The notes under the pieces: generated by a model
The model's database searches: none
What the model was told of the DNA's origin: nothing
Seen by the model: only the letters and a program-made list of their open reading frames with translations
Position numbers and translations under genes: made by a program
Source: Oikopleura dioica
Taxonomy: Eukaryota > Animalia > Chordata
Assembly (NCBI GenBank): GCA_907165135.1
Contig: OU015567.1
Coordinates: 11,222,001-11,286,000 of the forward strand
DNA: 64,000 nt
Direction of reading: 5' to 3'
Shown: positions 1-64,000 of the stretch, piece by piece
How positions within the stretch are numbered: position 1 is the stretch's first letter
How the letters are laid out: every line of letters starts with the position of its first letter

Positions 1-764
1 TTGTTTGGGCGATGTCGAGTCCTATTGTATTGTTTTAGGGAAATAATTGAAATAAAAGTTAAAAATTTGTAGTTTTGGTATTCTGATGTCTGCTATGATC
101 TCTTATCGCGCGCCTCGATTTTTATTTCGGCGCCCACTGGGAGGTTTTCTTCGTTGATTTCATGTTTTTGTTTTACAATTTGGCGCTATCTCTGCCTGAG
201 CTCTGTCACAAAAAGATATATGATAACATAAAATGCAAGAGTTTTCTACCTTTGACTCGAACAGACATTAACAGAAAATTGGAAGCAGTCCAATTATATA
301 ATTGATAAACCTGCAAGAAGAATTCCCTTTTTGTCAAAATTGTTAGGCCTTTTATGAGATAACAAGTAATTCAACGTTTTTTTTTTTAACATCTTGAATA
401 TATTAGCAGTCACGAAATTTGAAACAGTTGTATTTTTTCTATGAAGGCAGGTATAATGTGAAGTTGACTGCTTGTAATCGTTGGGAAAGAAGTTGATCAT
501 TTTCAATTGAAGATATGTCTATTATAAAGGGTTATTGTAGTCTTTTTTGAGGTTTTTTTTAATAAAAATTTTTCTTACGTTAAATTATGCAGCATTGTCT
601 TTTCAATAACACTTGAAGAATAATTTGTAGAAACTGTGGTGAGTCGGGCAGTGCTAGAAAATGGTTATTATTTTTTTTTTTGTGTTAAGTTAAGTTTAGG
701 ATTGCCAAAGTTGACCTTTCATGATTTCATAAGTTTAGTTTACCTTATAATGAATTGCTGGAAA

Positions 765-1775
765 TTAGAAACTCTCGTCGGATGGTGATTCGTCGTCTAA
801 GTCTAGGTCTTGAGCAGTAGTCAGTTCTTTGGCAATTGACTCCAGGGCAGTGTACATTTGCTGGGCAGATGGCTTTTGTTTCTTCTTGTCAAATTTGGGT
901 AAAAACATGTAGAGAAGGATGATACTGATTAAAATAAACAAGAGAACTCCTGTTATTCCGTAGTTCACGAGAGGGCTGATCAGTCGAATCAGGAAGCAGA
1001 ATATTCCAATGCGCATCGCCGTATTTTGAAACAGGGAGACGACACAGTTAAACAGGCTCGCCATAATGTTGCGCAGGCATCTAGCGGCTCGTTCTGAATC
1101 GCGAGAGTAGAGTGAGCAGGCGAGTTCGACGACTGTGGCCAACTTGTCTTGAAAGAATTCCTTCACTGATGCAGCGCTGTCCGGGGGTGACCTGTACAGT
1201 TCTCTTGCTGTATTGAATGGCAGAGTGATCCAAAATAGGAAGAACAATTTGATTTTCTTGATCACCGATTTGCTGCCATTGTTTTTTTCTGTTGAGTCGT
1301 TGCTTACTATTTCTTCTATTTTACCAGCGTCTTTGTCTAGGCGCTTCTTTTGACGGTTGATTTCAGCTGCGAAGGCCTTGCTGTATCCTGATAAGAAAAT
1401 TAAACGGGGAGTCTCTCAACAATCCAAGAAAAAATTTATCTTCGGAAGTTATTTTATCTGTAATCAAAAATTACCTTTATCAGCCGGGGATAAATGGGAT
1501 CCATCTGATTTGACCAAACCGCACGGAGTCTGATGGACACAGAAGGCGCAAGGAGTAAAAGGGGCTAAATTATTTTGTCCCCGTATTCAAGAAGAAACAG
1601 AATGAATACCTGGACATGTTTGCTGAGTGGCTGTCTTTGTCGTTGATTTTTTCATTTTGACTTGTTCTGCTTTTGATTTCTCTGCAAAATTTGTAAATAT
1701 GCTAAAAAAATTGTTTTCCGGCTGGTGTGGGAAGCTGAAATGAGTGTAGAGTGAGCGTGATAATAGTGGGAACAA
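765..1775 (-). CDS. Hypothetical multi-exon protein with a hydrophobic (TM-like) segment and acidic C-terminus
   Basis: ORF 765-1265 has GITGVLLFILISIILLYMFL and an acidic tail. Probable upstream exons lie near 1320-1390, 1475-1560 and 1587-1775. No recognisable family. Confidence 0.4.
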
Positions 1776-2125
1776 CAGCTGCAGGAATGATTTTTCAGGA
1801 GCGGAATGAAATAATCTGAGCCCGTCGCAGACGATCCTAACTTAAATTGATCATTCGTGACTTTATGAATGGCAAATGAACTTTAATCGAGTGAAAATTT
1901 CATCCTCGCGCTCGGAAATAAACAATCCTGGAAATATACAGTGCTGTTATAAAAATTTAAACTTTCGCTGCTGTTAGCAAAATATCTTTGGTGGATAAAA
2001 ATTGAGGTTTCTATTATATTTGATTTATTTTTTTGTTTTGATTAGCTTTTTTCATTAAATTATCAAGTCGGCCATTCCCTTTAACAACTATTCTTTTCAA
2101 GTTTTTTTTTGTATCTTATATTTTC

Positions 2126-2140
2126 GCACGCGGAGCGTGC
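2126..2140 (+). promoter_or_regulatory. Dispersed hairpin motif GCACGC-GGA-GCGTGC, copy 1 (+ orientation)
   Basis: Exact 15-mer, perfect 6-bp stem with GGA loop; T-rich box about 12 nt upstream. Confidence 0.85.
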
Positions 2141-2363
2141 CCTCTGGACGAAAATGCTTTTGGAATCTGTTGTCTTCTATGTCTTCACATTTACATATCG
2201 GCTCTGTGACGGCTTCTTTCCTAAGTTTTCTGTTAATCTTTTCTTTTTGGCCATATCAATCGCCGAATCATGGTCTTATCATTTATTGACAAAAATGAGC
2301 GAAGTAGGAAGTCGCTTATTTACGTTGTCTGTACTTAGGTTGAAGACTCACTTTGGTAAGCAG

Positions 2364-3028
2364 TAAACTTCGAATCAAATATGCTTCGAGTGGAATACAT
2401 TCATTCTTAGCATTCAACTTATTGACTTATGAGACTGTGTCTTCTATGTATTCAGCTTTTAAAATCATCGAAAGGTTGTTTTTTTTACTTTTTATTTTTA
2501 CAAGAGTTAATTCATATTTTCTAGAGAAACTGGTGTTTCTCACCACACTGAGAAGCGCAAAATTTTTTTTTGCGTGTTTCTCAGGCTCTAGAAAATATTT
2601 GTTTATAAAAACGCCACTCTTTATGGATTATTTATTCTCAGAACAAATTCTTTCTAGAGCCTGCGAAGCACACTAAAGAGTGTTTTGCGCTTCTCAGCTT
2701 GGTGAGAAACACCAGTTTGTCTAGAGAATTGCGGGAGTTAGCACATTGCGGTTGGCCCGCGGCACCTCCGTGCTTTCATGGTTACATGGTGTATAATCCT
2801 CCTTTTTTGAAGGCTTCAAGTTGAAGTTTGTTCATCTTTATTCTTCCCTACTTAGCACCTTAAATTGAACATATTCAACTCTGGTCAGTTCGGTCCACTA
2901 CGCCGAATCATGCTCTCATAATTTATTGGAAAAAGATTCAAATCGGACAAAGTCTACTTCCGTTGCTTACATGGGTTGAGTAATCGCTTGGTTAACTTCG
3001 AATCAAATACACTCCGAGTGGACTACAT
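2364..3028 (+). repeat. Two degenerate short arrays of the 16-bp TACACTTCGA-N repeat (about 2364-2398 and 2994-3028)
   Basis: aacttcgaatcaaatatgcttcgagtggaatac and aacttcgaatcaaatacactccgagtggactac match the family seen at 4.1, 5.8, 17.1 and 35.8 kb. Confidence 0.6.
2517..2728. mobile_element. Foldback/MITE-like palindromic element, copy A (~210 bp)
   Basis: About 46-nt terminal inverted repeats (ttttctagagaaactggtgtttctcacc...gagaagcgcaaaa) plus nested inner inverted repeats; related copies at 27.8 and 28.5 kb. Confidence 0.8.
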
Positions 3029-4092
3029 TGATGCTTAATTTCTATTTTGAATTCTCCATGCTTGCACTGACTGTCAACTTTTTTTTGCTAGTTTTTTTGT
3101 CACGGTCTTGGTTTTATTGTGATTTTGCTAGTAAATTTTTCGCAAGAACAGTGAAATAGTTTAGGAAATATTGTGTCTTTGGTTTAGACCTTGGACATCG
3201 AACGAATATTGTCATCTATGCGTCGAGGGATAACAGGTACTCCATGTTAGTTCTCTTGTTCGCTTGATATTTAACTGATTTTATTGATCTATTTCTAGGT
3301 ATCAGGCGTTCCTGGCTAACAAGTCTCAGCCTCATATTCTTAATTTTCATGGCATCTCCTGGTGTCTAATTAAAGGTACAAAATTGTTATTTAGTAAGGC
3401 TCTCGCCCAAAAAAAAAGAATACATAGAACAATCCAGAATGTCCATTGTATTCTTTGCTTTGAGAAAATTTTTGTTATTTGTCCCTGGCTTTATGAGTAT
3501 ATCGGCGTCTCGAGTAATGTCCAGCATATTTTCTATCTTGCTGGTTATTTCGCTTTGTTTGCTTAGTTAACAAGCGAATATAAACAGTCATTATTTTTTT
3601 TTAACGTCGATACAATTGTAACTTTATAAGCTTTCCTGAAGTCCACGTAAATATCCCCATTGGTTCTGCTTCCACTGCTTTCGTATCTTGATATAAAATC
3701 GGAAGCTTGGGCGATGACCTGTTCGACTAAAATAAATTTTTATTCTTTGCAAATATTTAATGTTTACGTTTTGTAATAAGTCTCTTGCTGTCCATGATGA
3801 GAGGATGATCTTGATCTGAATAAATTTGTTGTTATCGTCTTTTAATGAATATCAACGATATGCACAGGTACAATGCGTCAAATTCTCTAACATCAACTAA
3901 ACTGGCATTTCGCGGCGGTCAATAATAACTCAATATGATCTAGAATTTTCCGTTCTCTAAAATTTTAATTTTTTGATCAATTTCTTATTAAATTCTATCT
4001 AAGATTTCTTCTACTAAAAAAGTTGGTTATTCGGCGTTATTGTTTCTCGATGTCAGATTGTAGTCTAAATTTTCCTAGTGATTCTGGATTTT

Positions 4093-4152
4093 ACTTCGAA
4101 TGGAATACACTTCGAATGGAATACACTTCGAATGGAATACACTTCGAATAGA
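4093..4152 (+). repeat. 16-bp tandem repeat (TACACTTCGAATGGAA)x~4
   Basis: Directly visible tandem units. Confidence 0.85.
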
Positions 4153-4559
4153 ATAACAAATTATGCTAATTGCTCATTTTCTTTTGGGCCGACGTAGAAA
4201 ACTAACTATTACGAATTTGTGATTGAATAAAAACATAAGGCTAGAATTTTTCAACCCCTTTCAGAAAATTTGTTTACGTAGAAAAAAGATTCATCCTGTG
4301 GCAAAGATAAGTTTTTAGCTTCTTTCGACCCGAATGATGATTAATGCGTGACAAGGCTTGCTACGATATGTTTGAATCCCATGTTAGTCAAACCTGGTAT
4401 GGCTAGAAAATAATTTGATTTGCTGATAGCAGACATATCTAGGGTTTTTCACCGAAGCGCGCGGGGCTCGAACCCACTTTTCAAGCATCGAGAGAATTGT
4501 GCAATGCCACTGTTTTATCAAAGTTTCGGATTTTATTGAATAAGATTATTAATTATTAT

Positions 4560-4872
4560 TTCGTGAAAAAACCCGTGAAAGTCCTCCCGATATCGTTGAT
4601 CATATTTTTGAGACTATGCTCGAAGAAGACGAATGTCGCCGTATGCGCAAATTTGAGAAGGAAATGGAGTCCAGAAGGGCTGAGATCAAAAAATTGAAGT
4701 AAGCTAATTTCTTGAAAGTAAATCTGTTTCTGTTATGATAATCTTAATTTCAAGGGCGGGAAATATCAAACTCGAGCTGGAATTATTGAAAGAAGAGAAA
4801 CAGTTGATCGAAGCGGAGCAACAGGAACTTCGAAAAGAGAGAGCTAAAATTACTGCACTCAAGGAAGCTAAG
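4560..4872 (+). CDS. Exons of a small charged coiled-coil hypothetical protein
   Basis: REKTRESPPDIVDHIFETMLEEDECRRMRKFEKEMESRRAEIKKL followed by a GT donor; next exon GNIKLELELLKEEKQLIEAEQQELRKERAKITALKEAK. Confidence 0.35.
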
Positions 4873-5638
4873 GTGAGCAACCGATAATGAAATAAATCTC
4901 AATTTTCGTAGGACTCGGCGTAGACGATGTTACTTGAGGCTTTCCTGATTGCTTTTCAATTCAAAAATTTCGAAAATCAGTAAAATCCTGTTTGAATCTT
5001 ATTCTCTTGTTCAATTTAAAATTTGTCTCATCTCATTTTCGATTGCAAAATTGCTTTTTCGAAATAAATAGTGCTCCTCTGAATCACGCTTTTTCTGCGC
5101 CATTTCTAGAAATTCGCCAATGAGAAGAATAAATGCGGGTCGCGAAAAATGGCGATTCTATTCCTATTTGGCAATCCAATAGACTCAATATGGCGACTTT
5201 TTAATTTGAGAATTGAATTGCATATGAAAACTATCGCCGATTAGAAATAACTCATTTTCTGTCTATCGAAAATGCTGACCCGCCCGCATCAAGCGACTAA
5301 ATCGAGTAGAATTCCTATCGAGTCGGCGCTCGGTGGTCACTACGCGTCACGGGGCTTTCGAAGTCAGAAGAGAAAAGTCGCTATTATTGGCTAATCAAGA
5401 TTTCATTTTCAATTGACTCGTACTGCAACTACTGGATTTCGACTGCGAGAGAAATAAGTCGCGTAGAAGATATAGAGAAAGCGTCCTGCTCATTCTTCTT
5501 CTTGCTTATTTTCTTTTTGGTAGGAATGATTTTTATTTTACTCCGCGAATATTTCAATTCTTGTTCTCAATGGTTAAGTTCTGTCGCTGCAACGGTCAAC
5601 TCTGCTTGTAATTTGTCTTTTTGTGTCCATTTATTGCT

Positions 5639-5653
5639 GCACGCGGAGCGTGC
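5639..5653 (+). promoter_or_regulatory. Dispersed hairpin motif, copy 2 (+ orientation)
   Basis: Exact GCACGCGGAGCGTGC, with ttgtgtc 11 nt upstream. Confidence 0.85.
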
Positions 5654-5834
5654 CATTACTCTCGATCGCAGTTTTTGAAGTTTTTCTTTTATTTTATTTG
5701 CCTCGAGTTCGCTCTGAACCTACAAATATCACAACTTGTTGAATTATTCTTTCATGTGCTTTCGTTTATTTCCTATTTTTTATCAAGCGGAACTCTGTTC
5801 TCGAGGTCTGATCTCCGTCATAATTTCCGTGGCT

Positions 5835-5884
5835 TACTTCGAACTGAGTACACTTCGAGTGGAGTACACTTCGAGTGGAGTACA
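5835..5884 (+). repeat. 16-bp tandem repeat (TACACTTCGAGTGGAG)x~3
   Basis: Directly visible tandem units. Confidence 0.85.
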
Positions 5885-5929
5885 CCCAAGTTTGAAATCT
5901 GAGTTTTTTAACTTAATTGTGGGTTCTCT

Positions 5930-6671
5930 TTGTCAACTGCAGCCCCTGTTAACCTCAGTCCTTTTTCAGATATTGGTACACTTGACTCTGATATGTCCAG
6001 TGAGTCTCGAAATAATCATCGCGGGTGTGTCGAAATTCCAGCAAACGCTCCCCGTTCTGTCTGTTTCTCGGGTGGAACTTCGAAACGACCATTCGCTATG
6101 GTCGCTTACAAGTTACTTTTACCCTACACTAACCTGGCTGGTGAATTGGTTAGCCACACAAAATATTTCGCGTTCCGCCTGTCGTCATCTGCGCGCAGGT
6201 ATTCTGCTGAAATTTTACCTTAATACTATATCCGTAAGTGGCGATGACGCTGTCTTCACTTTCACCTGCGTTTCTGCGCGCTGTAAGGCGACCGAGATGT
6301 TTTACGGGCCGACATCGATGTTAACTCCGGATAGAGACCAACTTGCTGTGGCGACAAGCGAAGATTTCTTTCAGTTTGTCTCCTTTCACAACCATCGACA
6401 TCAAGGGCAGTCAATTCTACATACATGCTCTGGCAAGCCGCCGCACATTGCTGCGAATGCAATGTTTCGTATCAAACTCCAGGTGAGAATCTGGGTCAAA
6501 TACGTTATTAATTTGTTTTAGACTACGCCGTTCTCACGTCCTCGTCGTATTTCGGAGATCCGCTCGCACATTGACATTGTCCGCGAAGATGTGAACACTG
6601 TTTTCCCAGGCTTTCAGACAGAGAATTCGGATGATGAGCTCATTGACATTGTCCTTGAACGCCTTAAATAG
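5930..6671 (+). CDS. Stand-alone C-C...H-x-C Zn-finger protein resembling the N-terminal DNA-binding region of the neighbouring transposase
   Basis: Three exons with GT-AG introns. FTCVSARCKA...LHTCSG parallels LKCQNCSG...EHKCRG at about 10.29-10.47 kb. No DDE domain. Confidence 0.5.
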
Positions 6672-7203
6672 GTCCTCTCCAATTTTCAGCTTTTAGGGTT
6701 TAGCTTTCGTCAATTATTAAATCTTATGTTTCTATAAAAGAATTCCAGGGTTTTTCTATTAGTTTATATTAAATTTGTCGTACTCCTTGTTGTCTCAACT
6801 TGTCAATGTTCCTTTTTAGATCCTTGTTAGTTCACGCATTCGTTTAACTTACTGACCCATTAAGTGACTTTATTAAATTTATGTGTTTGCTAAATTATCA
6901 CTGCAAAATGATAACTGTCTGTACAGTATCTTCAACTCTAGGCATCCATAACTGAAAATAAGACTCATATTTTTTTCTGTCTGCCAGCTATAGATTCTTG
7001 TGCTTGTCACGTGTTATCACAGTGTTAGATGATTTTTCTCAAAATGGCGCTTTATTTCTTTCCGAATGATAACTATTTTACTATTAAATTACTTTTTCTC
7101 TTCGAAACTGTACTGGCCTCGAAACTGCATGTCTCTTGGCATAAATACCGAACATATTGCATTTTTTTCCAAATAAAAGCAAGACCTAACTGTGATTTTT
7201 TAG

Positions 7204-7587
7204 ATGCCCCGTGATGACTCCCGCCTTTTTTGTCGGATTTGTGCATTCTCGATGTGCGAAGAAAACAATCCAAGCATCGCTATAGTTCCCTGTGGACATT
7301 CTCGAATTTGTAAAAGCTGCGCAGACAGAGTCGACAGATGTCCATTTTGCAGGGGCGAAAAGAAAGAATGCATTATCATTCGTGACGAGAATCTTGGAAG
7401 GTCAGGGTCAGTATCTCACTTAACAACAAGCCTTTTCGTACTGGGCATATGCACTGCACGTGCTTATTTGTGCTTGATGCGGACCCTTAATCAAAGAGCA
7501 CAGTTAGTCTGGCAACTTGACCAGCTTCAATATCGTGATATGATGGCTGATTATGAAGGCTCTCGAAATGAAAAAATGCGCCCTTAA
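7204..7587 (+). CDS. Small C3HC4 RING protein (IAP/Mdm2-type RING signature)
   Basis: CRIC...IVPCGHSRICKSCADRVDRCPFCR. Confidence 0.65.
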   Translation: MPRDDSRLFCRICAFSMCEENNPSIAIVPCGHSRICKSCADRVDRCPFCRGEKKECIIIRDENLGRSGSVSHLTTSLFVLGICTARAYLCLMRTLNQRAQLVWQLDQLQYRDMMADYEGSRNEKMRP

Positions 7588-7730
7588 CTGCTCTTTTCTT
7601 TTCCATTCTTGTCCTTCACGAAATTCTCATTGACACTCAATGATATCTTTTTTTTTTTTAAAAATAAAGAAAGCTTATTTTAGAACAAGCATCGTGATCG
7701 GAAAATCCGCGGTTTGAATATTTCGCCTCT

Positions 7731-8303
7731 ATGTCGTCATCTGTAAAGGCGAAATGTGGCTGCTGTGGCCATCCTTTTGCCCCTCCATTCAGGCAAGAGG
7801 TCGCATCAAACCCCTGCACTCATGTGGCGTGCTTGCAATGCTTTCTCGCCCGTGGAACGCTCTATGGCGGAGGCATAAACCGTGATGTTTTCCTACGCTG
7901 CCCGGTCCCTAAATGCCTCAAAATCGTCGGCTTCAATAATCGCGACTTGGTCTTCATTTCACGAGTCCCATTCAACCCGCTCGACCTGCCACCTGCAAGT
8001 AATCAATTCGACTCCTCCGATGATGACGAAGACAACGATCTAAATGAAGGTGACGGCAGCGATTCTAAAAGAGACGGCAATAAGACCACTGGTGCTCCTG
8101 TCGGCGAAACCGCAGATTCTATGGATTATGATCTCATCGACTCCTACTATGATGGCAAAAACAACGATCTTGATGGAGGTGACGGCGGCGATCCTGAAGG
8201 AAATGACGCCAAACCAGCAGATTCTATGGATCGCGGAAAGATCTCTGGTACCGCTGTCATTTGGATTTCTGATGAGGAGCCCGAAGAAACCAATCGTCAT
8301 TAA
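7731..8303 (+). CDS. RING-like protein with acidic, internally repeated tail
   Basis: CGCC...PCTHVACLQC...CPVPKC, then an Asp/Gly-rich tail with a duplicated ADSMD block. Confidence 0.55.
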   Translation: MSSSVKAKCGCCGHPFAPPFRQEVASNPCTHVACLQCFLARGTLYGGGINRDVFLRCPVPKCLKIVGFNNRDLVFISRVPFNPLDLPPASNQFDSSDDDEDNDLNEGDGSDSKRDGNKTTGAPVGETADSMDYDLIDSYYDGKNNDLDGGDGGDPEGNDAKPADSMDRGKISGTAVIWISDEEPEETNRH

Positions 8304-8599
8304 GTGCATACTTAGCTCACGTACAAACGCTTTCGTCGAAGGTTTTTCGACTTATCTGTCGTTCTTTTTTTGATCCCTTTCCTGTCTCATTTTGGGATCA
8401 CATCAAATTTGCTTCTGTGCATACTTTATGTACCTGACATGCGACTTAATCATTTTTAGGAGAAATTTTCTTGATTTTCCTCTGCCTTTTTTAGGTTGGA
8501 AATGTGTTCGATAACCCACGAGTTCCCGATTGTTATAATTTTGAGATCATCGCTAATCTTGCATCTCCCTTGAACATGCTTTCTGTCAATTTTATGTTT

Positions 8600-8614
8600 G
8601 CACGCGGAGCGTGC
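8600..8614 (+). promoter_or_regulatory. Dispersed hairpin motif, copy 3 (+ orientation)
   Basis: Exact GCACGCGGAGCGTGC, with TTCTGTC 12 nt upstream. Confidence 0.85.
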
Positions 8615-8726
8615 CCTTTTTAATCATTTATTCTCTTTGTATCTAATCATGTTTGATTATCTTTTCTCGGCTTTTCTTTAAAGTAGATAGTTGGCAATCG
8701 AGGGATTTTTCAGTGATCGGATCGGG

Positions 8727-9670
8727 ATGAGCGACATGGAATCGTTTTTGAGTTCGTGTACTGACGCCTCATCTAGCGAGGACGAAGACTCTTCAGGTGA
8801 TGACGATCCGTTCAACGAAAAGGTAGAGATCGAATTTCATTTTCTTTAGTTAATTTTACCTTTTTCTAGTCTACAAATGATCCTTTGCTGTCAGAGATGC
8901 CCAAGACGTTTGTGACCTCGAGCCCGAAGATGACATCTTTGCGATCGGATCCTAAAGATGACGAAAATGAAGGTCTTTTTGGTGGCAATGTAAGTTTATT
9001 CTCTCCTTTGCGATCTCTGTGCTTATCAATTACTTAGCTTTCGCCGATACGGGGTGAGCGAAGCGCTTCCGACTCATTTTCAACTAAAGTCCAAGACCCT
9101 CGCTCTGCGAATAATTCCCAAGCTTGTGATGATAAGGCTACAAATTTAATCGACTCCAAGACGACATTGGCGAAAGATGACATCGGCTTGATGGATGAGG
9201 AGGGTGATTTCGACGACGATCCTTTCAATTCCCTTTTTCCGAATCACAAGAGAAAATCTTTGGGACGTAGAACGACCTCGAAAAAGGTGCAATTGCCCCG
9301 CAATTCTTCGACAAAATCAAAACCTTCCAGTCAAAACATCAAGGCCCATAGTGGCGGACGCACTCGTTGCACTGGCTCTCAATCTGGCCCAAAGCAGACT
9401 AAAAACCTTCAAGATGATTTTGTCAGAAACAGTCAAGAGCTTTTATCTACTCCGCATAATTCGCCATCGTCGTCGCCTCAAATCTCCCGCTCGTCTTCTC
9501 GCAGCTCCTCACCGACAACTTCGAAGGCAACAAAACCAACCACGTCGAAAAAAGTAAAACGAAGACCTGAAAAGTGCCAAGATGAGGCACTGGAGCCTCA
9601 AGTGAAGAGATTGACTAAGCCTTCGAAAAGTGCCGCGAATATGTCGCAGGAGATGACTCTCCAAATCTAG
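8727..9670 (+). CDS. Ser/Asp-rich low-complexity protein, possibly the 5' part of the transposase gene
   Basis: ttttcAG acceptor before ATG 8727; two GT-AG introns join in frame to ORF 9167-9670. The link to 9841 onward needs frameshifts. Confidence 0.4.
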
Positions 9671-9840
9671 AAGATATTGCTCGTCCTTCTCAACAGCTGA
9701 ATGATCAGATTGATTTTTGTTGGATAATACTCGACCTCACACTGGATTGAGCCATGCTGAGGATATGGACGTTTTTGGCAATGGAGAAGGGGATCTAAGC
9801 ACGTCAAACTTTTTTCGTCGAAACTCCAGCGCAAATCCAC

Positions 9841-12800
9841 GGAGTACCAGATCCTGAAAAATTCATCGATCCAAATTCGGAAATGAAAAAGGGTATTCAG
9901 CGTGACACCGGCGATGAACCAATGGTATCGATCCCTTTGTCTGCAAAAAGGAACATTCTTCATACCTACATATCTGGCAATGGGAATCCTTGCTGCATCG
10001 TTGAATATTTTCTTCCAGTGGACGACGGCGATGGTCAAGACCTGCGTGATCAACCTTCTACTTCAACGGCGCCAGAATCTGCCACGCCTTGGACATGCTC
10101 CATTCCAAATGCAAAGAGAAAGATTCTCAAAAAAAACAAAGCTAGGCGGTCAATTCCGTCGGCAGCTCAGACAAGAAAAGTTGTTTATCATATGCAATAC
10201 AATGGTTGCAACAAAAGGTAAATGGCTTGCACGATTTTAAATAACACTTATTCGTTATCTTAGAGGCAATGGTGCTGCGTCTGTCCATCTCAAGTGTCAA
10301 AACTGCTCTGGTCGCCAAACTGTTTATTGCGACGCGTCTTACATCATGCCAACTAAATCTGGCTCTTCATGGATGATAAACCCAGAAAAGGTGCAACTCT
10401 TTTGGCATAACGCGAAGATGGATCCTCCTGGCGACCATACGCGTCTTAGCCCCAAATACGAGCACAAATGCAGAGGTCTAACGAGGCAAAAAATCGCCGA
10501 AATTACATATGAGTCCGGAATTCTGGTATTTTGTGTAGAGTTAATAGTTTCTGAATAATTATCTAGAAAATGGTTGATCAGATGGGACCTACGGTCACTG
10601 CTCAGTCAGTGCGTGATCATATTAAAACTGTACAGGAAACTTACCCCGAATGGACGCCACACTACGAAGTATCACGATACATAAAAAGATGAGAAACCGA
10701 AAACGATTCTACCGGCGACAAATGCGGGAGGAGTTCAAGCATCGTGACGAACGAGTTCCACTCGTCCCGAAGGTTCTTTCGACTCTGAATTATCACAAAA
10801 GACTCGACGGCGAAGGGTTTGCGAATTTACGGTGGCCATGCGTCGTAACCGATAGGTTTCTAATCGGTAAATAAGCTTGTTTTTGTAATTAACCGTTGTT
10901 CTTATTACGCTTTTTAGTCGCAGATTTGCTAATGCTGTCTCGATTACCTCCAGCATCATTCATTAGAATGATGCTGGATGGTACTTTCACCATATCTGGT
11001 GATTTTCGGCAATGCATCACGATCCAGATAGCAATCACTGATGACACTGGAAACACGGATTACAGATTGGTTGCCGCCATTTATCTCCTCAGTAAGAAGA
11101 AGTTGGACTATGCTGCTGCTTTCTATGCATTCTGGCAAGTGTTGACGAGCATTCACGACTCAAGCGTAATTAGCACCGTCTTTGCTCAAACTGACGGTGA
11201 GATGTCATTGTATCTTGGGTAAGGCTAAATTTTTATCTTTGCAGAAGCCATTAATTTTTCCCAATTAAGCGCAGAGAATGGCCTCAAAAAACACAGCGTC
11301 AATGTTCTTTCAACAATCTGCCAAGTCCATCTGGAGCGGGCGCTCTACAGAAACCTCAAGTCCATCATTGGCTTTCAAACTACGCCCGCAGCTGTCCGGA
11401 TCTTCACGTTCATGATGAAAACGATAGTGAGTACCTTTTTGTTTTTTTTACCTAAAATTTTTTGTTAAGCAATTGGTCAGACCGGATCTCATTATGCCGA
11501 GTCTTCTGGGATTATTCGCTCTTGTCCAGAGGTTGCCAAGATATGGACGAAGAATTTCCCGTTTCTTGCGGGATTACTGTCAGCGAGTCATGGGGCAGTA
11601 CAGAGACAGGTTCTGCTACTACAAATTACTCCTGTTGGCGAAGAAAGAGCGATCGTCAGTTTGTTTGTCGACGAATCCGTCGGAGTCGTTAAACAATAGC
11701 TTGAACAGCCAGTTTCGGGCTAAATTCAAGAAGGTAATTTTGATTCTATAGCGACAGCCATACTTATTATCGTGTTTAGCGAAAGGGCAATTTAGACGAG
11801 GACTTGTTGTTGTTATACGAGTTCATGGATGAATCTGGGCTCAATTATTATCAAGGTCATGTCGATAAGCAACGCGAAGATGAAAACGATCAGGCTGCGA
11901 ACCGAGAGGCTTACGTCAGGAAAGTGATGGACCGATGCGAGCAAGAGGAAATATATGAGCGTGGCATGCCCTTTCCGAGAGAATTTTTCATGGACCTCGT
12001 AAATTTAGCGCTTGAGCGTTTTGCGGTAAGAAAGTTGATTTTACGTTTCATTAATTTCTTTTCAGGAGAAAGCGCCCGCGCGTCTCACTGCCATTCTTCG
12101 AAAACGATGGGCACGTAATCGGCTCGAAGAACGCTTAAAAGAAATCGAAGATGGCAAAGTCAAAGCAGCTGAAATGGACCCGGAAACCGAAGAAGATCGT
12201 CTGGCAGATGAAGAAATTGCAGAGAATGATGAGCCATGTGACGTGCCTGTCGGCGCTATTGAAGATGAAATCATGGCTTCTGGCGATGAGGGTGATGATG
12301 GGATAGAGCTGAACGTAACTCGCGCGATCGGATCACTTAAATTACCCACTACGGTACAGCATGAAATGGCTATGGGCGATCTTCTTGAAGGAGCTAGGGC
12401 GCACAGTGGCGCTGCTGGGCCAAGTCGAAACAGCGACGTAGCGAACGCGTCTCCTGTAAACGGAGCCAATGAGACGCAAGGTGATTCGAATGGAACAAAG
12501 GGCATTGGCGCTGTCGAGCACTCAGCTAACATGGTGACAGAACAATCGAATCCAACGACTGTGAACGGAATATGCGACATTGGCACTGTAGAAACCTCAG
12601 CAAACATGGAGACCGAACGTGCAAATCCGGAAGCTGCTAACGACACAAATGGAGACGACCTGCTTCAGCTTGATTATAGCAACCCTTTTGAGTCGGAATC
12701 CGACACCGACATTGAAATGCCACCATCAACCGACGAGGAAGATGACGCAGACGACGGAGAACAATCGGAAGAGGACTCAATCGATTGGGGATTCAATGAC

Positions 12801-14393
12801 AAAGTCGACACGGCTCGTCCATCTAATCATAAAACGTCTACCTCGCAAGCCTTGCAGTCTGAGAGCGACCAACGAAATAATTCAAGCAGCGGTTTATTGG
12901 AATCAGGACGAACTCTTAGCGATTGCGCTAATCGCGTGGTGAAATTCGCAAAAGAACCTCTACAATCGAAAAGCCACGTCGATGAATTTCGGGGAGGCCA
13001 GAACCAAACGCCGGAAAATGCTAGTCTAAAACGCAAGCGACAATCTGTTCAGAATTTTGAAAGGGAAGATAACCAGGTAAACAAAGCATAATTACCTTTT
13101 TATTTATTCAAATTAGGAATCCAAGAACAAGCATTTTCGATTGGAATCTTACCCGCCGATGGCCAAGTTGAGAGGAAAAAAGAAAAAAGGTCAGCTTCGC
13201 GATTTTGACAGACTTGTGGAGAATCTTGGGGATGCAGTTGCCGATGTCGATCCATCTATGTTGACGGACGCAGCATTCAAAAAATGGCCAGACAAGCCAC
13301 TCAAATTGAAAGATAAGTTGAGGCACGAGAGGGCAGAAGAAAAGGCGCTAGAAGGAATCCCAAAGGTGCCAGGGGATGGGTACGAAATGGATGCTACAAT
13401 CACGAAGGTAATGCCCTAAAAGTAACCGTTTCTTCCTTTCTTCTTAGTCGATGGTTGATAATGTGCAATCACACGAGCAAGCTGAAACTGCCTTCTCGCC
13501 GATCAGAACTCGTAGTCGAAGCAAAGAGGATAGGCAAAAATCCAAAAAGGTTACCATACAAAATACCATCAAACATTTACAAATTGTTTAGAACGATTCG
13601 ACAACGCCTACCAATGAATTGAGTACATCACCGACTCCCGGCGAGGACGGTCCACAAAGAAGGTCTGAGCGAAAAAAGAAAATTGTCAATTACAAAGATA
13701 CTTTTTCTCGACCCCAAACTAAAAAAATAAAAAAATAATGAGTCTTTGAATAAATTTGTCTCTTTAGAACATTCGCTTGTTAAATTTCTGGCTAGACAAA
13801 TGAAATCATTAGCAAATTTAAGTGAAACTACGGGTTATCCTCGGGATATGGAGATGTTCATTGAGGAACACTTATGTTGGAAACTGTTGGAAGGCAACAA
13901 AAGGTCATTCATCAAATTCATGAAGATCGAAAGCGTTCAAGAATGCGACATAGAGAGGAAAGGCTACTTCGGGGCATACGTAAAGATAAAAAATGACGAG
14001 AAACGCAGTGGAGGCGCGACAGAAACGATTTATGGAATTTTATTCTCAAAATCTCAAATGTTTGACGTAAAAGGAGCAACGGAAATATATACACCTTGTC
14101 ACGGTCAATATTTTTATTCCACTCTTGAAATTTTTATAAATTTCGCAGCGATGAATTTAAATGGTAATTTGAATATTGATCACCCAAAAAAAATAACAAA
14201 TTGTTCAGATATAATCTTCTTTGGAAAAACTGAACAAACCCATTACGCTGACATTGTCACTTGGGTCCAAGATTGCAAGGAAAAAAATAAACGCCCCAGA
14301 TCATACCCCCTACAAAGCTGGCCATTTCTTTCGAGCGCTCCTACGATGGACAACTTCTCGCTTGATACCGAAACTCCTGTCGACTACGTCTAA
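9841..14393 (+). CDS. Mutator-like (MULE) DDE transposase, multi-exon, with a long acidic linker and an uncharacterised C-terminal domain; one apparent frameshift near 10648
   Basis: MMLDGTF...QCITI...AIYLLSKKKLDYAAAF...QTDGEMSL (first and second Asp), ICQVHL (CxxH) and TNPSESLNNSL (Glu) follow the MULE consensus. An upstream Zn finger is present. GT-AG introns link the exons in frame through 12174-13091, 13141-13419 and 13746-14393. Confidence 0.8.
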
Positions 14394-14430
14394 AGAAAGA
14401 ATCTCGAGCTTTGAATTCATTCTTTTTAGA

Positions 14431-15444
14431 ATGTACAAAATTGTGTTCACAAAGGCGGAACTGATGAAATGCATAACCGATGCACTCGTGCCACTGCTTC
14501 CCTGGGCGATATTCGACCTTACGCCAGATGGGATAAGTGTACAATCAGTAGACGACTGCCAAAATGTTTTGGTGCAATTAGTCCTCCGCGCAGTAGGAAT
14601 GGAAGAATACTCAATTGACAAGCCATACGCTCTGGGCGGTAAGTTATAAAGTGGTTCATTGAATTAAAACTGTGTTCAGTTAAGGTAGATTTGATGGCAA
14701 AATATCTCAAAACCGCGTCGAACGACGATAAATTGACGATAACCGGAGACGATGAGAACGGAAAGATGGTGATGAAATTCAAATCACCGGTATGATAAAT
14801 TCAAAAAAGAAAAATATCTTTGAGCAATTCAGTACTCCCCGAATGTAACGAAGTATTCAATCAAGCTAATCGTCTTTGCAGCTGAAAGATGCAATATCTC
14901 CACGACTGAATATAGGTAATATGAATCAAGGTTAAAATGCTAATTATTTATAGCTCAAAAATCACAATGCCTTCATCTCTATTCGAACAGGCGATCAAGA
15001 CACTGTCTGGCGTCGGAGATGTGGCAAAAATGACCGTCACTCCCGGAAAAATTGTCTTCTCAGCAAAGGGCGACATCGGTGAGGTGGAGACAGAATTCGA
15101 TGAGAAAGAAAATAACGACCCCAAAAACAAGCTTTATACGATCGAAGCTCAGGGTCACATCGAATTAAACTACAGTAGCAAGTAAATGAACGTCCAAGAT
15201 CTAAACAAAAAAAAAAATTATAGATATCTCGAGATGATGTCCAGGGCCGCATCCTTGGCGGATCAGGTCATGATGCAACTCAAAGATGGCGTTCCTATGA
15301 CGATCACATATAACATGAAGGCCGGTTAAAATAATGCACCACTTTCTTAAATTCAAGCAAATAGTCACAAATTAATTTAACTTCATGAAGGAGCATGGGC
15401 ACGTGAGATTCTTCATTATGCAGAAGCATGAGTCTGAGGACTAG
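14431..15444 (+). CDS. PCNA: Divergent full-length PCNA paralog A (5 introns)
   Basis: MYKIVF...DGISVQSVDDCQNVLVQLVLRAVGMEEY...KITMPSSLF...GHVRFFIMQK aligns end to end with PCNA ([42 protein letters not shown]). Confidence 0.85.
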
Positions 15445-15465
15445 ATAAATAGGTAAGTAAAAAGG

Positions 15466-15480
15466 GCACGCTCCGCGTGC
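15466..15480 (-). promoter_or_regulatory. Dispersed hairpin motif, copy 4 (flipped orientation)
   Basis: GCACGCTCCGCGTGC on +, then 12 nt, then TACAGAAA; lies just after the PCNA-A stop. Confidence 0.85.
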
Positions 15481-15748
15481 ATGTATAACTATTACAGAAA
15501 GAATAGTTTCGTCATTTTTATAATGAGTTCTTAATCCGCAGAAACAAATTTGCATCCAGTTTTTTTTTAAGTAAAATTATTTAGCCGATCCACAGCTGCA
15601 ACAACATCTTTGCGTCTTGGCCCATCACTACTCTTCGAAAAATTTAATCGACTTGTCATCGCTTGTAGTTTATATTTTTCTTTTATCTGCTTGCTACTTT
15701 TGCCTGGAAAAATATTAAATCTTTTTTATCTCAATCGTGTATTTGAGA

Positions 15749-16731
15749 ATGCCCGAGTGCAAATTTCCATCCGCGAAGGAAATCAAGATCATTTTTGAAG
15801 TGATTGCTGCGATGAAGTCAGAGTTTTACCTGAATTTTTCAAAGGAGGGGCTTCTCATCGATGGAATGGATTCAACCGAGTCAATTCTTGTTAAGGTACC
15901 CTTTATTCTCGTGACTTAGAATCTCATATCTCTTTTCAGGCATTAATGAAAGAAGATGGATTTCTCCAGTTCAATCTTGGAGAAATAAACACGGTGGCAG
16001 GAGGTAATGTCAGAATTACTTACCAACTCTCATTTATTTTTAGTAAATGCAAAAGCGATGAACTCATTTCTGAAGACATTGTCGCGCGAGAATTCCCTTG
16101 AGTTCGACTGCCATGAATATGGAGATAAAATGTTCATCACGACGGTCAACAAGGTAACGAAGGGTAAAAGTGAAAAGATTACCTATTTTCTACAAGTATA
16201 ACGTCAAAACTAAATTCAAAATGAACCTCCTGGATCTAATCGATGAGTACAGATCCGTTCCGCATATTCAGTACAGGTAGTTAAGATATTTTGACAAGGT
16301 TTATAGAAGTTTTAGCTGCTCCGTCAGACTCTCGTCCCAGCGCTTTCAAAGGGATGTACGAGGCTTGTTGAATGTCAGCGATAGCGTCATCATCACCGTG
16401 TCTCAAGAAAAAGTTACTCTCGAAGCCGTTGGCGAAGAATCATCTGCTGATGTGGAATTACAGAGGAAAGAAACGCGAGCGTCCGATTATGATATGGTGA
16501 ATATTACGACGAATGAGATATTTACGGCGAAATATTCCCTAAGGTAAAATTTTCATGGTCCTATCGACATTAATGACAAATGATAGCTTGCTGTACAAGA
16601 TCACGAAAGCAACGCCCTTGAGCTCAATCATAACACTGAAATTCTGCAACAAATTTCTGCCAATGCTTGCCATTTATGAGATGGAACGAATTGGAAACAT
16701 AACCTTTCATGTTTCACCAAGATTAAAATAA
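15749..16731 (+). CDS. PCNA: Divergent full-length PCNA paralog B (5 introns)
   Basis: GLLIDGMDSTESILV, GVNAKAMNSFLK, FKMNLLDL, YSLRLLYKITKATPLSS and GNITFHVSPR match PCNA motifs in order. Confidence 0.85.
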
Positions 16732-16781
16732 AAAAAATGGAGACATGGTTGATCAGCTTGAATTAAAAGATATTTTTAAGA

Positions 16782-17795
16782 ATGAGTATCTCCAAGAGCC
16801 TGAAAAATCTTAAGGATTGCCTTGAGTGCCAAATATGTTTATCTGGGGAAAACACCCAGCGACAACATTACTGCCCCGGATGTTCAAAGTTACTCTGTCT
16901 ATCGTGCATGAAAGGAAGCGAGCGACAATAAAAAATTATAAAGCGGCGAATTTCGGTCAAAATTGAAAAGAAAATTCTCCTGCTAGAATGGTCTTCTGAA
17001 ACGCTTACCATTGATGGGCAAAATTTTGAAATAAGATGAAGTTGAATTTTTGAGGTCATATCACGGTCTGAATCCTCGCTAGGGTAAGCGTGGCTACTTC
17101 GAACCAAGTACACTTCGAACTAAATACACTTCGAGTAGAGTACACTTTGGTTTAAAATTTGACGATTTAAAAGATTTCAGGCTTAATTTTAAACTTGAAA
17201 CGTAAATTCCTAATTGAATAAACCTATTAAATATAATAAAAACAATGTCATCCGTACTAGAAGTCAGCAAGGGATCCAAATTACGACATAAAACAACTTG
17301 TCCCCATTGTGGCCAATCTTTCAAGACGGTAATTACCCCGCCACAAATGAATAATAATTTGCTTATAAGGAAGACTTTCGAGAAGTTTTCTGGGCGAGTG
17401 GAGCGCTAGAAGAACTATACAGTAAGTCAAGCTTTGTTTTATGTTAGTTTAACTGTTGAAAGATATAGAAGCGCAGTCGCAAGTGCAATTGAATCAAGGC
17501 AGCCAGAATGAAATAAATTCTGCAATCAAGGAGGAAAGGTTGTCGCTTGATGGAAATACCGACGTGTCGGGGCAGGAATTCATGGGACATGGAAGAGAAT
17601 CCGAGGCAGAGGCAGAAGAAAAAAACGTTCAACCAAGAAAAAAGAATCAAAAATGGTAATTTCAAGAAAAAAAAATAACTAATCCTGTTAAAATCAAGGG
17701 CCGCAACGCAAAATTTGACATCGGTGGCGTCCTTCTATCCATCATCCATTCACAAATCGAGAATGCCGAATGAGGATGGCACGTACGAAGAGTAA
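16782..17795 (+). CDS. RING-finger protein (TRIM37-like RING spacing) with acidic tail; internal splicing not fully resolved
   Basis: LECQICL...CPGCSKLLCLSCM...CPHC...REVFWA resembles TRIM37 CFIC...CPHCSKLCCFSCI...CPHC...NCRWA. Confidence 0.5.
17096..17145 (+). repeat. 16-bp tandem repeat array x~3, inside the RING gene
   Basis: ctacttcgaaccaagtacacttcgaactaaatacacttcgagtagagtacac. Confidence 0.85.
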
Positions 17796-17845
17796 TAAAG
17801 TAATTTCAACTTGAAATAATATCGCATCTTAATATAAAATTTCAG

Positions 17846-19895
17846 ATGGCGAAAATCAAGGAAGAGAAAAAATTAAAATTTAATCGCTGCTTGGTTTTAT
17901 GCGAACCCTGCTCACGAAGAATCTGTACATTTGACATAAAAATTCGTAAAATGACTGGCAGCTCACATAGACAACTTAAAAGAGTGAAACTGTTCTTTAT
18001 GGCGGCAGCACTTATTCCTGATTCGAGGGGATTTTGTGAAAAAGTAAACGAAAAGCTCCAGGGAAGCGAGACAATTAGAATAACATTCGGAAATGGATAC
18101 TTGGCAGTAAGAAGCAAAGCTGTCAATGAGAAACAACAATCAATTTTACTACATGGTCCTGAACTGAACGAATACTACAAGGAGACAAAACAAGCCATTG
18201 ATTTCTTAGGTGAAATATAATCTTGAATCGCATTTAAATAAGTTTAGTAAATTACGACCAATTCAAGAAAATGCTTGGACAAGTAGAGAAGATGGAAAAG
18301 ATTTACCTTGTTGTCGATATTGGTGAAGAACCAGATTTGAGAATAATCGGCGAGGAAAGCAAACGAATGAAACAATGCTTCATTGATGCAATTTCATGTA
18401 ATCCGCCACTCAATGCTGTGATAAGGGAGGAACTAGCAATCAAACGAAGAATAATAGTTGATTCGATTCGCAATTTGATCAGCGAGTTATGTCAGCAAGG
18501 TAATTTTTTCTTGAAAAAGAAGACATAAATAACGAGAATAAATAAAGAGGGAGGAGATATCGATAGACGGCCTTCAACAAGCTCTACACCAGCCACAGGC
18601 AACGATGATGCAGTCTTCAGAGTACCAGAAATTCCAAGGCCCGCAAAAGCCACGCTAAGAGAATATTATAGACGGCATTTTCCACGGAAACTTCTAAGCA
18701 GACTCTGTACGAGAAATAATGCCTTCGAGCTGCGATCACGAGATTTGAGGTACAACTAAATAGACCAGAAAAAATACCTATTCAAATTAAGCATCGTGAT
18801 CGATAACCTGTCAGAAAGAATACAAAGAAATGATGTTATTCTCGAATGGGCAGATTTTATGCAGTTCTTGACAAAAAACCGTACCAAACGAGTTGATATC
18901 GGAGGACTGTATGAGTCAAAAACAAGATGGCGGAATTTGGCAAAGGATGTCTTTCAGGGCAAAGAGGTAGCTTGAAACAACAACAGTTTAAGAAGGGACT
19001 TAAGCTCTGGCTCGATATTGATATCACCGACTACAAATACCGACATTGCTGCAAGACAGAGAGTCTATGCCGAAAGTGCTGGCGATTTCTAAAAATCGCC
19101 GCAAAGATAATAGAGACTGCGCTCAAGAAAGATATAGGCCTATCACGGGTTTTTTGGGGTAACTTTCATCCGAGAAAGAAAAAAATAACAATAAATAGTG
19201 TTCAGTGGCCGAAGAGGACTGCACGCCTGGTCGTTGGACCCAGTTTTCCTGCTCAACAGCGAAGAGAACAGACGTGCGATCTTGAACTACTTGAGCAAAA
19301 AAAACCTGAACTACAGGGGAAAAAAACTTTATCATACCTACTTGAACCGTGCATACGAAATCATTAGTAAGGAATGGATCCAAATACTGAGTGAACAGGG
19401 TACGCAGTTTGTTTGACGAGCAAAATTTAATTATTCAGAATTACTACAAACCGAAGAAAAAATAAACGACATTTTGGAATTCACAAAACTTCAGGAAGGA
19501 GAAAAAGAAGAAATCAAAAAAGAAATTTTACTAAAAAAGACAGTCGAAGAAAAATGGGGCGTTATCTACAATCGTCTGAAATCGGGAGACATCCGAGACG
19601 AGAACAGTGAAAGAATAATCAAATTTGCAATCGCCCTCCCGGAGTTCGATTCGCCAGTCACGCTACAAAACAGTCACTTGATCAGAATGCCATTTTCGGT
19701 ACATGAAAAAACTCAAAAGGTAAAGACATATCAAAAAAAAAAGCTAACATAATTTTAGTTGCCCTACCGATAGACGCACCGAACACAGAATGGGAAGACA
19801 TCAAAAATATCCCTAGGTTCTCAGAAATAAAAGCAAAACAAAAAATTTTCGACGAAAGCAAACTATACCTGACTACATTTCTTGACAAATACTAA
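17846..19895 (+). CDS. PRIM1: DNA primase catalytic subunit (PriS/PRIM1-like) with an in-frame N-terminal extension containing a PCNA-like domain
   Basis: YYRRHFP, RVDIGGLY, GKELWLDIDITDY (DxD), CCKTESLCRKCW, WVFSGRRGLHAW and HLIRMPFSVHEKT match PRIM1. The phase of the last intron near 19.73 kb is off by one base. Confidence 0.85.
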
Positions 19896-20727
19896 TCAAT
19901 ATTCAACGAAACAAGATCATCTTCAAACAATTAACTGACACTCATGCTTAAGAATGGAACTGCCTCAAGAACTGCGCGAATTGATGTCCGACCAGCGACA
20001 GTAAGAGTAACGAAAGATTAAGTAGAAGCGCTCATAAAATTAAGACGCACGGCAGATAATAGCTACAAGTTATTTCTGAAGCAGTTGGATCGAATCACGA
20101 CGAGTGAGGAACATGCATACCTTTATAATATGATGCTTCAGATCATGCAAACCATGTAAGAACAAGAAACAATAATAATTTACACTTACATTGTACGGTA
20201 AAATCGCTGGTCTATGACACTCATAGTCCACTCACGTGTCCAAAACAAGAATATTATCGCTTTTGCTCTCGCGGGCCACTTTCTCTTTCGAAGTGAAGCG
20301 GTAAGTTTTAAACAACCCCGTGGGCGCGTGCCTATGATCGTTGATTTTCCCGACTGTCCCAAACCAGAAGGATTTTTAGGTGTCCACCACCAGCGAATTT
20401 TACTGTAAGTTAATTAAGGATGGAATTAGAAGCATATATACTCGGACGAAAACTGCTGATTCGACTTCAATCTGAGACATTCAACGGAGCAGCAGAACTA
20501 CGATTAGGGCTTACTGCCGATGCAAAGAAAAATATCGAGCACGCAATAAAAAAGTAATTGTAAAAAAGAAATTCAAAAATAAATTTATCTAGGAAACTAG
20601 AAGAGATTGACAGCAAGCATTTCAAAAGAAGTCAATAGTAAACTTCAGAAAAAAAAAATAGATTCTGACGAGCAACTGACCCATTTATGAATATTATTGG
20701 AAAAAATCTAAAAAATAAAATTTCAGA

Positions 20728-22050
20728 ATGTCGGCGAAAATAAAACAAGGAATCATGCTTAAAAACTTCCTCAGGATTATGGCTCAACCAAATCATTCGA
20801 TGATATTTTCTTTCGAGGAAAAGGCCCTAGTTATCCAATCCTTCGACGAAAATATGTACCATTACAAGAAACTCGTAATCCCAGAGCAAAACATCGACCA
20901 ATATGTATACAAGCGGCGGATAATTGAAGGTAAGCAAATGATCGAAAAAAAAATGATAAAAATAGCTAGTTCACGAAATCGTCGAGCTTATCAATGCGCT
21001 GGAGAAATTGGCATCAAAGAAAAAAGAAACACACGTGTGGCTACAACTTCACGGAGAATTCGACACTGAACTAACTTTCACCGTGTTCGGAGATGATATT
21101 CATTACAAGCTGACGCTGAGAACAACTTTGAAACTCGAAAAGTGGAACGTGAACGTTGTTGAAAGAGAGGAGGATTGCAAAGTGCTTGTAGCACGAAAGC
21201 AATTTTTGCAAATTCTCGATTTGGCACAAGGTGAACAATAACTCAGTGTTTAGCCCAAAAAAAAAAAAAATAATACGAAATAGAATTAATTTATGGCACG
21301 CTCCGCGTGCATTAATATGACTGACAGAAAATTAAGCCGGGGACGTGATGAAAATCGAAGTAAGAGGACCACGAGACGTTCGCTTCTTCTCAAAGAATAT
21401 GGAAAAAACGATCGAAATCACTTTTCCAATCAAGGATAATAAACTTGTCGGAATCAGGGTCGAGAATGCAAAACCAATATCCAGCTTGTTCAATGCAAGG
21501 TAAGATACTCATCACTCCAATATACAGTTATTATACAATGAGAGTATCCTTAATATCTTTTTAAGTGCTTTACGAATGATGGCCAAAGACATGGACATAA
21601 TAAAATTTGTGACGTTCCGCATGTACGAAATGGGCGAGGCAGCAGTTGTCAATTTCACGACAGAAAAGTTCAATGTAAGAAAGTGCCATAGGAGCTCACA
21701 GCAGAATTGAATTAAGCTTCTTGTGTTGATGCCTTCAATTGCGCCTCCGGATGGTAATATGCCATTCGAAGAGTTTTACGACAAGTTGCGAATTTACGAA
21801 AACGATTCTAACGCTAAGCTTGTTAATCCCTCAATCGCCAGCGACGATAACAAGCAAGCATCCCCTTCGAACACAATCAAGAAAGAAGGTAAGATGATGA
21901 ATTTTAAGTACGACAAAGAACAGATTTATATAAATACTAGAAGTATCGTCAAAGAAAAGAAAAGCCACTCGTGAGCAGAACGTAGAAAATTTGGAGAAGC
22001 CCTCAAAAATAAAACAATCTAAAAAAGAAAACAGCAAACATCCTGCTTCG
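20728..22050 (+). CDS. Highly divergent sliding-clamp-like protein C (PCNA/9-1-1 fold) with C-terminal tail
   Basis: MSAKIKQGIMLKNFL...LVIQSFDENMYHYKKLVIPEQNIDQY resembles PCNA ARLVQGSILKKVL...[24 protein letters not shown]. Length and strand pattern fit; the tail is low-complexity. Confidence 0.6.
21296..21310 (-). promoter_or_regulatory. Dispersed hairpin motif, copy 5 (flipped), inside an intron of clamp C
   Basis: GCACGCTCCGCGTGC, then 12 nt, then GACAGAAAA. Confidence 0.85.
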
Positions 22051-22559
22051 TAAGAATTATTATCTGCGACTTTTAGTCGATCCCATTTTTTTTTTTCAAT
22101 AAGTGTACTTTTCGAGACAGCTTAGAAAGCGGCTTAGCCCAGAAACTGAATTCTAGTGACAACTGTTTTACTCAATTTTCTATTTGTAATGAACTCAGTT
22201 TTAACAGTGATTTCAATTTTCTCTGTCATAATCATACATGCTGCAATAAATGTATATAAGCCTCACCACTCCAGAATGGTGGAAGGGGGATGATGTTTGG
22301 TGGGAGACCCTATCAACAGAAGAAATGATTGAATTTCTCGCAAATGGTAAATAAAGGAGGGTTCTCAAAATAAAATAAAAAATCATAGACGGTCATGATC
22401 TATACGGCCCGGGTCCTGATGGTGAATATTGCGAAAACGAGGCAAATTGCCGAAGATTCGTAAAAGGATATGAATCAAAAAAACTGTGAATATATTTTCA
22501 TCGCCGACTGAATTTGTTCGGACGAATTAATAATTCTAAAGATAACAAAGTTTCAATTT

Positions 22560-23700
22560 CAGATGGGTAATTGTTTCCGCCGAACAAACAACCGAAGCAC
22601 AATCTCGTCAAGATGGGCGAGCACAAGCGACTTCGACTCGATCTCGGTTATCATGCGCCAGCGAATCGAGCAAGGACTCCCTGTCCCAGGTATGAATTCA
22701 GTAAAGTAACTCATTTGGTCCCATTGCTAATAAAAATTACTTACAATATTCTTAGCCCAATTTGCTCCGATAGATCCACAGCCAAACGATGAAGACATGC
22801 GAGAATCTGGCTATGTCTCGCGCTTGAGACGCGATTATTAGTTGATCTGCTCCAAAGATAATCCATTAGAAATAACAAAGACTTCTCAATTAATGCCGAT
22901 GTCAATAACAAAATTTTCAGTTTCCATTGCTTATCACCCTCCTGACAGAAAAAGAAAAGAATTATTCAACAAAAATGTAAAACTGACCAAAAATGGTGCG
23001 CTGCTCAAATTCTCTTGCGAACTCGAATTTCTATATCATGTCGACTGTAAAAGCACCAATAAAGCAAAATCATTAAATAAAGGCAGTTAAAATTGTAGAT
23101 TCGAAACTTGTCGATGGAGCGTGTAGAAAAAGCGAAGCAAGCTTACTACGGAGGTGAGATCGCCAAAGAAGAAAAGATATTGGCCGAGGCAATAGAAAAA
23201 TTCCAATCGCTTCTTGACGAAGGCAATCTTCAATCCGATGAAGAAAAAAAGAAGAACGGCGAATTGCTCAGTAATAAATAGCAACCGTAAATGTAATAAT
23301 GTAAATTAAGCGCGGTTAAAATATCAGCAACGGATGCAATCGAAGCAAGTGTTCAACAACGGAGAATTGCTGTACGCGTACACAGCAAGTATCCACAAGC
23401 AACCAAAAGAGTAAAAAATAAATAAACAAAAAAAGTACTAAACAAATGAAGGGTGGTGGAAATTCTCGTCTACGATGAAGGCCACCCCGTCCACGAGCTC
23501 ATAGTGGCATGGGAGAAGATCAGCGCAATGATCGACGAGGTGACCGCCGCGATCGACTCCCTTAAGAAGAAAGGACAGATGCCCCCCGAAGAAGGTAAAA
23601 ATGATTAACGAATAAATAACATTTTATTTCTTTGCCAGCGGAATCGATGAAACGGGACACTGATGATCAATGAGAACATCCAAGAGCGCCAAAAGAAGTA
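22560..23700 (+). CDS. Several short exons of unidentified protein(s)
   Basis: Open, charged segments flanked by GT/AG, e.g. MERVEKAKQAYYGGEIAKEEKIL and YDEGHPVHELIVAWEKISAMIDEV. Confidence 0.3.
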
Positions 23701-23869
23701 ACTGCAATCGGGTTATTCTTTAATTGCAAAAAAATAAACTGATTTGCATAGTGCGACATCGAAATACCCGTGAAAAAAAAGGAAAATCCTAAAGTTTACC
23801 AATTTCAGATTGAAAGCTGTCGTTTACTTTTCTATTAAACGTTCATAAAGCAGAACTTGGTGCACGATG

Positions 23870-23884
23870 GCACGCTCCGCGTGC
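23870..23884 (-). promoter_or_regulatory. Dispersed hairpin motif, copy 6 (flipped)
   Basis: GCACGCTCCGCGTGC, then 13 nt, then GACAGAAAA. Confidence 0.85.
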
Positions 23885-24018
23885 GAAAATAAGCAAAGAC
23901 AGAAAATGACCTGACACAGACGATTCGTTCGACTTCCTTGCAATTTATTTCTATATTGAACACACTGACAGCTTGAATCGCGCACCAAAAAATTGACTAG
24001 ACCCAGCTTATTTAGATA

Positions 24019-25337
24019 ATGAAAAAAGGTGCCTTTTACCCGAAGGACCTCAGCAAATTAACGGAGCACACGCCGCCACGAGACAATGAAAGCATAATCG
24101 CACATTCTTCTGACCCAGGTTTCGAAGAAAATGTGGAGAAAACAATGCTCACCAAGCGAAGTCGCGATCACCTTGAAACTGAGCGGCAGAAAAGGCAGGA
24201 AGAAATCGAAAATAGACCGCAAAATACGCCCGGAAATACAAGAGTCAACCCTGAGCGCGAAAACTTGGTAAGAAACATACAAAATACCATACCAAATATA
24301 TATTTAGACCGATCCACTTGAAGATATGGAAAATGCTCAATTGCAGTATCATCCGCATCAAAAATGGGTCAAGCATGAGCAGAAGCGCAAGTATAAACCA
24401 GACGAACAGTTCCCAATTTCCAGCAAAATTACTCCCACTTATATTGAAAACTTGCAGGTAAATAGAGTTCATCCAATTTCTCATCATTAATATAATAAAG
24501 GCGCTTTCCCTCAACATCAGCGGCAATTTCAAGCAGCACCGTGTTCTCCAGAAGCAAGAGCAAAATACAAGACGTGAATTTACCCAAGAGAGGCAGAGAG
24601 ATTCACCTGAACATACAAATGTGAAATCTTCAGGGCAAGAACCGGTGAGATGCTTACCAATGAATATATGTGACAGTAAAAATTTAAGTTTGACCCATTT
24701 AAAAAAACGGAAAATAGTCAACTAAATCGCCCGCTTGGAGAGTGGATCCAACACTATGCGAATCAAAAGCTTGAAACTCGTGAAGGATATCCAATTGACG
24801 AAGAGAATACTTCGGGCATCGTTGAGCGCTTCCAGGTTTTTACCCCAGAAAAGCCAATAAACAAGTTTTCTTAGACCACTTCTACCAACAGCGGAGAATT
24901 CGATGAACGAGTTGGGGAATGGATCCAGGATCGGGCGGAACCAAAACTGGGAGCCCGTGAGGGATTATTTTCTTCCGGCAATACCCCAACGGGCATCCTG
25001 AAAGGCTTACAGGTTAATGACGCCAATAAAGCCAACTAAATCAACCCTTAAGGCATCTTCAACAAGCAGCGGAATTGCAGATGAACGCATTCGATTGACC
25101 GGGCTTAATGACAATAGCGGCGTTGAATTGCATAATTTTGTCCCGAGGCAGCACTCCATGATGCAGGAGCCACGTCTCATAATAACAACGACGAAAACTT
25201 ACGAGATTCCGGGTACAGTACCAGCTGTTCACGGTTTTCTTCATTGCACTGAAGAAATTCGTATTTGCCGACAGACGGGCAAGCTCGTCCATGAAAAAAC
25301 GAATAAAAAAATTTCCACAGAGAAGAACGAAAATTAG
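24019..25337 (+). CDS. Hypothetical multi-exon protein
   Basis: ORFs 24019-24321 and 25017-25337 with intervening open segments; no family recognised. Confidence 0.35.
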
Positions 25338-25528
25338 ACACGCATAAGTCATAATTTGGACGCCTTCAAAATGATCTCGCCTGTAATTACTACCTTTGCA
25401 CAGATATTTCATCAAATTATAATCCTCTGCAGAACTTATTTCCATGTTCTGTCTCTGCTCCATTAAAAAGTTCTTTGGCATCTCTCAAAATTATGAGCTA
25501 TAAATCCATAACAAGATAAAAAAAAAGA

Positions 25529-27479
25529 ATGGAAAGACAATTGAGGCGAGCGCACGTGGGGATAAGAGTCATCCCAGCAAGACAAGAAATCATAGATGAC
25601 AACATTTGCGAGTTTCCACTGCAAATTTATCGCCGCGTTCCTCCTTACCAGCATGACGTTGAAATAAAGTCGGGTGAATAATCAGCAAAATGCACTTTGA
25701 AATAATTATCGGATAACCGAGGCGCAAAATTATATTTTCTACTCGTCAATATAATCACGGAAATGACAACATTTACTGACCCCATTAAGCAACTTGAAAT
25801 CATGCTCGAAGAAAGACGAACCGCATTAGAGGTTATGGAAGGTAAGCCATAGATCATTCAGGAAGTAAAGAAATATTTTTAGCGGCGCATGATGAGTGTA
25901 AAACAAAATACGAAAGAAAGCGACGACTCCATAAAATTTTCCTGCAAGACAAAAAAGTTTCCATCATCGGACTCGACAACAAAATACCATCAAAGAGCGA
26001 TAGAGAGAACGACACCATTTCGCACTGGTTTTTTAAACTTGGAATGTGCAAGAAACGTCATTTGATCGAATGGACAATCACGAATGAAACAAGATTGTTC
26101 ATGTATCGATATAACTTACTAACGGAGGAAGGAAAAAAGAAATTTCTCGAGGTAAGGCCCCTTAAAAAGAATAGAAAGCCAATAACATAACACTCAGAAA
26201 GAAACACAAGACATGGGAGAGTTTATCGAAGGCACGATACCAGAAGAAAAACAGGAAACCTTATGCAGATGCTGCGACAAAACGCGTAGAAAAAACAGGC
26301 GCTGGTATACGATGAACTGGGAATCCGCAAATTTACTGGTCGAGGAAAGATGTTGTCATATCGACGATGGAAAAGGAAAAAAATGGCTATACTTATATTA
26401 TGATTGTAAATATATAAAATTGAAAGCGAATAATCGAATAATATAAAGAAGATTGATTTTTTTTTCAATTAAAATAAGAGTGGCATATGTCCCGGAAGAA
26501 TGGATGGAAAGAGTATTGGAGAGTTTCTTTAAAAGGGAAATGAAAAGATGGATCGAAAAACTTTCAAAAACGTACGATCAAATGCTCAATAACGAAACGA
26601 ATCGTCTAGGTAATAAACATATTCAAATTCAATCTTTCGGATTGTTGAGAGCATATCTTTAGTTTATCCTAAAAATTTACTTCTTTAGTGCCTTTGCTTG
26701 ATCAATGCACAATGACAAACACCCGGAGAAATATAGGGCGAACTTCAAATCAGCTGACAATTGAACACCTCGGTGAATTCGGGAAACGATCACTTCCGCC
26801 GTGCATAAAAAATCTGATATACGGCCTAGAAAAGGATAAAAAATTAAAGCACAAGGTAAAAAAATGTTGTTTCAAATCGAAAGGCGAATAGGGACGACTG
26901 AACCTCTGGAGTTTCTTCTACAACAGTGGCCTACCGCTTGAGCAAGCGAAAAGATATTCATTGGAGAAGATGACAAAGAACGTAGAGAGCGAAGGAAGAA
27001 TCAAATATTATATCGAGCATGCCTATGGAAGAAAAAGGCTCAATATGCCAATAAGTAACAGATAATAAAAAAGAAAGAAAAGCCTTAAAAACTTATAAGG
27101 AAATTACACATGCGAAGAAAAAATTGCCAGCGAAGTGCAGTACAGATCCTATCACCATTGTCCATTCAAGGAACGGATTTAATTGGAATAAGTCGATTCC
27201 AGAGGCTAACAAAGGAATACACAAGAACAAAAAAATCCTTAAAAGGAAAAACGATACCTACGCCGTAACTTGCAAAAATGGAAAATGGAAGCCGGAGACA
27301 TCGAAGACATCTGTAATATGCAACTAACAACAACTAGCAAGACCATGTGCAAATTTGTTTTTCGACGCATCCATGCTGGACTTGGCAACGAAGAATTCGT
27401 AGATTACAAATCGCCAACAGAATATTTCGAAGCCAGTATTGCCCTAACAAAAGGCATTCACGATGTTCAATTAAAATAA
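25529..27479 (+). CDS. PRIM2: DNA primase large (Fe-S) subunit, PriL/PRIM2-like, multi-exon
   Basis: FPLQIYRRVPP, DTISHWFFKLGMC...ETRLFMYRY, VAYVP, SLPPCIK...KLKHKGR, NYTC, YHHCPF, TMCKFVF and KSPTEYFEAS match PRIM2 in order. Confidence 0.85.
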
Positions 27480-27676
27480 TTATCAACTGCAAATATAGAA
27501 AAAAAAATTCCACCACTGAAAAAATCTTAAAGCGATAAGATTTAAATTCAGCATTCGAAGCGATAAAAAGCAGGGCAGAGAATTCTTAAAAAGACGCAGC
27601 AGAAAATCAAAACTTTGAAATTTTCAGAGTTAGTAACAGAGTGGGAATCGGAACAACTCGAATAAATGAAATAAAG

Positions 27677-27691
27677 GCACGCTCCGCGTGC
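27677..27691 (-). promoter_or_regulatory. Dispersed hairpin motif, copy 7 (flipped)
   Basis: GCACGCTCCGCGTGC, then 14 nt, then GACAGAGAA. Confidence 0.85.
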
Positions 27692-27782
27692 GTATATAGA
27701 ATAAAGACAGAGAATGCAGCAAATAAACCGATTTATTTTCATCCGAAAATATTTAATTGAATGCTGATAGTTTAAATCAACC

Positions 27783-28000
27783 AATTCTCTAGAAAGTGAA
27801 GTGTTTCTCACCTAACTGAGAAGCGCAAAACAATTCTCAGTGTGTTTCTCAGACTCTAGAAAAATATTTGTTTACAGAAACTCAACCCCCTTTGGGCGTA
27901 TCAACTAAAAAAACAAATTTTTTCTAGAACCTGAGAAACAAACCAATTCATGTTTTGCGCTTCTCGGCTTAAGTGAGAAACACCAGTTTCTCTAGAAAAT
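27783..28000. mobile_element. Foldback/MITE-like element, copy B
   Basis: Same terminal and nested inverted repeats as 2517-2728. Confidence 0.8.
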
Positions 28001-28454
28001 TCTTGATGTTCTTTTATGAATACGGATTTTAGTTTCTCTTTATGAAAAATTGATTTCTTCTACAAGCGAAATAAATTCGTATCAAAATAATCCTTATGCA
28101 TCCGCAATTATATAACTTTTTTTTTACTAGTTATGCAAAAAAAAAAGGAAAAAAAAAACAGACGACAATGAGCTCTTTTCAACATAAGCTGCGCAAGTAT
28201 TGCAATAGTGCTCAGCGTCGATAAGATTAGACAGAGAATTTTATTTGCCGCTAAAAAAGCATCGTTAGACACAGCACAAAAATAAGAATGTGTCATTGTT
28301 GAGCGGGAAGCGCCGACTTTGGAGATTACAATGGCAGGGCAGACATGATTTGAGGCAACCTTGTCCCCATCAATCCTCCGCAAGCATCAATCGATTCCTT
28401 AAGAGTTTTTACGCAAAATAGATTACTTGCAAAGTAATAGAAATTTACACAATC

Positions 28455-28662
28455 TTTAAAATAAAAGAAATGATTTTCCCTCCGGGAAACGCATAGAATT
28501 TCCACGCATGCTTCTCAGGCTCATAAAGAATAAATATTAAAATAAATTAAAACCCTTATTGGCAAATAAAAATCAAAACAAATTCTAACTAGAGCATAAG
28601 AAACATAACGAAAATGTTTTGCGCTTCTCGGCTTAAGTGAGAAACACCAGATTTTCTAGAGA
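28455..28662. mobile_element. Foldback/MITE-like element, degenerate copy C
   Basis: Right arm tgttttgcgcttctcggcttaagtgagaaacaccag matches copy B; left arm is decayed. Confidence 0.55.
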
Positions 28663-29592
28663 AGTTTTGTTGTGAAATTGCTAGCAGATCGAATGACTTA
28701 CGAAACTCACACAACAAATTTGCTTTTCTCATCCTGTCCAAGAAGCGCAAAATTTGACAGAGCTCATTACGGCTCTATTTAAATATTCACATAAATCTTA
28801 CTTGTATGGTATCATGCATTTATTTGGTAACCAGACGACTCATGAGTAAACATTCTAAATAAAAAAAAGTAATGTACTTATTGTCTTTCTTATCTTCAGT
28901 CTGATGCATTCTAAAGTAAGCTGTGCAAAACAATAACAGACGTCAGTCAAATCGAAAATAATGATTGAAGCATAAATTCAGGGGCAGTCTAGGTAGAATC
29001 AGTAACTGCTTCTTCTTTGTTTGTATATTGATCGATTGAAAATATTATTTTCCTACCTTGACCGCTTCGTAATTGAATTGAATTGAACGAGATTATTGCT
29101 TAACACCTCAAACTTTCCGTGTAGAAGGTTAATTGCCTTAACCTTGTTCATGACGAGCTTCATCGCCTGGAAACATTCATCTCTATCCATTGCTCTGATT
29201 ATGACCTATAATTCATAAAACTATTGAACAACCAAAAAAAAAAACAAGATTACCCCAGCTCTTTTCAACATTTGACGGAAAACGTCCTTGAGAGAATTCT
29301 CGTTATTCACGAGTTGTTTCGCCAACTCGCTGCTTATCTTCTTCTCGACCTCATTGCTCCCGCCCCTTGAAGATTATGAGTATAGCCCGTTTATAGTTAA
29401 CTTACAAATGATAATTAACCCGAGCGATGAGACGATTCACTCGTCCAATTAATAGTTGGAGACGCCCAAATGGTGGAAGCGCGTTGAGTAAGTCCTCTCG
29501 AGAAAAGTCAGGTTGTTGATTATGCGAACATGACATAGCAACCGAGTCTTAAAAATTAATTTTAAATTATCTAATAGATAAATTTGTAGATG

Positions 29593-29607
29593 GCACGCTC
29601 CGCGTGC
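29593..29607 (-). promoter_or_regulatory. Dispersed hairpin motif, copy 8 (flipped)
   Basis: GCACGCTCCGCGTGC, then 12 nt, then GACAGAAAA. Confidence 0.85.
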
Positions 29608-29861
29608 AAATATATTCATGACAGAAAAAAACCGATATAAGAAGAAGAGTAAATTCATAGCAGATTCTTTTCAACAGAGCAAATCATCTTCGTTGCTTTG
29701 TGAAACTACAAGCAGACGTCTTGAAAACTTGAGAATAACAGAAAAGTATTTAACAGGTCTTCTTTTTCTGGGGGTTAGATTGGGTATTGGTGAACGAAGA
29801 AACGGTAGATTTACTTAAACAAAAACATGTTTAAAGAAATGAACTTCAAGAGAAAAAAAAA

Positions 29862-32800
29862 TTACCCGTCTTTAGAGGGCCCACAATGGTCACTGGAATC
29901 GCTCAAATCAACCTCCTTCGAATCATCTGCTTGTGCGAGGGAAAAGGGAGTAAGAACAAGTGATGAATTCAGTTTTTTGGTTGCGGCGGTCTTGATTGCC
30001 CTTGGTAGATCACAGAGAGGATGCTTTTTATTCGGCCAACGGGTAAGTTCGATGACATTATCGATGTCACTCTTCGCCAAACTGATAAAAGGAGTATTAT
30101 AAACAAAAAGACAGAATAACCTGTGTCCATTCATCAATTGAGCAATATTTTTCACTGCTTCATCGACCGTTAAAAGCTTTGTAGACGCATTTAACAAAAA
30201 CTGACAGTAGAGATCTTTGAAGCTCGGTCCAAAATAACAGGCGATATCAGAGCGAGAATAATACCAACTTGACCGAGCGTGGGACGAAAGTAATGCTAAA
30301 TAAATAAGTACGTGCAAAGAAACAAAAAAAAAAAACTTACTCGCAGTCCTCCCGTTTTTCATATAGGAAGAACTATTTTTCAAGGCAGAAGGAAATTTCA
30401 TAAGCGAACGATCGATAGAACCATCGATATAGCATCCGGGAAGACGAGAGAGTGTGGATAGGGTATCGCGTAAATCGTAGCGATGGCGTTTCGTCATCAA
30501 TGTTTCCATTATGTCGCATGAAGAAAGGGAGTTTGCGGCGAGAGATAATTTTTCCTATGAACAAGTAATAAATAGAGAAAACCTTTTATAACCTGATTGG
30601 AGAAACGCTGTTCGGGAACGACCCTTCCGTAGTTTTCAAACACCATGTTCAACATGAGATCAGGATAACAATCATATAATCTGTCCATTTCAGCGAGCTT
30701 GTCGTCGAGAGAATCCGTCGCATTGAAAATGTTCCCTTCCAAATAACGCGTCGAAGCTTCAAATAAATGGGGTTTCTTGTCTTTCAAACTTGCATGGAAC
30801 ATCGATTCAGAAACAGGTTGCGAATCTACAAGGCCAAATATAAGTAATTTATTTTTTTTTTTTAAATTGCGATAAAAAAAAACCTTTATTGTCCCAGGCA
30901 AGCATATTTATTGTATTGATACATTGACGAACATCAAACTGGCAACGAAGTATTATTGCGCGAAGGCATTCATCGGGTATTGACAACTTCTCCACATAAG
31001 TAATTTTCCTTAAACGACCTAAAAATAATTCGAATTCGAAAATAAATGAGTACGAACCAAAAATCTGTGTCGAATTTAATGCTGGGAAGTGTAGTTCGTA
31101 CATATAACTCCGAAGACTTTTGAATTTAGGAGCGGAGCAATTATTCGCAATAGCAATTATGGGAATATCGGTGAGTTTTACAAGACTAGTAAACTCAGCA
31201 AGGCCACCACGGTCTTCACATCCGCAAATGCCGTCTACTTCATCCATGATCAATATATACTGATCGTTCATCGAGCTGATATTAACATTACTATAAAGAG
31301 GTACTACAGAAAAAAAACTACAGAAAAAATTTGAATCGACATTATAGTACCAAACTGAGAGCTTCGCAGACGACATCACGAATTGATTTTTTTCCGCGGT
31401 CATCGCTAAAAAACGCGTCAGAAAACAGCCGAGAATAAAAGAGCCGCGCATATGCAGAAAATTTTGTCCGTCTTACCTAGCATTAAATTCGATAACGTGA
31501 AAACCAGCTTCAGCCGCAACAACGTGTGCAGTGGAAGTCTTACCAATACCAGGAGGACCAAGTAGAAGAGCACCGCGTAAATGATTGCCAGAAACAACAG
31601 GTTGAAATTTCGATTTTCCGCGGTTCTTTGTTCCTTCCTCGAGGCTTGACTTCCAGTTTTTGAGCCAGGCGAGCAATTTAGCAGCGTTCGAAGACGAATG
31701 ATTTTGCCCAATTATATCTTTTATACGAGTTGGTTTATATTTGTCGACGTAAAGAACAGCGTGATGGTCCGGATCGCAGGATTTAGGCGGAGCTTCCAAT
31801 TGCATGCTAGAGTTTGAATGGAAAGAATTGTCGGCATCAAATCGTTCGGAAAAAGACGGGGAGGATCGTATAAGGTGAAAAAGAGCAGCCTCGTCAATAA
31901 TACTGACTTTTAAACGCTTAGCCTTCTCCAATTTACATTTTCCAGGATTGAGCCCAGCAACCAAATAATGAGTACTTAGAGATAAGAAAGAAGAAACGGT
32001 GCCGCCATGGGAAGTTATCAATGAAGTGAGTTGAGGTCGATTCATGCTATCGCCGTCTCCAGTCAGAACAAAAGTGAATCCAGCTAGACATTTTCGTTTG
32101 CCCTGAGGAATAATCCGAGAGCCAGGATTCCTTGCAAGACCAATACTATGCCATGGATGATTCAACATTTTATTTTCCGGGAGTGAACTCGTGCAGGGGG
32201 CAGCCGCGGAAACATTAGAAATGTCGGCAAGAGCGGGGGAAGCATGAGTTGTAGTCGAATCAATAGCAGCGCAATTTTCCAGACCTGGCGCTTCTGAACC
32301 TTCAGCTTTTTCGTTAGACTCTAACGAAACTGGAGAACGGAGGTCATCGTTGAGAGTAGGACTTGTAGGCCGTGGCGATTGCTCGAAAACGACAGTATCT
32401 TCGTCTAGACAAACGAGATTTCTCGAATCAGTAGAATGGTAGTTTTTTGGACCATACACATCCGAACCTTCAGCTTTTTCGATAGAAGCAGTAGCGTTTT
32501 GAAAACGAGGGTCCTCCTTGACAGAAGCTGAATCGGAGGTTGCACCAGGTGTAGGACTTGCAAGACGAAGCGATTGTTTGAGGACGATAGTATCATCTTC
32601 TAGACTGACAAAATTTCTCGAATGGGTAGCAGTGCAGTTACCAAGAACAGACACATCCGAAGCTTCAGCTTTATCGACTGACACTGAATTAATTGGAGAA
32701 CGAGTGCCTTCGTTGACATATGCAGAATTAGATGATGAACCAAGAGTAGGACTAGCGGGCCGATAAGGTTGGTTGATTACCACAGTATCATCTTCTAGGT

Positions 32801-34002
32801 TGCCTAAATATGATGATTATCAGATTAAAGACAATTCTCGTACCAATTAAATAAGGAGGTTCTTCTGAACCAGAATCAACTGATCTGGCAGACGAGGAGA
32901 TATGAGCAGACGCCAACTTGTTATTTGAACCCGCGTTCGAATCAGTTTTGGAGATGTCAGCATTGATCTTTTGTTCGTTCCGTTTTCCATCGTTATCACG
33001 ATTGGGCGAAATTTGCGGAGAAGTGCTTATAACTGAGCCAATTTCACAGGATCTTCGAGACAAAGAAGCACGAACAGGAATTGACTCATGAGGTATATCG
33101 AATGAACTAGGATCGATTATGCCCGCCAGACGTCCGATCGAAACCCGACATTTTTTTATTTTTTTGTAGAATTCCGTCAACCTCACAATTAGAAGCGCGA
33201 ATTTAAGTAAACCAAATCTAATCAATTTTTTTTCGGCTCTTTTATGAGGTCGATTCAGAGTATTGTCCGACGAACCTCGATCCAGATTCCGGGGACATAT
33301 TCGATCCTAGGGGTGAAGATCTAATAAGGGTGAAAACAATATCTTCGTCGATGACAGCGATTCCATACGCTTCAGCCCGTTTTTCATTGAAGATACCAAA
33401 CGCGTCACCAGCGACGACATAGTTTACATTTTGAGAGAAGGCAGTGGTAACAGTTCCACCAAAAGAAATGATTAAACAGCGTAGCGCGCCTTCGTCCAAT
33501 TTACGACCACTTCCCGAAAGAAGAAAGACCTCACCAAATAGACAATTGGGAACGCCTTCGATGTGGTCGCGAAAGGCATCTTCATAGAAATTTTCCTTGA
33601 AAACAGCATTCATGTCGATGAGAGAAATAGGAGGCAACACAACATCGAAACTCATTCCAGGGGCGTTATTCGGGATGATAGAGTTACCCACAGGAATATC
33701 ATCGTAACTAACTTCTTTGTGGACAATGAAGTTGGAATCAGCAAGGTTAGGTCGACGCGAATCATTGTCTTGAGTAGTAGACACCGGAAAAATGAATCCA
33801 AGTGAACGAAGATCAGAAGAAAATAGAGCAGGGGGCGAAGTATTCTCTTTATCAGGAACGCCATCGACAGAAGCAGAGGAAGTTGATTGCTTTGAAAAGC
33901 TGGAATTAAAGTTGCAAATAACAGAATAAAAAAACCAGCCCTTTCCTTTGAGGAATCAGTTACAGATATAGAGATAAAACCAAGGTCAATTAAGCTCTTC
34001 AT
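29862..34002 (-). CDS. RFC1: Replication factor C large subunit (RFC1)-like clamp loader with two BRCT domains; multi-exon, 3' end uncertain
   Basis: BRCT-1 EGVPNCLFGEVFLLSG, BRCT-2 QGKRKCLAGFTFVLTG...IDEAALFHLIR, YVDKYKPT, Walker A GPPGIGKT, Walker B LIMDEVDG, DRGG, IPIIAIAN and DVRQCIN. Confidence 0.9.
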
Positions 34003-34260
34003 TGCAAAGAAAACAGCAAGCGCACATCGATCCCTAAAACAGTCAAACTAAAAAAAAAGAAAAATTTTCTAGAAAAGAACTGTTTGTAGTTCTATTAAAC
34101 AAGCAAAAAAGGGTAAAATATACTTAAAGAAAGAAACTTTCTAGAATATTGTTGTTTTTTAACGCAAAAGGTTGTCTCCCTCACATCACATACATAGGAA
34201 TATATAGGCTGGAAAAATGAGACAAAGCACCAGTAGCAAACGTAAAAATTTGTGAATAAG

Positions 34261-34572
34261 ATGTCCAGCGCAGAAACAAGTGGCAATAATGTCGTCAAGA
34301 GCGGCTTCAAGCGCCACAGAAAGGTGCTGAAGGATAACATTCTTGGCATCACCAAAGCCGACATCCGTAGGCTTGCCCGACGAGGCGGGATTACGCGCAT
34401 GTCGGCCGAGGTAAACGACCTGGCCAGGGAAATTATAAGGTCCGACCTTATGGACCTCGTCAGTGACGCCATCACCTACACCACACACGCCAACAGAAAG
34501 ACAATCGTAGCCCTTGACGTTGTCTATGCACTCAAGAGACAAGGCCGTCAACTCTACGGATTTGGGGGATAA
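34261..34572 (+). CDS. H4: Strongly diverged intronless histone H4 variant (103 aa)
   Basis: [25 protein letters not shown] and [18 protein letters not shown]; same length as canonical H4. Confidence 0.95.
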
Positions 34573-34596
34573 AATCCTACCAAAGTCTTCAAAACA

Positions 34597-34612
34597 GGCC
34601 CTTTTAAGGGCC
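34597..34612 (+). promoter_or_regulatory. Replication-dependent histone mRNA 3' stem-loop
   Basis: GGCCCT-TTTA-AGGGCC 24 nt after the H4 stop, flanked by AAAACA and ACAAA; matches the metazoan consensus. Confidence 0.9.
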
Positions 34613-35171
34613 ACAAATACAATAAAGTTGTCTTTACAGCACAGAAGAAAGAATGAAAGAAATAAATAACAAAAATACTCTAGAAAAATGAAAGAATTCA
34701 CAATATATAAATAGTCGTAAATGATAAAATGACTCACCCGACGTGGACCAATGAGAGCGCACAAGCGCCGGTGCACCAGGAGCGAGAAAAATCCAATTTT
34801 ACTAGCTTCGCCCAATAGATCTAGAGCATAAGTGAAGGAAAATTAGAGAATGCCTTTCAACGCTTCTGCCAAAGCGAAATTAGGCAAAAATTAGAGAATA
34901 TCCGTCACTTATGAACTAAATCGAATCGAGCACCCATTTTTGACCTTAGTATAAAACGAAAGAACGCATTTATTAGCGAAGGAGTAAAAATTTTTTCGAC
35001 AACGCTTCTGCCAAAGCAAGGTCGACATAAAAATACAAGAATAAGAGTACTCTATCGCTAATAATCGCATCTTCCACAAAAAATTTTGCTCGATTATTTT
35101 ATCACAACTAACTTCTGCCAAAGTAATTTGAGATAGAATATTCGAGCTGAGTACAATATAAAACGATTACA

Positions 35172-35373
35172 AAAAAAAGCTATAGGTCTCACCAGAATGT
35201 AGCCCTTGAGGAAACGCCCACAACCTCCCACCCTCCCCAAAAATACACCTCTTTTTTATACTTCGAATAACAAACATATAAAAAATTGGGGCAAAAAAAG
35301 CCGCAGGTCTCACGAGAATGTAGCCCTTGAGGAAACGCCCACAACCTCCCACCCCCTCCCCAAAAATACACCT
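35172..35373. repeat. Direct duplication of an ~80-bp block with C-runs (G-quadruplex-like on the minus strand)
   Basis: aggtctcac(c/g)agaatgtagcccttgaggaaacgcccacaacctccc...ctccccaaaaatacacct occurs at about 35172-35250 and 35293-35373. Confidence 0.85.
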
Positions 35374-35393
35374 GTTGAAAAAGTTCGGGAGGG

Positions 35394-35408
35394 GCGCGCT
35401 CCGCGCGC
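35394..35408 (-). promoter_or_regulatory. Hairpin motif variant with compensatory stem change, GCGCGC-TCC-GCGCGC
   Basis: The A-T pair of the stem is replaced by G-C at both paired positions; the loop is unchanged. Confidence 0.7.
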
Positions 35409-35480
35409 GTATATATTAAGACGCACAAATAGAGGGTATTAGAATTAGGGAAGGCGGAGCAGGAAGTTGAGCAGGCCGGC

Positions 35481-35690
35481 TGGAGGAAGTGGCACGCTTC
35501 GCGTGAACCCTGTTGTAAGTGGAGGAATTGGCACGCTTCGCGTGAACCCTGTCGCTAGAAATGGCACGCTTCGCGTGAACCCTGTCGCTGGAATTGGCAC
35601 GCTTCGCGTGAACCCTGTCGCTGGAATCGGCACGCTTCGCGTGAACCCTGTCGCTGGAATTGGCACGCTTCGCGTGAACCCTGTCGTTGG
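35481..35690. repeat. 33-bp tandem array x6, each unit containing GGCACGC-TTC-GCGTG
   Basis: Unit GGAATTGGCACGCTTCGCGTGAACCCTGTCGCT; cores at 35491, 35530, 35563, 35596, 35629 and 35662. Confidence 0.95.
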
Positions 35691-35697
35691 AATTCTT

Positions 35698-35800
35698 GTT
35701 GGAAATGAGTTCGAGGAAGTTGAAAAATTTGTTGGAAATCTGTTCGAAAAAAGTTGGAAAATTTGTTGGAAATCTGTTCGAAAAAGTTGGAAAATTTGTT
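35698..35800. repeat. ~33-bp AT-rich tandem repeat (gttggaaatctgttcgaaaaaagttggaaaattt) x2-3
   Basis: Directly visible. Confidence 0.8.
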
Positions 35801-35832
35801 TAAATTGCGTCCGAGGCCATTTTAGAAAATAG

Positions 35833-36021
35833 TGTATTTGGTTCGAAGTGTACTTGGTTCGAAGTGTACTCAGTTCGAAGCTACTTCGAGTGGAGTACAC
35901 TTCGAACCAGGTATTTTCGAACCAGGTACACTTCGAACCAGATACACTTCGAACCAGGTACACTTCGAACCAGGTACACTTCGAACCAGGTACACTTCGA
36001 ACCAGGTACACTTCGAACCAG
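35833..36021. repeat. 16-bp repeat array: 3 inverted units followed by ~9 forward units (TACACTTCGAACCAGG)
   Basis: gtgtatttggttcgaagtgtacttggttcgaag... then ctacttcgagtggagtacacttcgaaccagg...; largest copy of the family. Confidence 0.95.
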
Positions 36022-36045
36022 CTACAAATCGAACCTATTACATAC

Positions 36046-38971
36046 GCCCGCCTTTCTTGTCTAAACCTTTTTTGCTTCTGTATCGCTCCTGGATTTTGTC
36101 GATGTTTTGCATTTCCAGCGCATCGGCAACATCGTAAAATGTGTCCTGATCCGGAATGCCATACATTGTCTTGTTGATCAAAGTCATCGCAAAGACCAAA
36201 AGTTCAGAGTCGATGCCGTCTTGCTCGTCGAGTACTTTCATCACGTTGAAAAATAATTTATGCCCTAAAAGATTGATTTTAATTGAAGGCAACGAGGATT
36301 ATGAATATCTTATGCAATAAAGCAGAGTGAAACATTCTGAATGTTGAAAATACGAAAACATGGAAATTTCATTAATCAAACATGCTCTTGGCGTCTGCCG
36401 TCGGGGCTGAGTTATTGTTCCGAGGCGATCGGCTGGTAAAGCCACCATGAAAGCGGCCGTTCACCGCTTCCTCCTCCGAGGGTATTTTCGATTTCAAAGT
36501 ATTCCCTTTGAACCGGACAATGGCTATCGTTATTTATCATAAACATGACCGCGAATTCAATTTTCTTAGTAAGGAAAAACGGTCGACTTGGTGGACAAAG
36601 ATGATAATTTTTCAAAGAACTATCAGTTCCTATATCGAATTTATTTGCTAAGAATCATATTGACAGATTGACTAGAATTCAGTAAGTTGTATTCGAACAA
36701 ACCCGCTAACTCTGTATTTACAGTATTTGAAAATCCTGTCATGCTCTTATTTGCCTGGAGAAAAAAATTGTTGGCGATAGAATTCACCATATGCAAGCTG
36801 AGCACACAATCAAATTACCTTGAGCTTCGTCAATCGCCTGTATCGCTTCGAGCAGCTTGGCACAATTAGCGTCCGAAAATTCGACAAAAACGACAAGCAG
36901 TTTTAGGGTCGTCTTTACGACGAGGCGAAACTAAAAAGAGGGTTCAGTCAAGAAAAAATGTTCCCAGCCGCGCAAAGCCGGATTTCCCCGGACGCTCGTG
37001 AGCTTGGCACGGAGTCCAAAAAACTTCCGACAAAAGGCAATTACCAGGTGATTTTCTTGGCTTCGAAATTGAACTTTTTTAAACGAACAATTGTTCAACA
37101 CTAAGCCCTGATCTTCTATGATCATACTGTTCGGCACCTGCTCTTTTAAAAATAAAAAATAACACAAATTTGTGAGGTCTCGAAAAAGTCTCGGGAAAGT
37201 CTGTTGGGATCTGATTAGGATCTTGTAACCGCGCCATCTTTACACCACTTTCCTCAATCCGCACACATGTAGTGTGTAGAAATTCTACACTGTAGAATAC
37301 ACCTAAATCAGAGAAACACCCGTTTTTAGGATAGATATAGGATAGAAGATATTAGAGAAAAAGGACCAGCCTCATAGTGGGAAAAAAAGCGCGTTAGCTT
37401 GCTACCTTGCGTCTTACAAAATTATTATTTTGTTCTTACCCTACTAGCCAACAACGAATAAAGCCACTTCAAAGTATCAATATGCTCGGCAACACGATTC
37501 ATTCCATCGACATAAATCATTATCTGGCCCAGCGCACGCAAAATGTAATTTTGATAATTTTGGTCGGCTTCGCCGCCGACTTTGACCAGGCAAGTGAGAC
37601 CATCTCGAGCCACAAACTCGTGTACGAGCTCTTCATCGTCCTGGAAAATTTGTTTCAGGGAAAAGAGCGCGCGGCGAAGTTCTCGGCCGCGTGTATTGTA
37701 AAGTTTTTCAATACAGGCGTGAACTCTAAATGGAAAATCAAGGGGCCACCCTTCGTTGATAAAAACGAACCTGACAGAAAGCTTCGTGCGAAGAATAACG
37801 GAATGTCTTCTATCCTGTCCAAAAGTTGCAAATTCTTCCTGTTGCTCGTCGATTGAAGACTCCAAATCTTCATAGACAGATTCATAAAAGTCTAAAATTT
37901 CCATTCTCTCTGGCTCTCTTTTAGCGTTTTATACTGAATGTCATGCGAAATTGCCCCCGCGATTGGCAATTAGGCAAAGATGAATATTTTAGCGGAAAAT
38001 CTCTTTACTGGGGAATCGGAGCGTTATCACAAACCTAGATAGTACAAATTGGCCATTGAAAGGAAGAAGAGAAAAAATAAGATAAAGCTCTTTTTGTTGC
38101 TCGATCAAGGGGCAAACTCGAAATTCTAATTGTTCAATTATTTCACGCCGGTGCGTATCAGACACATCGACTGTCATTTCGAATCATTGGCGCTGACTCA
38201 AGAATCAGACTCAATTTTGAACCTGAAAAATGATTGTAATCAAGGAAGACAAGACTTTCGTTTGTTCTACTCCCAGCCTAGACTTCAGATGAAGCTCTCT
38301 TTCAATGTATTCTCAGACGGATTAAGACGTAAGTTTTTGTCACTCGACTGAGAACTCATGTTTCACCTGGCTGAATAGAGAAGCCACTTGAATGAGAAGC
38401 GATTCGATCCCAAGCTTTTCAGATCACAAGATATAAAATGTACTGTATGAGCAATACAAACAGTGGCGAATCCCCCTGATTATTAATGGTAAAAATCAGG
38501 ATAACAACAACCAACAGAACCGTAAATTAGAGTGTTCTTGACCTTTTAAAAGGGTCGTATAAAAACATTTTCTCGACAAGAAGACTTTTCAAAAGTTGCC
38601 AAGAGGATTTCAGACTCATCAATTTTCAAAATAAAAAGTCAGATCAGCTTCCGAAGAAATAAATCAAATCCTTCTTTTTGAATCCGTTCCTAGATAGTTC
38701 TTCGTGTGGCTGAGTTGAAGTGTGCAATCGTGCAACCTGTGTGGTGCCATCAGAAGACGATGGACTCCGGCGAGGCATTCAGCAATGGGAATATGTACAG
38801 AGAAGGTGTAGGAAGGGGGTCGTGTGGGTTCGGGGAAGTTGGTGCTAAAGCGAATAAAGTTGAAAATTGCGATTCTACGGCCGATTATTACCTTGAAAAC
38901 GGGTCGGTGTCATCTAAATATTGTACTCTGGCGGTGATGTACCCAGGGGTATCTCCATTCTTGTTGTTCAT
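36046..38971 (-). CDS. FHOD3: FHOD1/3 formin, 5' exons only (GBD/FH3 region)
   Basis: ARVQYLDDTDPF, TNFPEPTRPP, AGVHRLL, VHACIEKLYN..GRELRRALFSLKQIFQDD, ADQNYQNYILRALGQIM, FRLVVKTTLKLL and PDQDTFYDV. The reading frame stops at a GT donor near 36045. Confidence 0.9.
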
Positions 38972-39219
38972 TCTTTATATTTACAGTTACAGTAGTATCG
39001 TTTTTCTCCTTTCTCGATTCTTGTTCATCCCGTCTAAAAAGTTTTTGGTTCAAGCGTGAGAAAAATTAGCAGGGCGCGAAAAGGCACAGAATTGATGAAT
39101 ATTTGAACAGAGAAATATTCTCAAATGAAATTGCAAACTCCCGAATTTCAAACGATACTCCCCATGAATATCACAAAATTGCATAAAACAGTAGGTAAAT
39201 GAGGATCGAGGCGGTTTTT

Positions 39220-40731
39220 TCATAAATCAGTTCGTTTTACTGATTTTTTCCACTTGAAATTTGAATTTTTCGGACTCGGCGCTGGCTCCTCCGGCGTTTT
39301 CAGACTAAATTCTAGCCTTTCTATCCATCCTTCCGGCCGCCAATCGTCTCCTTTCCATTTTCCCTGGGCTTCTAGGCTTTGCTTCGTGGCATTTGGATTC
39401 TTTGGATCCCACTGTGGATGGCCAGGGCAGAGAAAAAGCGCGTTGTCGATGGAAAATGAAAAGCATCTGTCTTCTCGTCGCAAGACCGCGGCCAGTTCTT
39501 TGATATGCTCCGCCCGATCAAGTTGAAAAATCACCCTTAGAAAAAAGATTCAATATACGAAATTTTACCGGTCACTAAATACCTATCTGTCTTGATCATA
39601 AAACGCTTGACCTCAATATTGTGCGCGTTTAACATGTTTGCTTCCCAAAATAAAGTGATTTGATCGCGCTCCGCTTCCGTCGGACTTCCTCGAATGTCCA
39701 CAAAGACCATGATCGCTTGTCCAGCTTTTGAAGCCGCCGTTACTGATAGAGGGTCAGACATATCGAGCTAGAAAGAAAATAAGACAGGGAAAAGAATTTC
39801 GTGATTTCAACATAAAATCTCTTTTTGAACTGTCCCCAAAATTCTGCCACTCTTACAAGTGCACAATTTGTCTGTGTTGGTCCTGAACGTCAGCATATCC
39901 GTGAAAGCCCTTGAGTTAAGAGCATCGCATACGAAATTATACGGACCGTCGAGACAGCATTTACTTATAATCTATGCTGTTTGCTCAGGTGACCTTTTTT
40001 AAACATTCAAAGATGGTCAGAAAATTACGGAGCGCTGGTCAGCAAGCCCCAAAGTAAGAGATAAGCTAATATTGGTTCTCGAAGGAATTTATATCCATGA
40101 AAAATGTTCTGACAAACAAAACCACGTTTGGACAAAAAAAACGTTTTCACCATGCTTGAGATTGACGTAGAAACTTTATTGTCAAAGATCAATGGATCCT
40201 TGGGCATTTTGAAAGATTCTAAATGACAAATTTCGCAGGTTTGCCAACGACAGAAATTGGCGGTAGTTCTGGCACTTCTCAAAAAAGCTCTCAAACAAAG
40301 TATTGATAGAAGTTCCGAATTGATATTGTCCAAATGTGCAGAATGGACAAACTTTGGAGAAAAAATATTGACACATTTCGATAAATAGAAAAAATGCTTT
40401 TCCGAAAAACACCCGAGCTTGAATTGAAACAATTTCAAAATGAAGTCTGAATAAATTTACCGCAAAAATTATCTTTTCTTACTATTCTACTCTATATTCG
40501 GTTTGAAAAGGGTGGTGAAGATGAAGAAAAACTTACCTTAGAAATATCAATCGGTTTCTTTTCTCTTTCAAAATGGGGCAATTCATCGTCAGCTTCGATT
40601 TCATCCCCCTCTTTGAATGCTTCGTCAAGTTCTCTCGCATTTATCTCTTTACGATCGAGTCGATTGTCGCCGAATGCTGGCTCTAACAGGGAAAGAAAGC
40701 AGACTGCCGCCAGGATCCATCCGTCGCGCAT
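39220..40731 (-). CDS. MESD: LRP chaperone MESD
   Basis: Signal peptide, EADDELP...KKPID, IMVFVDIRGSPTEAERDQITLFWEANMLN, REDRC and C-terminal RTDL. Confidence 0.8.
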
Positions 40732-40989
40732 TCTATTAGAATTTTTCTGTTTGCAGAGGAGTTTCGAATTTTTGAAAATTTATTGCACTTGAAATATTGA
40801 CAAGGGGATCAGCTGAAACAGTCAAAATGCGAAGCAGCATCAATTTATCTTTGGAACTGTAGTTATAACGACGATCATTACCAGCCAAATGATTAGCACA
40901 ACAAATAATAGAAACCACTTTAAATAGGCTAATGGAACGCAATTTCATAGAGGATTAATATTTTTGTAGTAAAGAAAAGTTTTCTAAAA

Positions 40990-43130
40990 CAACTGACCTC
41001 GTAGGGCTCATTTTACGCAAAAACGGCCTTTTTCTTCTTCTTATTCTCTTTCATAATTATCAATGAACCACTAAAGCTCACGAATAAGACTAGTTAATTC
41101 ATCGTCCTTTCTTTTCTAGGGGTAATCTATCAAATATTGTTCCTAAACTTCGTCAGAAGAAGAACAAATCATCATTTGATTCATCACTTTTTCACGATTT
41201 TAAGGACTTTCAATTCTGAAGGCGCTGACCAAAAAACTGAAGGCCTCAATAAAAAAACGCAGAATATTTAAAAATGGATTTGATACTGCGACTTTGTGTG
41301 TTTGTTCCCTCGTTGAGGTACGCCAAAAATGGTGATAAAATGACGTCCAGTGTGTGCCTAGCCTGAACGCTTCCTCCGATTTGCAGAATTTCTTTGTACA
41401 GGGATAGAGATCTTTTTCCAAAAAGAAGCTTCTCTCACTGATCTTTCGAAGTGTCTGCTAGAAATCAACGAAGACGACAAAGAAAATCATAATTCAGCTA
41501 ATTTTGTAATTACAGCATTTGCTGATCTCGCTTTTTATAGTGAGCACTTTCGGGCAAAGTTTCTTTCTATCCCTGCCTTCAATACTTTGTGTGGCCTTCC
41601 GCAAGTTCTCAATATTATTGTCCATCGAAGCATCTGCCGGAAAATAAGTTCATTTTCGATTCAACGAAACGGAAGTCAGGACTTACCCATTTCTCCGAGA
41701 AGTTTGTTGTCTTCTCCCACAATATCTTTCGTATTTCTCGCCTGTTCTTTCAGCATTCTCGTCAGTTCTTTTCATCGGTTTATCAATTAACCCATTTTTC
41801 TTTCTTGAGCCATGTCTGTTTAGACTTGTACTTAAGATTTTTTCAACGCTTGAGTAAACGCACCAGATTGTGATTTTTATGCATCAGTGGAAAAATGTAA
41901 CCCTGGAGGCTTTCAAAATTTGCGAAACTTCCTTAAATTCCAAACGAAAGAAAAAAGATCACGTGACCGTAAGTACGTCAAAGTTCGATGCTCAAATAAA
42001 GCGTTGTGCGCTTTTCGCGATGATTTTCATGAAGGTCAAATGTTACATATTCCGCGTAAAATCGTCAAATAACGATATCCGCATCAAATAAACCTGGTCC
42101 TAATGTCTCCGTAGCGAGAGCATTGGCATCCGCTGAATCTTCGCCAGAACCATACGATGCAGATTTGCCTCTGTTTTCGTCATTTTCTAAGGGCGGGTGT
42201 AACCAATCTCTGATTGAAAAATTTGTTCTGTACCTAACAAAAGAATCCTCCTCTGCCGAAGTGTCAATTGCTTATCCTGGATTTTAGGAGGCTTCTTTGT
42301 CAAAAGACTCTCTCGTTGCCGCGCCTCCCGCTGCGCATGTCCGCGCAGCAACAGCTGAAAATTGGATACTTGTGAAATTTATTACTCCTTCAGAAATTTA
42401 AAAAGCGTGTGAGTTCAGTTGGCGATTTGGATTATTATAATTTTGCAGCGCTACCTTTTCTCTCAACGCGCTTAGAAAAAAATTGTAGTAGGGCAAAAGT
42501 CGCAGTGGTTCATTGTTCTAGAGGTAGGGACAATGAAGAAGAGTTTGCTCAGAAGAGCTTTCAGAAATATGAGCATTCCAAATTATCCGCAAATATGCGA
42601 TAAACTCATTGCCATCGAAAATATCAAAATCATGCGATTTTTATAGTGCGCCTAATAAATCAAAAAAGGTCTTTCCTGTTAATTTCTGAGAGTTTAACTA
42701 GACCATCAATCTCTGGAAATACAGATTTTGTCTTGATGGAAATCTCTTAAACTAAAAGATATAAGAACACGAAGAAAAACACGATTAAAAATCTACAACC
42801 GCGAAAATATCAATTAGCGATTGACTTTTCTGAAGAAAATTTGTTTACCTGGCGCGCTTCCAAGTCTGAAACACGGGAAATTTTCATCAGACTATCGCCT
42901 TCGTCCGTCTTCGATTTCAAGTACTGCTCACACGCCACAATCCGCATATTATAAGAGACACATTCGTCTACACAAACACAGTCAAATATTCTCAAATACT
43001 CTAAGGGACTTCTTTTACCGGATGTTACAAGCTCGAGCTTCTTTATATTTTCCAAGCGTTCCCGTAGAGATTTCAAGTAGAACCGAAGAGTATCTCATAA
43101 TATTTCAAAAAACAAAACGACAACCCTGTT
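40990..43130 (-). CDS. Unidentified multi-exon gene within the host cluster
   Basis: Open segments with GT/AG boundaries, e.g. LRFYLKSLRERLENIKKLEL and LLLRGHAQREARQRESLL. Confidence 0.35.
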
Positions 43131-43621
43131 TTCATCCCTCGAGCCCTAAGGGAAGACGCTAGAGAATCTACGAACAGGTGTTCGATGTTTTCAAAATAAA
43201 AATAAATCTGATTTAATTAAAGATAGGTCAGATTTAAAACTAAGACCGTTTAGAAATATTTTTGAAACATGCCAGGGTGAATATACGAAACATTTGTCTT
43301 TACAAAATGCTCTGTCCGATGAAGAAATCGTTTAAGATTTATCACTTCCCTCGGTGTCTGTACTTGCATTCTAAAAGTGTCTCTTTCAGCCATTTTATCA
43401 CCCCTCAAATAAATCTAATCCAATCCATAAGAAATGCACCAACGAAAAGAGAAATGGAAAGCGATAGGCAACGGTATCTGTCGATTTTATTGCATGTGAA
43501 CAACTCTAAGCGGAAAAAAGTTGGCTCGCCTCACAGAGAGATGGCGGGCGATATACATGTAGAACGCAATTTGTAAAAATATGAGTAAGATTCAATATCA
43601 ATTTGAACTTGTAGAAGTTGG

Positions 43622-44425
43622 CTAGTCCATTCGCGCCTTCAGCTTGCGGGTGATGATTTTGTCCTTTTGAATGATGGTTACAGTGGCTCCCCAGCCGGAT
43701 GCAGCGTTTCGATCGCAACCAGAGAGCATGGTTTGTGAGACGCATTCGAAAAGCTCTTCCGCTGGCTAAAAGAGTAAGATTCAGAAACTGCCACGCAGTG
43801 AATGAGTTTATTTAGTACCATATCAGGGCGCCAGTAAGCTTCCGCAAGGCCATGCATTTCGTTCGCTGCGGTTCCAGCGACAACGTAGTCTTTTGGCGAT
43901 TCAGCGGCGCCAAGGCAATCCATTCCTAAATTTACAACTCAAGATAGAGCTCAGATATAAAACTATTATTACCGCAAAGCATGGTAGAACCATCATCATT
44001 GAGAGCGACGATGACTGGCTCGGCGAAGAAAGGCCCAAATCTAAATCAGTCGGATTAGATCGACAATGCTCTATCGCGACAATCAAACCGTCTTTCATAA
44101 AGCAAGTTGGACACCATGGTCTTAAAGCACTTCGCGCTCATCTTTCTGTTTTCTCGCAGCTCATACATGTTCACTCTGTACTTGATCTTGTTCAAAACTG
44201 TCTAAACTCGGGCTTAAGAAAAAGGATGACGTAAGGATTCTCTACCTGAATGTCTGTAGCAAGCCCCGAAAGACCAATGAAGATTCTGTCTGTAATTTTG
44301 AAGATTTTGGGAAAGTCAGTTGAGATTGTGTGAAGCTGTTGGCCGTATCGGTTGTCGGAAGCGATGCAGACACAGTTGTCGCCCGACATACCGACGATGG
44401 ATCCTCCGTTGTATTGAAAAGCCAT
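43622..44425 (-). CDS. PSMB3: Proteasome subunit beta type-3
   Basis: [51 protein letters not shown] and RKLKARMD stop. Confidence 0.92.
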
Positions 44426-44502
44426 TCTGAATTGAAAATTTTCAATTTTCTCTTGAAATTTCACTAAATTTATAATTGCAGGCAGGATGAAGTCATTTAG
44501 AT

Positions 44503-45290
44503 TTATCGGCCCCATTGCGACCCAGCACCGCCAGATGGTGGTGGAGGACCACGGCGCATTTGCTGCTGAGGGGATGGATTAGTTCCTCCGTATTGCTCCA
44601 TTCCATGGGGCGGGCGATTTCCAGGAGGTGGGCCTCGTTGGGGCGTTGTTGGGTATTCTTGCTTGATGCCCGAGTGAGCATATTCTTGCTTAACTTGAGG
44701 CGGGTATTCCTGCTTCACTTGTCCGTGATGGAGCACGCCTGGGACGGCACCAGCGGAGAAACCTGGATTCATCGTTGGTGGTGGTCCCTGTTGAGCTGCA
44801 GCAGGCTAAAAAGTTCAAGGCTAGTTGCTTGAAACAAGCTGATTTATCGAACCTGGACAGGAGCTTGTCCCGGCGCTCCGGTGGGCATAATTTGTAGGCC
44901 CATCGCTTGCGCTTCAACTTTTTTATGACGGTGTCGAATATGAGCTGTCAAATCTCGATGGGAAAGGTAGGTTCTTCTGCAGCTGGGAATTCGGCAAACG
45001 AAGACGGTTCCACGGGGACATTTTTCGATTCTTTGGACAGTGTCATTACAGCGCGCACAGGAACCGCCAGTTTTTCGCGATTGACAGGAGCATTCGAAGC
45101 AGAAAACATGCTACAACAGTTTGACAAATAACGAAAAGAATCAATCGCGTACTTTGCAGGGGATCATGCGGCCGTAAGTGACGATTGGAAGCCTGCAGCA
45201 CTCGCAATTATGAAAAACATGAGTGGCATCTTTGCGCCCAATAAGATTGAAAGTCGTATTCCTATCGCTAATTTCCAATCCTTCGCCCAT
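44503..45290 (-). CDS. CBLL1: E3 ligase Hakai
   Basis: [25 protein letters not shown]...VQRIEKC..GTVFVC...CRRTYLSHRDLTAHIRHRH, followed by a Pro/Gln-rich tail. Confidence 0.88.
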
Positions 45291-45443
45291 TTTCAGTCTA
45301 AAAATGATGAAGGTTCAAGAATTGTTGTTTGTCTCGTTATTCAATAAGAATACATACTAATTCATGTGGCTGATAAAGGGCAGTGGTAAATACATGTGTG
45401 AGAATTGACAAGTGTGAATTACTAGAAGTGGAACTAATTTTTT

Positions 45444-48864
<3,421 letters not shown>

Positions 48865-49241
48865 TTTTAGAATCTAAAAGAATAAGTTAACTCTCTTTTA
48901 ATTGAACTTGGGGGTATAAGCACCACTTGATTTTTTTATATTTTCATGAACAATTTTGAAAAGTTTTTCAAGGCGGAAAAGTACAAGAGAGATTTATAAA
49001 TTGTATAAATAATGCATAAATATTGTTATTATTTTTCCCTAAGATATATTTACTAGAATATTGCACATACACATGATACAAATACATAGAAGTGTTTTGA
49101 CTGTATGTACTCTTGTGCCAAACACTGAAGAGTTATGCTTTAGATTCAATACAGAAATTGGAAGCATCAATTGGAAAATAGATATGTTTTCTCGAAAAAG
49201 GCACAGTAGGATCGTTTAGTTTGTTAATTACTGATTAGCAA

Positions 49242-50160
49242 CTAGTGAAAAGTATACAATAAGATAAAAATGATACAGAGGGCGATCACCCCGCTCATGA
49301 TGACAGTATCTCGCCGCTTTCGCATGGAGATTTTTTGTATAAGAAAATTGAGCTGGGGGAATCGAGCGGCGAGGTCGAGCATTCGCGTGGAAATTCCGTT
49401 GAGCATGGCGCGCTGGTGCCGTAAATGGTCCTGAGTCCGGCTTTTTTGGGGATTAATCAATCGATCTTGCGGAGAATTATTGTTTATGTGCATTAGTGGG
49501 AGTGATTTTATCCGTTCCTAGCGATTTCAATGGCAGTGTCGGCCAGTCTGTCAGAGCTCAGGAGATGATCTCTTTCTTGCGCGTACATATCTTGTCTTGT
49601 GGATCCATTGAGGCCTCTGTATTCTTCAATATCTCGCTGGACAGAGCCGAGCAAATCTTCTCGAGCTTGACTGGCAGAAATATTATTCTTTGTCTTGTTG
49701 TATTCGTTTCTGTAGTCTAGAAACAACGGTAAGAGCCGGTGGGAGTTTCAGTGGCAACGAAGAAAAATAAAGAAGAAAAACGGTACCTTGAAGAATATCA
49801 CGATGACGGGTAAGAGTATGGGTTACAGTGGCGTTATTTCGAACAGCTGGTTGGTCGGCATATGCACCCATGCGTTCCGTGATCCCGTCCAGCTCGATAA
49901 GCAGCTCGTCGATTTCGCGCTCGATGCTGAAAAGTATGCTTTACTTCATGAAAGTTCTATGTAGCCATCGTGTCATTTCTTGCAAAGAAAATCTTTATCA
50001 AAATGGGAGTATTTTAATAATCTATAACTTGCTTTCTTCCTATCGAAAAATACCTTGAAATTCCTTGACGATTTCCGATTTTCGCAAAAGAAATCAATTT
50101 CGCATCTAATTGCGTTTCAATTTGCCTTGCTCTCGTTCTCAGCTCATCCCATTCGCTCAT
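49242..50160 (-). CDS. GOSR1: Golgi SNARE Gos28
   Basis: WDELRTRARQIETQLDAKLISF, HTLTRHRDILQDY, RFPQLNFLIQKISMRKRRDTVI and a C-terminal TM segment. Confidence 0.9.
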
Positions 50161-50447
50161 TTTCGGTGAATTTATTTATCTCTCTTTAGTATTTAGCTCT
50201 CACTTTGCTCCAGACAGTTCTCCGCCAAATTCCCTTCAATTCTCAGCGCGCGCAGTTGATTGGGCGCGGGCGGCCCGCGGCGCTCCGCTCCGCCGGATTT
50301 TCTTTATTTTTCAATTAGTTCTAGAGATTCTGACGCGATTTGTTTAAACATATTGGGGTTTCAAAGAAATTTGAATGAAAGAATACCTCAAGAAAAGATT
50401 ATACGGGCGCCTTAGGTTATAATGGTCATATTTCCAGCGCCCATTAG

Positions 50448-50521
50448 GTCTCTATGGCGCAATTGGTTAGCGCGTTCGACTGTTAATCGAGAGGTTGCTG
50501 GTTCGATCCCAGCTAGGGACG
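50448..50521 (+). tRNA. tRNA-Asn (GTT)
   Basis: 74-nt cloverleaf GTCTCTATGGCGCAATTGGTTAGCGCG...CTGTTAA...GGTTCGATCC...GGGACG, followed by a T-run Pol III terminator. Confidence 0.97.
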
Positions 50522-50995
50522 CTCTTTTTCATTTTTGGAAAATAAAATATGGTGGCAAAGTTAGAATCGAATTCAACAATTCGAATCCATGGAGAAAGCT
50601 TTCAGCCTCTTCCTACCTTGTTCTCATACCAATGAAAGCTCAAATCACTTTGAGACAATGTTGTTGCCTTCATCAGTAAATAACAGGCTTCGAGGCTCGC
50701 AGTGGTGCCGTAACCCCGGATTACAGTGTGCTCTCGTCGATAGAATGCAAGTTTAGTTGTGCGACTTCTAAAATCTTTCTCTGATCTCACATCGGAGAAC
50801 TTATTTCAAGTAGCTGTATAAAATCTGTGTTATTTAAAATTTAACAAAGTTTTGTTTTCTTCTCAAAGCCACCTCGTGAATCAAACACGTTATCTCAATT
50901 TTAGAATGAAGGATATGGTGTTTCTTTATTTCGGCTGCATAATTATTTTATAAAGCTAAAAATACAGTTGAAGGTAAATTTGCAATGTCGATATT

Positions 50996-53409
50996 CTAAG
51001 GTTCGGCCATGCATTCGGCCATTGATCTGTACCACCAGTACGCGTGAATTTGAACGTTGAAGTCCTTCTTCTCCCTGGACTCTTTGCCGCCAGCGCGTTT
51101 CTCTTTGTACTCGTCGGCAAAGTCATCCCTGCCTCTCAAGCAAGCGTGGTCGTGCATCGTCCTTGGCGTTCCGCACCAAGCAGCGCGCAGTTTTCCCATT
51201 CCGTCAAGGAAGTACTCACGATGTCCGCGCTGTCCAAATACCGGATCTGAAAGCATAAGTTTAAAGAAAACAAAACACATTCTGAGTAAACAGTTTTCAA
51301 GTTCGAGGATGAAATTTCGCGTTTTCGTGTAATTATCGAACCTCAGCTTGCTTTTGAAAAAATATTTACAGGCTTGCACTCAAGTATAAGCCTCTAATTT
51401 AAGGCCGTGCTCTCCAGAATCTGGTGTGAAAATAAACCAATGCGAAAGTGGTTTTCAAGTAGAAGACCCGAGTTTATCCCCGGAAACCGCGTAGCAAATA
51501 ATTAAAAAATCCTACTCAAAATCGAAAAATATACATACCGTGTCTCACAGAACCCGCTGTGAGAGTCCTTCCCATGAAGAAATTCCTTGCAATTTGAACA
51601 ACGATGCAGTCATCCTCGTACCCCTTGACTGGGATAGTATTTGGCAGTGGTTCGCGCTTGAAGCAAAATCCATCATTTGCTGGTTCCAAGACGAGTTTAT
51701 TCGCTTCTTCCCATTTGATCTGTTCTTTTTTGTTGATGGAGCCGAAGACGAGGTCGAAACCAGTCTCGTCCAAAAAGTCCATCATGTATTTGATATTGCT
51801 GTTTTCGTCGAGGAAAAAATCGTCATCCATCCAGACAAAGTATTCTAAAAATGAAAAAATTAAATTAAAATTGAACGCGAAAAAACACACGTCGCTAGTC
51901 AAATTAGAACACCGGCGAGACATCAAAAGCCAGGTGTTATGGAAATTCAAGCTGAAAAGCGGGAATTTCAATGGTGTTAGTTGGATTTCATACTCTGCAA
52001 TTTAATTGAGCTCTCTCTCTCTTTCTAATGAGCTTTTTTGGGTCAAAGCTCGAGTATCACTTAACTGTAATGGATCTACTGAGAATGCTAATTATTTCCT
52101 GACATTTTTCTTGCAAGTTTACGTACCTGTTTTAACCTGACTGACTGCGAGAGCTCTTCCAGCAAAGAAACCCTCTTCTAGCGGCATTTTATATTGCTTC
52201 ACTGTTGGATATTTTTTCACGTCGATATCTTGATAATACTCCTTCGGATTATCATCAGTAACGATAATTGTGACGCCAGGATATTGCTCTAGAATTGAGT
52301 CGATCAGTCTGTACATGCAAGGGTAGCGGAGAAACGTTTTCGTCAAAAAGGTAACGCGATGCTGGAACTCATTTCCCTCGCGGTAGATAAGCACGGGCGG
52401 AGGTTTGATGCGGATCTTTTCGGAGGGCCAATTTACTTGATGATTTTGGTGCAACGTGAGCGCATCCGGCCGAGCCGGAATAACAATTGCTGATCAAAAA
52501 CGGATTTAAAAAATTTCCCTTTCCTGAATTGGAAATGAAGCGAACGCTTCAACGTCTCCTTCTATCGTTACTGTAACGTAGTCCATAAATGGCCGTGCAT
52601 CATATTGCCGAGAAGAATAAACCAAATTTTCGAAAAGCTGATTGATCATTCTTGCACTGGTCATTCCAACGGAGTAATGCGTCTCGCCACTCTTCGCTTC
52701 AATCTTTTTCACTTGTCTCAAACCTTCCAGAGTCGGAAATTCTCCAGATAAAGTCGTGATTGCCAGCGTCATTTTCTCTTCTGGCGCTACGTGAAGTTTC
52801 AAGTGAACGTTGAGAGAATCAAAGGGAGAAATTTCGTATCCGGAAGCGACGAATTCTAGCGGATTGTGAGCACGTGATATTAGAAGACGAGGATCAACAA
52901 GTTGGTGGAAGTTGTTCTGCCGCCATTTTGTGAAATCGTAGTTTCTAAAAACATCATCAAAATAATACATATTAAAAATTAACGAGCCAAATAAGATTAT
53001 TTTCAATAGAGCTTTTTTACCTGTATTTAGAGAGCTCCGAAATCTTTTCTTTCTCAAAAATCTCTGGCATTTCATTAATTGGATGTATCTTTCTTCCTTC
53101 ACATTTGCAAGTCTTCTCTTCAAAAAGCTTTATCCCAAAAGTTTCTTCTGGATTGAACGGAGCGGTAATCAGATCACCCCCTTGCCGAGGAATAAGAGCT
53201 TTCGTAAAATTCGCTTGGACAGGTGTGTCTGCATCATATGCAAAGGTATGAAAATCTCTGACAGTTTCTTCTTGTTGGACAACAGGAGACGGCTTTATAT
53301 CCTGAACTGTCGGGTAGCCTTGGAATAAATGTCCAGCGAGAAAGCCAAAGATAAATATTATTATGCTCTGAGTGGATTTTCCAAAAACATTTTGACAAAA
53401 TACCATCAC
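50996..53409 (-). CDS. B4GALNT: Beta-1,4-N-acetylgalactosaminyltransferase (B4GALNT1/2-like)
   Basis: N-terminal TM, CKCE, VTFLTKTFLRY, IIVTDD, GFFAGRALAVSQVKT, YFVWMDDDF, NFFMGRT and HREYFLDG. Confidence 0.85.
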
Positions 53410-56225
53410 TAAAAATTTCTTCTCTTAGGTGAACGAAAATGAGATCTTCACGAAAATGCGATGATTCTTTTATCCGCAAATGCGCATCTCGACATGGCTG
53501 TCATCGCTTATTAATAATAATAAATTGTCCAAAGAAATAAATCTTTTTCTAGCTTTTTTTCTTGAAAATCCCTTCCTTTATCGAGCAAATATCTCTCAAC
53601 CAGCTCATCGTTGAAACTGAATAACTTCAATTATATTTTATATCTCTATTCTCATTGTCGTTTTCAACATTCGTCTTCTCAGCATCCTCTTTCCTCTTTT
53701 CGAACTCTGGTTACGTTCGAATAAAGATTCGTTTTTGAAAGTCAGTGAATTTCTCGCGGCGCAAAATCTCAAAAAAAGAGCGGCGCTCTTGGAGCAGACT
53801 CGCGCACTTGCAAGTTACGAAAAACGATACGTTTGTTTGAAGGTCTTTGTTTGCGCTTTATAAATTTCATACTAAGATGCATGCGAGGGCTAATTATTCT
53901 CGTTTTTGTTTCTTTTCTTGACACTTTGATTACCTTTTTCTCTGTCTCGGAGCTAAAAATCTCTAGCCTCTTTTGAAGAGATAATCAAAATTAGGAGGGC
54001 AAAGAGGGTGATCAGCTTTTTTATGAGCTTTTGGTTATAAACTTAGGAAATTCGTACGAATGACTTCAGAGGGGCTTTTTATTGTTATTTTTGCTATTTT
54101 ACAAATTTGAAATAAGATAACTATTATAGAAAGATATTATCTTAAATCAGTTTACTTACCCATCACTAGGAATAAAATATCAGTAAGGAAAAATCGAAAA
54201 AGTTGCAAATGTTATCTATGTCAGAGTTGAAACCACAAGATCCGATCTCAGGGTACCCTCTAGTGGTAAGATCCCAAAGTCAATCTGCCACGAGATTTCC
54301 TTTGAGGTTAGCTTTTCTTACCATTATCCGTCGATGATTTCATTTCTCTCGAAGAATATCTTTCTTTTCTCTGCGCGTTATAAGATGTACTGAACCGTTG
54401 AATGCCTCAACTAACCTTCTGCACGTGATACATTTAAAAACATGGCCGGAGACATGTCCACTTGGGGAAGTTCTTCTACATTCTGTTTATGCTTTCTTAT
54501 AAATTCAATCTGAAATTCTAATTTTCCGCTTTTATCGACCTTTAGAGAGAATGGAGTTATTCGGACAATCTAAAGTAGGGTCGGACATTTTCGGAAGATG
54601 AGCGCAGACGGAACTAATATTTTTTCCGGAAGTACCTAAGGGCATCTACTTTCGTGTGCATGGGTTGTGCACGAGATTGCCACACTTTTGGTATTGTGAT
54701 TTAAATTTTAAAGCAAGAAAAGTTTCAGGTTAAAACGTCTTTGCAATAGTTCATTCTGAATGAATCATTCATGTAAAAAATTATACAGTAAAATGGAGTC
54801 AAAAACCTAAAAAAATGTAAAAAATGGCACGTTGAAATTCGTGTTTTTTTCGTAATATTGCGGCTCCACCAGCGCATTCTAATTTCTTCTTGATTACAGA
54901 GACTTAGCCCACGTGCGTACCGCAATAATGCAAAAAGTACGCTTGATGAAATTTCGCACCTGCACTGGAATCAATTTTCGTTCTTATCTGAAACTAGAGA
55001 CTCTAGTCTAGAGTACATTGAACGTTATTTGATCTGCTGTAGACCCGAGTCGTCGGGCCGCTTCGTTTCTTTTTTTTGAAAGGTTAACATGAAATGATTA
55101 TTTTAAGAACGTTCTGCTAAGATGTCGAAGAATCTCGTTAAGACTCATTTTTGGCGTCTTTACTACGTCGCGAAGCTTCAGACGGGACTCAAAGTAGTCC
55201 GTCGCGCGCAAAGCTCGTTCAAGTTCGTAAAGTTTTCTTATAAGGAATATGGCCCGAGCATGTGAGAAACAGGGCCAATTTCCTTATGGCAATTAGTGCC
55301 CTGCGGATGCCGTCGCCACACCCACTAATTCATACTAAATTTTCCCGATTCTAGAGCCAGTAATCACTAACAAATTTATTGAATGGCTCCACCAGAGATT
55401 AATCCGGGTTCCAACATGTCAGACGGGCTTTCAGGAATCAGAGATTCAAAAGGAAAGTTTCATTGATTTTCATCGATCATTCATTTTTTCTCGACTGTAC
55501 CAAAATAACCGAAAATTTTTAGTAATTCTTTTTTTTCGTATGAAATTATAGACTATAATTTTTAGTCTTGAGAGGCTTAAGATGTCAGAAAGCTGTAAGT
55601 ACGTTTATTGTCGTGAGACTTCAACTATTCTCAATTAAAAGTATTTATAGTTAGCTCATGGCCGGACGTCCGAAACCCTGCCAGTTTACGATGTAAGCGC
55701 AAGGCTTCAGACCAGACATTAGACGAACACGCCGACCCCGAAAATCCTGACTTCTTTTTGGAAAACTTCGATGTTGAAAAGTAAGTGGTTGATTCTTTAT
55801 GCTACCATTTTTGCCAAATTGAGATTGATTAGGTAACGCGTGCAGCTTCTCCCACTGAGTTGACACTAGAATCCAAAACATACAGATTCCATATTTGGAT
55901 AATCATCACGTGTTTGTACTCAAAGTGGTTTCAACTAGAACAGTAGCCCGCGGCTGGCCGACCCTCTTTTGGGAGAGCGTGATGTTGTTTCCCACACGCA
56001 ATTTTTGAAGTTATTTTATAGCAAGACTGCAAAGAGATATGCGAAAAACTCAGATAGACTCGAAGCTAAAAAGGCCTTTTGCTAAGGGTTGGAAATTCTA
56101 GTGTTAGTTGCGCAACAAACATCGTTATAAAAATACTCAGCTAGGCATTATTAACCCAAAAGACAGACACAGAATCAGAAGATGAACCCAACTATGACAC
56201 TGATTGTAGGAAAACGCGAAAGATC

Positions 56226-57849
56226 ATGGCACAAGAGAGCTTTCCTCGACAACGATTTGGACGGCCGTGCGACTCTTTTGATAAATACTGCGACCCAGCG
56301 AATCCGGTGATTGTCCGCGGCGAGCAAATTCTCGATGCGACGCATAGAATCAAGTCCGGCATCATTCGAACCCCCTGTAATTATTCGAAGATGTCCAGAA
56401 CACTTGGTCTAGACTTGTACCTCAAGAAGGATTACTTGCAAGTTACAGGCAGTTTCAAAGGTTTGTTTAAACTCACGCGTAGATAAATAAAAAAAAATTT
56501 ATAAAGAGCGAGGCGCACGATATGCATTGATAAAATTAAACAAGGATCAGCGAATGAAGGGAGTTATCTCTACCTCAGGTACTTTTTGCTCATCATCTAG
56601 AACACTTGAAATAACTAAATCTTTTAGCCGGTAACCATGCACAAGCACTGGCTTATCATGGACGAGACCTCGGAATTCCCGTAACTGTCTGTATGCCAAA
56701 AATCGCTCCTCTTGTAAAGGTTGAAAGCTGCCGCGAAATGGGTGCAGAAGTCATTCTCTACGGCGATTCTTTCGACGAAACCCGCGACCACGCAATGAAA
56801 ATTTCAGCTGAGCGCGATCTCACCTACATCAACGGATTCGATCATCCCGACGTCATTGCTGGACAAGGATCCGTCGGTGTTGAAATCCTCGATGATGTAC
56901 CTGACGTTGAATACATCATCGTTCCCGTCGGCGGTGGAGGCCTCATCGCCGGAATCGCGAAAGCTGTCAAGCATCTGAAACCCGACGTTAAAATTATCGG
57001 AGTTGAATCAGAGCGATGCCCAAGCTGGCAAACCCGTCAAATGCTCGGAAAGCACACAAAGTGTGTATGGTCCCAGTGGGGTGCGAAAAACACTATCGCC
57101 GACGGCTTAGCTGTTGCTGAAGTTGGCTGCAATGCTTATGCCACGTGCAATGATCTGCTTGAGAAGGTCATTTCGATTTCTGAAGACTGGATTTCGATTG
57201 CGATTCTGAGACTTCTTGAGAAAGAAAAAGCCGTGACCGAAGGTGGAGGTGCAGCAGGTGTTGCGGCCATTATCGCCAATGCTCTTCCAGAATTGCGGGG
57301 AAAAAAGTAAGAAACACTCATTTCGTCGAAATAAGCATTTTTTAAGAGTATGCACTGTACTTTGTGGAGGAAACATCGATGCATCGACGCTCACTCGTGT
57401 TATCGACAGAGGACTCACCGCGGAAGGAAGAATTATGCGTTTCACTGTCAATGTTCAAGATCGCCCTGGAGGAATGGTCGAAATGCTCAAAATTGTTTCT
57501 GATGTAAGTTTATCTTCGTCGTTTTAGAACTAAATTATGATTGCAGGTCGGTGCTAGTGTAAAAGAAGTTCAACACGACCGAATGTTGCTGACTGCATTT
57601 GTTTATAAAGTCGCTCTGATCGCAACTGTAGAAACTCGAGGTCGTGAAAATGCGCAGGTACGTAACTCTGTTGCAAGGACATGCTAGATCGATACTTAGG
57701 AACTGGTGCACAAGCTAAAGGAGAGATACAACGACGAAGTCACCTTCCATACTGTCAGCGCCTGCCACTACGGAGAACCTACTCCTGCTATGCTTGCCCA
57801 GTCAGCTGATCCCACGCAAGAAACAGTCTCGGAAGAAAATCTTGGATAA
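56226..57849 (+). CDS. PLP-dependent threonine/serine dehydratase with C-terminal ACT domain
   Basis: LKKDYLQVTGSFKERG, SAGNHAQA, GFDHPDVIAGQG, VPVGGGGLIAG, IADGLAV, GGNID and VQDRPGG. Confidence 0.92.
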
Positions 57850-58123
57850 AAGCTGTACGCGAATGCTCTGCTCTTGAAAATCTTTCTGTCTGGATAGCCC
57901 GTGATGCTTAATAAAAATCACTTATTTTTATCAAGTTGTAGAGTATACAGTGCATTCTATACACTGCCTCTGTAGAAAAATCCTTTGAAGTTCTTATGAC
58001 TAGTTATCGGTGACTAGTTATCACCAAGCAAAGAATACTCTCAGGCGTAACGATCACTGAAACAATCTAGTGTTCACGCCATATAAAATTAAGAGTCAGT
58101 CAAAATATCCCGGCCATTTTAAG

Positions 58124-59460
58124 ATGGCATCATTTTTGGGCATCTTGTTTGCTTACTTTTTTACCAGCAGCGTTCTATGTTGCACGAAGAAGAGTCCTCA
58201 TGTTGAGCTTGATTTGGATGAGGAAAACGTCTTGCTAGATCTTCAACAAAAGTAAAAAAAAAACTGTTTTTTCAACCCTTTCATTTTTTAAGTTTTACCC
58301 GAAAAGTTGGATCAAACGAATATACCAACGGAAGAGTCTATCATTTTCCACAGCATTCTGAATACTTCGGATATACAAGGCCTCTAGTTTTTGCTGACGG
58401 AAGTAAATTCTGTGAAGCATTTCGCGGTAGTCTCATCGTCCCAGAAACGGACGAAGAAATGCTGCTTGCTCAATCTCTTGGCATGACCTTACACGAAGAC
58501 TTTTTTAAAAGCGGAAGCAAGGAAGAAACTGAGAGGTACCAACTAACACACGGAAGCAGCTTCTATTCCCTTTGGCTGGGAATTGATAATTATAATCGTG
58601 GATGGATGACAAGCGCGGATAAACGGAGTATTGTCTCAAATTATTGGGCTGATCAGTACAGAGCAAATAGTATTATAGTAGTGCAGTTCAGAATCACCAA
58701 GTTTGAGTTTGACAGTAATAATCTCTCCAATGGCGTGAACAAAATGACAGTTTACTCATCAAGGTACCAATTCATAAAGCAAAACTATAATTCAATGCTT
58801 ATTTAAGTTCATGGGAGTCCGCCAAAGAAGAGCTGCTCAATGTTATTTGCGTCAACAGTACTGAATTAAACGATATTCAGAACTTAGGTTGTCCTTCAAA
58901 ATCGACCCTACTTTATAAAAAAATTTCAGAGACACTTACATTAAAAATTGTTAGTGGGGTAACAAATTATAACGCTTCAAATGTTTGTGAAGATAAATTC
59001 GGATTATCCACACCGACAATCGATACAGAGGATGATTTTAGGCTTTTCTACAAAATAGTGGAAATGAAGGAAAAGGTTTATTCAAGCAAGGATATTCCCC
59101 TTTCTTTGAATAAACCTTCGAAGCTTGGCTTCAACAGCTGGCGAGAGAAAAACCAGAATGCTTCATTTGACAACATTGACGAAATAATAACATTTTCTGA
59201 GAATCAAACAGTCAAATTTCTGATTCAAGGGAACGCTAGAATGCTCAAATTAGCTGCTCGAGGCAGAAACGATGTTTTAATGCAATTGGAAAGGCTATAC
59301 ACAGTGCTTATTTAATTTTTTTTTTAAATCAAAGTCGATAGCCTGCGAAGGATACGAAAATTGGCCTTGCAAGCTTACTATGGGAGAGAAACAAGCCTAA
59401 ATCAACCATTGGAAAATGGGAAATTGAAAGCTACGATCCTGCACTTGTACTTTTAGTTTC
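58124..59460 (+). CDS. Secreted C-type-lectin-like protein, multi-exon, end uncertain
   Basis: Signal peptide, FADGSKFCEAFRGSLIVPETDEE and LWLGI. Confidence 0.45.
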
Positions 59461-59699
59461 TCCCAATAAGCAATCATTTTTCTTTTCAGTATACTCATTT
59501 CGTCTTGTGCAAAGCAAATTTGAAGCGAGGACTTGGATTCAAGGGAACTTCGCTCATCACAAGCTCTGGAAAATCGACAAAATACGCATCTGCTACGCTT
59601 TGTACTTTTATCTCCACATTCTGTCTATTTCACTTTCTCTAAATTCGTTATCACTCTTAGACGATCACGTACTCAATAAAAAGTTGAACTTTGATCGCA

Positions 59700-61013
59700 T
59701 GAGTAACAGTCAATCTATTTGCTCACATTTATTCTCTGATGATGAATGCTCGAGAAAAGTATAAGATGTTTTACGAAAACCCCTTTTCTAGCATTAACGA
59801 TTTGAGTTCGTTCCAAGAGAATGCCAAGCCATCGATTCTTCGCAAATTCTTTGACGCGATGCCCACCTTCCGAGTTGCTCTTCATCAGCAAACGTCGTGT
59901 CTAAATAGTTCCGATTCACAAGGGCTTGATGCGAAGTTTATTATTCCTTTTGGGCGTCCCTATACAACCATTTATCAAGAAATTTTCAACAATACATTCT
60001 GCTTCTCAACGAAAGAAGCTTATCACGAAATCAAGGAGAAGTCTTATTTCGCAAAATATTGTCAACTTTTGTCAGAAAAAGAAAGTGTTATAAAAGAGGT
60101 ATGCTTTTCGAAAGAAAAATAAAAAAAAAAACTATTTTAGAATGAGAAAGAAATAGAAAAACTGAAGAATCAAAATGAAAGACACGGATCAGAAAACAGA
60201 AATCATTGCCGAAAGATAATCGAGTTCTATAGGCGAGAAGAAACATTAAAAAATGAAATACGTGAGCTGCAAGATATTGATGCGACCCACCTCATGGAAC
60301 TAAGTGCATTGAACGGCAAAGCGATACAGCGAGAAAAGCGATTAAATGACGAAGTTTTTCATCTTCTGAGCATCGAAAGGCAACAAGAAAAAACGATTCA
60401 AGAATTTAGCGGAAAATGCGCAGCACTCAGAAACGAAATTAAAAATTTGCAGCAGAGTATAAGCCGCAAAACTAACAAAAATACTGAGTTATCGAAAAAA
60501 TTGGAGTCCGAAAAGAAATCGACCCGAGATGCCAGTCAAAAAATCAAGGAATACCATCAACTTGTGCAAGTTCTAGAGGACGAGTGTCACCAAGCAAGGG
60601 AGACTAATCTTCAACTACTTGCTGAAATCAAAGAAGAAAACTCAAAACTCAAAAAAGAGAACCAGGGTCTTAGCAGAGCGCTCACTAGAAAGCATCAACA
60701 GCTTGAATCTGCTAACTCAGAACTGGAAATTTCTGCGAAAAGACAGAAAGAGTCCGAAGATGAAATCGCATCCCTCATGCAACTTCTTCAAAAAAATCAA
60801 AACGACGGTATTTCAAACAACGAATCATCAAATGAATGTCCGATTTGCTTTTCCGAATACGAAGTTGGAAGTCATCAATTGTCGTGTTTTTCTGCCTGTG
60901 GTCACATATCCTGCTCTTCATGCATTCAAACAGTACTTTCGTATCAAAGTATATGCCCATTCTGTAACTGTGACAAGAAAAGCCAGAGAATAATAAAACT
61001 GTATCATGCGTAG
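59700..61013 (+). CDS. Coiled-coil protein with C-terminal C3HC4 RING
   Basis: Long heptad-rich segment, then ECPICFSEY...ACGHISCSSCI...CPFC...IIKLY. Confidence 0.7.
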
Positions 61014-64000
61014 TTGCTATTTTTTGATAAAATTAAGTGAAAAAATAGGTCAGAAAACGCCGTTAATTGACGTTCATTTCGTCGTGTAATCGGGACATTC
61101 TTTCGTTTCAGAATATTTTTTGCAGAAAATGACAATTTGAGGTTCACTGCTCATCTAAAATGAATGAAATATAGTCAATTACGGCTGCTGGCGACTCTTC
61201 AGTAAAATATCGTTTACGGGATTAGGGAGCAGAAGACTTTGTTGTTTCAGAAAGATAATTATTTTCACAAGAAGTCTTTGAAGCGCCCTTGAGCCGAGAC
61301 CCGCTCCAGCGCAAGAAAAAATTACACCAGCATTTGCCAGCTGCGCTTTCTGGCTCTTCCCACTGGCTTAGCGCCGATCAGCGCCTTTGCCACTCGCAAA
61401 ACTCCGATAATCCGACGCCAAGCTCTTCGACTCCCAACATCCAACAGGCCAAATCCGAAATAAGCTAAATTTGCTAAACCTAAATCTATCTAATGATGTT
61501 TACACAAAAATTGTCGAGTTCTCATTCTTCAAATCATTTGTTTTAAATCCCGATCTACCAAATACAAAATACTTGGTTTTTGGGCCAAAGAAGTAATTTT
61601 TCCAAATGCCGCCAATTTGACCGTCAAATGATGATTGAGCGTTACTTGATTTTATTGAAAAATTTAATAGCGCACCTGAGTTAAGGTTTCTCACCAATTT
61701 TCGCCGAGTTCACATGATTGATTGACCATTTTTTGGTCAGCAAAGAAAAGAAGAAAACCAACACTGTCTCACTATTATTTCAAATAATTATGCATGTGAC
61801 ATGCAGCATGTCCAACTTGCAAGGCCAAACACCATGTAAAAAGGCGGCTTTGAACATGTTCACAATGAGAAGTTGACAGGCGAAAATCGATGCATTAGCG
61901 GCCCAAAGTCGAGCAAAGCGAACAAGAGGTGAATTATGACGGTGGAAGAAAAGCTGCCCTCGGCTATTGGTGGCGAAATGGCGATGTTGATATTTATTTT
62001 TTATTTTTTTAAGTTAAATCTCTTTTCTTTATTTGTTATAGAAAAGATTATCTCCATCAAAAGCGCATCAAATGCCTATCGATCATCATAAAATCAAGTT
62101 TACAACACAACCTCCTTTATTGTCAACAACTCATTACTTGTCTCATAAGAGATCAAAAAATAACGATAACACCGTTCATTAACAATAACAATTACTGATA
62201 AGAACAAACAGAAAAAAGCAAAGCGCCCTCTTTTGGAGATTCGTGGTTAGCGCTCGCGCGCCGCGCTTAATCGGCAAAAAAACGCGCTCTGAAGGGAAAA
62301 ATCGCTGTTCTTTTTTTCCTTGTTTTTGCTTTTTTGGAAACTCCCTTAATAAGGGACCCTTATTTTTTATCACTATCTGCGTTGAAATAGAGAGATAACG
62401 AAGAAGAATTGCCGAAAAGAAAAAGACTCGGAAGAAAAATTACGAAGGCGAATCAATGTGCGTTGTTTGCTAAGTGCGGATTAAAAATCAAAGACACTTT
62501 TGAACTTGGGCGCCGATAGAACAACGAAAAACATACATTCCTACTCTCGGTAGTACAGAGAGACCACAGCACAGAGATTTCGCGTGAATAATAAAGAACT
62601 TCAGAAGACTGCGATAAAAAGTTTATGGCCGAATAAGGAAGGGATAAATCTTCTATTAAAATTTATAAATGGCCCACTCCTCTAGAAGAAAAAAATTTAA
62701 CTAGAAAGGGCATTTTAACTTCTCATTTTGAAAGTTGAATTGAAATGCATTTCTTTGAGAATCAGAAAAAAACGCGTAAAAAGATAGAGACATTTATTGG
62801 GTTGATTTGGCCAAAGAAAATTCCCAAGAGAGCGCTCGGAGCCGCATTACCGAGGAATTAGGCAGCTCATCCAAAGGCGCTAAACCTCCAGAGAGACGCC
62901 GCAAGAAGAAAAAAGGATGAGAACGCGACGATGAGCTGAAAATGCAGATTCAGCCGAAATCGGCACTCTTTTGTTTACTTTCTATTCAAGGTAAGAAAAT
63001 TTTTTTAATTGTTTTATGATAAATGGGCAAAAATGAGTGCTTTTCTAATTTTCAAATAATTTGGGAAATCAGCACTTTTCAAGTGTGACTGATCTTGTCT
63101 GAATATATCCGGCGAGTCAGACTGTTCAGACAAATTTTTCTGAAAGAAGCCTCGAGCCCAAAGGTTTTTCTTTTCTTCTTTTGTGATCGCTGAGTTTTAT
63201 GTGGCTGGTAAGATCAAAGGCGAGGAAGAGCGATTTTGTTTAGTTTTTTCTCTCATTCAAGGGAGGTAGTAAAATTTAACCAACGCCAGCGTGTTGACTC
63301 ATGAACTGGACAAGCGCTGCTCATGACATGCCTGGACATTTTCAGATTTATCGGACCTGAAGCCAATTTTCGGAGACCCTTTTTGGCGGGAAGAACTTCG
63401 TCTTTTGATGAATTGCTGGTCTTATTATTACTTTTATTGGAAGACTTTCTGAAGTATAAAACTGTTGTTATCAATTTTCGCTGACGACTTTAATAATTTC
63501 CGTCAAGCTTTTTCGAGGCTTTAGAACTTTTTATAGAATCGTCGCCAACAAGTCCAATTGATCACATTCAACGTCGCGCATTCGTGATCGAGCGAGCCAT
63601 TTCAGACTTGAGATGTTCAAATTTTCAGAGTTTTTTTCTCAAAATTTGGCTTGGATGTTCGCCAATGAGTACGGATGCTGTTGATCAATGAGACGGAGTA
63701 ATTGAAGCGCTCGTTTCAACCCCTTGAAAGGGAATTAACGCGTTTTTTGCATAATTTAGAGCCAATTTAAGTCCATTCTTTTGACGAATTGAGATCAGAG
63801 GGATGCTTGTTTTGAAAGCGGAACTTGTATTTGAACATCTTATAAATACCTTCAAAATAGAGTTTGATTTGTGGCAGAAACTTAAGGCTACGGGGGTCGA
63901 CGAGGCTCTAACCATGGCCTTATTCCGGGAAACTCACAAGAGTTGGAGGCTTGGATCTTTCATTAAGAGTTAATTTGAACCTAGATCTTGATTTGTATAG

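Follow-up and report, generated by a model that had tools for sequence, protein, structure and literature searches.

Mutator-type DDE genes are linked to DNA-level copies of host genes, host introns included, in the Pack-MULEs and other gene-capturing Mutator-like elements of plants. Pack-MULEs are short and non-autonomous, carry gene fragments, and have long terminal inverted repeats and 8-11 bp target duplications. Mutator-derived proteins with an N-terminal Cys/His finger have also been kept for long as domesticated transposases such as FHY3/FAR1, which in plants are stand-alone genes. In Teratorn (a piggyBac and herpesvirus fusion of medaka), Polintons/Mavericks and casposons, an integrase or transposase lies alongside replication proteins; these elements show viral or self-synthesising hallmarks (DNA polymerase, capsid, packaging), defined ends and many copies. 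Several PCNA-fold genes are found in the crenarchaeal PCNA1-2-3 and eukaryotic 9-1-1 systems, in which a hetero-oligomeric ring works with a dedicated loader. In Oikopleura dioica, CDK1 and cyclins are expanded. This animal is known for lineage-specific histone paralogs (PMC3156773), and the literature searched describes for it no paralogs of PCNA, primase or clamp loader and no H4 variant of the kind reported below.

Gene content of the block and its sister cluster

The window analysed here is a stretch of 64,000 nucleotides of the O. dioica Okinawa assembly (GCA_907165135.1; chr2, 11.222-11.286 Mb; base 1 is OU015567.1 base 11222001). A first-pass annotation had read its left 36 kb as a giant mobile or virus-like element in which a Mutator-type transposase travels with clamp, clamp-loader, primase and histone genes. 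The block is present at least twice on this chromosome: a collinear sister cluster, headed by a related Mutator-like gene, lies 4.2 Mb away and contains the Mutator-like gene with its X domain, PCNAs, PriS and PriL. Coordinates marked L004 are positions within the sister-cluster DNA. The features of the window are as follows.

2106..29628, both strands: span of eight copies of a private element, TTTCTGTC-N-TAT-N-GCACGCGGAGCGTGCC; palindrome cores at 2126, 5639, 8600 (+) and 15466, 21296, 23870, 27677, 29593 (-)
6098..6671, +: small gene with an annotated product of 164 aa, whose Cys/His finger is similar to that at the N-terminus of the sister Mutator-like protein
7204..7587, +: RING-finger ORF; Pfam zf-C3HC4_3, E 5.5e-9
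7731..8303, +: Cys-rich acidic protein, annotated 190 aa, single exon; no Pfam match
8727..9670, +: Ser/Lys-rich protein, 282 aa, gene call; no Pfam match
9883..14393, +: Mutator-like multi-exon gene, collinear with L004 4447-9900 at 25-42% identity; Cys/His finger 10241-10555, DDE-like core 10893-11748, acidic region 12039-13088, conserved C-terminal 'X' domain 13731-14390
14431..15444, +: PCNA-A, 259 aa, 6 exons, intact; Pfam PCNA_N, E 7e-11
15749..16731, +: PCNA-B, 256 aa, 6 exons, intact; Pfam PCNA_C, E 2.6e-10
16767..17659, +: ORFs with zinc fingers (IBR/B-box-like, CPxC); Pfam IBR and FYVE matched weakly, E 1e-3
17770..20160 (3' bound approximate), +: PriS-like gene with an annotated product of 577 aa, two ORFs matching Pfam DNA_primase_S; N-terminal extension 17846-18525, primase core 18634-20156
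20728..21707, +: probably a third PCNA-like gene, strongly diverged, within an annotated 500-aa model; HMM E 0.003-0.04
21711..25337, +: ORFs, rest of the annotated 500-aa model; gene call
25526..27479, +: PriL-like gene; the annotated product (247 aa) begins at 25835, homology with its sister-cluster counterpart at 25526
28943..29536, -: 145-aa gene (gene call, ORF pieces); no Pfam match
29750..34002, -: RFC1-like gene, 1153 aa; Pfam, human RFC1 match E 5e-19
34261..34633, +: H4 variant gene, 103 aa at 34261-34572; histone 3' stem-loop 34592-34633
35485..36042: repeat block at the right border drawn by the first-pass annotation; 33-bp array with variant palindrome 35485-35694, second 33-bp array 35696-35800, inverted 16-bp TTCGA repeats 35819-36042

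Both copies of the Mutator-like gene keep the N-terminal Cys/His finger and the motifs DGTF, TDxE, CxVHxERA and TNPxExxNxSLN, a set which we take to be the D-D-CxxH-E pattern of the Mutator superfamily. These catalytic motifs are kept despite ~60% divergence between the clusters, and a GT-AG intron position is common to both. The motifs and the finger speak for the proposed Mutator-type transposase, although Pfam gave no match on any ORF piece of the gene from the window or the sister copy. The motif set, apparently complete, would be compatible with an active and with a domesticated transposase alike. Structure prediction of the X domain gave a pLDDT of 33 and was unusable. The assembly's 1317-aa model fuses the Mutator-like gene with PCNA-A. 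Further upstream, the small gene (6204-6431) matched L004 4447-4713 at ORF level (E 0.002) and had no Pfam match.

PCNA-A and PCNA-B, as proposed, are intact six-exon genes with Pfam support. In the splice model of PCNA-A the introns measure 38-70 nt, four being GT-AG and one GC-AG; that of PCNA-B has five GT-AG introns of 39-46 nt. In both clusters the PCNA-A exon lengths 208/110/83/228 equal those of the host's canonical PCNA. Since four intron positions match those of the canonical gene, PCNA-A is a DNA-level duplicate of the host gene; the exon layout of PCNA-B is closely similar to that of host PCNA. Identity to the canonical O. dioica protein is 35% for PCNA-A and 29-31% for PCNA-B, and 29-36% across the cluster PCNAs. 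The assembly annotation joins the zinc-finger ORFs at 16767..17659 into a 276-aa PCNA-B model. The cluster PCNAs are not orthologs of Rad9/Hus1/Rad1. The third clamp-like gene, a probable but weakly supported clamp, gave three hhalign matches, weak (E 0.012-0.5) but in collinear register with PCNA residues 3-83, 126-148 and 205-229. In the sister cluster, three PCNA-like genes lie in tandem.

The PriS-like product matched solved eukaryotic PriS chains (E 1e-10), contains the DIDxTDY, Cys-cluster, SGxRGxHxW and HLxRxPFSxH motifs, and is collinear with L004 15195-16729 at 41-57% identity. Its identity as PriS is upheld, whereas the clamp-like N-terminus ascribed to it corresponds to a single weak hhalign match (E 0.18). 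The PriL-like product has the Pfam domains DNA_primase_lrg_N and DNA_primase_lrg, matched solved PriL chains (E 3e-6; C-terminal-domain piece, E 5e-4), and is collinear with L004 21416-23726. The ORFs at 21711..25337 had no Pfam match and no counterpart in the sister cluster, which also has a RING gene (L004 20152-20424).

The RFC1-like gene was correctly recognised: its product has two BRCT matches, AAA, AAA_lid_RFC1 and the RFC1 C-terminal domain. A 195-nt repeat occurs in its coding region, with repeats at 32255-32745. The conservation of catalytic motifs in PriS, the RFC1-like gene and the Mutator-like gene was counted in favour of a host module. The H4 gene in the block encodes a protein 63% identical to canonical H4, in which R3, K5 and K8 are replaced and K12, K16 and K20 retained. 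It is not the published H4t (PMC3156773), a variant with just three residues changed relative to H4.1. The 3' stem-loop is canonical and of the replication-dependent type (Rfam RF00032, 36.7 bits), and this too was counted towards a host module. The cluster genes had been described as far more diverged than the neighbouring ISWI, which is well conserved (387 bits against human SMARCA5). This holds for the PCNAs and H4, but not clearly for the RFC1-like protein, whose AAA+ core shares ~45% identity with that of human RFC1 (counted on the alignment).

Duplication, linkage and selection

The sequences point to at least one DNA-level duplication of the cluster, and an ancient one, since the two clusters share just 26-57% protein identity. 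Exact-match look-ups of the H4-like and 190-aa proteins found a single genomic place each, and thus no young copies of the block. The RFC1-like and H4-like genes may lie outside the duplicated unit; the sister comparison covers its part through PriL.

All genes from the Mutator-like gene to PriL are on the plus strand and tightly spaced. The X-domain stop and the PCNA-A ATG are separated by 37 nt in the window and 98 nt in the sister cluster, and a polypyrimidine-AG acceptor lies right before the ATG in both, as is the case for downstream genes in O. dioica operons. In Tara-lineage contigs, similarity to the window ends exactly at the PCNA-A start, indicating that the linkage of X domain and PCNA-A is not universal. 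The orthologs in this lineage are under strong purifying selection: dN/dS is 0.06 in exon 1 of PCNA-A and 0.12 in the H4-like gene (88% identity), and non-coding flanks remain alignable. Selection and alignable flanks together suggest vertical descent.

These data bear on whether ordinary housekeeping replication genes became neighbours by chance in a fast-evolving genome, with the transposase-like gene as an unrelated insertion. O. dioica proteins do evolve fast, as seen in the 78% identity of canonical PCNA between Okinawa and Bergen, and the RFC1-like gene, with its similarity to human RFC1 in the core, could be the only RFC1. However, canonical PCNA stands elsewhere in both genomes, alone among unrelated genes, and canonical H4.1 genes are known (PMC3156773), so that the clamp and histone genes of the block are not the sole orthologs; for PCNA and H4 the explanation is contradicted. 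In addition, the sister cluster at 4.2 Mb repeats the order of the genes, with the Mutator-like gene among them, and the spacing of 37-98 nt leaves no room for an independent insertion. We therefore regard chance neighbourhood as quite improbable. If PriS, PriL and RFC1 had no other genomic copies, they would be housekeeping genes rather than parts of an 'alternative' set.

Private palindrome and the search for element ends

The claim of a private DNA motif was borne out. The 15-nt palindrome GCACGCGGAGCGTGC has eight exact copies at 2.1-29.6 kb of the window (0.02 expected) and a ninth 950 nt to its left, and was found neither at 36-64 kb nor in three control O. dioica loci. Two exact copies are present in the sister cluster. 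The motif measures ~36 nt, similarity does not extend beyond it, and no Rfam family matched. Copies to the left and right of the Mutator-like gene are in opposite orientation in the window. Relative places differ between the two clusters and match no single role. The tandem array at 35.5 kb contains six variants with two mismatches. A single base separates the motif core, CACGCGG, from the FHY3/FAR1 site CACGCGC (PMC6000157).

One explanation is an old family of large, Mutator-derived transposons that captured whole host replication genes with their introns in a Pack-MULE-like manner, selection acting on the element and each cluster being a surviving lineage, now immobile or rarely mobile. It would account for the related Mutator-like gene at the start of both clusters with its catalytic motifs kept, for the private palindrome with its orientation and the variant array at the right edge, and for intron-bearing host cargo, as expected of DNA-level capture; the same Tara samples also contain a third paralog of the PCNA-A type. 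However, neither terminal inverted repeats nor target-site duplications, which had been proposed as marks of the element, delimit the block consistently in both clusters, and the short motif is placed differently in each. The single genomic places and the signs of vertical descent also weigh against it. Mutator elements known so far measure a few kb (in arthropods 1.4-10 kb; PMC13359780), and Pack-MULE cargo consists of gene fragments. Such a transposon family is thus possible but rather unlikely.

Genes for PCNA, RFC and primase, and in some cases for histones, are found in giant viruses. The replication machinery of mimiviruses is reportedly the subject of PMC8097291. An endogenous replicon, giant-virus-like or herpes-like, that brings along genes for a clamp, a clamp loader, a primase and a histone would explain the gene clustering, and the common intergenic motif would be reminiscent of promoter or terminator signals in viruses. 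The block genes, however, carry many tiny spliceosomal introns, with PCNA-A keeping four host positions, and the RFC1-like, PriS and PriL proteins best match animal or eukaryotic proteins. No polymerase, helicase, capsid or packaging domain was detected in ~70 ORF pieces of the window and 20 of L004, nor was a packaging ATPase or integrase domain in the scanned ORFs. IMG/VR contained no relatives of PriS or the Mutator-like pieces, and the G+C content is like that of the flanks. A viral origin is therefore extremely improbable. What stands of the mobile or virus-like reading is the extra clamp and histone copies, the recurrence of the block and the motif in both clusters; it is opposed by the lack of element ends, ancient divergence, host introns, purifying selection and the lack of viral genes.

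A probable host gene module and its relation to known systems

With moderate confidence, we interpret the block as an old, host-resident, duplicated and operon-like gene module with a long-resident Mutator-derived gene, not as a live giant transposon or provirus. Copies of host replication genes that still carry introns, namely two or three PCNA genes and a PriS/PriL primase pair, would have gathered within the Oikopleura lineage in one co-oriented block directly downstream of the Mutator-like DDE gene. One or more ancient DNA-level duplications of the entire block would have followed, and purifying selection would have kept both clusters since. The genes may be co-transcribed. The PCNA paralogs probably build a sliding clamp that is an alternative to the canonical one and possibly hetero-oligomeric. 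Its partners would be the linked primase pair and, in the window cluster, perhaps also the neighbouring RFC1-like loader and the H4 variant, presumably expressed in S phase. Such a set would serve a specialised mode of DNA synthesis in an animal whose cell cycle comes in many variants. With its catalytic motifs and Cys/His DNA-binding finger retained, the Mutator-derived protein most likely targets the CACGCG-type palindromes of both clusters, either as a regulator like plant FHY3/FAR1 or as a site-specific DNA-cutting factor.

Like Pack-MULEs, the block links a Mutator-type gene to host-gene copies, but it spans at least 17 kb, contains several full-length genes under selection and has no detectable ends. 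The Mutator-derived gene resembles FHY3/FAR1 in its long retention and its finger, but it heads a duplicated cluster of replication paralogs, and its binding to the motif is hypothetical. As in Teratorn, Polintons/Mavericks and casposons, a transposase-like gene lies beside replication genes, but none of their hallmarks was found and the cargo is host-derived. Compared with crenarchaeal PCNA1-2-3 and 9-1-1, the cluster PCNAs are recent derivatives of the animal PCNA gene, as seen from the introns in common, and their assembly into a ring is hypothetical. Finally, the block is akin to the paralog sets of O. dioica itself (31 histone variants, PMC3156773), which likewise consist of extra, divergent core chromatin and cell-cycle genes, some of them in small co-expressed clusters.

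Gene content of the block

Two window proteins, the H4-like one (103 aa) and another of 190 aa, have exact matches at one place each in GCA_907165135.1, in record OU015567.1 (16.16 Mb), on which a gene carries the name '...OKI2018_I69.chr2...'; the first base of the window corresponds to record base 11222001. The gene calls of the assembly served as the first map of the window genes. A 1317-aa model (window 9883-15329) merges the transposase-like gene with PCNA-A, and a 276-aa model (window 15749-17659) merges PCNA-B with zinc-finger ORFs. A GC-AG intron, overlooked by the assembly model, is required for the true C-terminus of PCNA-A.

Features detected in the window (window coordinates)
14431-14637, PCNA_N domain of PCNA-A (Pfam, on a single ORF)
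16281-16544, PCNA_C domain of PCNA-B (Pfam, on a single ORF)
18.9-19.7 kb, DNA_primase_S domain of PriS (Pfam, two ORFs)
25835-27479, both domains of PriL (Pfam, annotated product)
29.9-34.0 kb, minus strand, RFC1-like gene with two BRCT domains, AAA, RFC1 lid and RFC1 C-terminal domain (Pfam)
34.2-34.6 kb, histone fold of the H4-like gene (Pfam)
35819-36042, 16-bp TTCGA tandem repeats following a 33-bp array
50448-50521, plus strand, tRNA gene (Rfam, 67.6 bits)

Splice models of PCNA-A and PCNA-B were built by joining exons over GT-AG or GC-AG introns placed by homology, and profile HMMs of PCNA were used for scoring only. Both models are intact. PCNA-A (14431-15444) encodes 259 aa in six exons separated by introns of 38-70 nt (four GT-AG and one GC-AG). 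PCNA-B (15749-16731) encodes 256 aa in six exons with five GT-AG introns of 39-46 nt, the junctions being a model from a scoring script. Both fit a eukaryotic PCNA, which has PCNA_N and PCNA_C domains and a length of ~260 aa, indicating that the two clamp genes named in the first-pass annotation are genuine. The third clamp-like gene proposed there (20728-21707) gave a single HMM match and three profile matches, all of them weak; these follow the order and register of PCNA, which is consistent with a clamp-like gene. The clamp-like N-terminus ascribed to PriS corresponds to a single weak match.

The products matched solved structures of eukaryotic PriS (E 1e-10), eukaryotic PriL (E 3e-6) and human RFC1 (E 5e-19). 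The catalytic signatures DIDxTDY and SGxRGxHxW were visible in the ORF translations of PriS. The pair thus has the make-up of a heterodimeric primase, with DxD and SGxRGxH in the PriS catalytic domain and both the N- and C-terminal domains in PriL. The RFC1-like translations display GPPGIGKT and DEVD, and the protein comprises BRCT, AAA+ with Walker A/B, RFC1 lid and C-terminal domain, as RFC1 does. These structure matches and the Pfam domains bear out the earlier naming of PriS, PriL and RFC1. The second BRCT match in the RFC1-like gene (29750-34002, minus strand) is unusual, and the gene contains a 195-nt coding repeat in two to three copies (32255-32745). In the AAA+ core, identity to human RFC1 reaches ~45%, and the marked divergence attributed to the genes of the block is not clearly seen here. 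Therefore, it may be the only RFC1 of the genome rather than a paralog.

The H4-like protein is 63% identical to canonical H4; in its tail R3, K5 and K8 are lost, and K12, K16 and K20 are retained. A canonical histone 3' stem-loop (RF00032, above the Rfam gathering score) lies 20 nt past the stop codon. Identity, histone fold and stem-loop confirm the assignment as H4, and the H4 fold plus 3' stem-loop is the combination found in replication-dependent H4 genes. Because of this stem-loop, the gene is of the replication-dependent type. Published testis H4t was ruled out as its identity, since H4t deviates from H4.1 at just three residues. Within 34573-34680, a purine-rich stretch (ACAGAAGAAAGAA) 3' of the stem-loop resembles the GACAGAAA flank of the palindromic element described below and could be a histone downstream element.

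The Mutator-like gene (~9883-14393) has an N-terminal Cys/His finger, and its ORF pieces contain the strings DGTF, TDGE, CQVH and TNPSESLNNSLN. The series DGTF, TDxE, CxVH and TNPxExxN presumably represents the Mutator D-D-CxxH-E pattern. These motifs and the finger are kept in both the window copy and the copy in the sister cluster, a second gene block on the same chromosome. When the gene was scanned as separate ORF pieces, Pfam gave no MULE or Transposase_mut match in the window or in the sister cluster at E values as high as 1, and the core had no meaningful match among solved structures. The first-pass identification of a Mutator-type transposase is thus borne out in part: catalytic-type motifs are conserved in both copies, and the ORF pieces have no Pfam match.

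A collinear sister cluster and the host PCNA

The sister cluster, L004, was found by a whole-library search with exon 1 of PCNA-A, which led to a 798-aa O. dioica protein encoded on the same chromosome. This 'PCNA' model (L004 10001-14186) spans three genes. The locus lies at 6.993-7.017 Mb, 4.2 Mb from the window, and its annotated genes are a 1684-aa gene without Pfam matches, a PCNA-PCNA fusion model, a 528-aa gene and a PriL gene. ORF-by-ORF comparison revealed strict collinearity of window 10256-27443 with L004 4474-23726, a stretch that begins with the Cys/His finger in the Mutator-like gene and extends through the end of PriL; the fetched locus ends within PriL, and the collinearity covers finger to PriL. 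Local protein identity between the clusters was 25-42% for the Mutator-like gene, 28-37% for its C-terminal X domain, 40% for PCNA-A exon 1, 41-57% for PriS and ~44% for PriL. At least one intron position of the Mutator-like gene is common to both clusters. L004 also contains three tandem PCNA-like genes, a RING-finger gene and two exact copies of the palindrome. Other searches were less productive: the fused PCNA model (P0123) retrieved only itself because paralogs of this kind escape a coarse word index, an ENA contig (L005, match P0124) was unrelated, and a further locus (L003) carried an ordinary divergent H4 with uninformative neighbours.

The distance from the X-domain stop to the PCNA-A start is 37 nt in the window and 98 nt in L004. 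Because the two are so close, the Mutator-like gene is not a separate insertion. In both clusters, a polypyrimidine-AG directly precedes the PCNA-A ATG after these spacers. Oikopleura operons consist of co-oriented genes with very short spacers, and their downstream genes have a trans-splice acceptor and receive a spliced leader.

Using a metagenomic PCNA fragment as the search seed, we located canonical O. dioica PCNA elsewhere, as a 261-aa protein in the X-specific region in Okinawa and a 260-aa protein in Bergen, each gene standing alone among unrelated genes. These two proteins are 78% identical and have the same exon structure, which illustrates how far apart O. dioica lineages stand. Identity to canonical O. 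dioica PCNA is 29-36% for the four PCNAs of the clusters, and PCNA-A of the window and of the sister cluster are 28% identical overall. The strong divergence noted earlier for the clamp genes was thus confirmed. By exact spliced alignment, the exon lengths are 208/110/83/228/157 in canonical PCNA and 208/110/83/228 in PCNA-A of both clusters, the PCNA-A introns having been set at positions common to host PCNA. Since these lengths match, PCNA-A is a DNA-level duplicate of host PCNA, introns included, and an origin as a viral or retro-copied gene is ruled out. The exon layout of PCNA-B is closely related to that of canonical PCNA.

Two ENA assemblies, one of them from Tara Oceans, contain PCNA-A exon 1 at 85% and the H4-like gene at 88% identity to the window. 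Against the window, exon 1 of PCNA-A has a dN/dS of 0.06 and the H4-like gene one of 0.12; ~440 nt of sequence flanking H4 can still be aligned, as can the first intron of PCNA-A. PCNA-A and the H4-like gene are accordingly functional, and their inheritance seems to have been vertical. A third gene of the PCNA-A type occurs in the same two samples (contigs L015 and L016); it shares ~47% identity with each of the Okinawa copies and has its first intron at the same position. In the Tara-lineage contigs L011 and L012, the similarity to the window breaks off, at window 14428, exactly where PCNA-A begins, and upstream of it TTCGA-type repeats and an internal duplication stand in place of the X-domain exon.

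The palindromic element and the search for element ends

The 15-nt palindrome GCACGCGGAGCGTGC occurs in eight exact copies at 2.1-29.6 kb (0.02 expected) and in none at 36-64 kb; three O. dioica loci of 12-21 kb used as controls contain no exact copy. In the DNA compared, the motif therefore is private to the block and its sister cluster, in line with the first proposal. Just outside the window, 950 nt to its left, there is a ninth copy. The conserved unit of ~36 nt consists of TTTCTGTC, a short A/T-rich spacer in which a TAT is invariant, the palindrome and a C, beyond which no alignable sequence was found among the copies. The four left copies point one way and the five right copies the opposite way. 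One copy is situated 21 nt past the PCNA-A stop, and others fall within a probable intron and shortly before two start codons. We considered that the element could be a terminal inverted repeat, a small RNA resembling U7, or a 3'-end signal of the histone type, in which purine-rich GACAGAAA comes after a stem-loop; no Rfam family matches it. One copy lies inside an apparent, unusually long intron (21242-21335, ~100 nt) of the third clamp-like gene, and because of this position the element may be able to insert into non-coding DNA.

A 33-bp tandem array (35485-35694) carries six copies of a variant palindrome and is followed by the 16-bp TTCGA repeats, which are also present at window 4093-4155, 5836-5885 and 17096-17160 and at 1140-1187 of another fetched locus (L002). 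A copy of the palindromic element is often no more than a few hundred bases away from the TTCGA repeats, which, among the fetched loci, were seen in this region only. Foldback (MITE-like) repeats with arms of 55-90 nt, 77-84% complementary, were observed at 2516-2740, 27773-28009 and 28614-28673; their sub-threshold microRNA-precursor matches in Rfam were taken as generic hairpin matches. From 1 to 8 kb the AT skew is negative, between 8 and 12 kb it is close to zero, and from 12 to 36 kb it is positive, even across the minus-strand RFC1-like gene; its sign change near 9-12 kb coincides with the switch in element orientation.

The first-pass annotation had proposed a giant transposon or virus-like replicon. 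An old family of cargo-carrying Mutator elements would explain why a Mutator-like gene leads both blocks with its catalytic motifs kept. The inverted repeats of the window are the 36-nt element, the foldbacks at 2.5 and 27.8 kb and the 16-bp repeats, and none of the inverted matches delimits the homologous block in both clusters as terminal inverted repeats would. At the best inverted pair (8576-8632 / 15448-15504), no 8-11 bp target-site duplication was seen by eye, a weak test as the ends are undefined. As to further copies, one old collinear cluster was found, giving two in the Okinawa genome beside the third PCNA-A type in the Tara samples, and exact look-ups returned single places. We regard such an element family as possible, with a low probability.

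A virus-like replicon is unlikely. Pfam detected no polymerase, helicase, capsid, packaging or integrase domain in ~70 ORF pieces of the window, whose left edge is open. Neither the PriS and Mutator-like alignments in IMG/VR nor the PriS and PCNA-A alignments in JGI metagenomes had relatives. The best solved-structure matches are eukaryotic cellular proteins, introns are shared with host PCNA, and the region is not set apart by its G+C content.

A proposed clamp and primase module led by a Mutator-like gene

The best reading of these data is that the block is an ancient, duplicated and selected host module, in which a Mutator-derived gene is closely followed by clamp and primase paralogs. These genes are probably transcribed together. 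The window copy of the module adjoins the RFC1-like gene and the S-phase-type H4 variant. Most likely, the module would provide an alternative clamp with a dedicated primase, serving a specialised replication setting. A bolder version, which we consider improbable, is an appendicularian family of Mutator-derived modules that captured complete intron-bearing clamp and primase genes, persisted for long and were co-transcribed. Here the DDE protein would target CACGCG palindromes so that the primase and clamp of the module synthesise DNA at chosen sites, either as a selfish replicative strategy or as domesticated local DNA synthesis.

In animals, textbooks treat PCNA and the primase subunits as unlinked genes present once each. 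This chordate has very divergent additional PCNA lineages, at least two and probably three in number, together with two or more primase pairs, and these copies reside in collinear, selected clusters, each led by a Mutator-like gene with intact catalytic motifs. In the searchable literature, we found no description of Oikopleura PCNA, primase or RFC1 paralogs, of Mutator elements or of this cluster, and the H4 variant with an S-phase-type 3' end is unreported. If the module is part of a specialised replisome, it bears on the many cell-cycle variants of Oikopleura; either way, it is an example of replication genes duplicated as a block.

The plant Mutator-derived factors FHY3/FAR1 bind CACGCGC (PMC6000157), and by analogy the Mutator-derived protein would most likely act via the CACGCG palindromes, as the second part of the mechanism proposed here. 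If it does act on these private palindromes, it would be the animal equivalent of FHY3/FAR1, or would tie a transposase to dedicated DNA synthesis in a new way.

Follow-up and report, generated by a model that had tools for sequence, protein, structure and literature searches.

What a short DNA hairpin is for, when it recurs every few kilobases among additional DNA-replication genes in an animal chromosome, is the question raised by a locus on chromosome 2 of Oikopleura dioica (Okinawa). The hairpin motif recurs across an island, at least 37 kb long, that carries these genes, and we examined it in a window of 64,000 nucleotides (the whole stretch of DNA analysed, to which all positions refer). 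An exact 15-mer occurs eight times, at 2126, 5639 and 8600 on the + strand and at 15466, 21296, 23870, 27677 and 29593 on the − strand. These are the copies listed by an earlier, sequence-only reading, and their chance expectation from shuffles is 0. In 8/8 the 15-mer is followed by a C, giving a shared 16-mer. In a further copy, at 35393–35408, A has become G and T has become C at symmetric positions, so that the stem still pairs; this confirms the compensatory change previously noticed there, and a tenth copy in + orientation lies 949 nt left of the window (L035:1320-1335). The dispersed set (n = 10) consists of nine identical 16-mers and one symmetric two-base variant. When up to three mismatches were allowed over the whole 64 kb, only this variant and six array units (35491–35677) joined the exact copies: decayed copies were not found, and the region 36.1–64 kb contained no copy. 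Free variation of loop and stem, which would have spoken against a conserved signal, is not seen at this threshold. In phage and metagenome contigs rich in GC the 16-mer by itself is also present, either through chance or as a bacterial repeat; it alone is not organism-specific.

The dispersed copies share more than the hairpin. One common element is a TAT, invariant at −7 to −5 in 10/10 column counts and separated from the hairpin by a fixed 4 nt, which reads as TATA in half of the copies. Another is a T-rich box that accompanies all ten copies on the same side each time; the same-side second box of the earlier reading thus holds, and the column counts added, besides the TAT, a T at −20 (10/10) and a T at +17 (9/10). 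Variation of the hairpin itself is limited to the middle base in the loop (GGA versus GAA) and, among dispersed copies, to the single paired change in the stem. Triloops of the d(G-N-A) kind closed by a C-G pair are unusually stable. The mid-loop and paired changes fit the proposal that variation preserves a C-GNA-G hairpin; however, the symmetric change also fits the palindrome of a double-stranded dimer-binding site, and in a nearest-neighbour model the stability is identical for either strand.

A dimer on the double-stranded palindrome, beside a TATA-like element, is the basis of a possible explanation that we consider nearly as likely as the one preferred below: the module would be a core promoter, operator or upstream element co-regulating the island's replication and chromatin genes, with the six-unit array as an enhancer or boundary. 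The placement of the modules bears on this point. All copies are intergenic or inside annotated introns. The first module (2106–2143, +), made up of T-rich box, TAT, 16-mer and then CT, lies inside the span of an annotated − gene (765–3795), and the second (5618–5656, +) lies 444 nt upstream of an annotated + gene start at 6098. The third (8580–8617), which is the final + copy, is found 297 nt past the stop of a 190-aa gene and 112 nt before an ATG at 8727. The first − copy (15463–15501) separates PCNA-1, whose stop (15329) is 137 nt away, from PCNA-2, whose ATG (15749) is 270 nt away; the next (21293–21331, −) sits between an ORF stop 55 nt before it (21241) and a + strand ATG 38 nt beyond it (21348). 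The sixth (23867–23905, −), inside the span of an annotated 500-aa gene, has an ORF stop 262 nt before it (23608) and an ATG 135 nt beyond it (24019). The seventh (27674–27714, −) is 198 nt past the PriL stop (27479), with no + strand gene next, and the eighth (29590–29628, −) follows the RFC1 end (29750) by 143 nt and precedes by 57 nt the start of a − strand gene model of 145 aa that has weak support. In the module of the stem variant (35391–35431, −), the TAT is retained and the box is farther off.

An ATG is thus found 38–450 nt off, on either side, for 6–7 of the 10 copies, and the gene set is functionally coherent. Nevertheless, about three quarters of the intergenic spacers border a gene start anyway in this compact genome, so this proximity has little weight. 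No gene start lies near 27677, 35394 or the left-of-window copy, and the confident starts of RFC1, H4, PriL, PriS and both RING genes are without the module. The sense relative to the downstream gene is also inconstant (three same, three or four opposite): 8600 is on the same strand as the + gene it precedes, while 15466, 21296 and 23870 are opposite to theirs. The earlier statement that the copies do not look like ordinary promoters was nevertheless too quick a dismissal, for a TAT at fixed spacing resembles a TATA box, and the intergenic or intronic location of every copy suits a regulatory module. In O. dioica, stage-specific programmes are known to rely on short core-promoter motifs at set positions, for example TCTAGA, which in testis lies at about −45 (PMC6389100), and TCTAGA is present in the divergent RFC1/H4 promoter of the island (34068 and 34140). 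The hairpin motif, on the other hand, is absent from the motifs of the genome-wide start-site mapping in that species (PMC6389100), and a literature search gave no match to it.

The positions just given also allow the modules to be read on the complementary, purine-rich strand, as RNA 3′-end or intergenic processing signals. A 16-nt hairpin, a spacer of 13–16 nt and an ACAGAAA-type purine box would then be laid out like a histone 3′ stem-loop with its downstream element, giving the replication-gene mRNAs histone-like, S-phase-coupled ends or marking operon spacers. Four consecutive right-arm modules do lie 55–262 nt past + stops (PCNA-1, the ORFs ending at 21241 and 23608, and PriL) in the orientation needed, the canonical poly(A) signal is absent between stop and hairpin for 2 of the 4, and the island's own H4 gene has a genuine histone stem-loop. 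However, the left-arm copies are wrongly oriented for the + genes they follow, and in two of the left-arm boxes the AG is missing. The modules at 29593 and 35394 have no + strand gene ahead of them, and the terminal array is left unexplained. The Rfam histone stem-loop model recognises the H4 site alone; even at E = 5 it gives no match at any module. We regard a processing signal as improbable.

The gene content of the island was examined together with its right border. Its proteins include a divergent RFC1, two to three PCNA-like proteins, PriS, PriL and an H4 variant. A RING-finger gene (7204–7587, +; Pfam zf-C3HC4_3, E = 5.5e-9) is followed by the annotated 190-aa gene (7731–8303, +), a cysteine-rich, acidic orphan with no homologue but itself. 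PCNA-1 forms the 3′ end of an annotated 1317-aa composite gene (9883–15329, +; PCNA_N match at 14221–14649), and PCNA-2 (15749–17659, +; annotated, 276 aa) has both PCNA_N and PCNA_C. The domain exons of PriS, the primase small subunit (18927–19752, +), lie inside an annotated 577-aa gene starting at 17770; PriL, the large subunit (25835–27479, +), is annotated with 247 aa, below the usual length. The clamp-loader large subunit RFC1 (29750–34002, −) has 1153 aa in 11 exon blocks, and the divergent H4 gene (34261–34633, +), which matches neither H4 form of the 2011 Norwegian histone catalogue, ends in a canonical histone 3′ stem-loop (34592–34633). The introns in the island, RFC1 included, are tiny and of the ordinary O. 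dioica type; with this stem-loop and the TCTAGA elements, they make the island genes resemble resident nuclear genes. A scan of about 70 ORF pieces yielded no DNA polymerase, helicase, origin-binding protein, capsid or integrase, and the island is no visible autonomous replicon; nor was an RNA polymerase or confirmed transposase found in it. The packaging role once suggested for the hairpin has no support, because neither a capsid nor a terminase gene showed up in the island.

Terminal repeat arrays mark the right end of the island, at about 36 kb. Immediately inside them are two 84-nt direct repeats (35172–35376). Six tandem 33-bp units (35485–35694), each with a 5-bp-stem hairpin and a GAA/TTC loop, are followed by a second 33-bp array of 3.2 copies (35696–35800) and by an inverted pair of arrays of 16-bp TTCGAA-containing repeats (35831–36035), which form the right border itself. 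The same 16-bp family recurs internally at 4093–4155 (+) and at 2363–2409, 2991–3037, 5836–5885 and 17096–17158, and is not found in 36.1–64 kb. The six units had been described as differing from the dispersed copies only in the middle loop base, which proved incorrect: their first stem base is also T, so that the outer pair is lost, the TAT is missing, and a CTGTC pentamer is on the opposite strand. For these reasons the polarity of the array is ambiguous. The neighbouring host gene, an FHOD-type formin (36038–38056, −), ends 17 residues past its FH3 domain, and its stop codon directly adjoins the terminal array.

Such a border makes the island look inserted, and the modules could be remnants of transposon ends or recombination sites, the island being a giant cargo-carrying DNA transposon. 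A GC-rich palindrome, a spacer of 12–16 nt and an A/T-rich box would form a bipartite binding site for a transposase or recombinase, and the copies are inverted between the two sides of the island, as in terminal or subterminal repeats, and the right border carries an array. The repeat families of the island are missing from the adjoining 28 kb (0 found), the orphan lacks an outside homologue, and the H4 falls outside the catalogued forms. In the ORF pieces at 10896–11751, motifs reminiscent of Mutator-type DDE transposases were recognised by eye only; Pfam gave no transposase or recombinase domain there, even at E = 5. The modules at 8600 and 15466, which share the longest extended similarity of any pair (57 nt at 79%), flank these pieces, but a target-site duplication around the pair was not found. 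Ten internal copies spread across unique, gene-bearing DNA are unlike a terminal-repeat layout, and the orphan and H4 proteins are each on one contig of the assembly, which gives no sign of transposition. We therefore consider a transposon origin of the modules unlikely.

The strongest regularity concerns the strand. In 10/10 dispersed copies the hairpin is on the locally T-rich strand (±300 and ±1000 nt, module excluded; sign test, about 0.002), the four left copies being + and the six right copies −. The cumulative A–T and purine–pyrimidine curves reach a minimum at 9080–9522, where the + strand switches from a T-rich to an A-rich arm, and the orientation switch (8600 to 15466) brackets this minimum; the polarity claimed earlier is thus borne out. 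From there the curves climb steadily and level off at about 36 kb, which places the end of the skew domain at the terminal arrays. At four-fold sites, the coding-strand A–T skew is about −0.11 to −0.15 in host genes, +0.23 in the right-arm + genes (p = 0.002) and −0.46 in the − strand RFC1 (p = 1e-18; unchanged without internal repeats). In both right-arm sets the shift is about 0.35 in the direction of A on the + strand, and the right-arm skew is independent of gene direction, while the left-arm RING genes are indistinguishable from the host baseline. The signal is polar relative to the DNA, not to the genes, and the motif is oriented by the two compositional arms of the island. A regulatory module predicts neither the T-rich-strand rule nor the switch at the skew minimum. 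A variant of it, with oriented architectural (insulator-type) sites, agrees with the copies facing inward from both sides, which is how oriented loop anchors are known to be arranged.

These observations lead us to prefer, with a probability of roughly 0.35, a DNA signal that acts on one strand and is linked to the direction of replication, for example a hairpin on the lagging or displaced strand. Replication would expose the T-rich strand of each arm as single-stranded DNA (lagging-strand template or displaced strand), on which the 6-bp stem and G-N-A triloop would snap back. The hairpin might then serve as an entry mark for the island's own PriS/PriL primase and for RFC1 with the PCNA paralogues, and synthesis would begin on the pyrimidine-rich tract (TAT and T-rich box) 5′ of it, heading away from the fork. 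The geometry implied is that forks enter at both borders, at the tandem arrays, and meet near 9–10 kb. Archaeo-eukaryotic primases lay down a purine first, opposite pyrimidines of the template, and the phage G4 complementary-strand origin, plasmid ssi sites and vertebrate mitochondrial OriL are known cases of hairpins that signal priming on a displaced or lagging strand. The replication-direction signal is supported by the near-identity of the copies with no decayed ones, by the strand rule and the flip at the skew minimum, by the independence of both skew and motif orientation from gene direction, by the restriction of variation to the mid-loop base and a stem pair, and by the primase subunits, clamp paralogues and clamp-loader subunit encoded in the island. 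The structure-specific signal proposed from the sequence alone is accordingly supported in part; priming, clamp loading and transposase binding would be candidate roles of the hairpin. New relative to that proposal are the invariance of the TAT and T-rich box, the T-rich-strand rule, the flip at the skew minimum, the right-arm shift toward A at four-fold sites and the inconstant gene-relative orientation.

Several points weaken the same reading. One is spacing: a site per 2–7 kb is far sparser than Okazaki fragments, and nuclear lagging-strand priming is not known to require a sequence signal. Another is composition: an exposed strand with cytosine deamination is expected to show a G-over-C excess, while the skew is nearly all A versus T, the G-over-C excess is absent or mixed, and the left-arm RING genes stay at the host baseline. 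The resident look of the genes and the lack of a visible autonomous replicon, the equal folding of both strands and the TATA-like TAT also count against it. The last is that skew and motif could have been turned together by a single inversion with one end near 9 kb, so the V-shaped skew need not mark a meeting point of forks.

Known systems resemble the motif in different respects. Phage N4 virion RNA polymerase promoters act through a one-strand DNA hairpin with a GC-rich 5–7 bp stem and a three-base loop, which the motif may resemble. There are only a handful of them, however, all at one end of the phage genome and ahead of the genes that they drive, whereas the motif's orientation ignores gene direction; a single-subunit RNA polymerase gene was not found in the island. 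The histone 3′ stem-loop (Rfam RF00032) resembles the motif's complement in its 16-nt hairpin, spacer and purine box past the stops of S-phase genes, and differs in its four-base loop (three in the motif), the absence of a covariance-model match and the wrong left-arm orientation. The TCTAGA male-specific core-promoter element (Danks et al. 2018, PMC6389100), also of O. dioica, is a short palindrome at a fixed position in a T-rich context, serving a stage-specific gene set and occurring in the RFC1/H4 promoter; its sequence is different, and it is genome-wide and CAGE-tied to transcription starts, unlike the hairpin module with its inconstant gene-relative orientation, known from sequence. The hrs of baculoviruses and other large arthropod DNA viruses, compared by description only, are likewise element-specific, imperfect palindromes between genes every few kb and in tandem arrays, acting as enhancer and origin in assays; they differ in forming arrays at every locus, in lacking strand polarity, and in consisting of ~30-bp palindromes bound by a viral transactivator, and no viral hallmark gene was seen in the island. 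Chi, KOPS and Ter of bacterial chromosomes flip with compositional skew regardless of gene direction, as the motif does, but these sites of 8–23 bp are read as double-stranded DNA by RecBCD, FtsK or Tus, none of which is in the island; Chi and KOPS are far more frequent, and Ter acts as a fork trap. The single-strand initiation signals of phage G4, plasmid ssi sites and OriL are single sites in small replicons, each with a known priming enzyme, whereas the island has ten dispersed copies and an array in animal nuclear DNA. As is proposed for the motif, however, they are short stable hairpins functional only on an exposed strand, with an adjoining pyrimidine-rich tract, where the primer starts in those systems, and with an orientation fixed relative to fork movement, as it would be for the putative forks of the island.

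The eight exact 15-mers listed in the sequence-only reading, three on the + strand (2126, 5639 and 8600) and five on the - strand (15466, 21296, 23870, 27677 and 29593), were all recovered at those positions, and shuffled sequences are expected to contain none. All eight share C as the sixteenth base. When up to three mismatches were allowed across the 64 kb, the additional matches were confined to a variant at 35393-35408 (-) and the six units of a 33-bp array (35485-35694); no decayed copies of the module were found at this threshold, and the region from 36.1 to 64 kb contained no copy of the 16-mer. The variant, named copy 35394, carries a symmetric paired change that preserves the stem, as had been claimed. 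A tenth dispersed copy, in the + orientation and with the same flanks, is located 949 nt outside the left edge of the window (L035:1320-1335, on the contig stretch adjoining that side). Among the ten dispersed copies aligned by column, T at -20 and TAT at -7 to -5 are both invariant, while T at +17 occurs in nine; TAT is extended to TATA in about half of them. The position of the T-rich box relative to the hairpin shifts by 1-3 nt, and the conserved span is ~39 nt. The array units had been described as changed only in the middle base of the loop; this description proved incomplete, because their outer stem pair is also lost, TAT is absent, and the CTGTC pentamer lies on the opposite strand. 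For these reasons, the six-unit array has no clear polarity. In the folding model, each strand is predicted to form a 6-bp stem closed by a 3-nt loop, at about -7 kcal/mol and without strand preference. The stability advantage of the G-N-A loop for one strand is knowledge from the literature and is not given by this model, and cruciform extrusion from double-stranded DNA is unlikely with a 6-bp stem.

The orientation of the module is + in the four left copies and - in the six right copies. The genes between 4.6 and 27.5 kb are all on the + strand; thus, the module orientation flips within a block of same-strand genes. The proposal that the signal is polar was upheld: each of the ten copies is on the strand that is locally rich in T when the module itself is excluded from the composition. 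On the + strand, T prevails over A at 2-9 kb and A over T at 12-36 kb, and the cumulative A-T and purine-minus-pyrimidine curves both form a V, with a minimum at 9080-9522, a steady rise to ~36 kb, and a flat course beyond. The module orientation tracks the A-T skew in all ten copies and flips at the skew minimum, the skew being only a proxy for fork direction. With respect to the genes, copy 8600 has the same sense as the + gene downstream, and copies 15466, 21296 and 23870 have the opposite sense to the + genes that they precede. An ordinary gene-oriented promoter was rejected, as it fails in one of the two arms into which the island (the DNA carrying the modules and the replication genes) is divided at ~9.1-9.5 kb, and a simple 3'-end signal was rejected on the same ground. 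Since the promoter and 3'-end readings each fit one arm only, while a signal oriented by the DNA strand fits all copies, we favor a strand-specific, replication-linked signal, with a probability of roughly one in three.

As the main rival, itself tentative, we consider a TATA-linked regulatory module. It draws its best support from the invariant TAT: the TATA-like element at a fixed spacing was confirmed in all ten copies, and O. dioica is known to use short position-specific promoter motifs (PMC6389100). However, neither the strand rule nor its coincidence with the skew is predicted by such a module. A core promoter is further disfavored by the comparison with annotated and ORF-inferred gene starts, in which fixed position and orientation were not found: the orientations were mixed, and three copies had no start nearby. 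Copies 27677 and 35394 adjoin no gene start. A male-specific (testis) core-promoter element of O. dioica, TCTAGA (PMC6389100), is found at 34068-34073 and 34140-34145 within the 259-nt divergent promoter of RFC1 and histone H4, with the RFC1 ATG 66 nt and the H4 ATG 121 nt downstream, and the hexamer at 34140 is kept in a Tara Oceans contig. Therefore, at least these two genes are predicted to be male-expressed (testis). If the module is regulatory, it would still mark out a second set of replication genes, compact and co-located, with RFC1, the PCNA paralogues, both primase subunits, and a very divergent H4.

Two other explanations, a transposon end and an RNA-processing signal, are weaker. 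For RNA processing, the RF00032 covariance model matches the H4 site at 34592-34633 and no module even at E = 5, and nothing in Rfam matches the modules at the gathering threshold or at E = 5. As to transposons, the ORF pieces at 10896-11751 (+), inside a long composite gene model, carry motifs that by eye are reminiscent of Mutator-type DDE transposases. The encoded transposase that had been proposed was not confirmed: a Pfam match is absent from these pieces even at E = 5, and the Mutator-type reading was rejected for want of Pfam support. Across the scanned ORF pieces, Pfam gave no transposase or recombinase domain, and no target-site duplication was found around the 8600/15466 pair.

The strand asymmetry is also seen at four-fold degenerate sites. 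On the coding strand, the A-T skew of host genes in the window is about -0.11 to -0.15, whereas it is +0.23 in the right-arm + genes (p = 0.002) and -0.46 in RFC1, which is on the - strand (p about 1e-18; unchanged when its internal repeats are removed). Both right-arm gene sets are thus displaced by ~0.35 toward A on the + strand, irrespective of gene strand. In the left arm, the mirror shift at these sites is found only in the membrane-protein gene; the RING genes, which lie near the turning point, have the host baseline skew. Where synonymous sites show a strong strand asymmetry that is independent of gene direction, this is characteristic of small replicons and not of animal chromosomes. 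The asymmetry of the island is almost wholly one of A versus T, and the absence of the G/C component expected from strand exposure counts against a replication signal. So does the consideration that a single inversion could have flipped the motif and the skew together.

A series of repeats forms the right border of the island. It opens with two 84-nt repeats, continues with the variant module, the six-unit array and a second 33-bp array, and closes at ~36035 with 16-bp arrays in an inverted pair. An FHOD-type formin gene (36038-38056, -) adjoins this border, and its stop codon touches the terminal 16-bp array. Of the 136 positions in the FH3 profile, the last ORF of the formin spans 79-136; it ends 17 residues later, and no FH1/FH2 part was seen in the examined DNA. 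The island may interrupt or truncate this host gene. The genes past the formin are ordinary ones (Mesd, Use1, a proteasome subunit, SNF2, a PLP enzyme and a tRNA), the tRNA being tRNA-Asn (GTT) at 50448-50522 (+), amid the flanking host genes. On the left side, a + ORF ends at L035:447 and is followed by a cluster of 16-bp repeats and the tenth module.

The module is one of three repeat families restricted to the island; the others are the 16-bp TTCGAA repeats and a palindromic MITE-like repeat. The TTCGAA repeats are arranged in tandem at 2363-2409, 2991-3037, 4093-4155, 5836-5885, 17096-17158 and 35831-36035 and at L035:1139-1187, with 16 exact 10-mer cores inside the island versus none in 36.1-64 kb. 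They are nearly all in the + orientation in both arms, and thus lack the change of polarity seen for the hairpin module. The MITE-like repeat is found at 2516-2729, 27784-28009 and 28614-28673 and at L035:1695-1890 and 2025-2240. Each full-length copy has four TCTAGA hexamers; as this hexamer is the published male-specific core-promoter element, the repeats could spread such promoters. Taken together, the border arrays, the formin end, and the confinement of these repeats make the island look like an inserted segment of 37 kb or more, the true left border lying beyond the examined DNA. Whichever reading of the module holds, the island is a clearly delimited part of a chordate genome that appears to have been inserted, and its origin merits clarification.

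The genes of the island were listed from gene calls and Pfam matches, and the spliced models were searched exon by exon. From left to right, they are a membrane-protein gene (-), a small coiled-coil gene (+), a RING-finger gene (+), a cysteine-rich orphan (+), a serine/lysine-rich gene (+), the long composite model (+) with PCNA-1 (14221-15329) at its end, PCNA-2 (15749-17659, +), PriS (+), two genes of unknown kind (+), PriL (+), a weak 145-aa model (-), RFC1 (-), and histone H4 (34261-34633, +). The PCNA and PriS pieces are of the eukaryote type but distant. A candidate third clamp piece follows PriS at 20728-21241 (+; PCNA_N, E = 0.04); with the two annotated PCNA genes, which lie in tandem, it would bring the distinct clamp subunits next to the single RFC1 paralogue to three, as would be expected if the clamp were a heterotrimer. 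No homologue was found in searches with the 190-aa protein of the cysteine-rich orphan gene or with the ORF beside module 21296.

The RFC1 protein (CAG5113008.1, model OKI2018_I69.chr2.g7159) is encoded in 11 exon blocks separated by eight gaps of 36-58 nt and two of about 200-220 nt, which is ordinary for O. dioica, a tunicate whose very compact genome has tiny introns and operons. A viral origin of this RFC1 was ruled out: its nearest relatives are cellular RFC1s (40-45% identity over the BRCT and AAA+ region), the best being a cDNA-like contig. Its large exon contains three internal repeats of ~195 nt (32255-32745, -), and the RFC1 gives two BRCT-domain matches; the usual RFC1 has one BRCT domain. 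The island H4 is only 63% identical to canonical H4, although its gene is followed by a histone 3' stem-loop of canonical form. The published testis H4t, with three residues changed from H4, is a different protein. Two Tara Oceans contigs (L070 and L071), both shorter than 850 nt and neither reaching a module, carry a copy of the island H4 that is 88% identical, its flanks being ~80% identical.

For the favored strand-specific signal, the most economical mechanism would be a hairpin on a strand that is transiently single-stranded during replication. The hairpin would fold there with its G-N-A loop on the T-rich strand, and the pyrimidine-rich tract 5' of it could offer a start place for a primase that begins with a purine. 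Synthesis from this tract would run back toward the nearer border; if forks come in at the borders and converge near 9-10 kb, this is the direction that suits a lagging or displaced strand. The leading strand is usually T-rich, and by this rule the skew of the island points to the same fork directions. The primase, clamps, and clamp-loader subunit encoded by the island are candidates for the machinery acting at the hairpin sites. Several further points weigh against a replication signal: polymerase, helicase, and initiator genes were not found among the island ORF pieces scanned, the island genes resemble resident nuclear genes, the modeled fold is indifferent to strand, and nuclear priming, to our knowledge, needs no known signal. 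More specifically, a resident chordate island equipped with primase, clamp, and clamp-loader paralogues of its own might replicate with fixed polarity from sequence-defined border arrays, the dispersed single-strand hairpins being entry sites for that machinery; we consider this improbable. If true, replication in an animal nucleus would here be programmed by sequence at a specific locus, and such a system may serve over-replication at particular stages or the rapid nuclear cycles seen in the gonad. We know of no sequence-defined, strand-polar replication signals from animal nuclear DNA. If the module is read in replication, sequence-specified replication in animals would become directly testable in a small, fast-breeding chordate.

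No known family was matched by any of the applied tests. In the literature search, the motif string gave chance matches only, the gene cluster was not found, and queries on Oikopleura endogenous viruses or on PCNA with primase returned nothing relevant. The 16-mer scan of the viral contig collection gave 33 matches, about the chance rate, all on GC-rich phage-like contigs; one phage contig (L002, L016, L019) has its own repeat sharing the 16-mer core. The scan of metagenome contigs for the hairpin plus box gave 34 matches, all on GC-rich bacterial contigs, and many of them represent one REP-like repeat family. It was also observed that the 16-mer is the core of a repeat, often in several copies per contig, on GC-rich bacterial and phage contigs (L002, L016, L019; L038, L047, L055, L068, L069 and others), where the stem reaches 7 bp around a GGA loop and TRCTAC comes next. 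This repeat is unrelated by descent to the island module and uses the same hairpin. Phage N4-type hairpin promoters differ in that they are served by a single-subunit virion RNA polymerase; the island ORF pieces scanned gave no RNA polymerase domain of any kind. In layout, the closest systems are the dispersed homologous regions (hrs) of large DNA viruses; however, the hallmark capsid, polymerase, and transactivator genes of such viruses were not seen in the island, and the island genes have host-type introns and nearest relatives of the cellular type. In working principle, the closest systems are the single-strand initiation hairpins (ssi/OriL-type) and the replication-co-oriented motifs of bacterial chromosomes.
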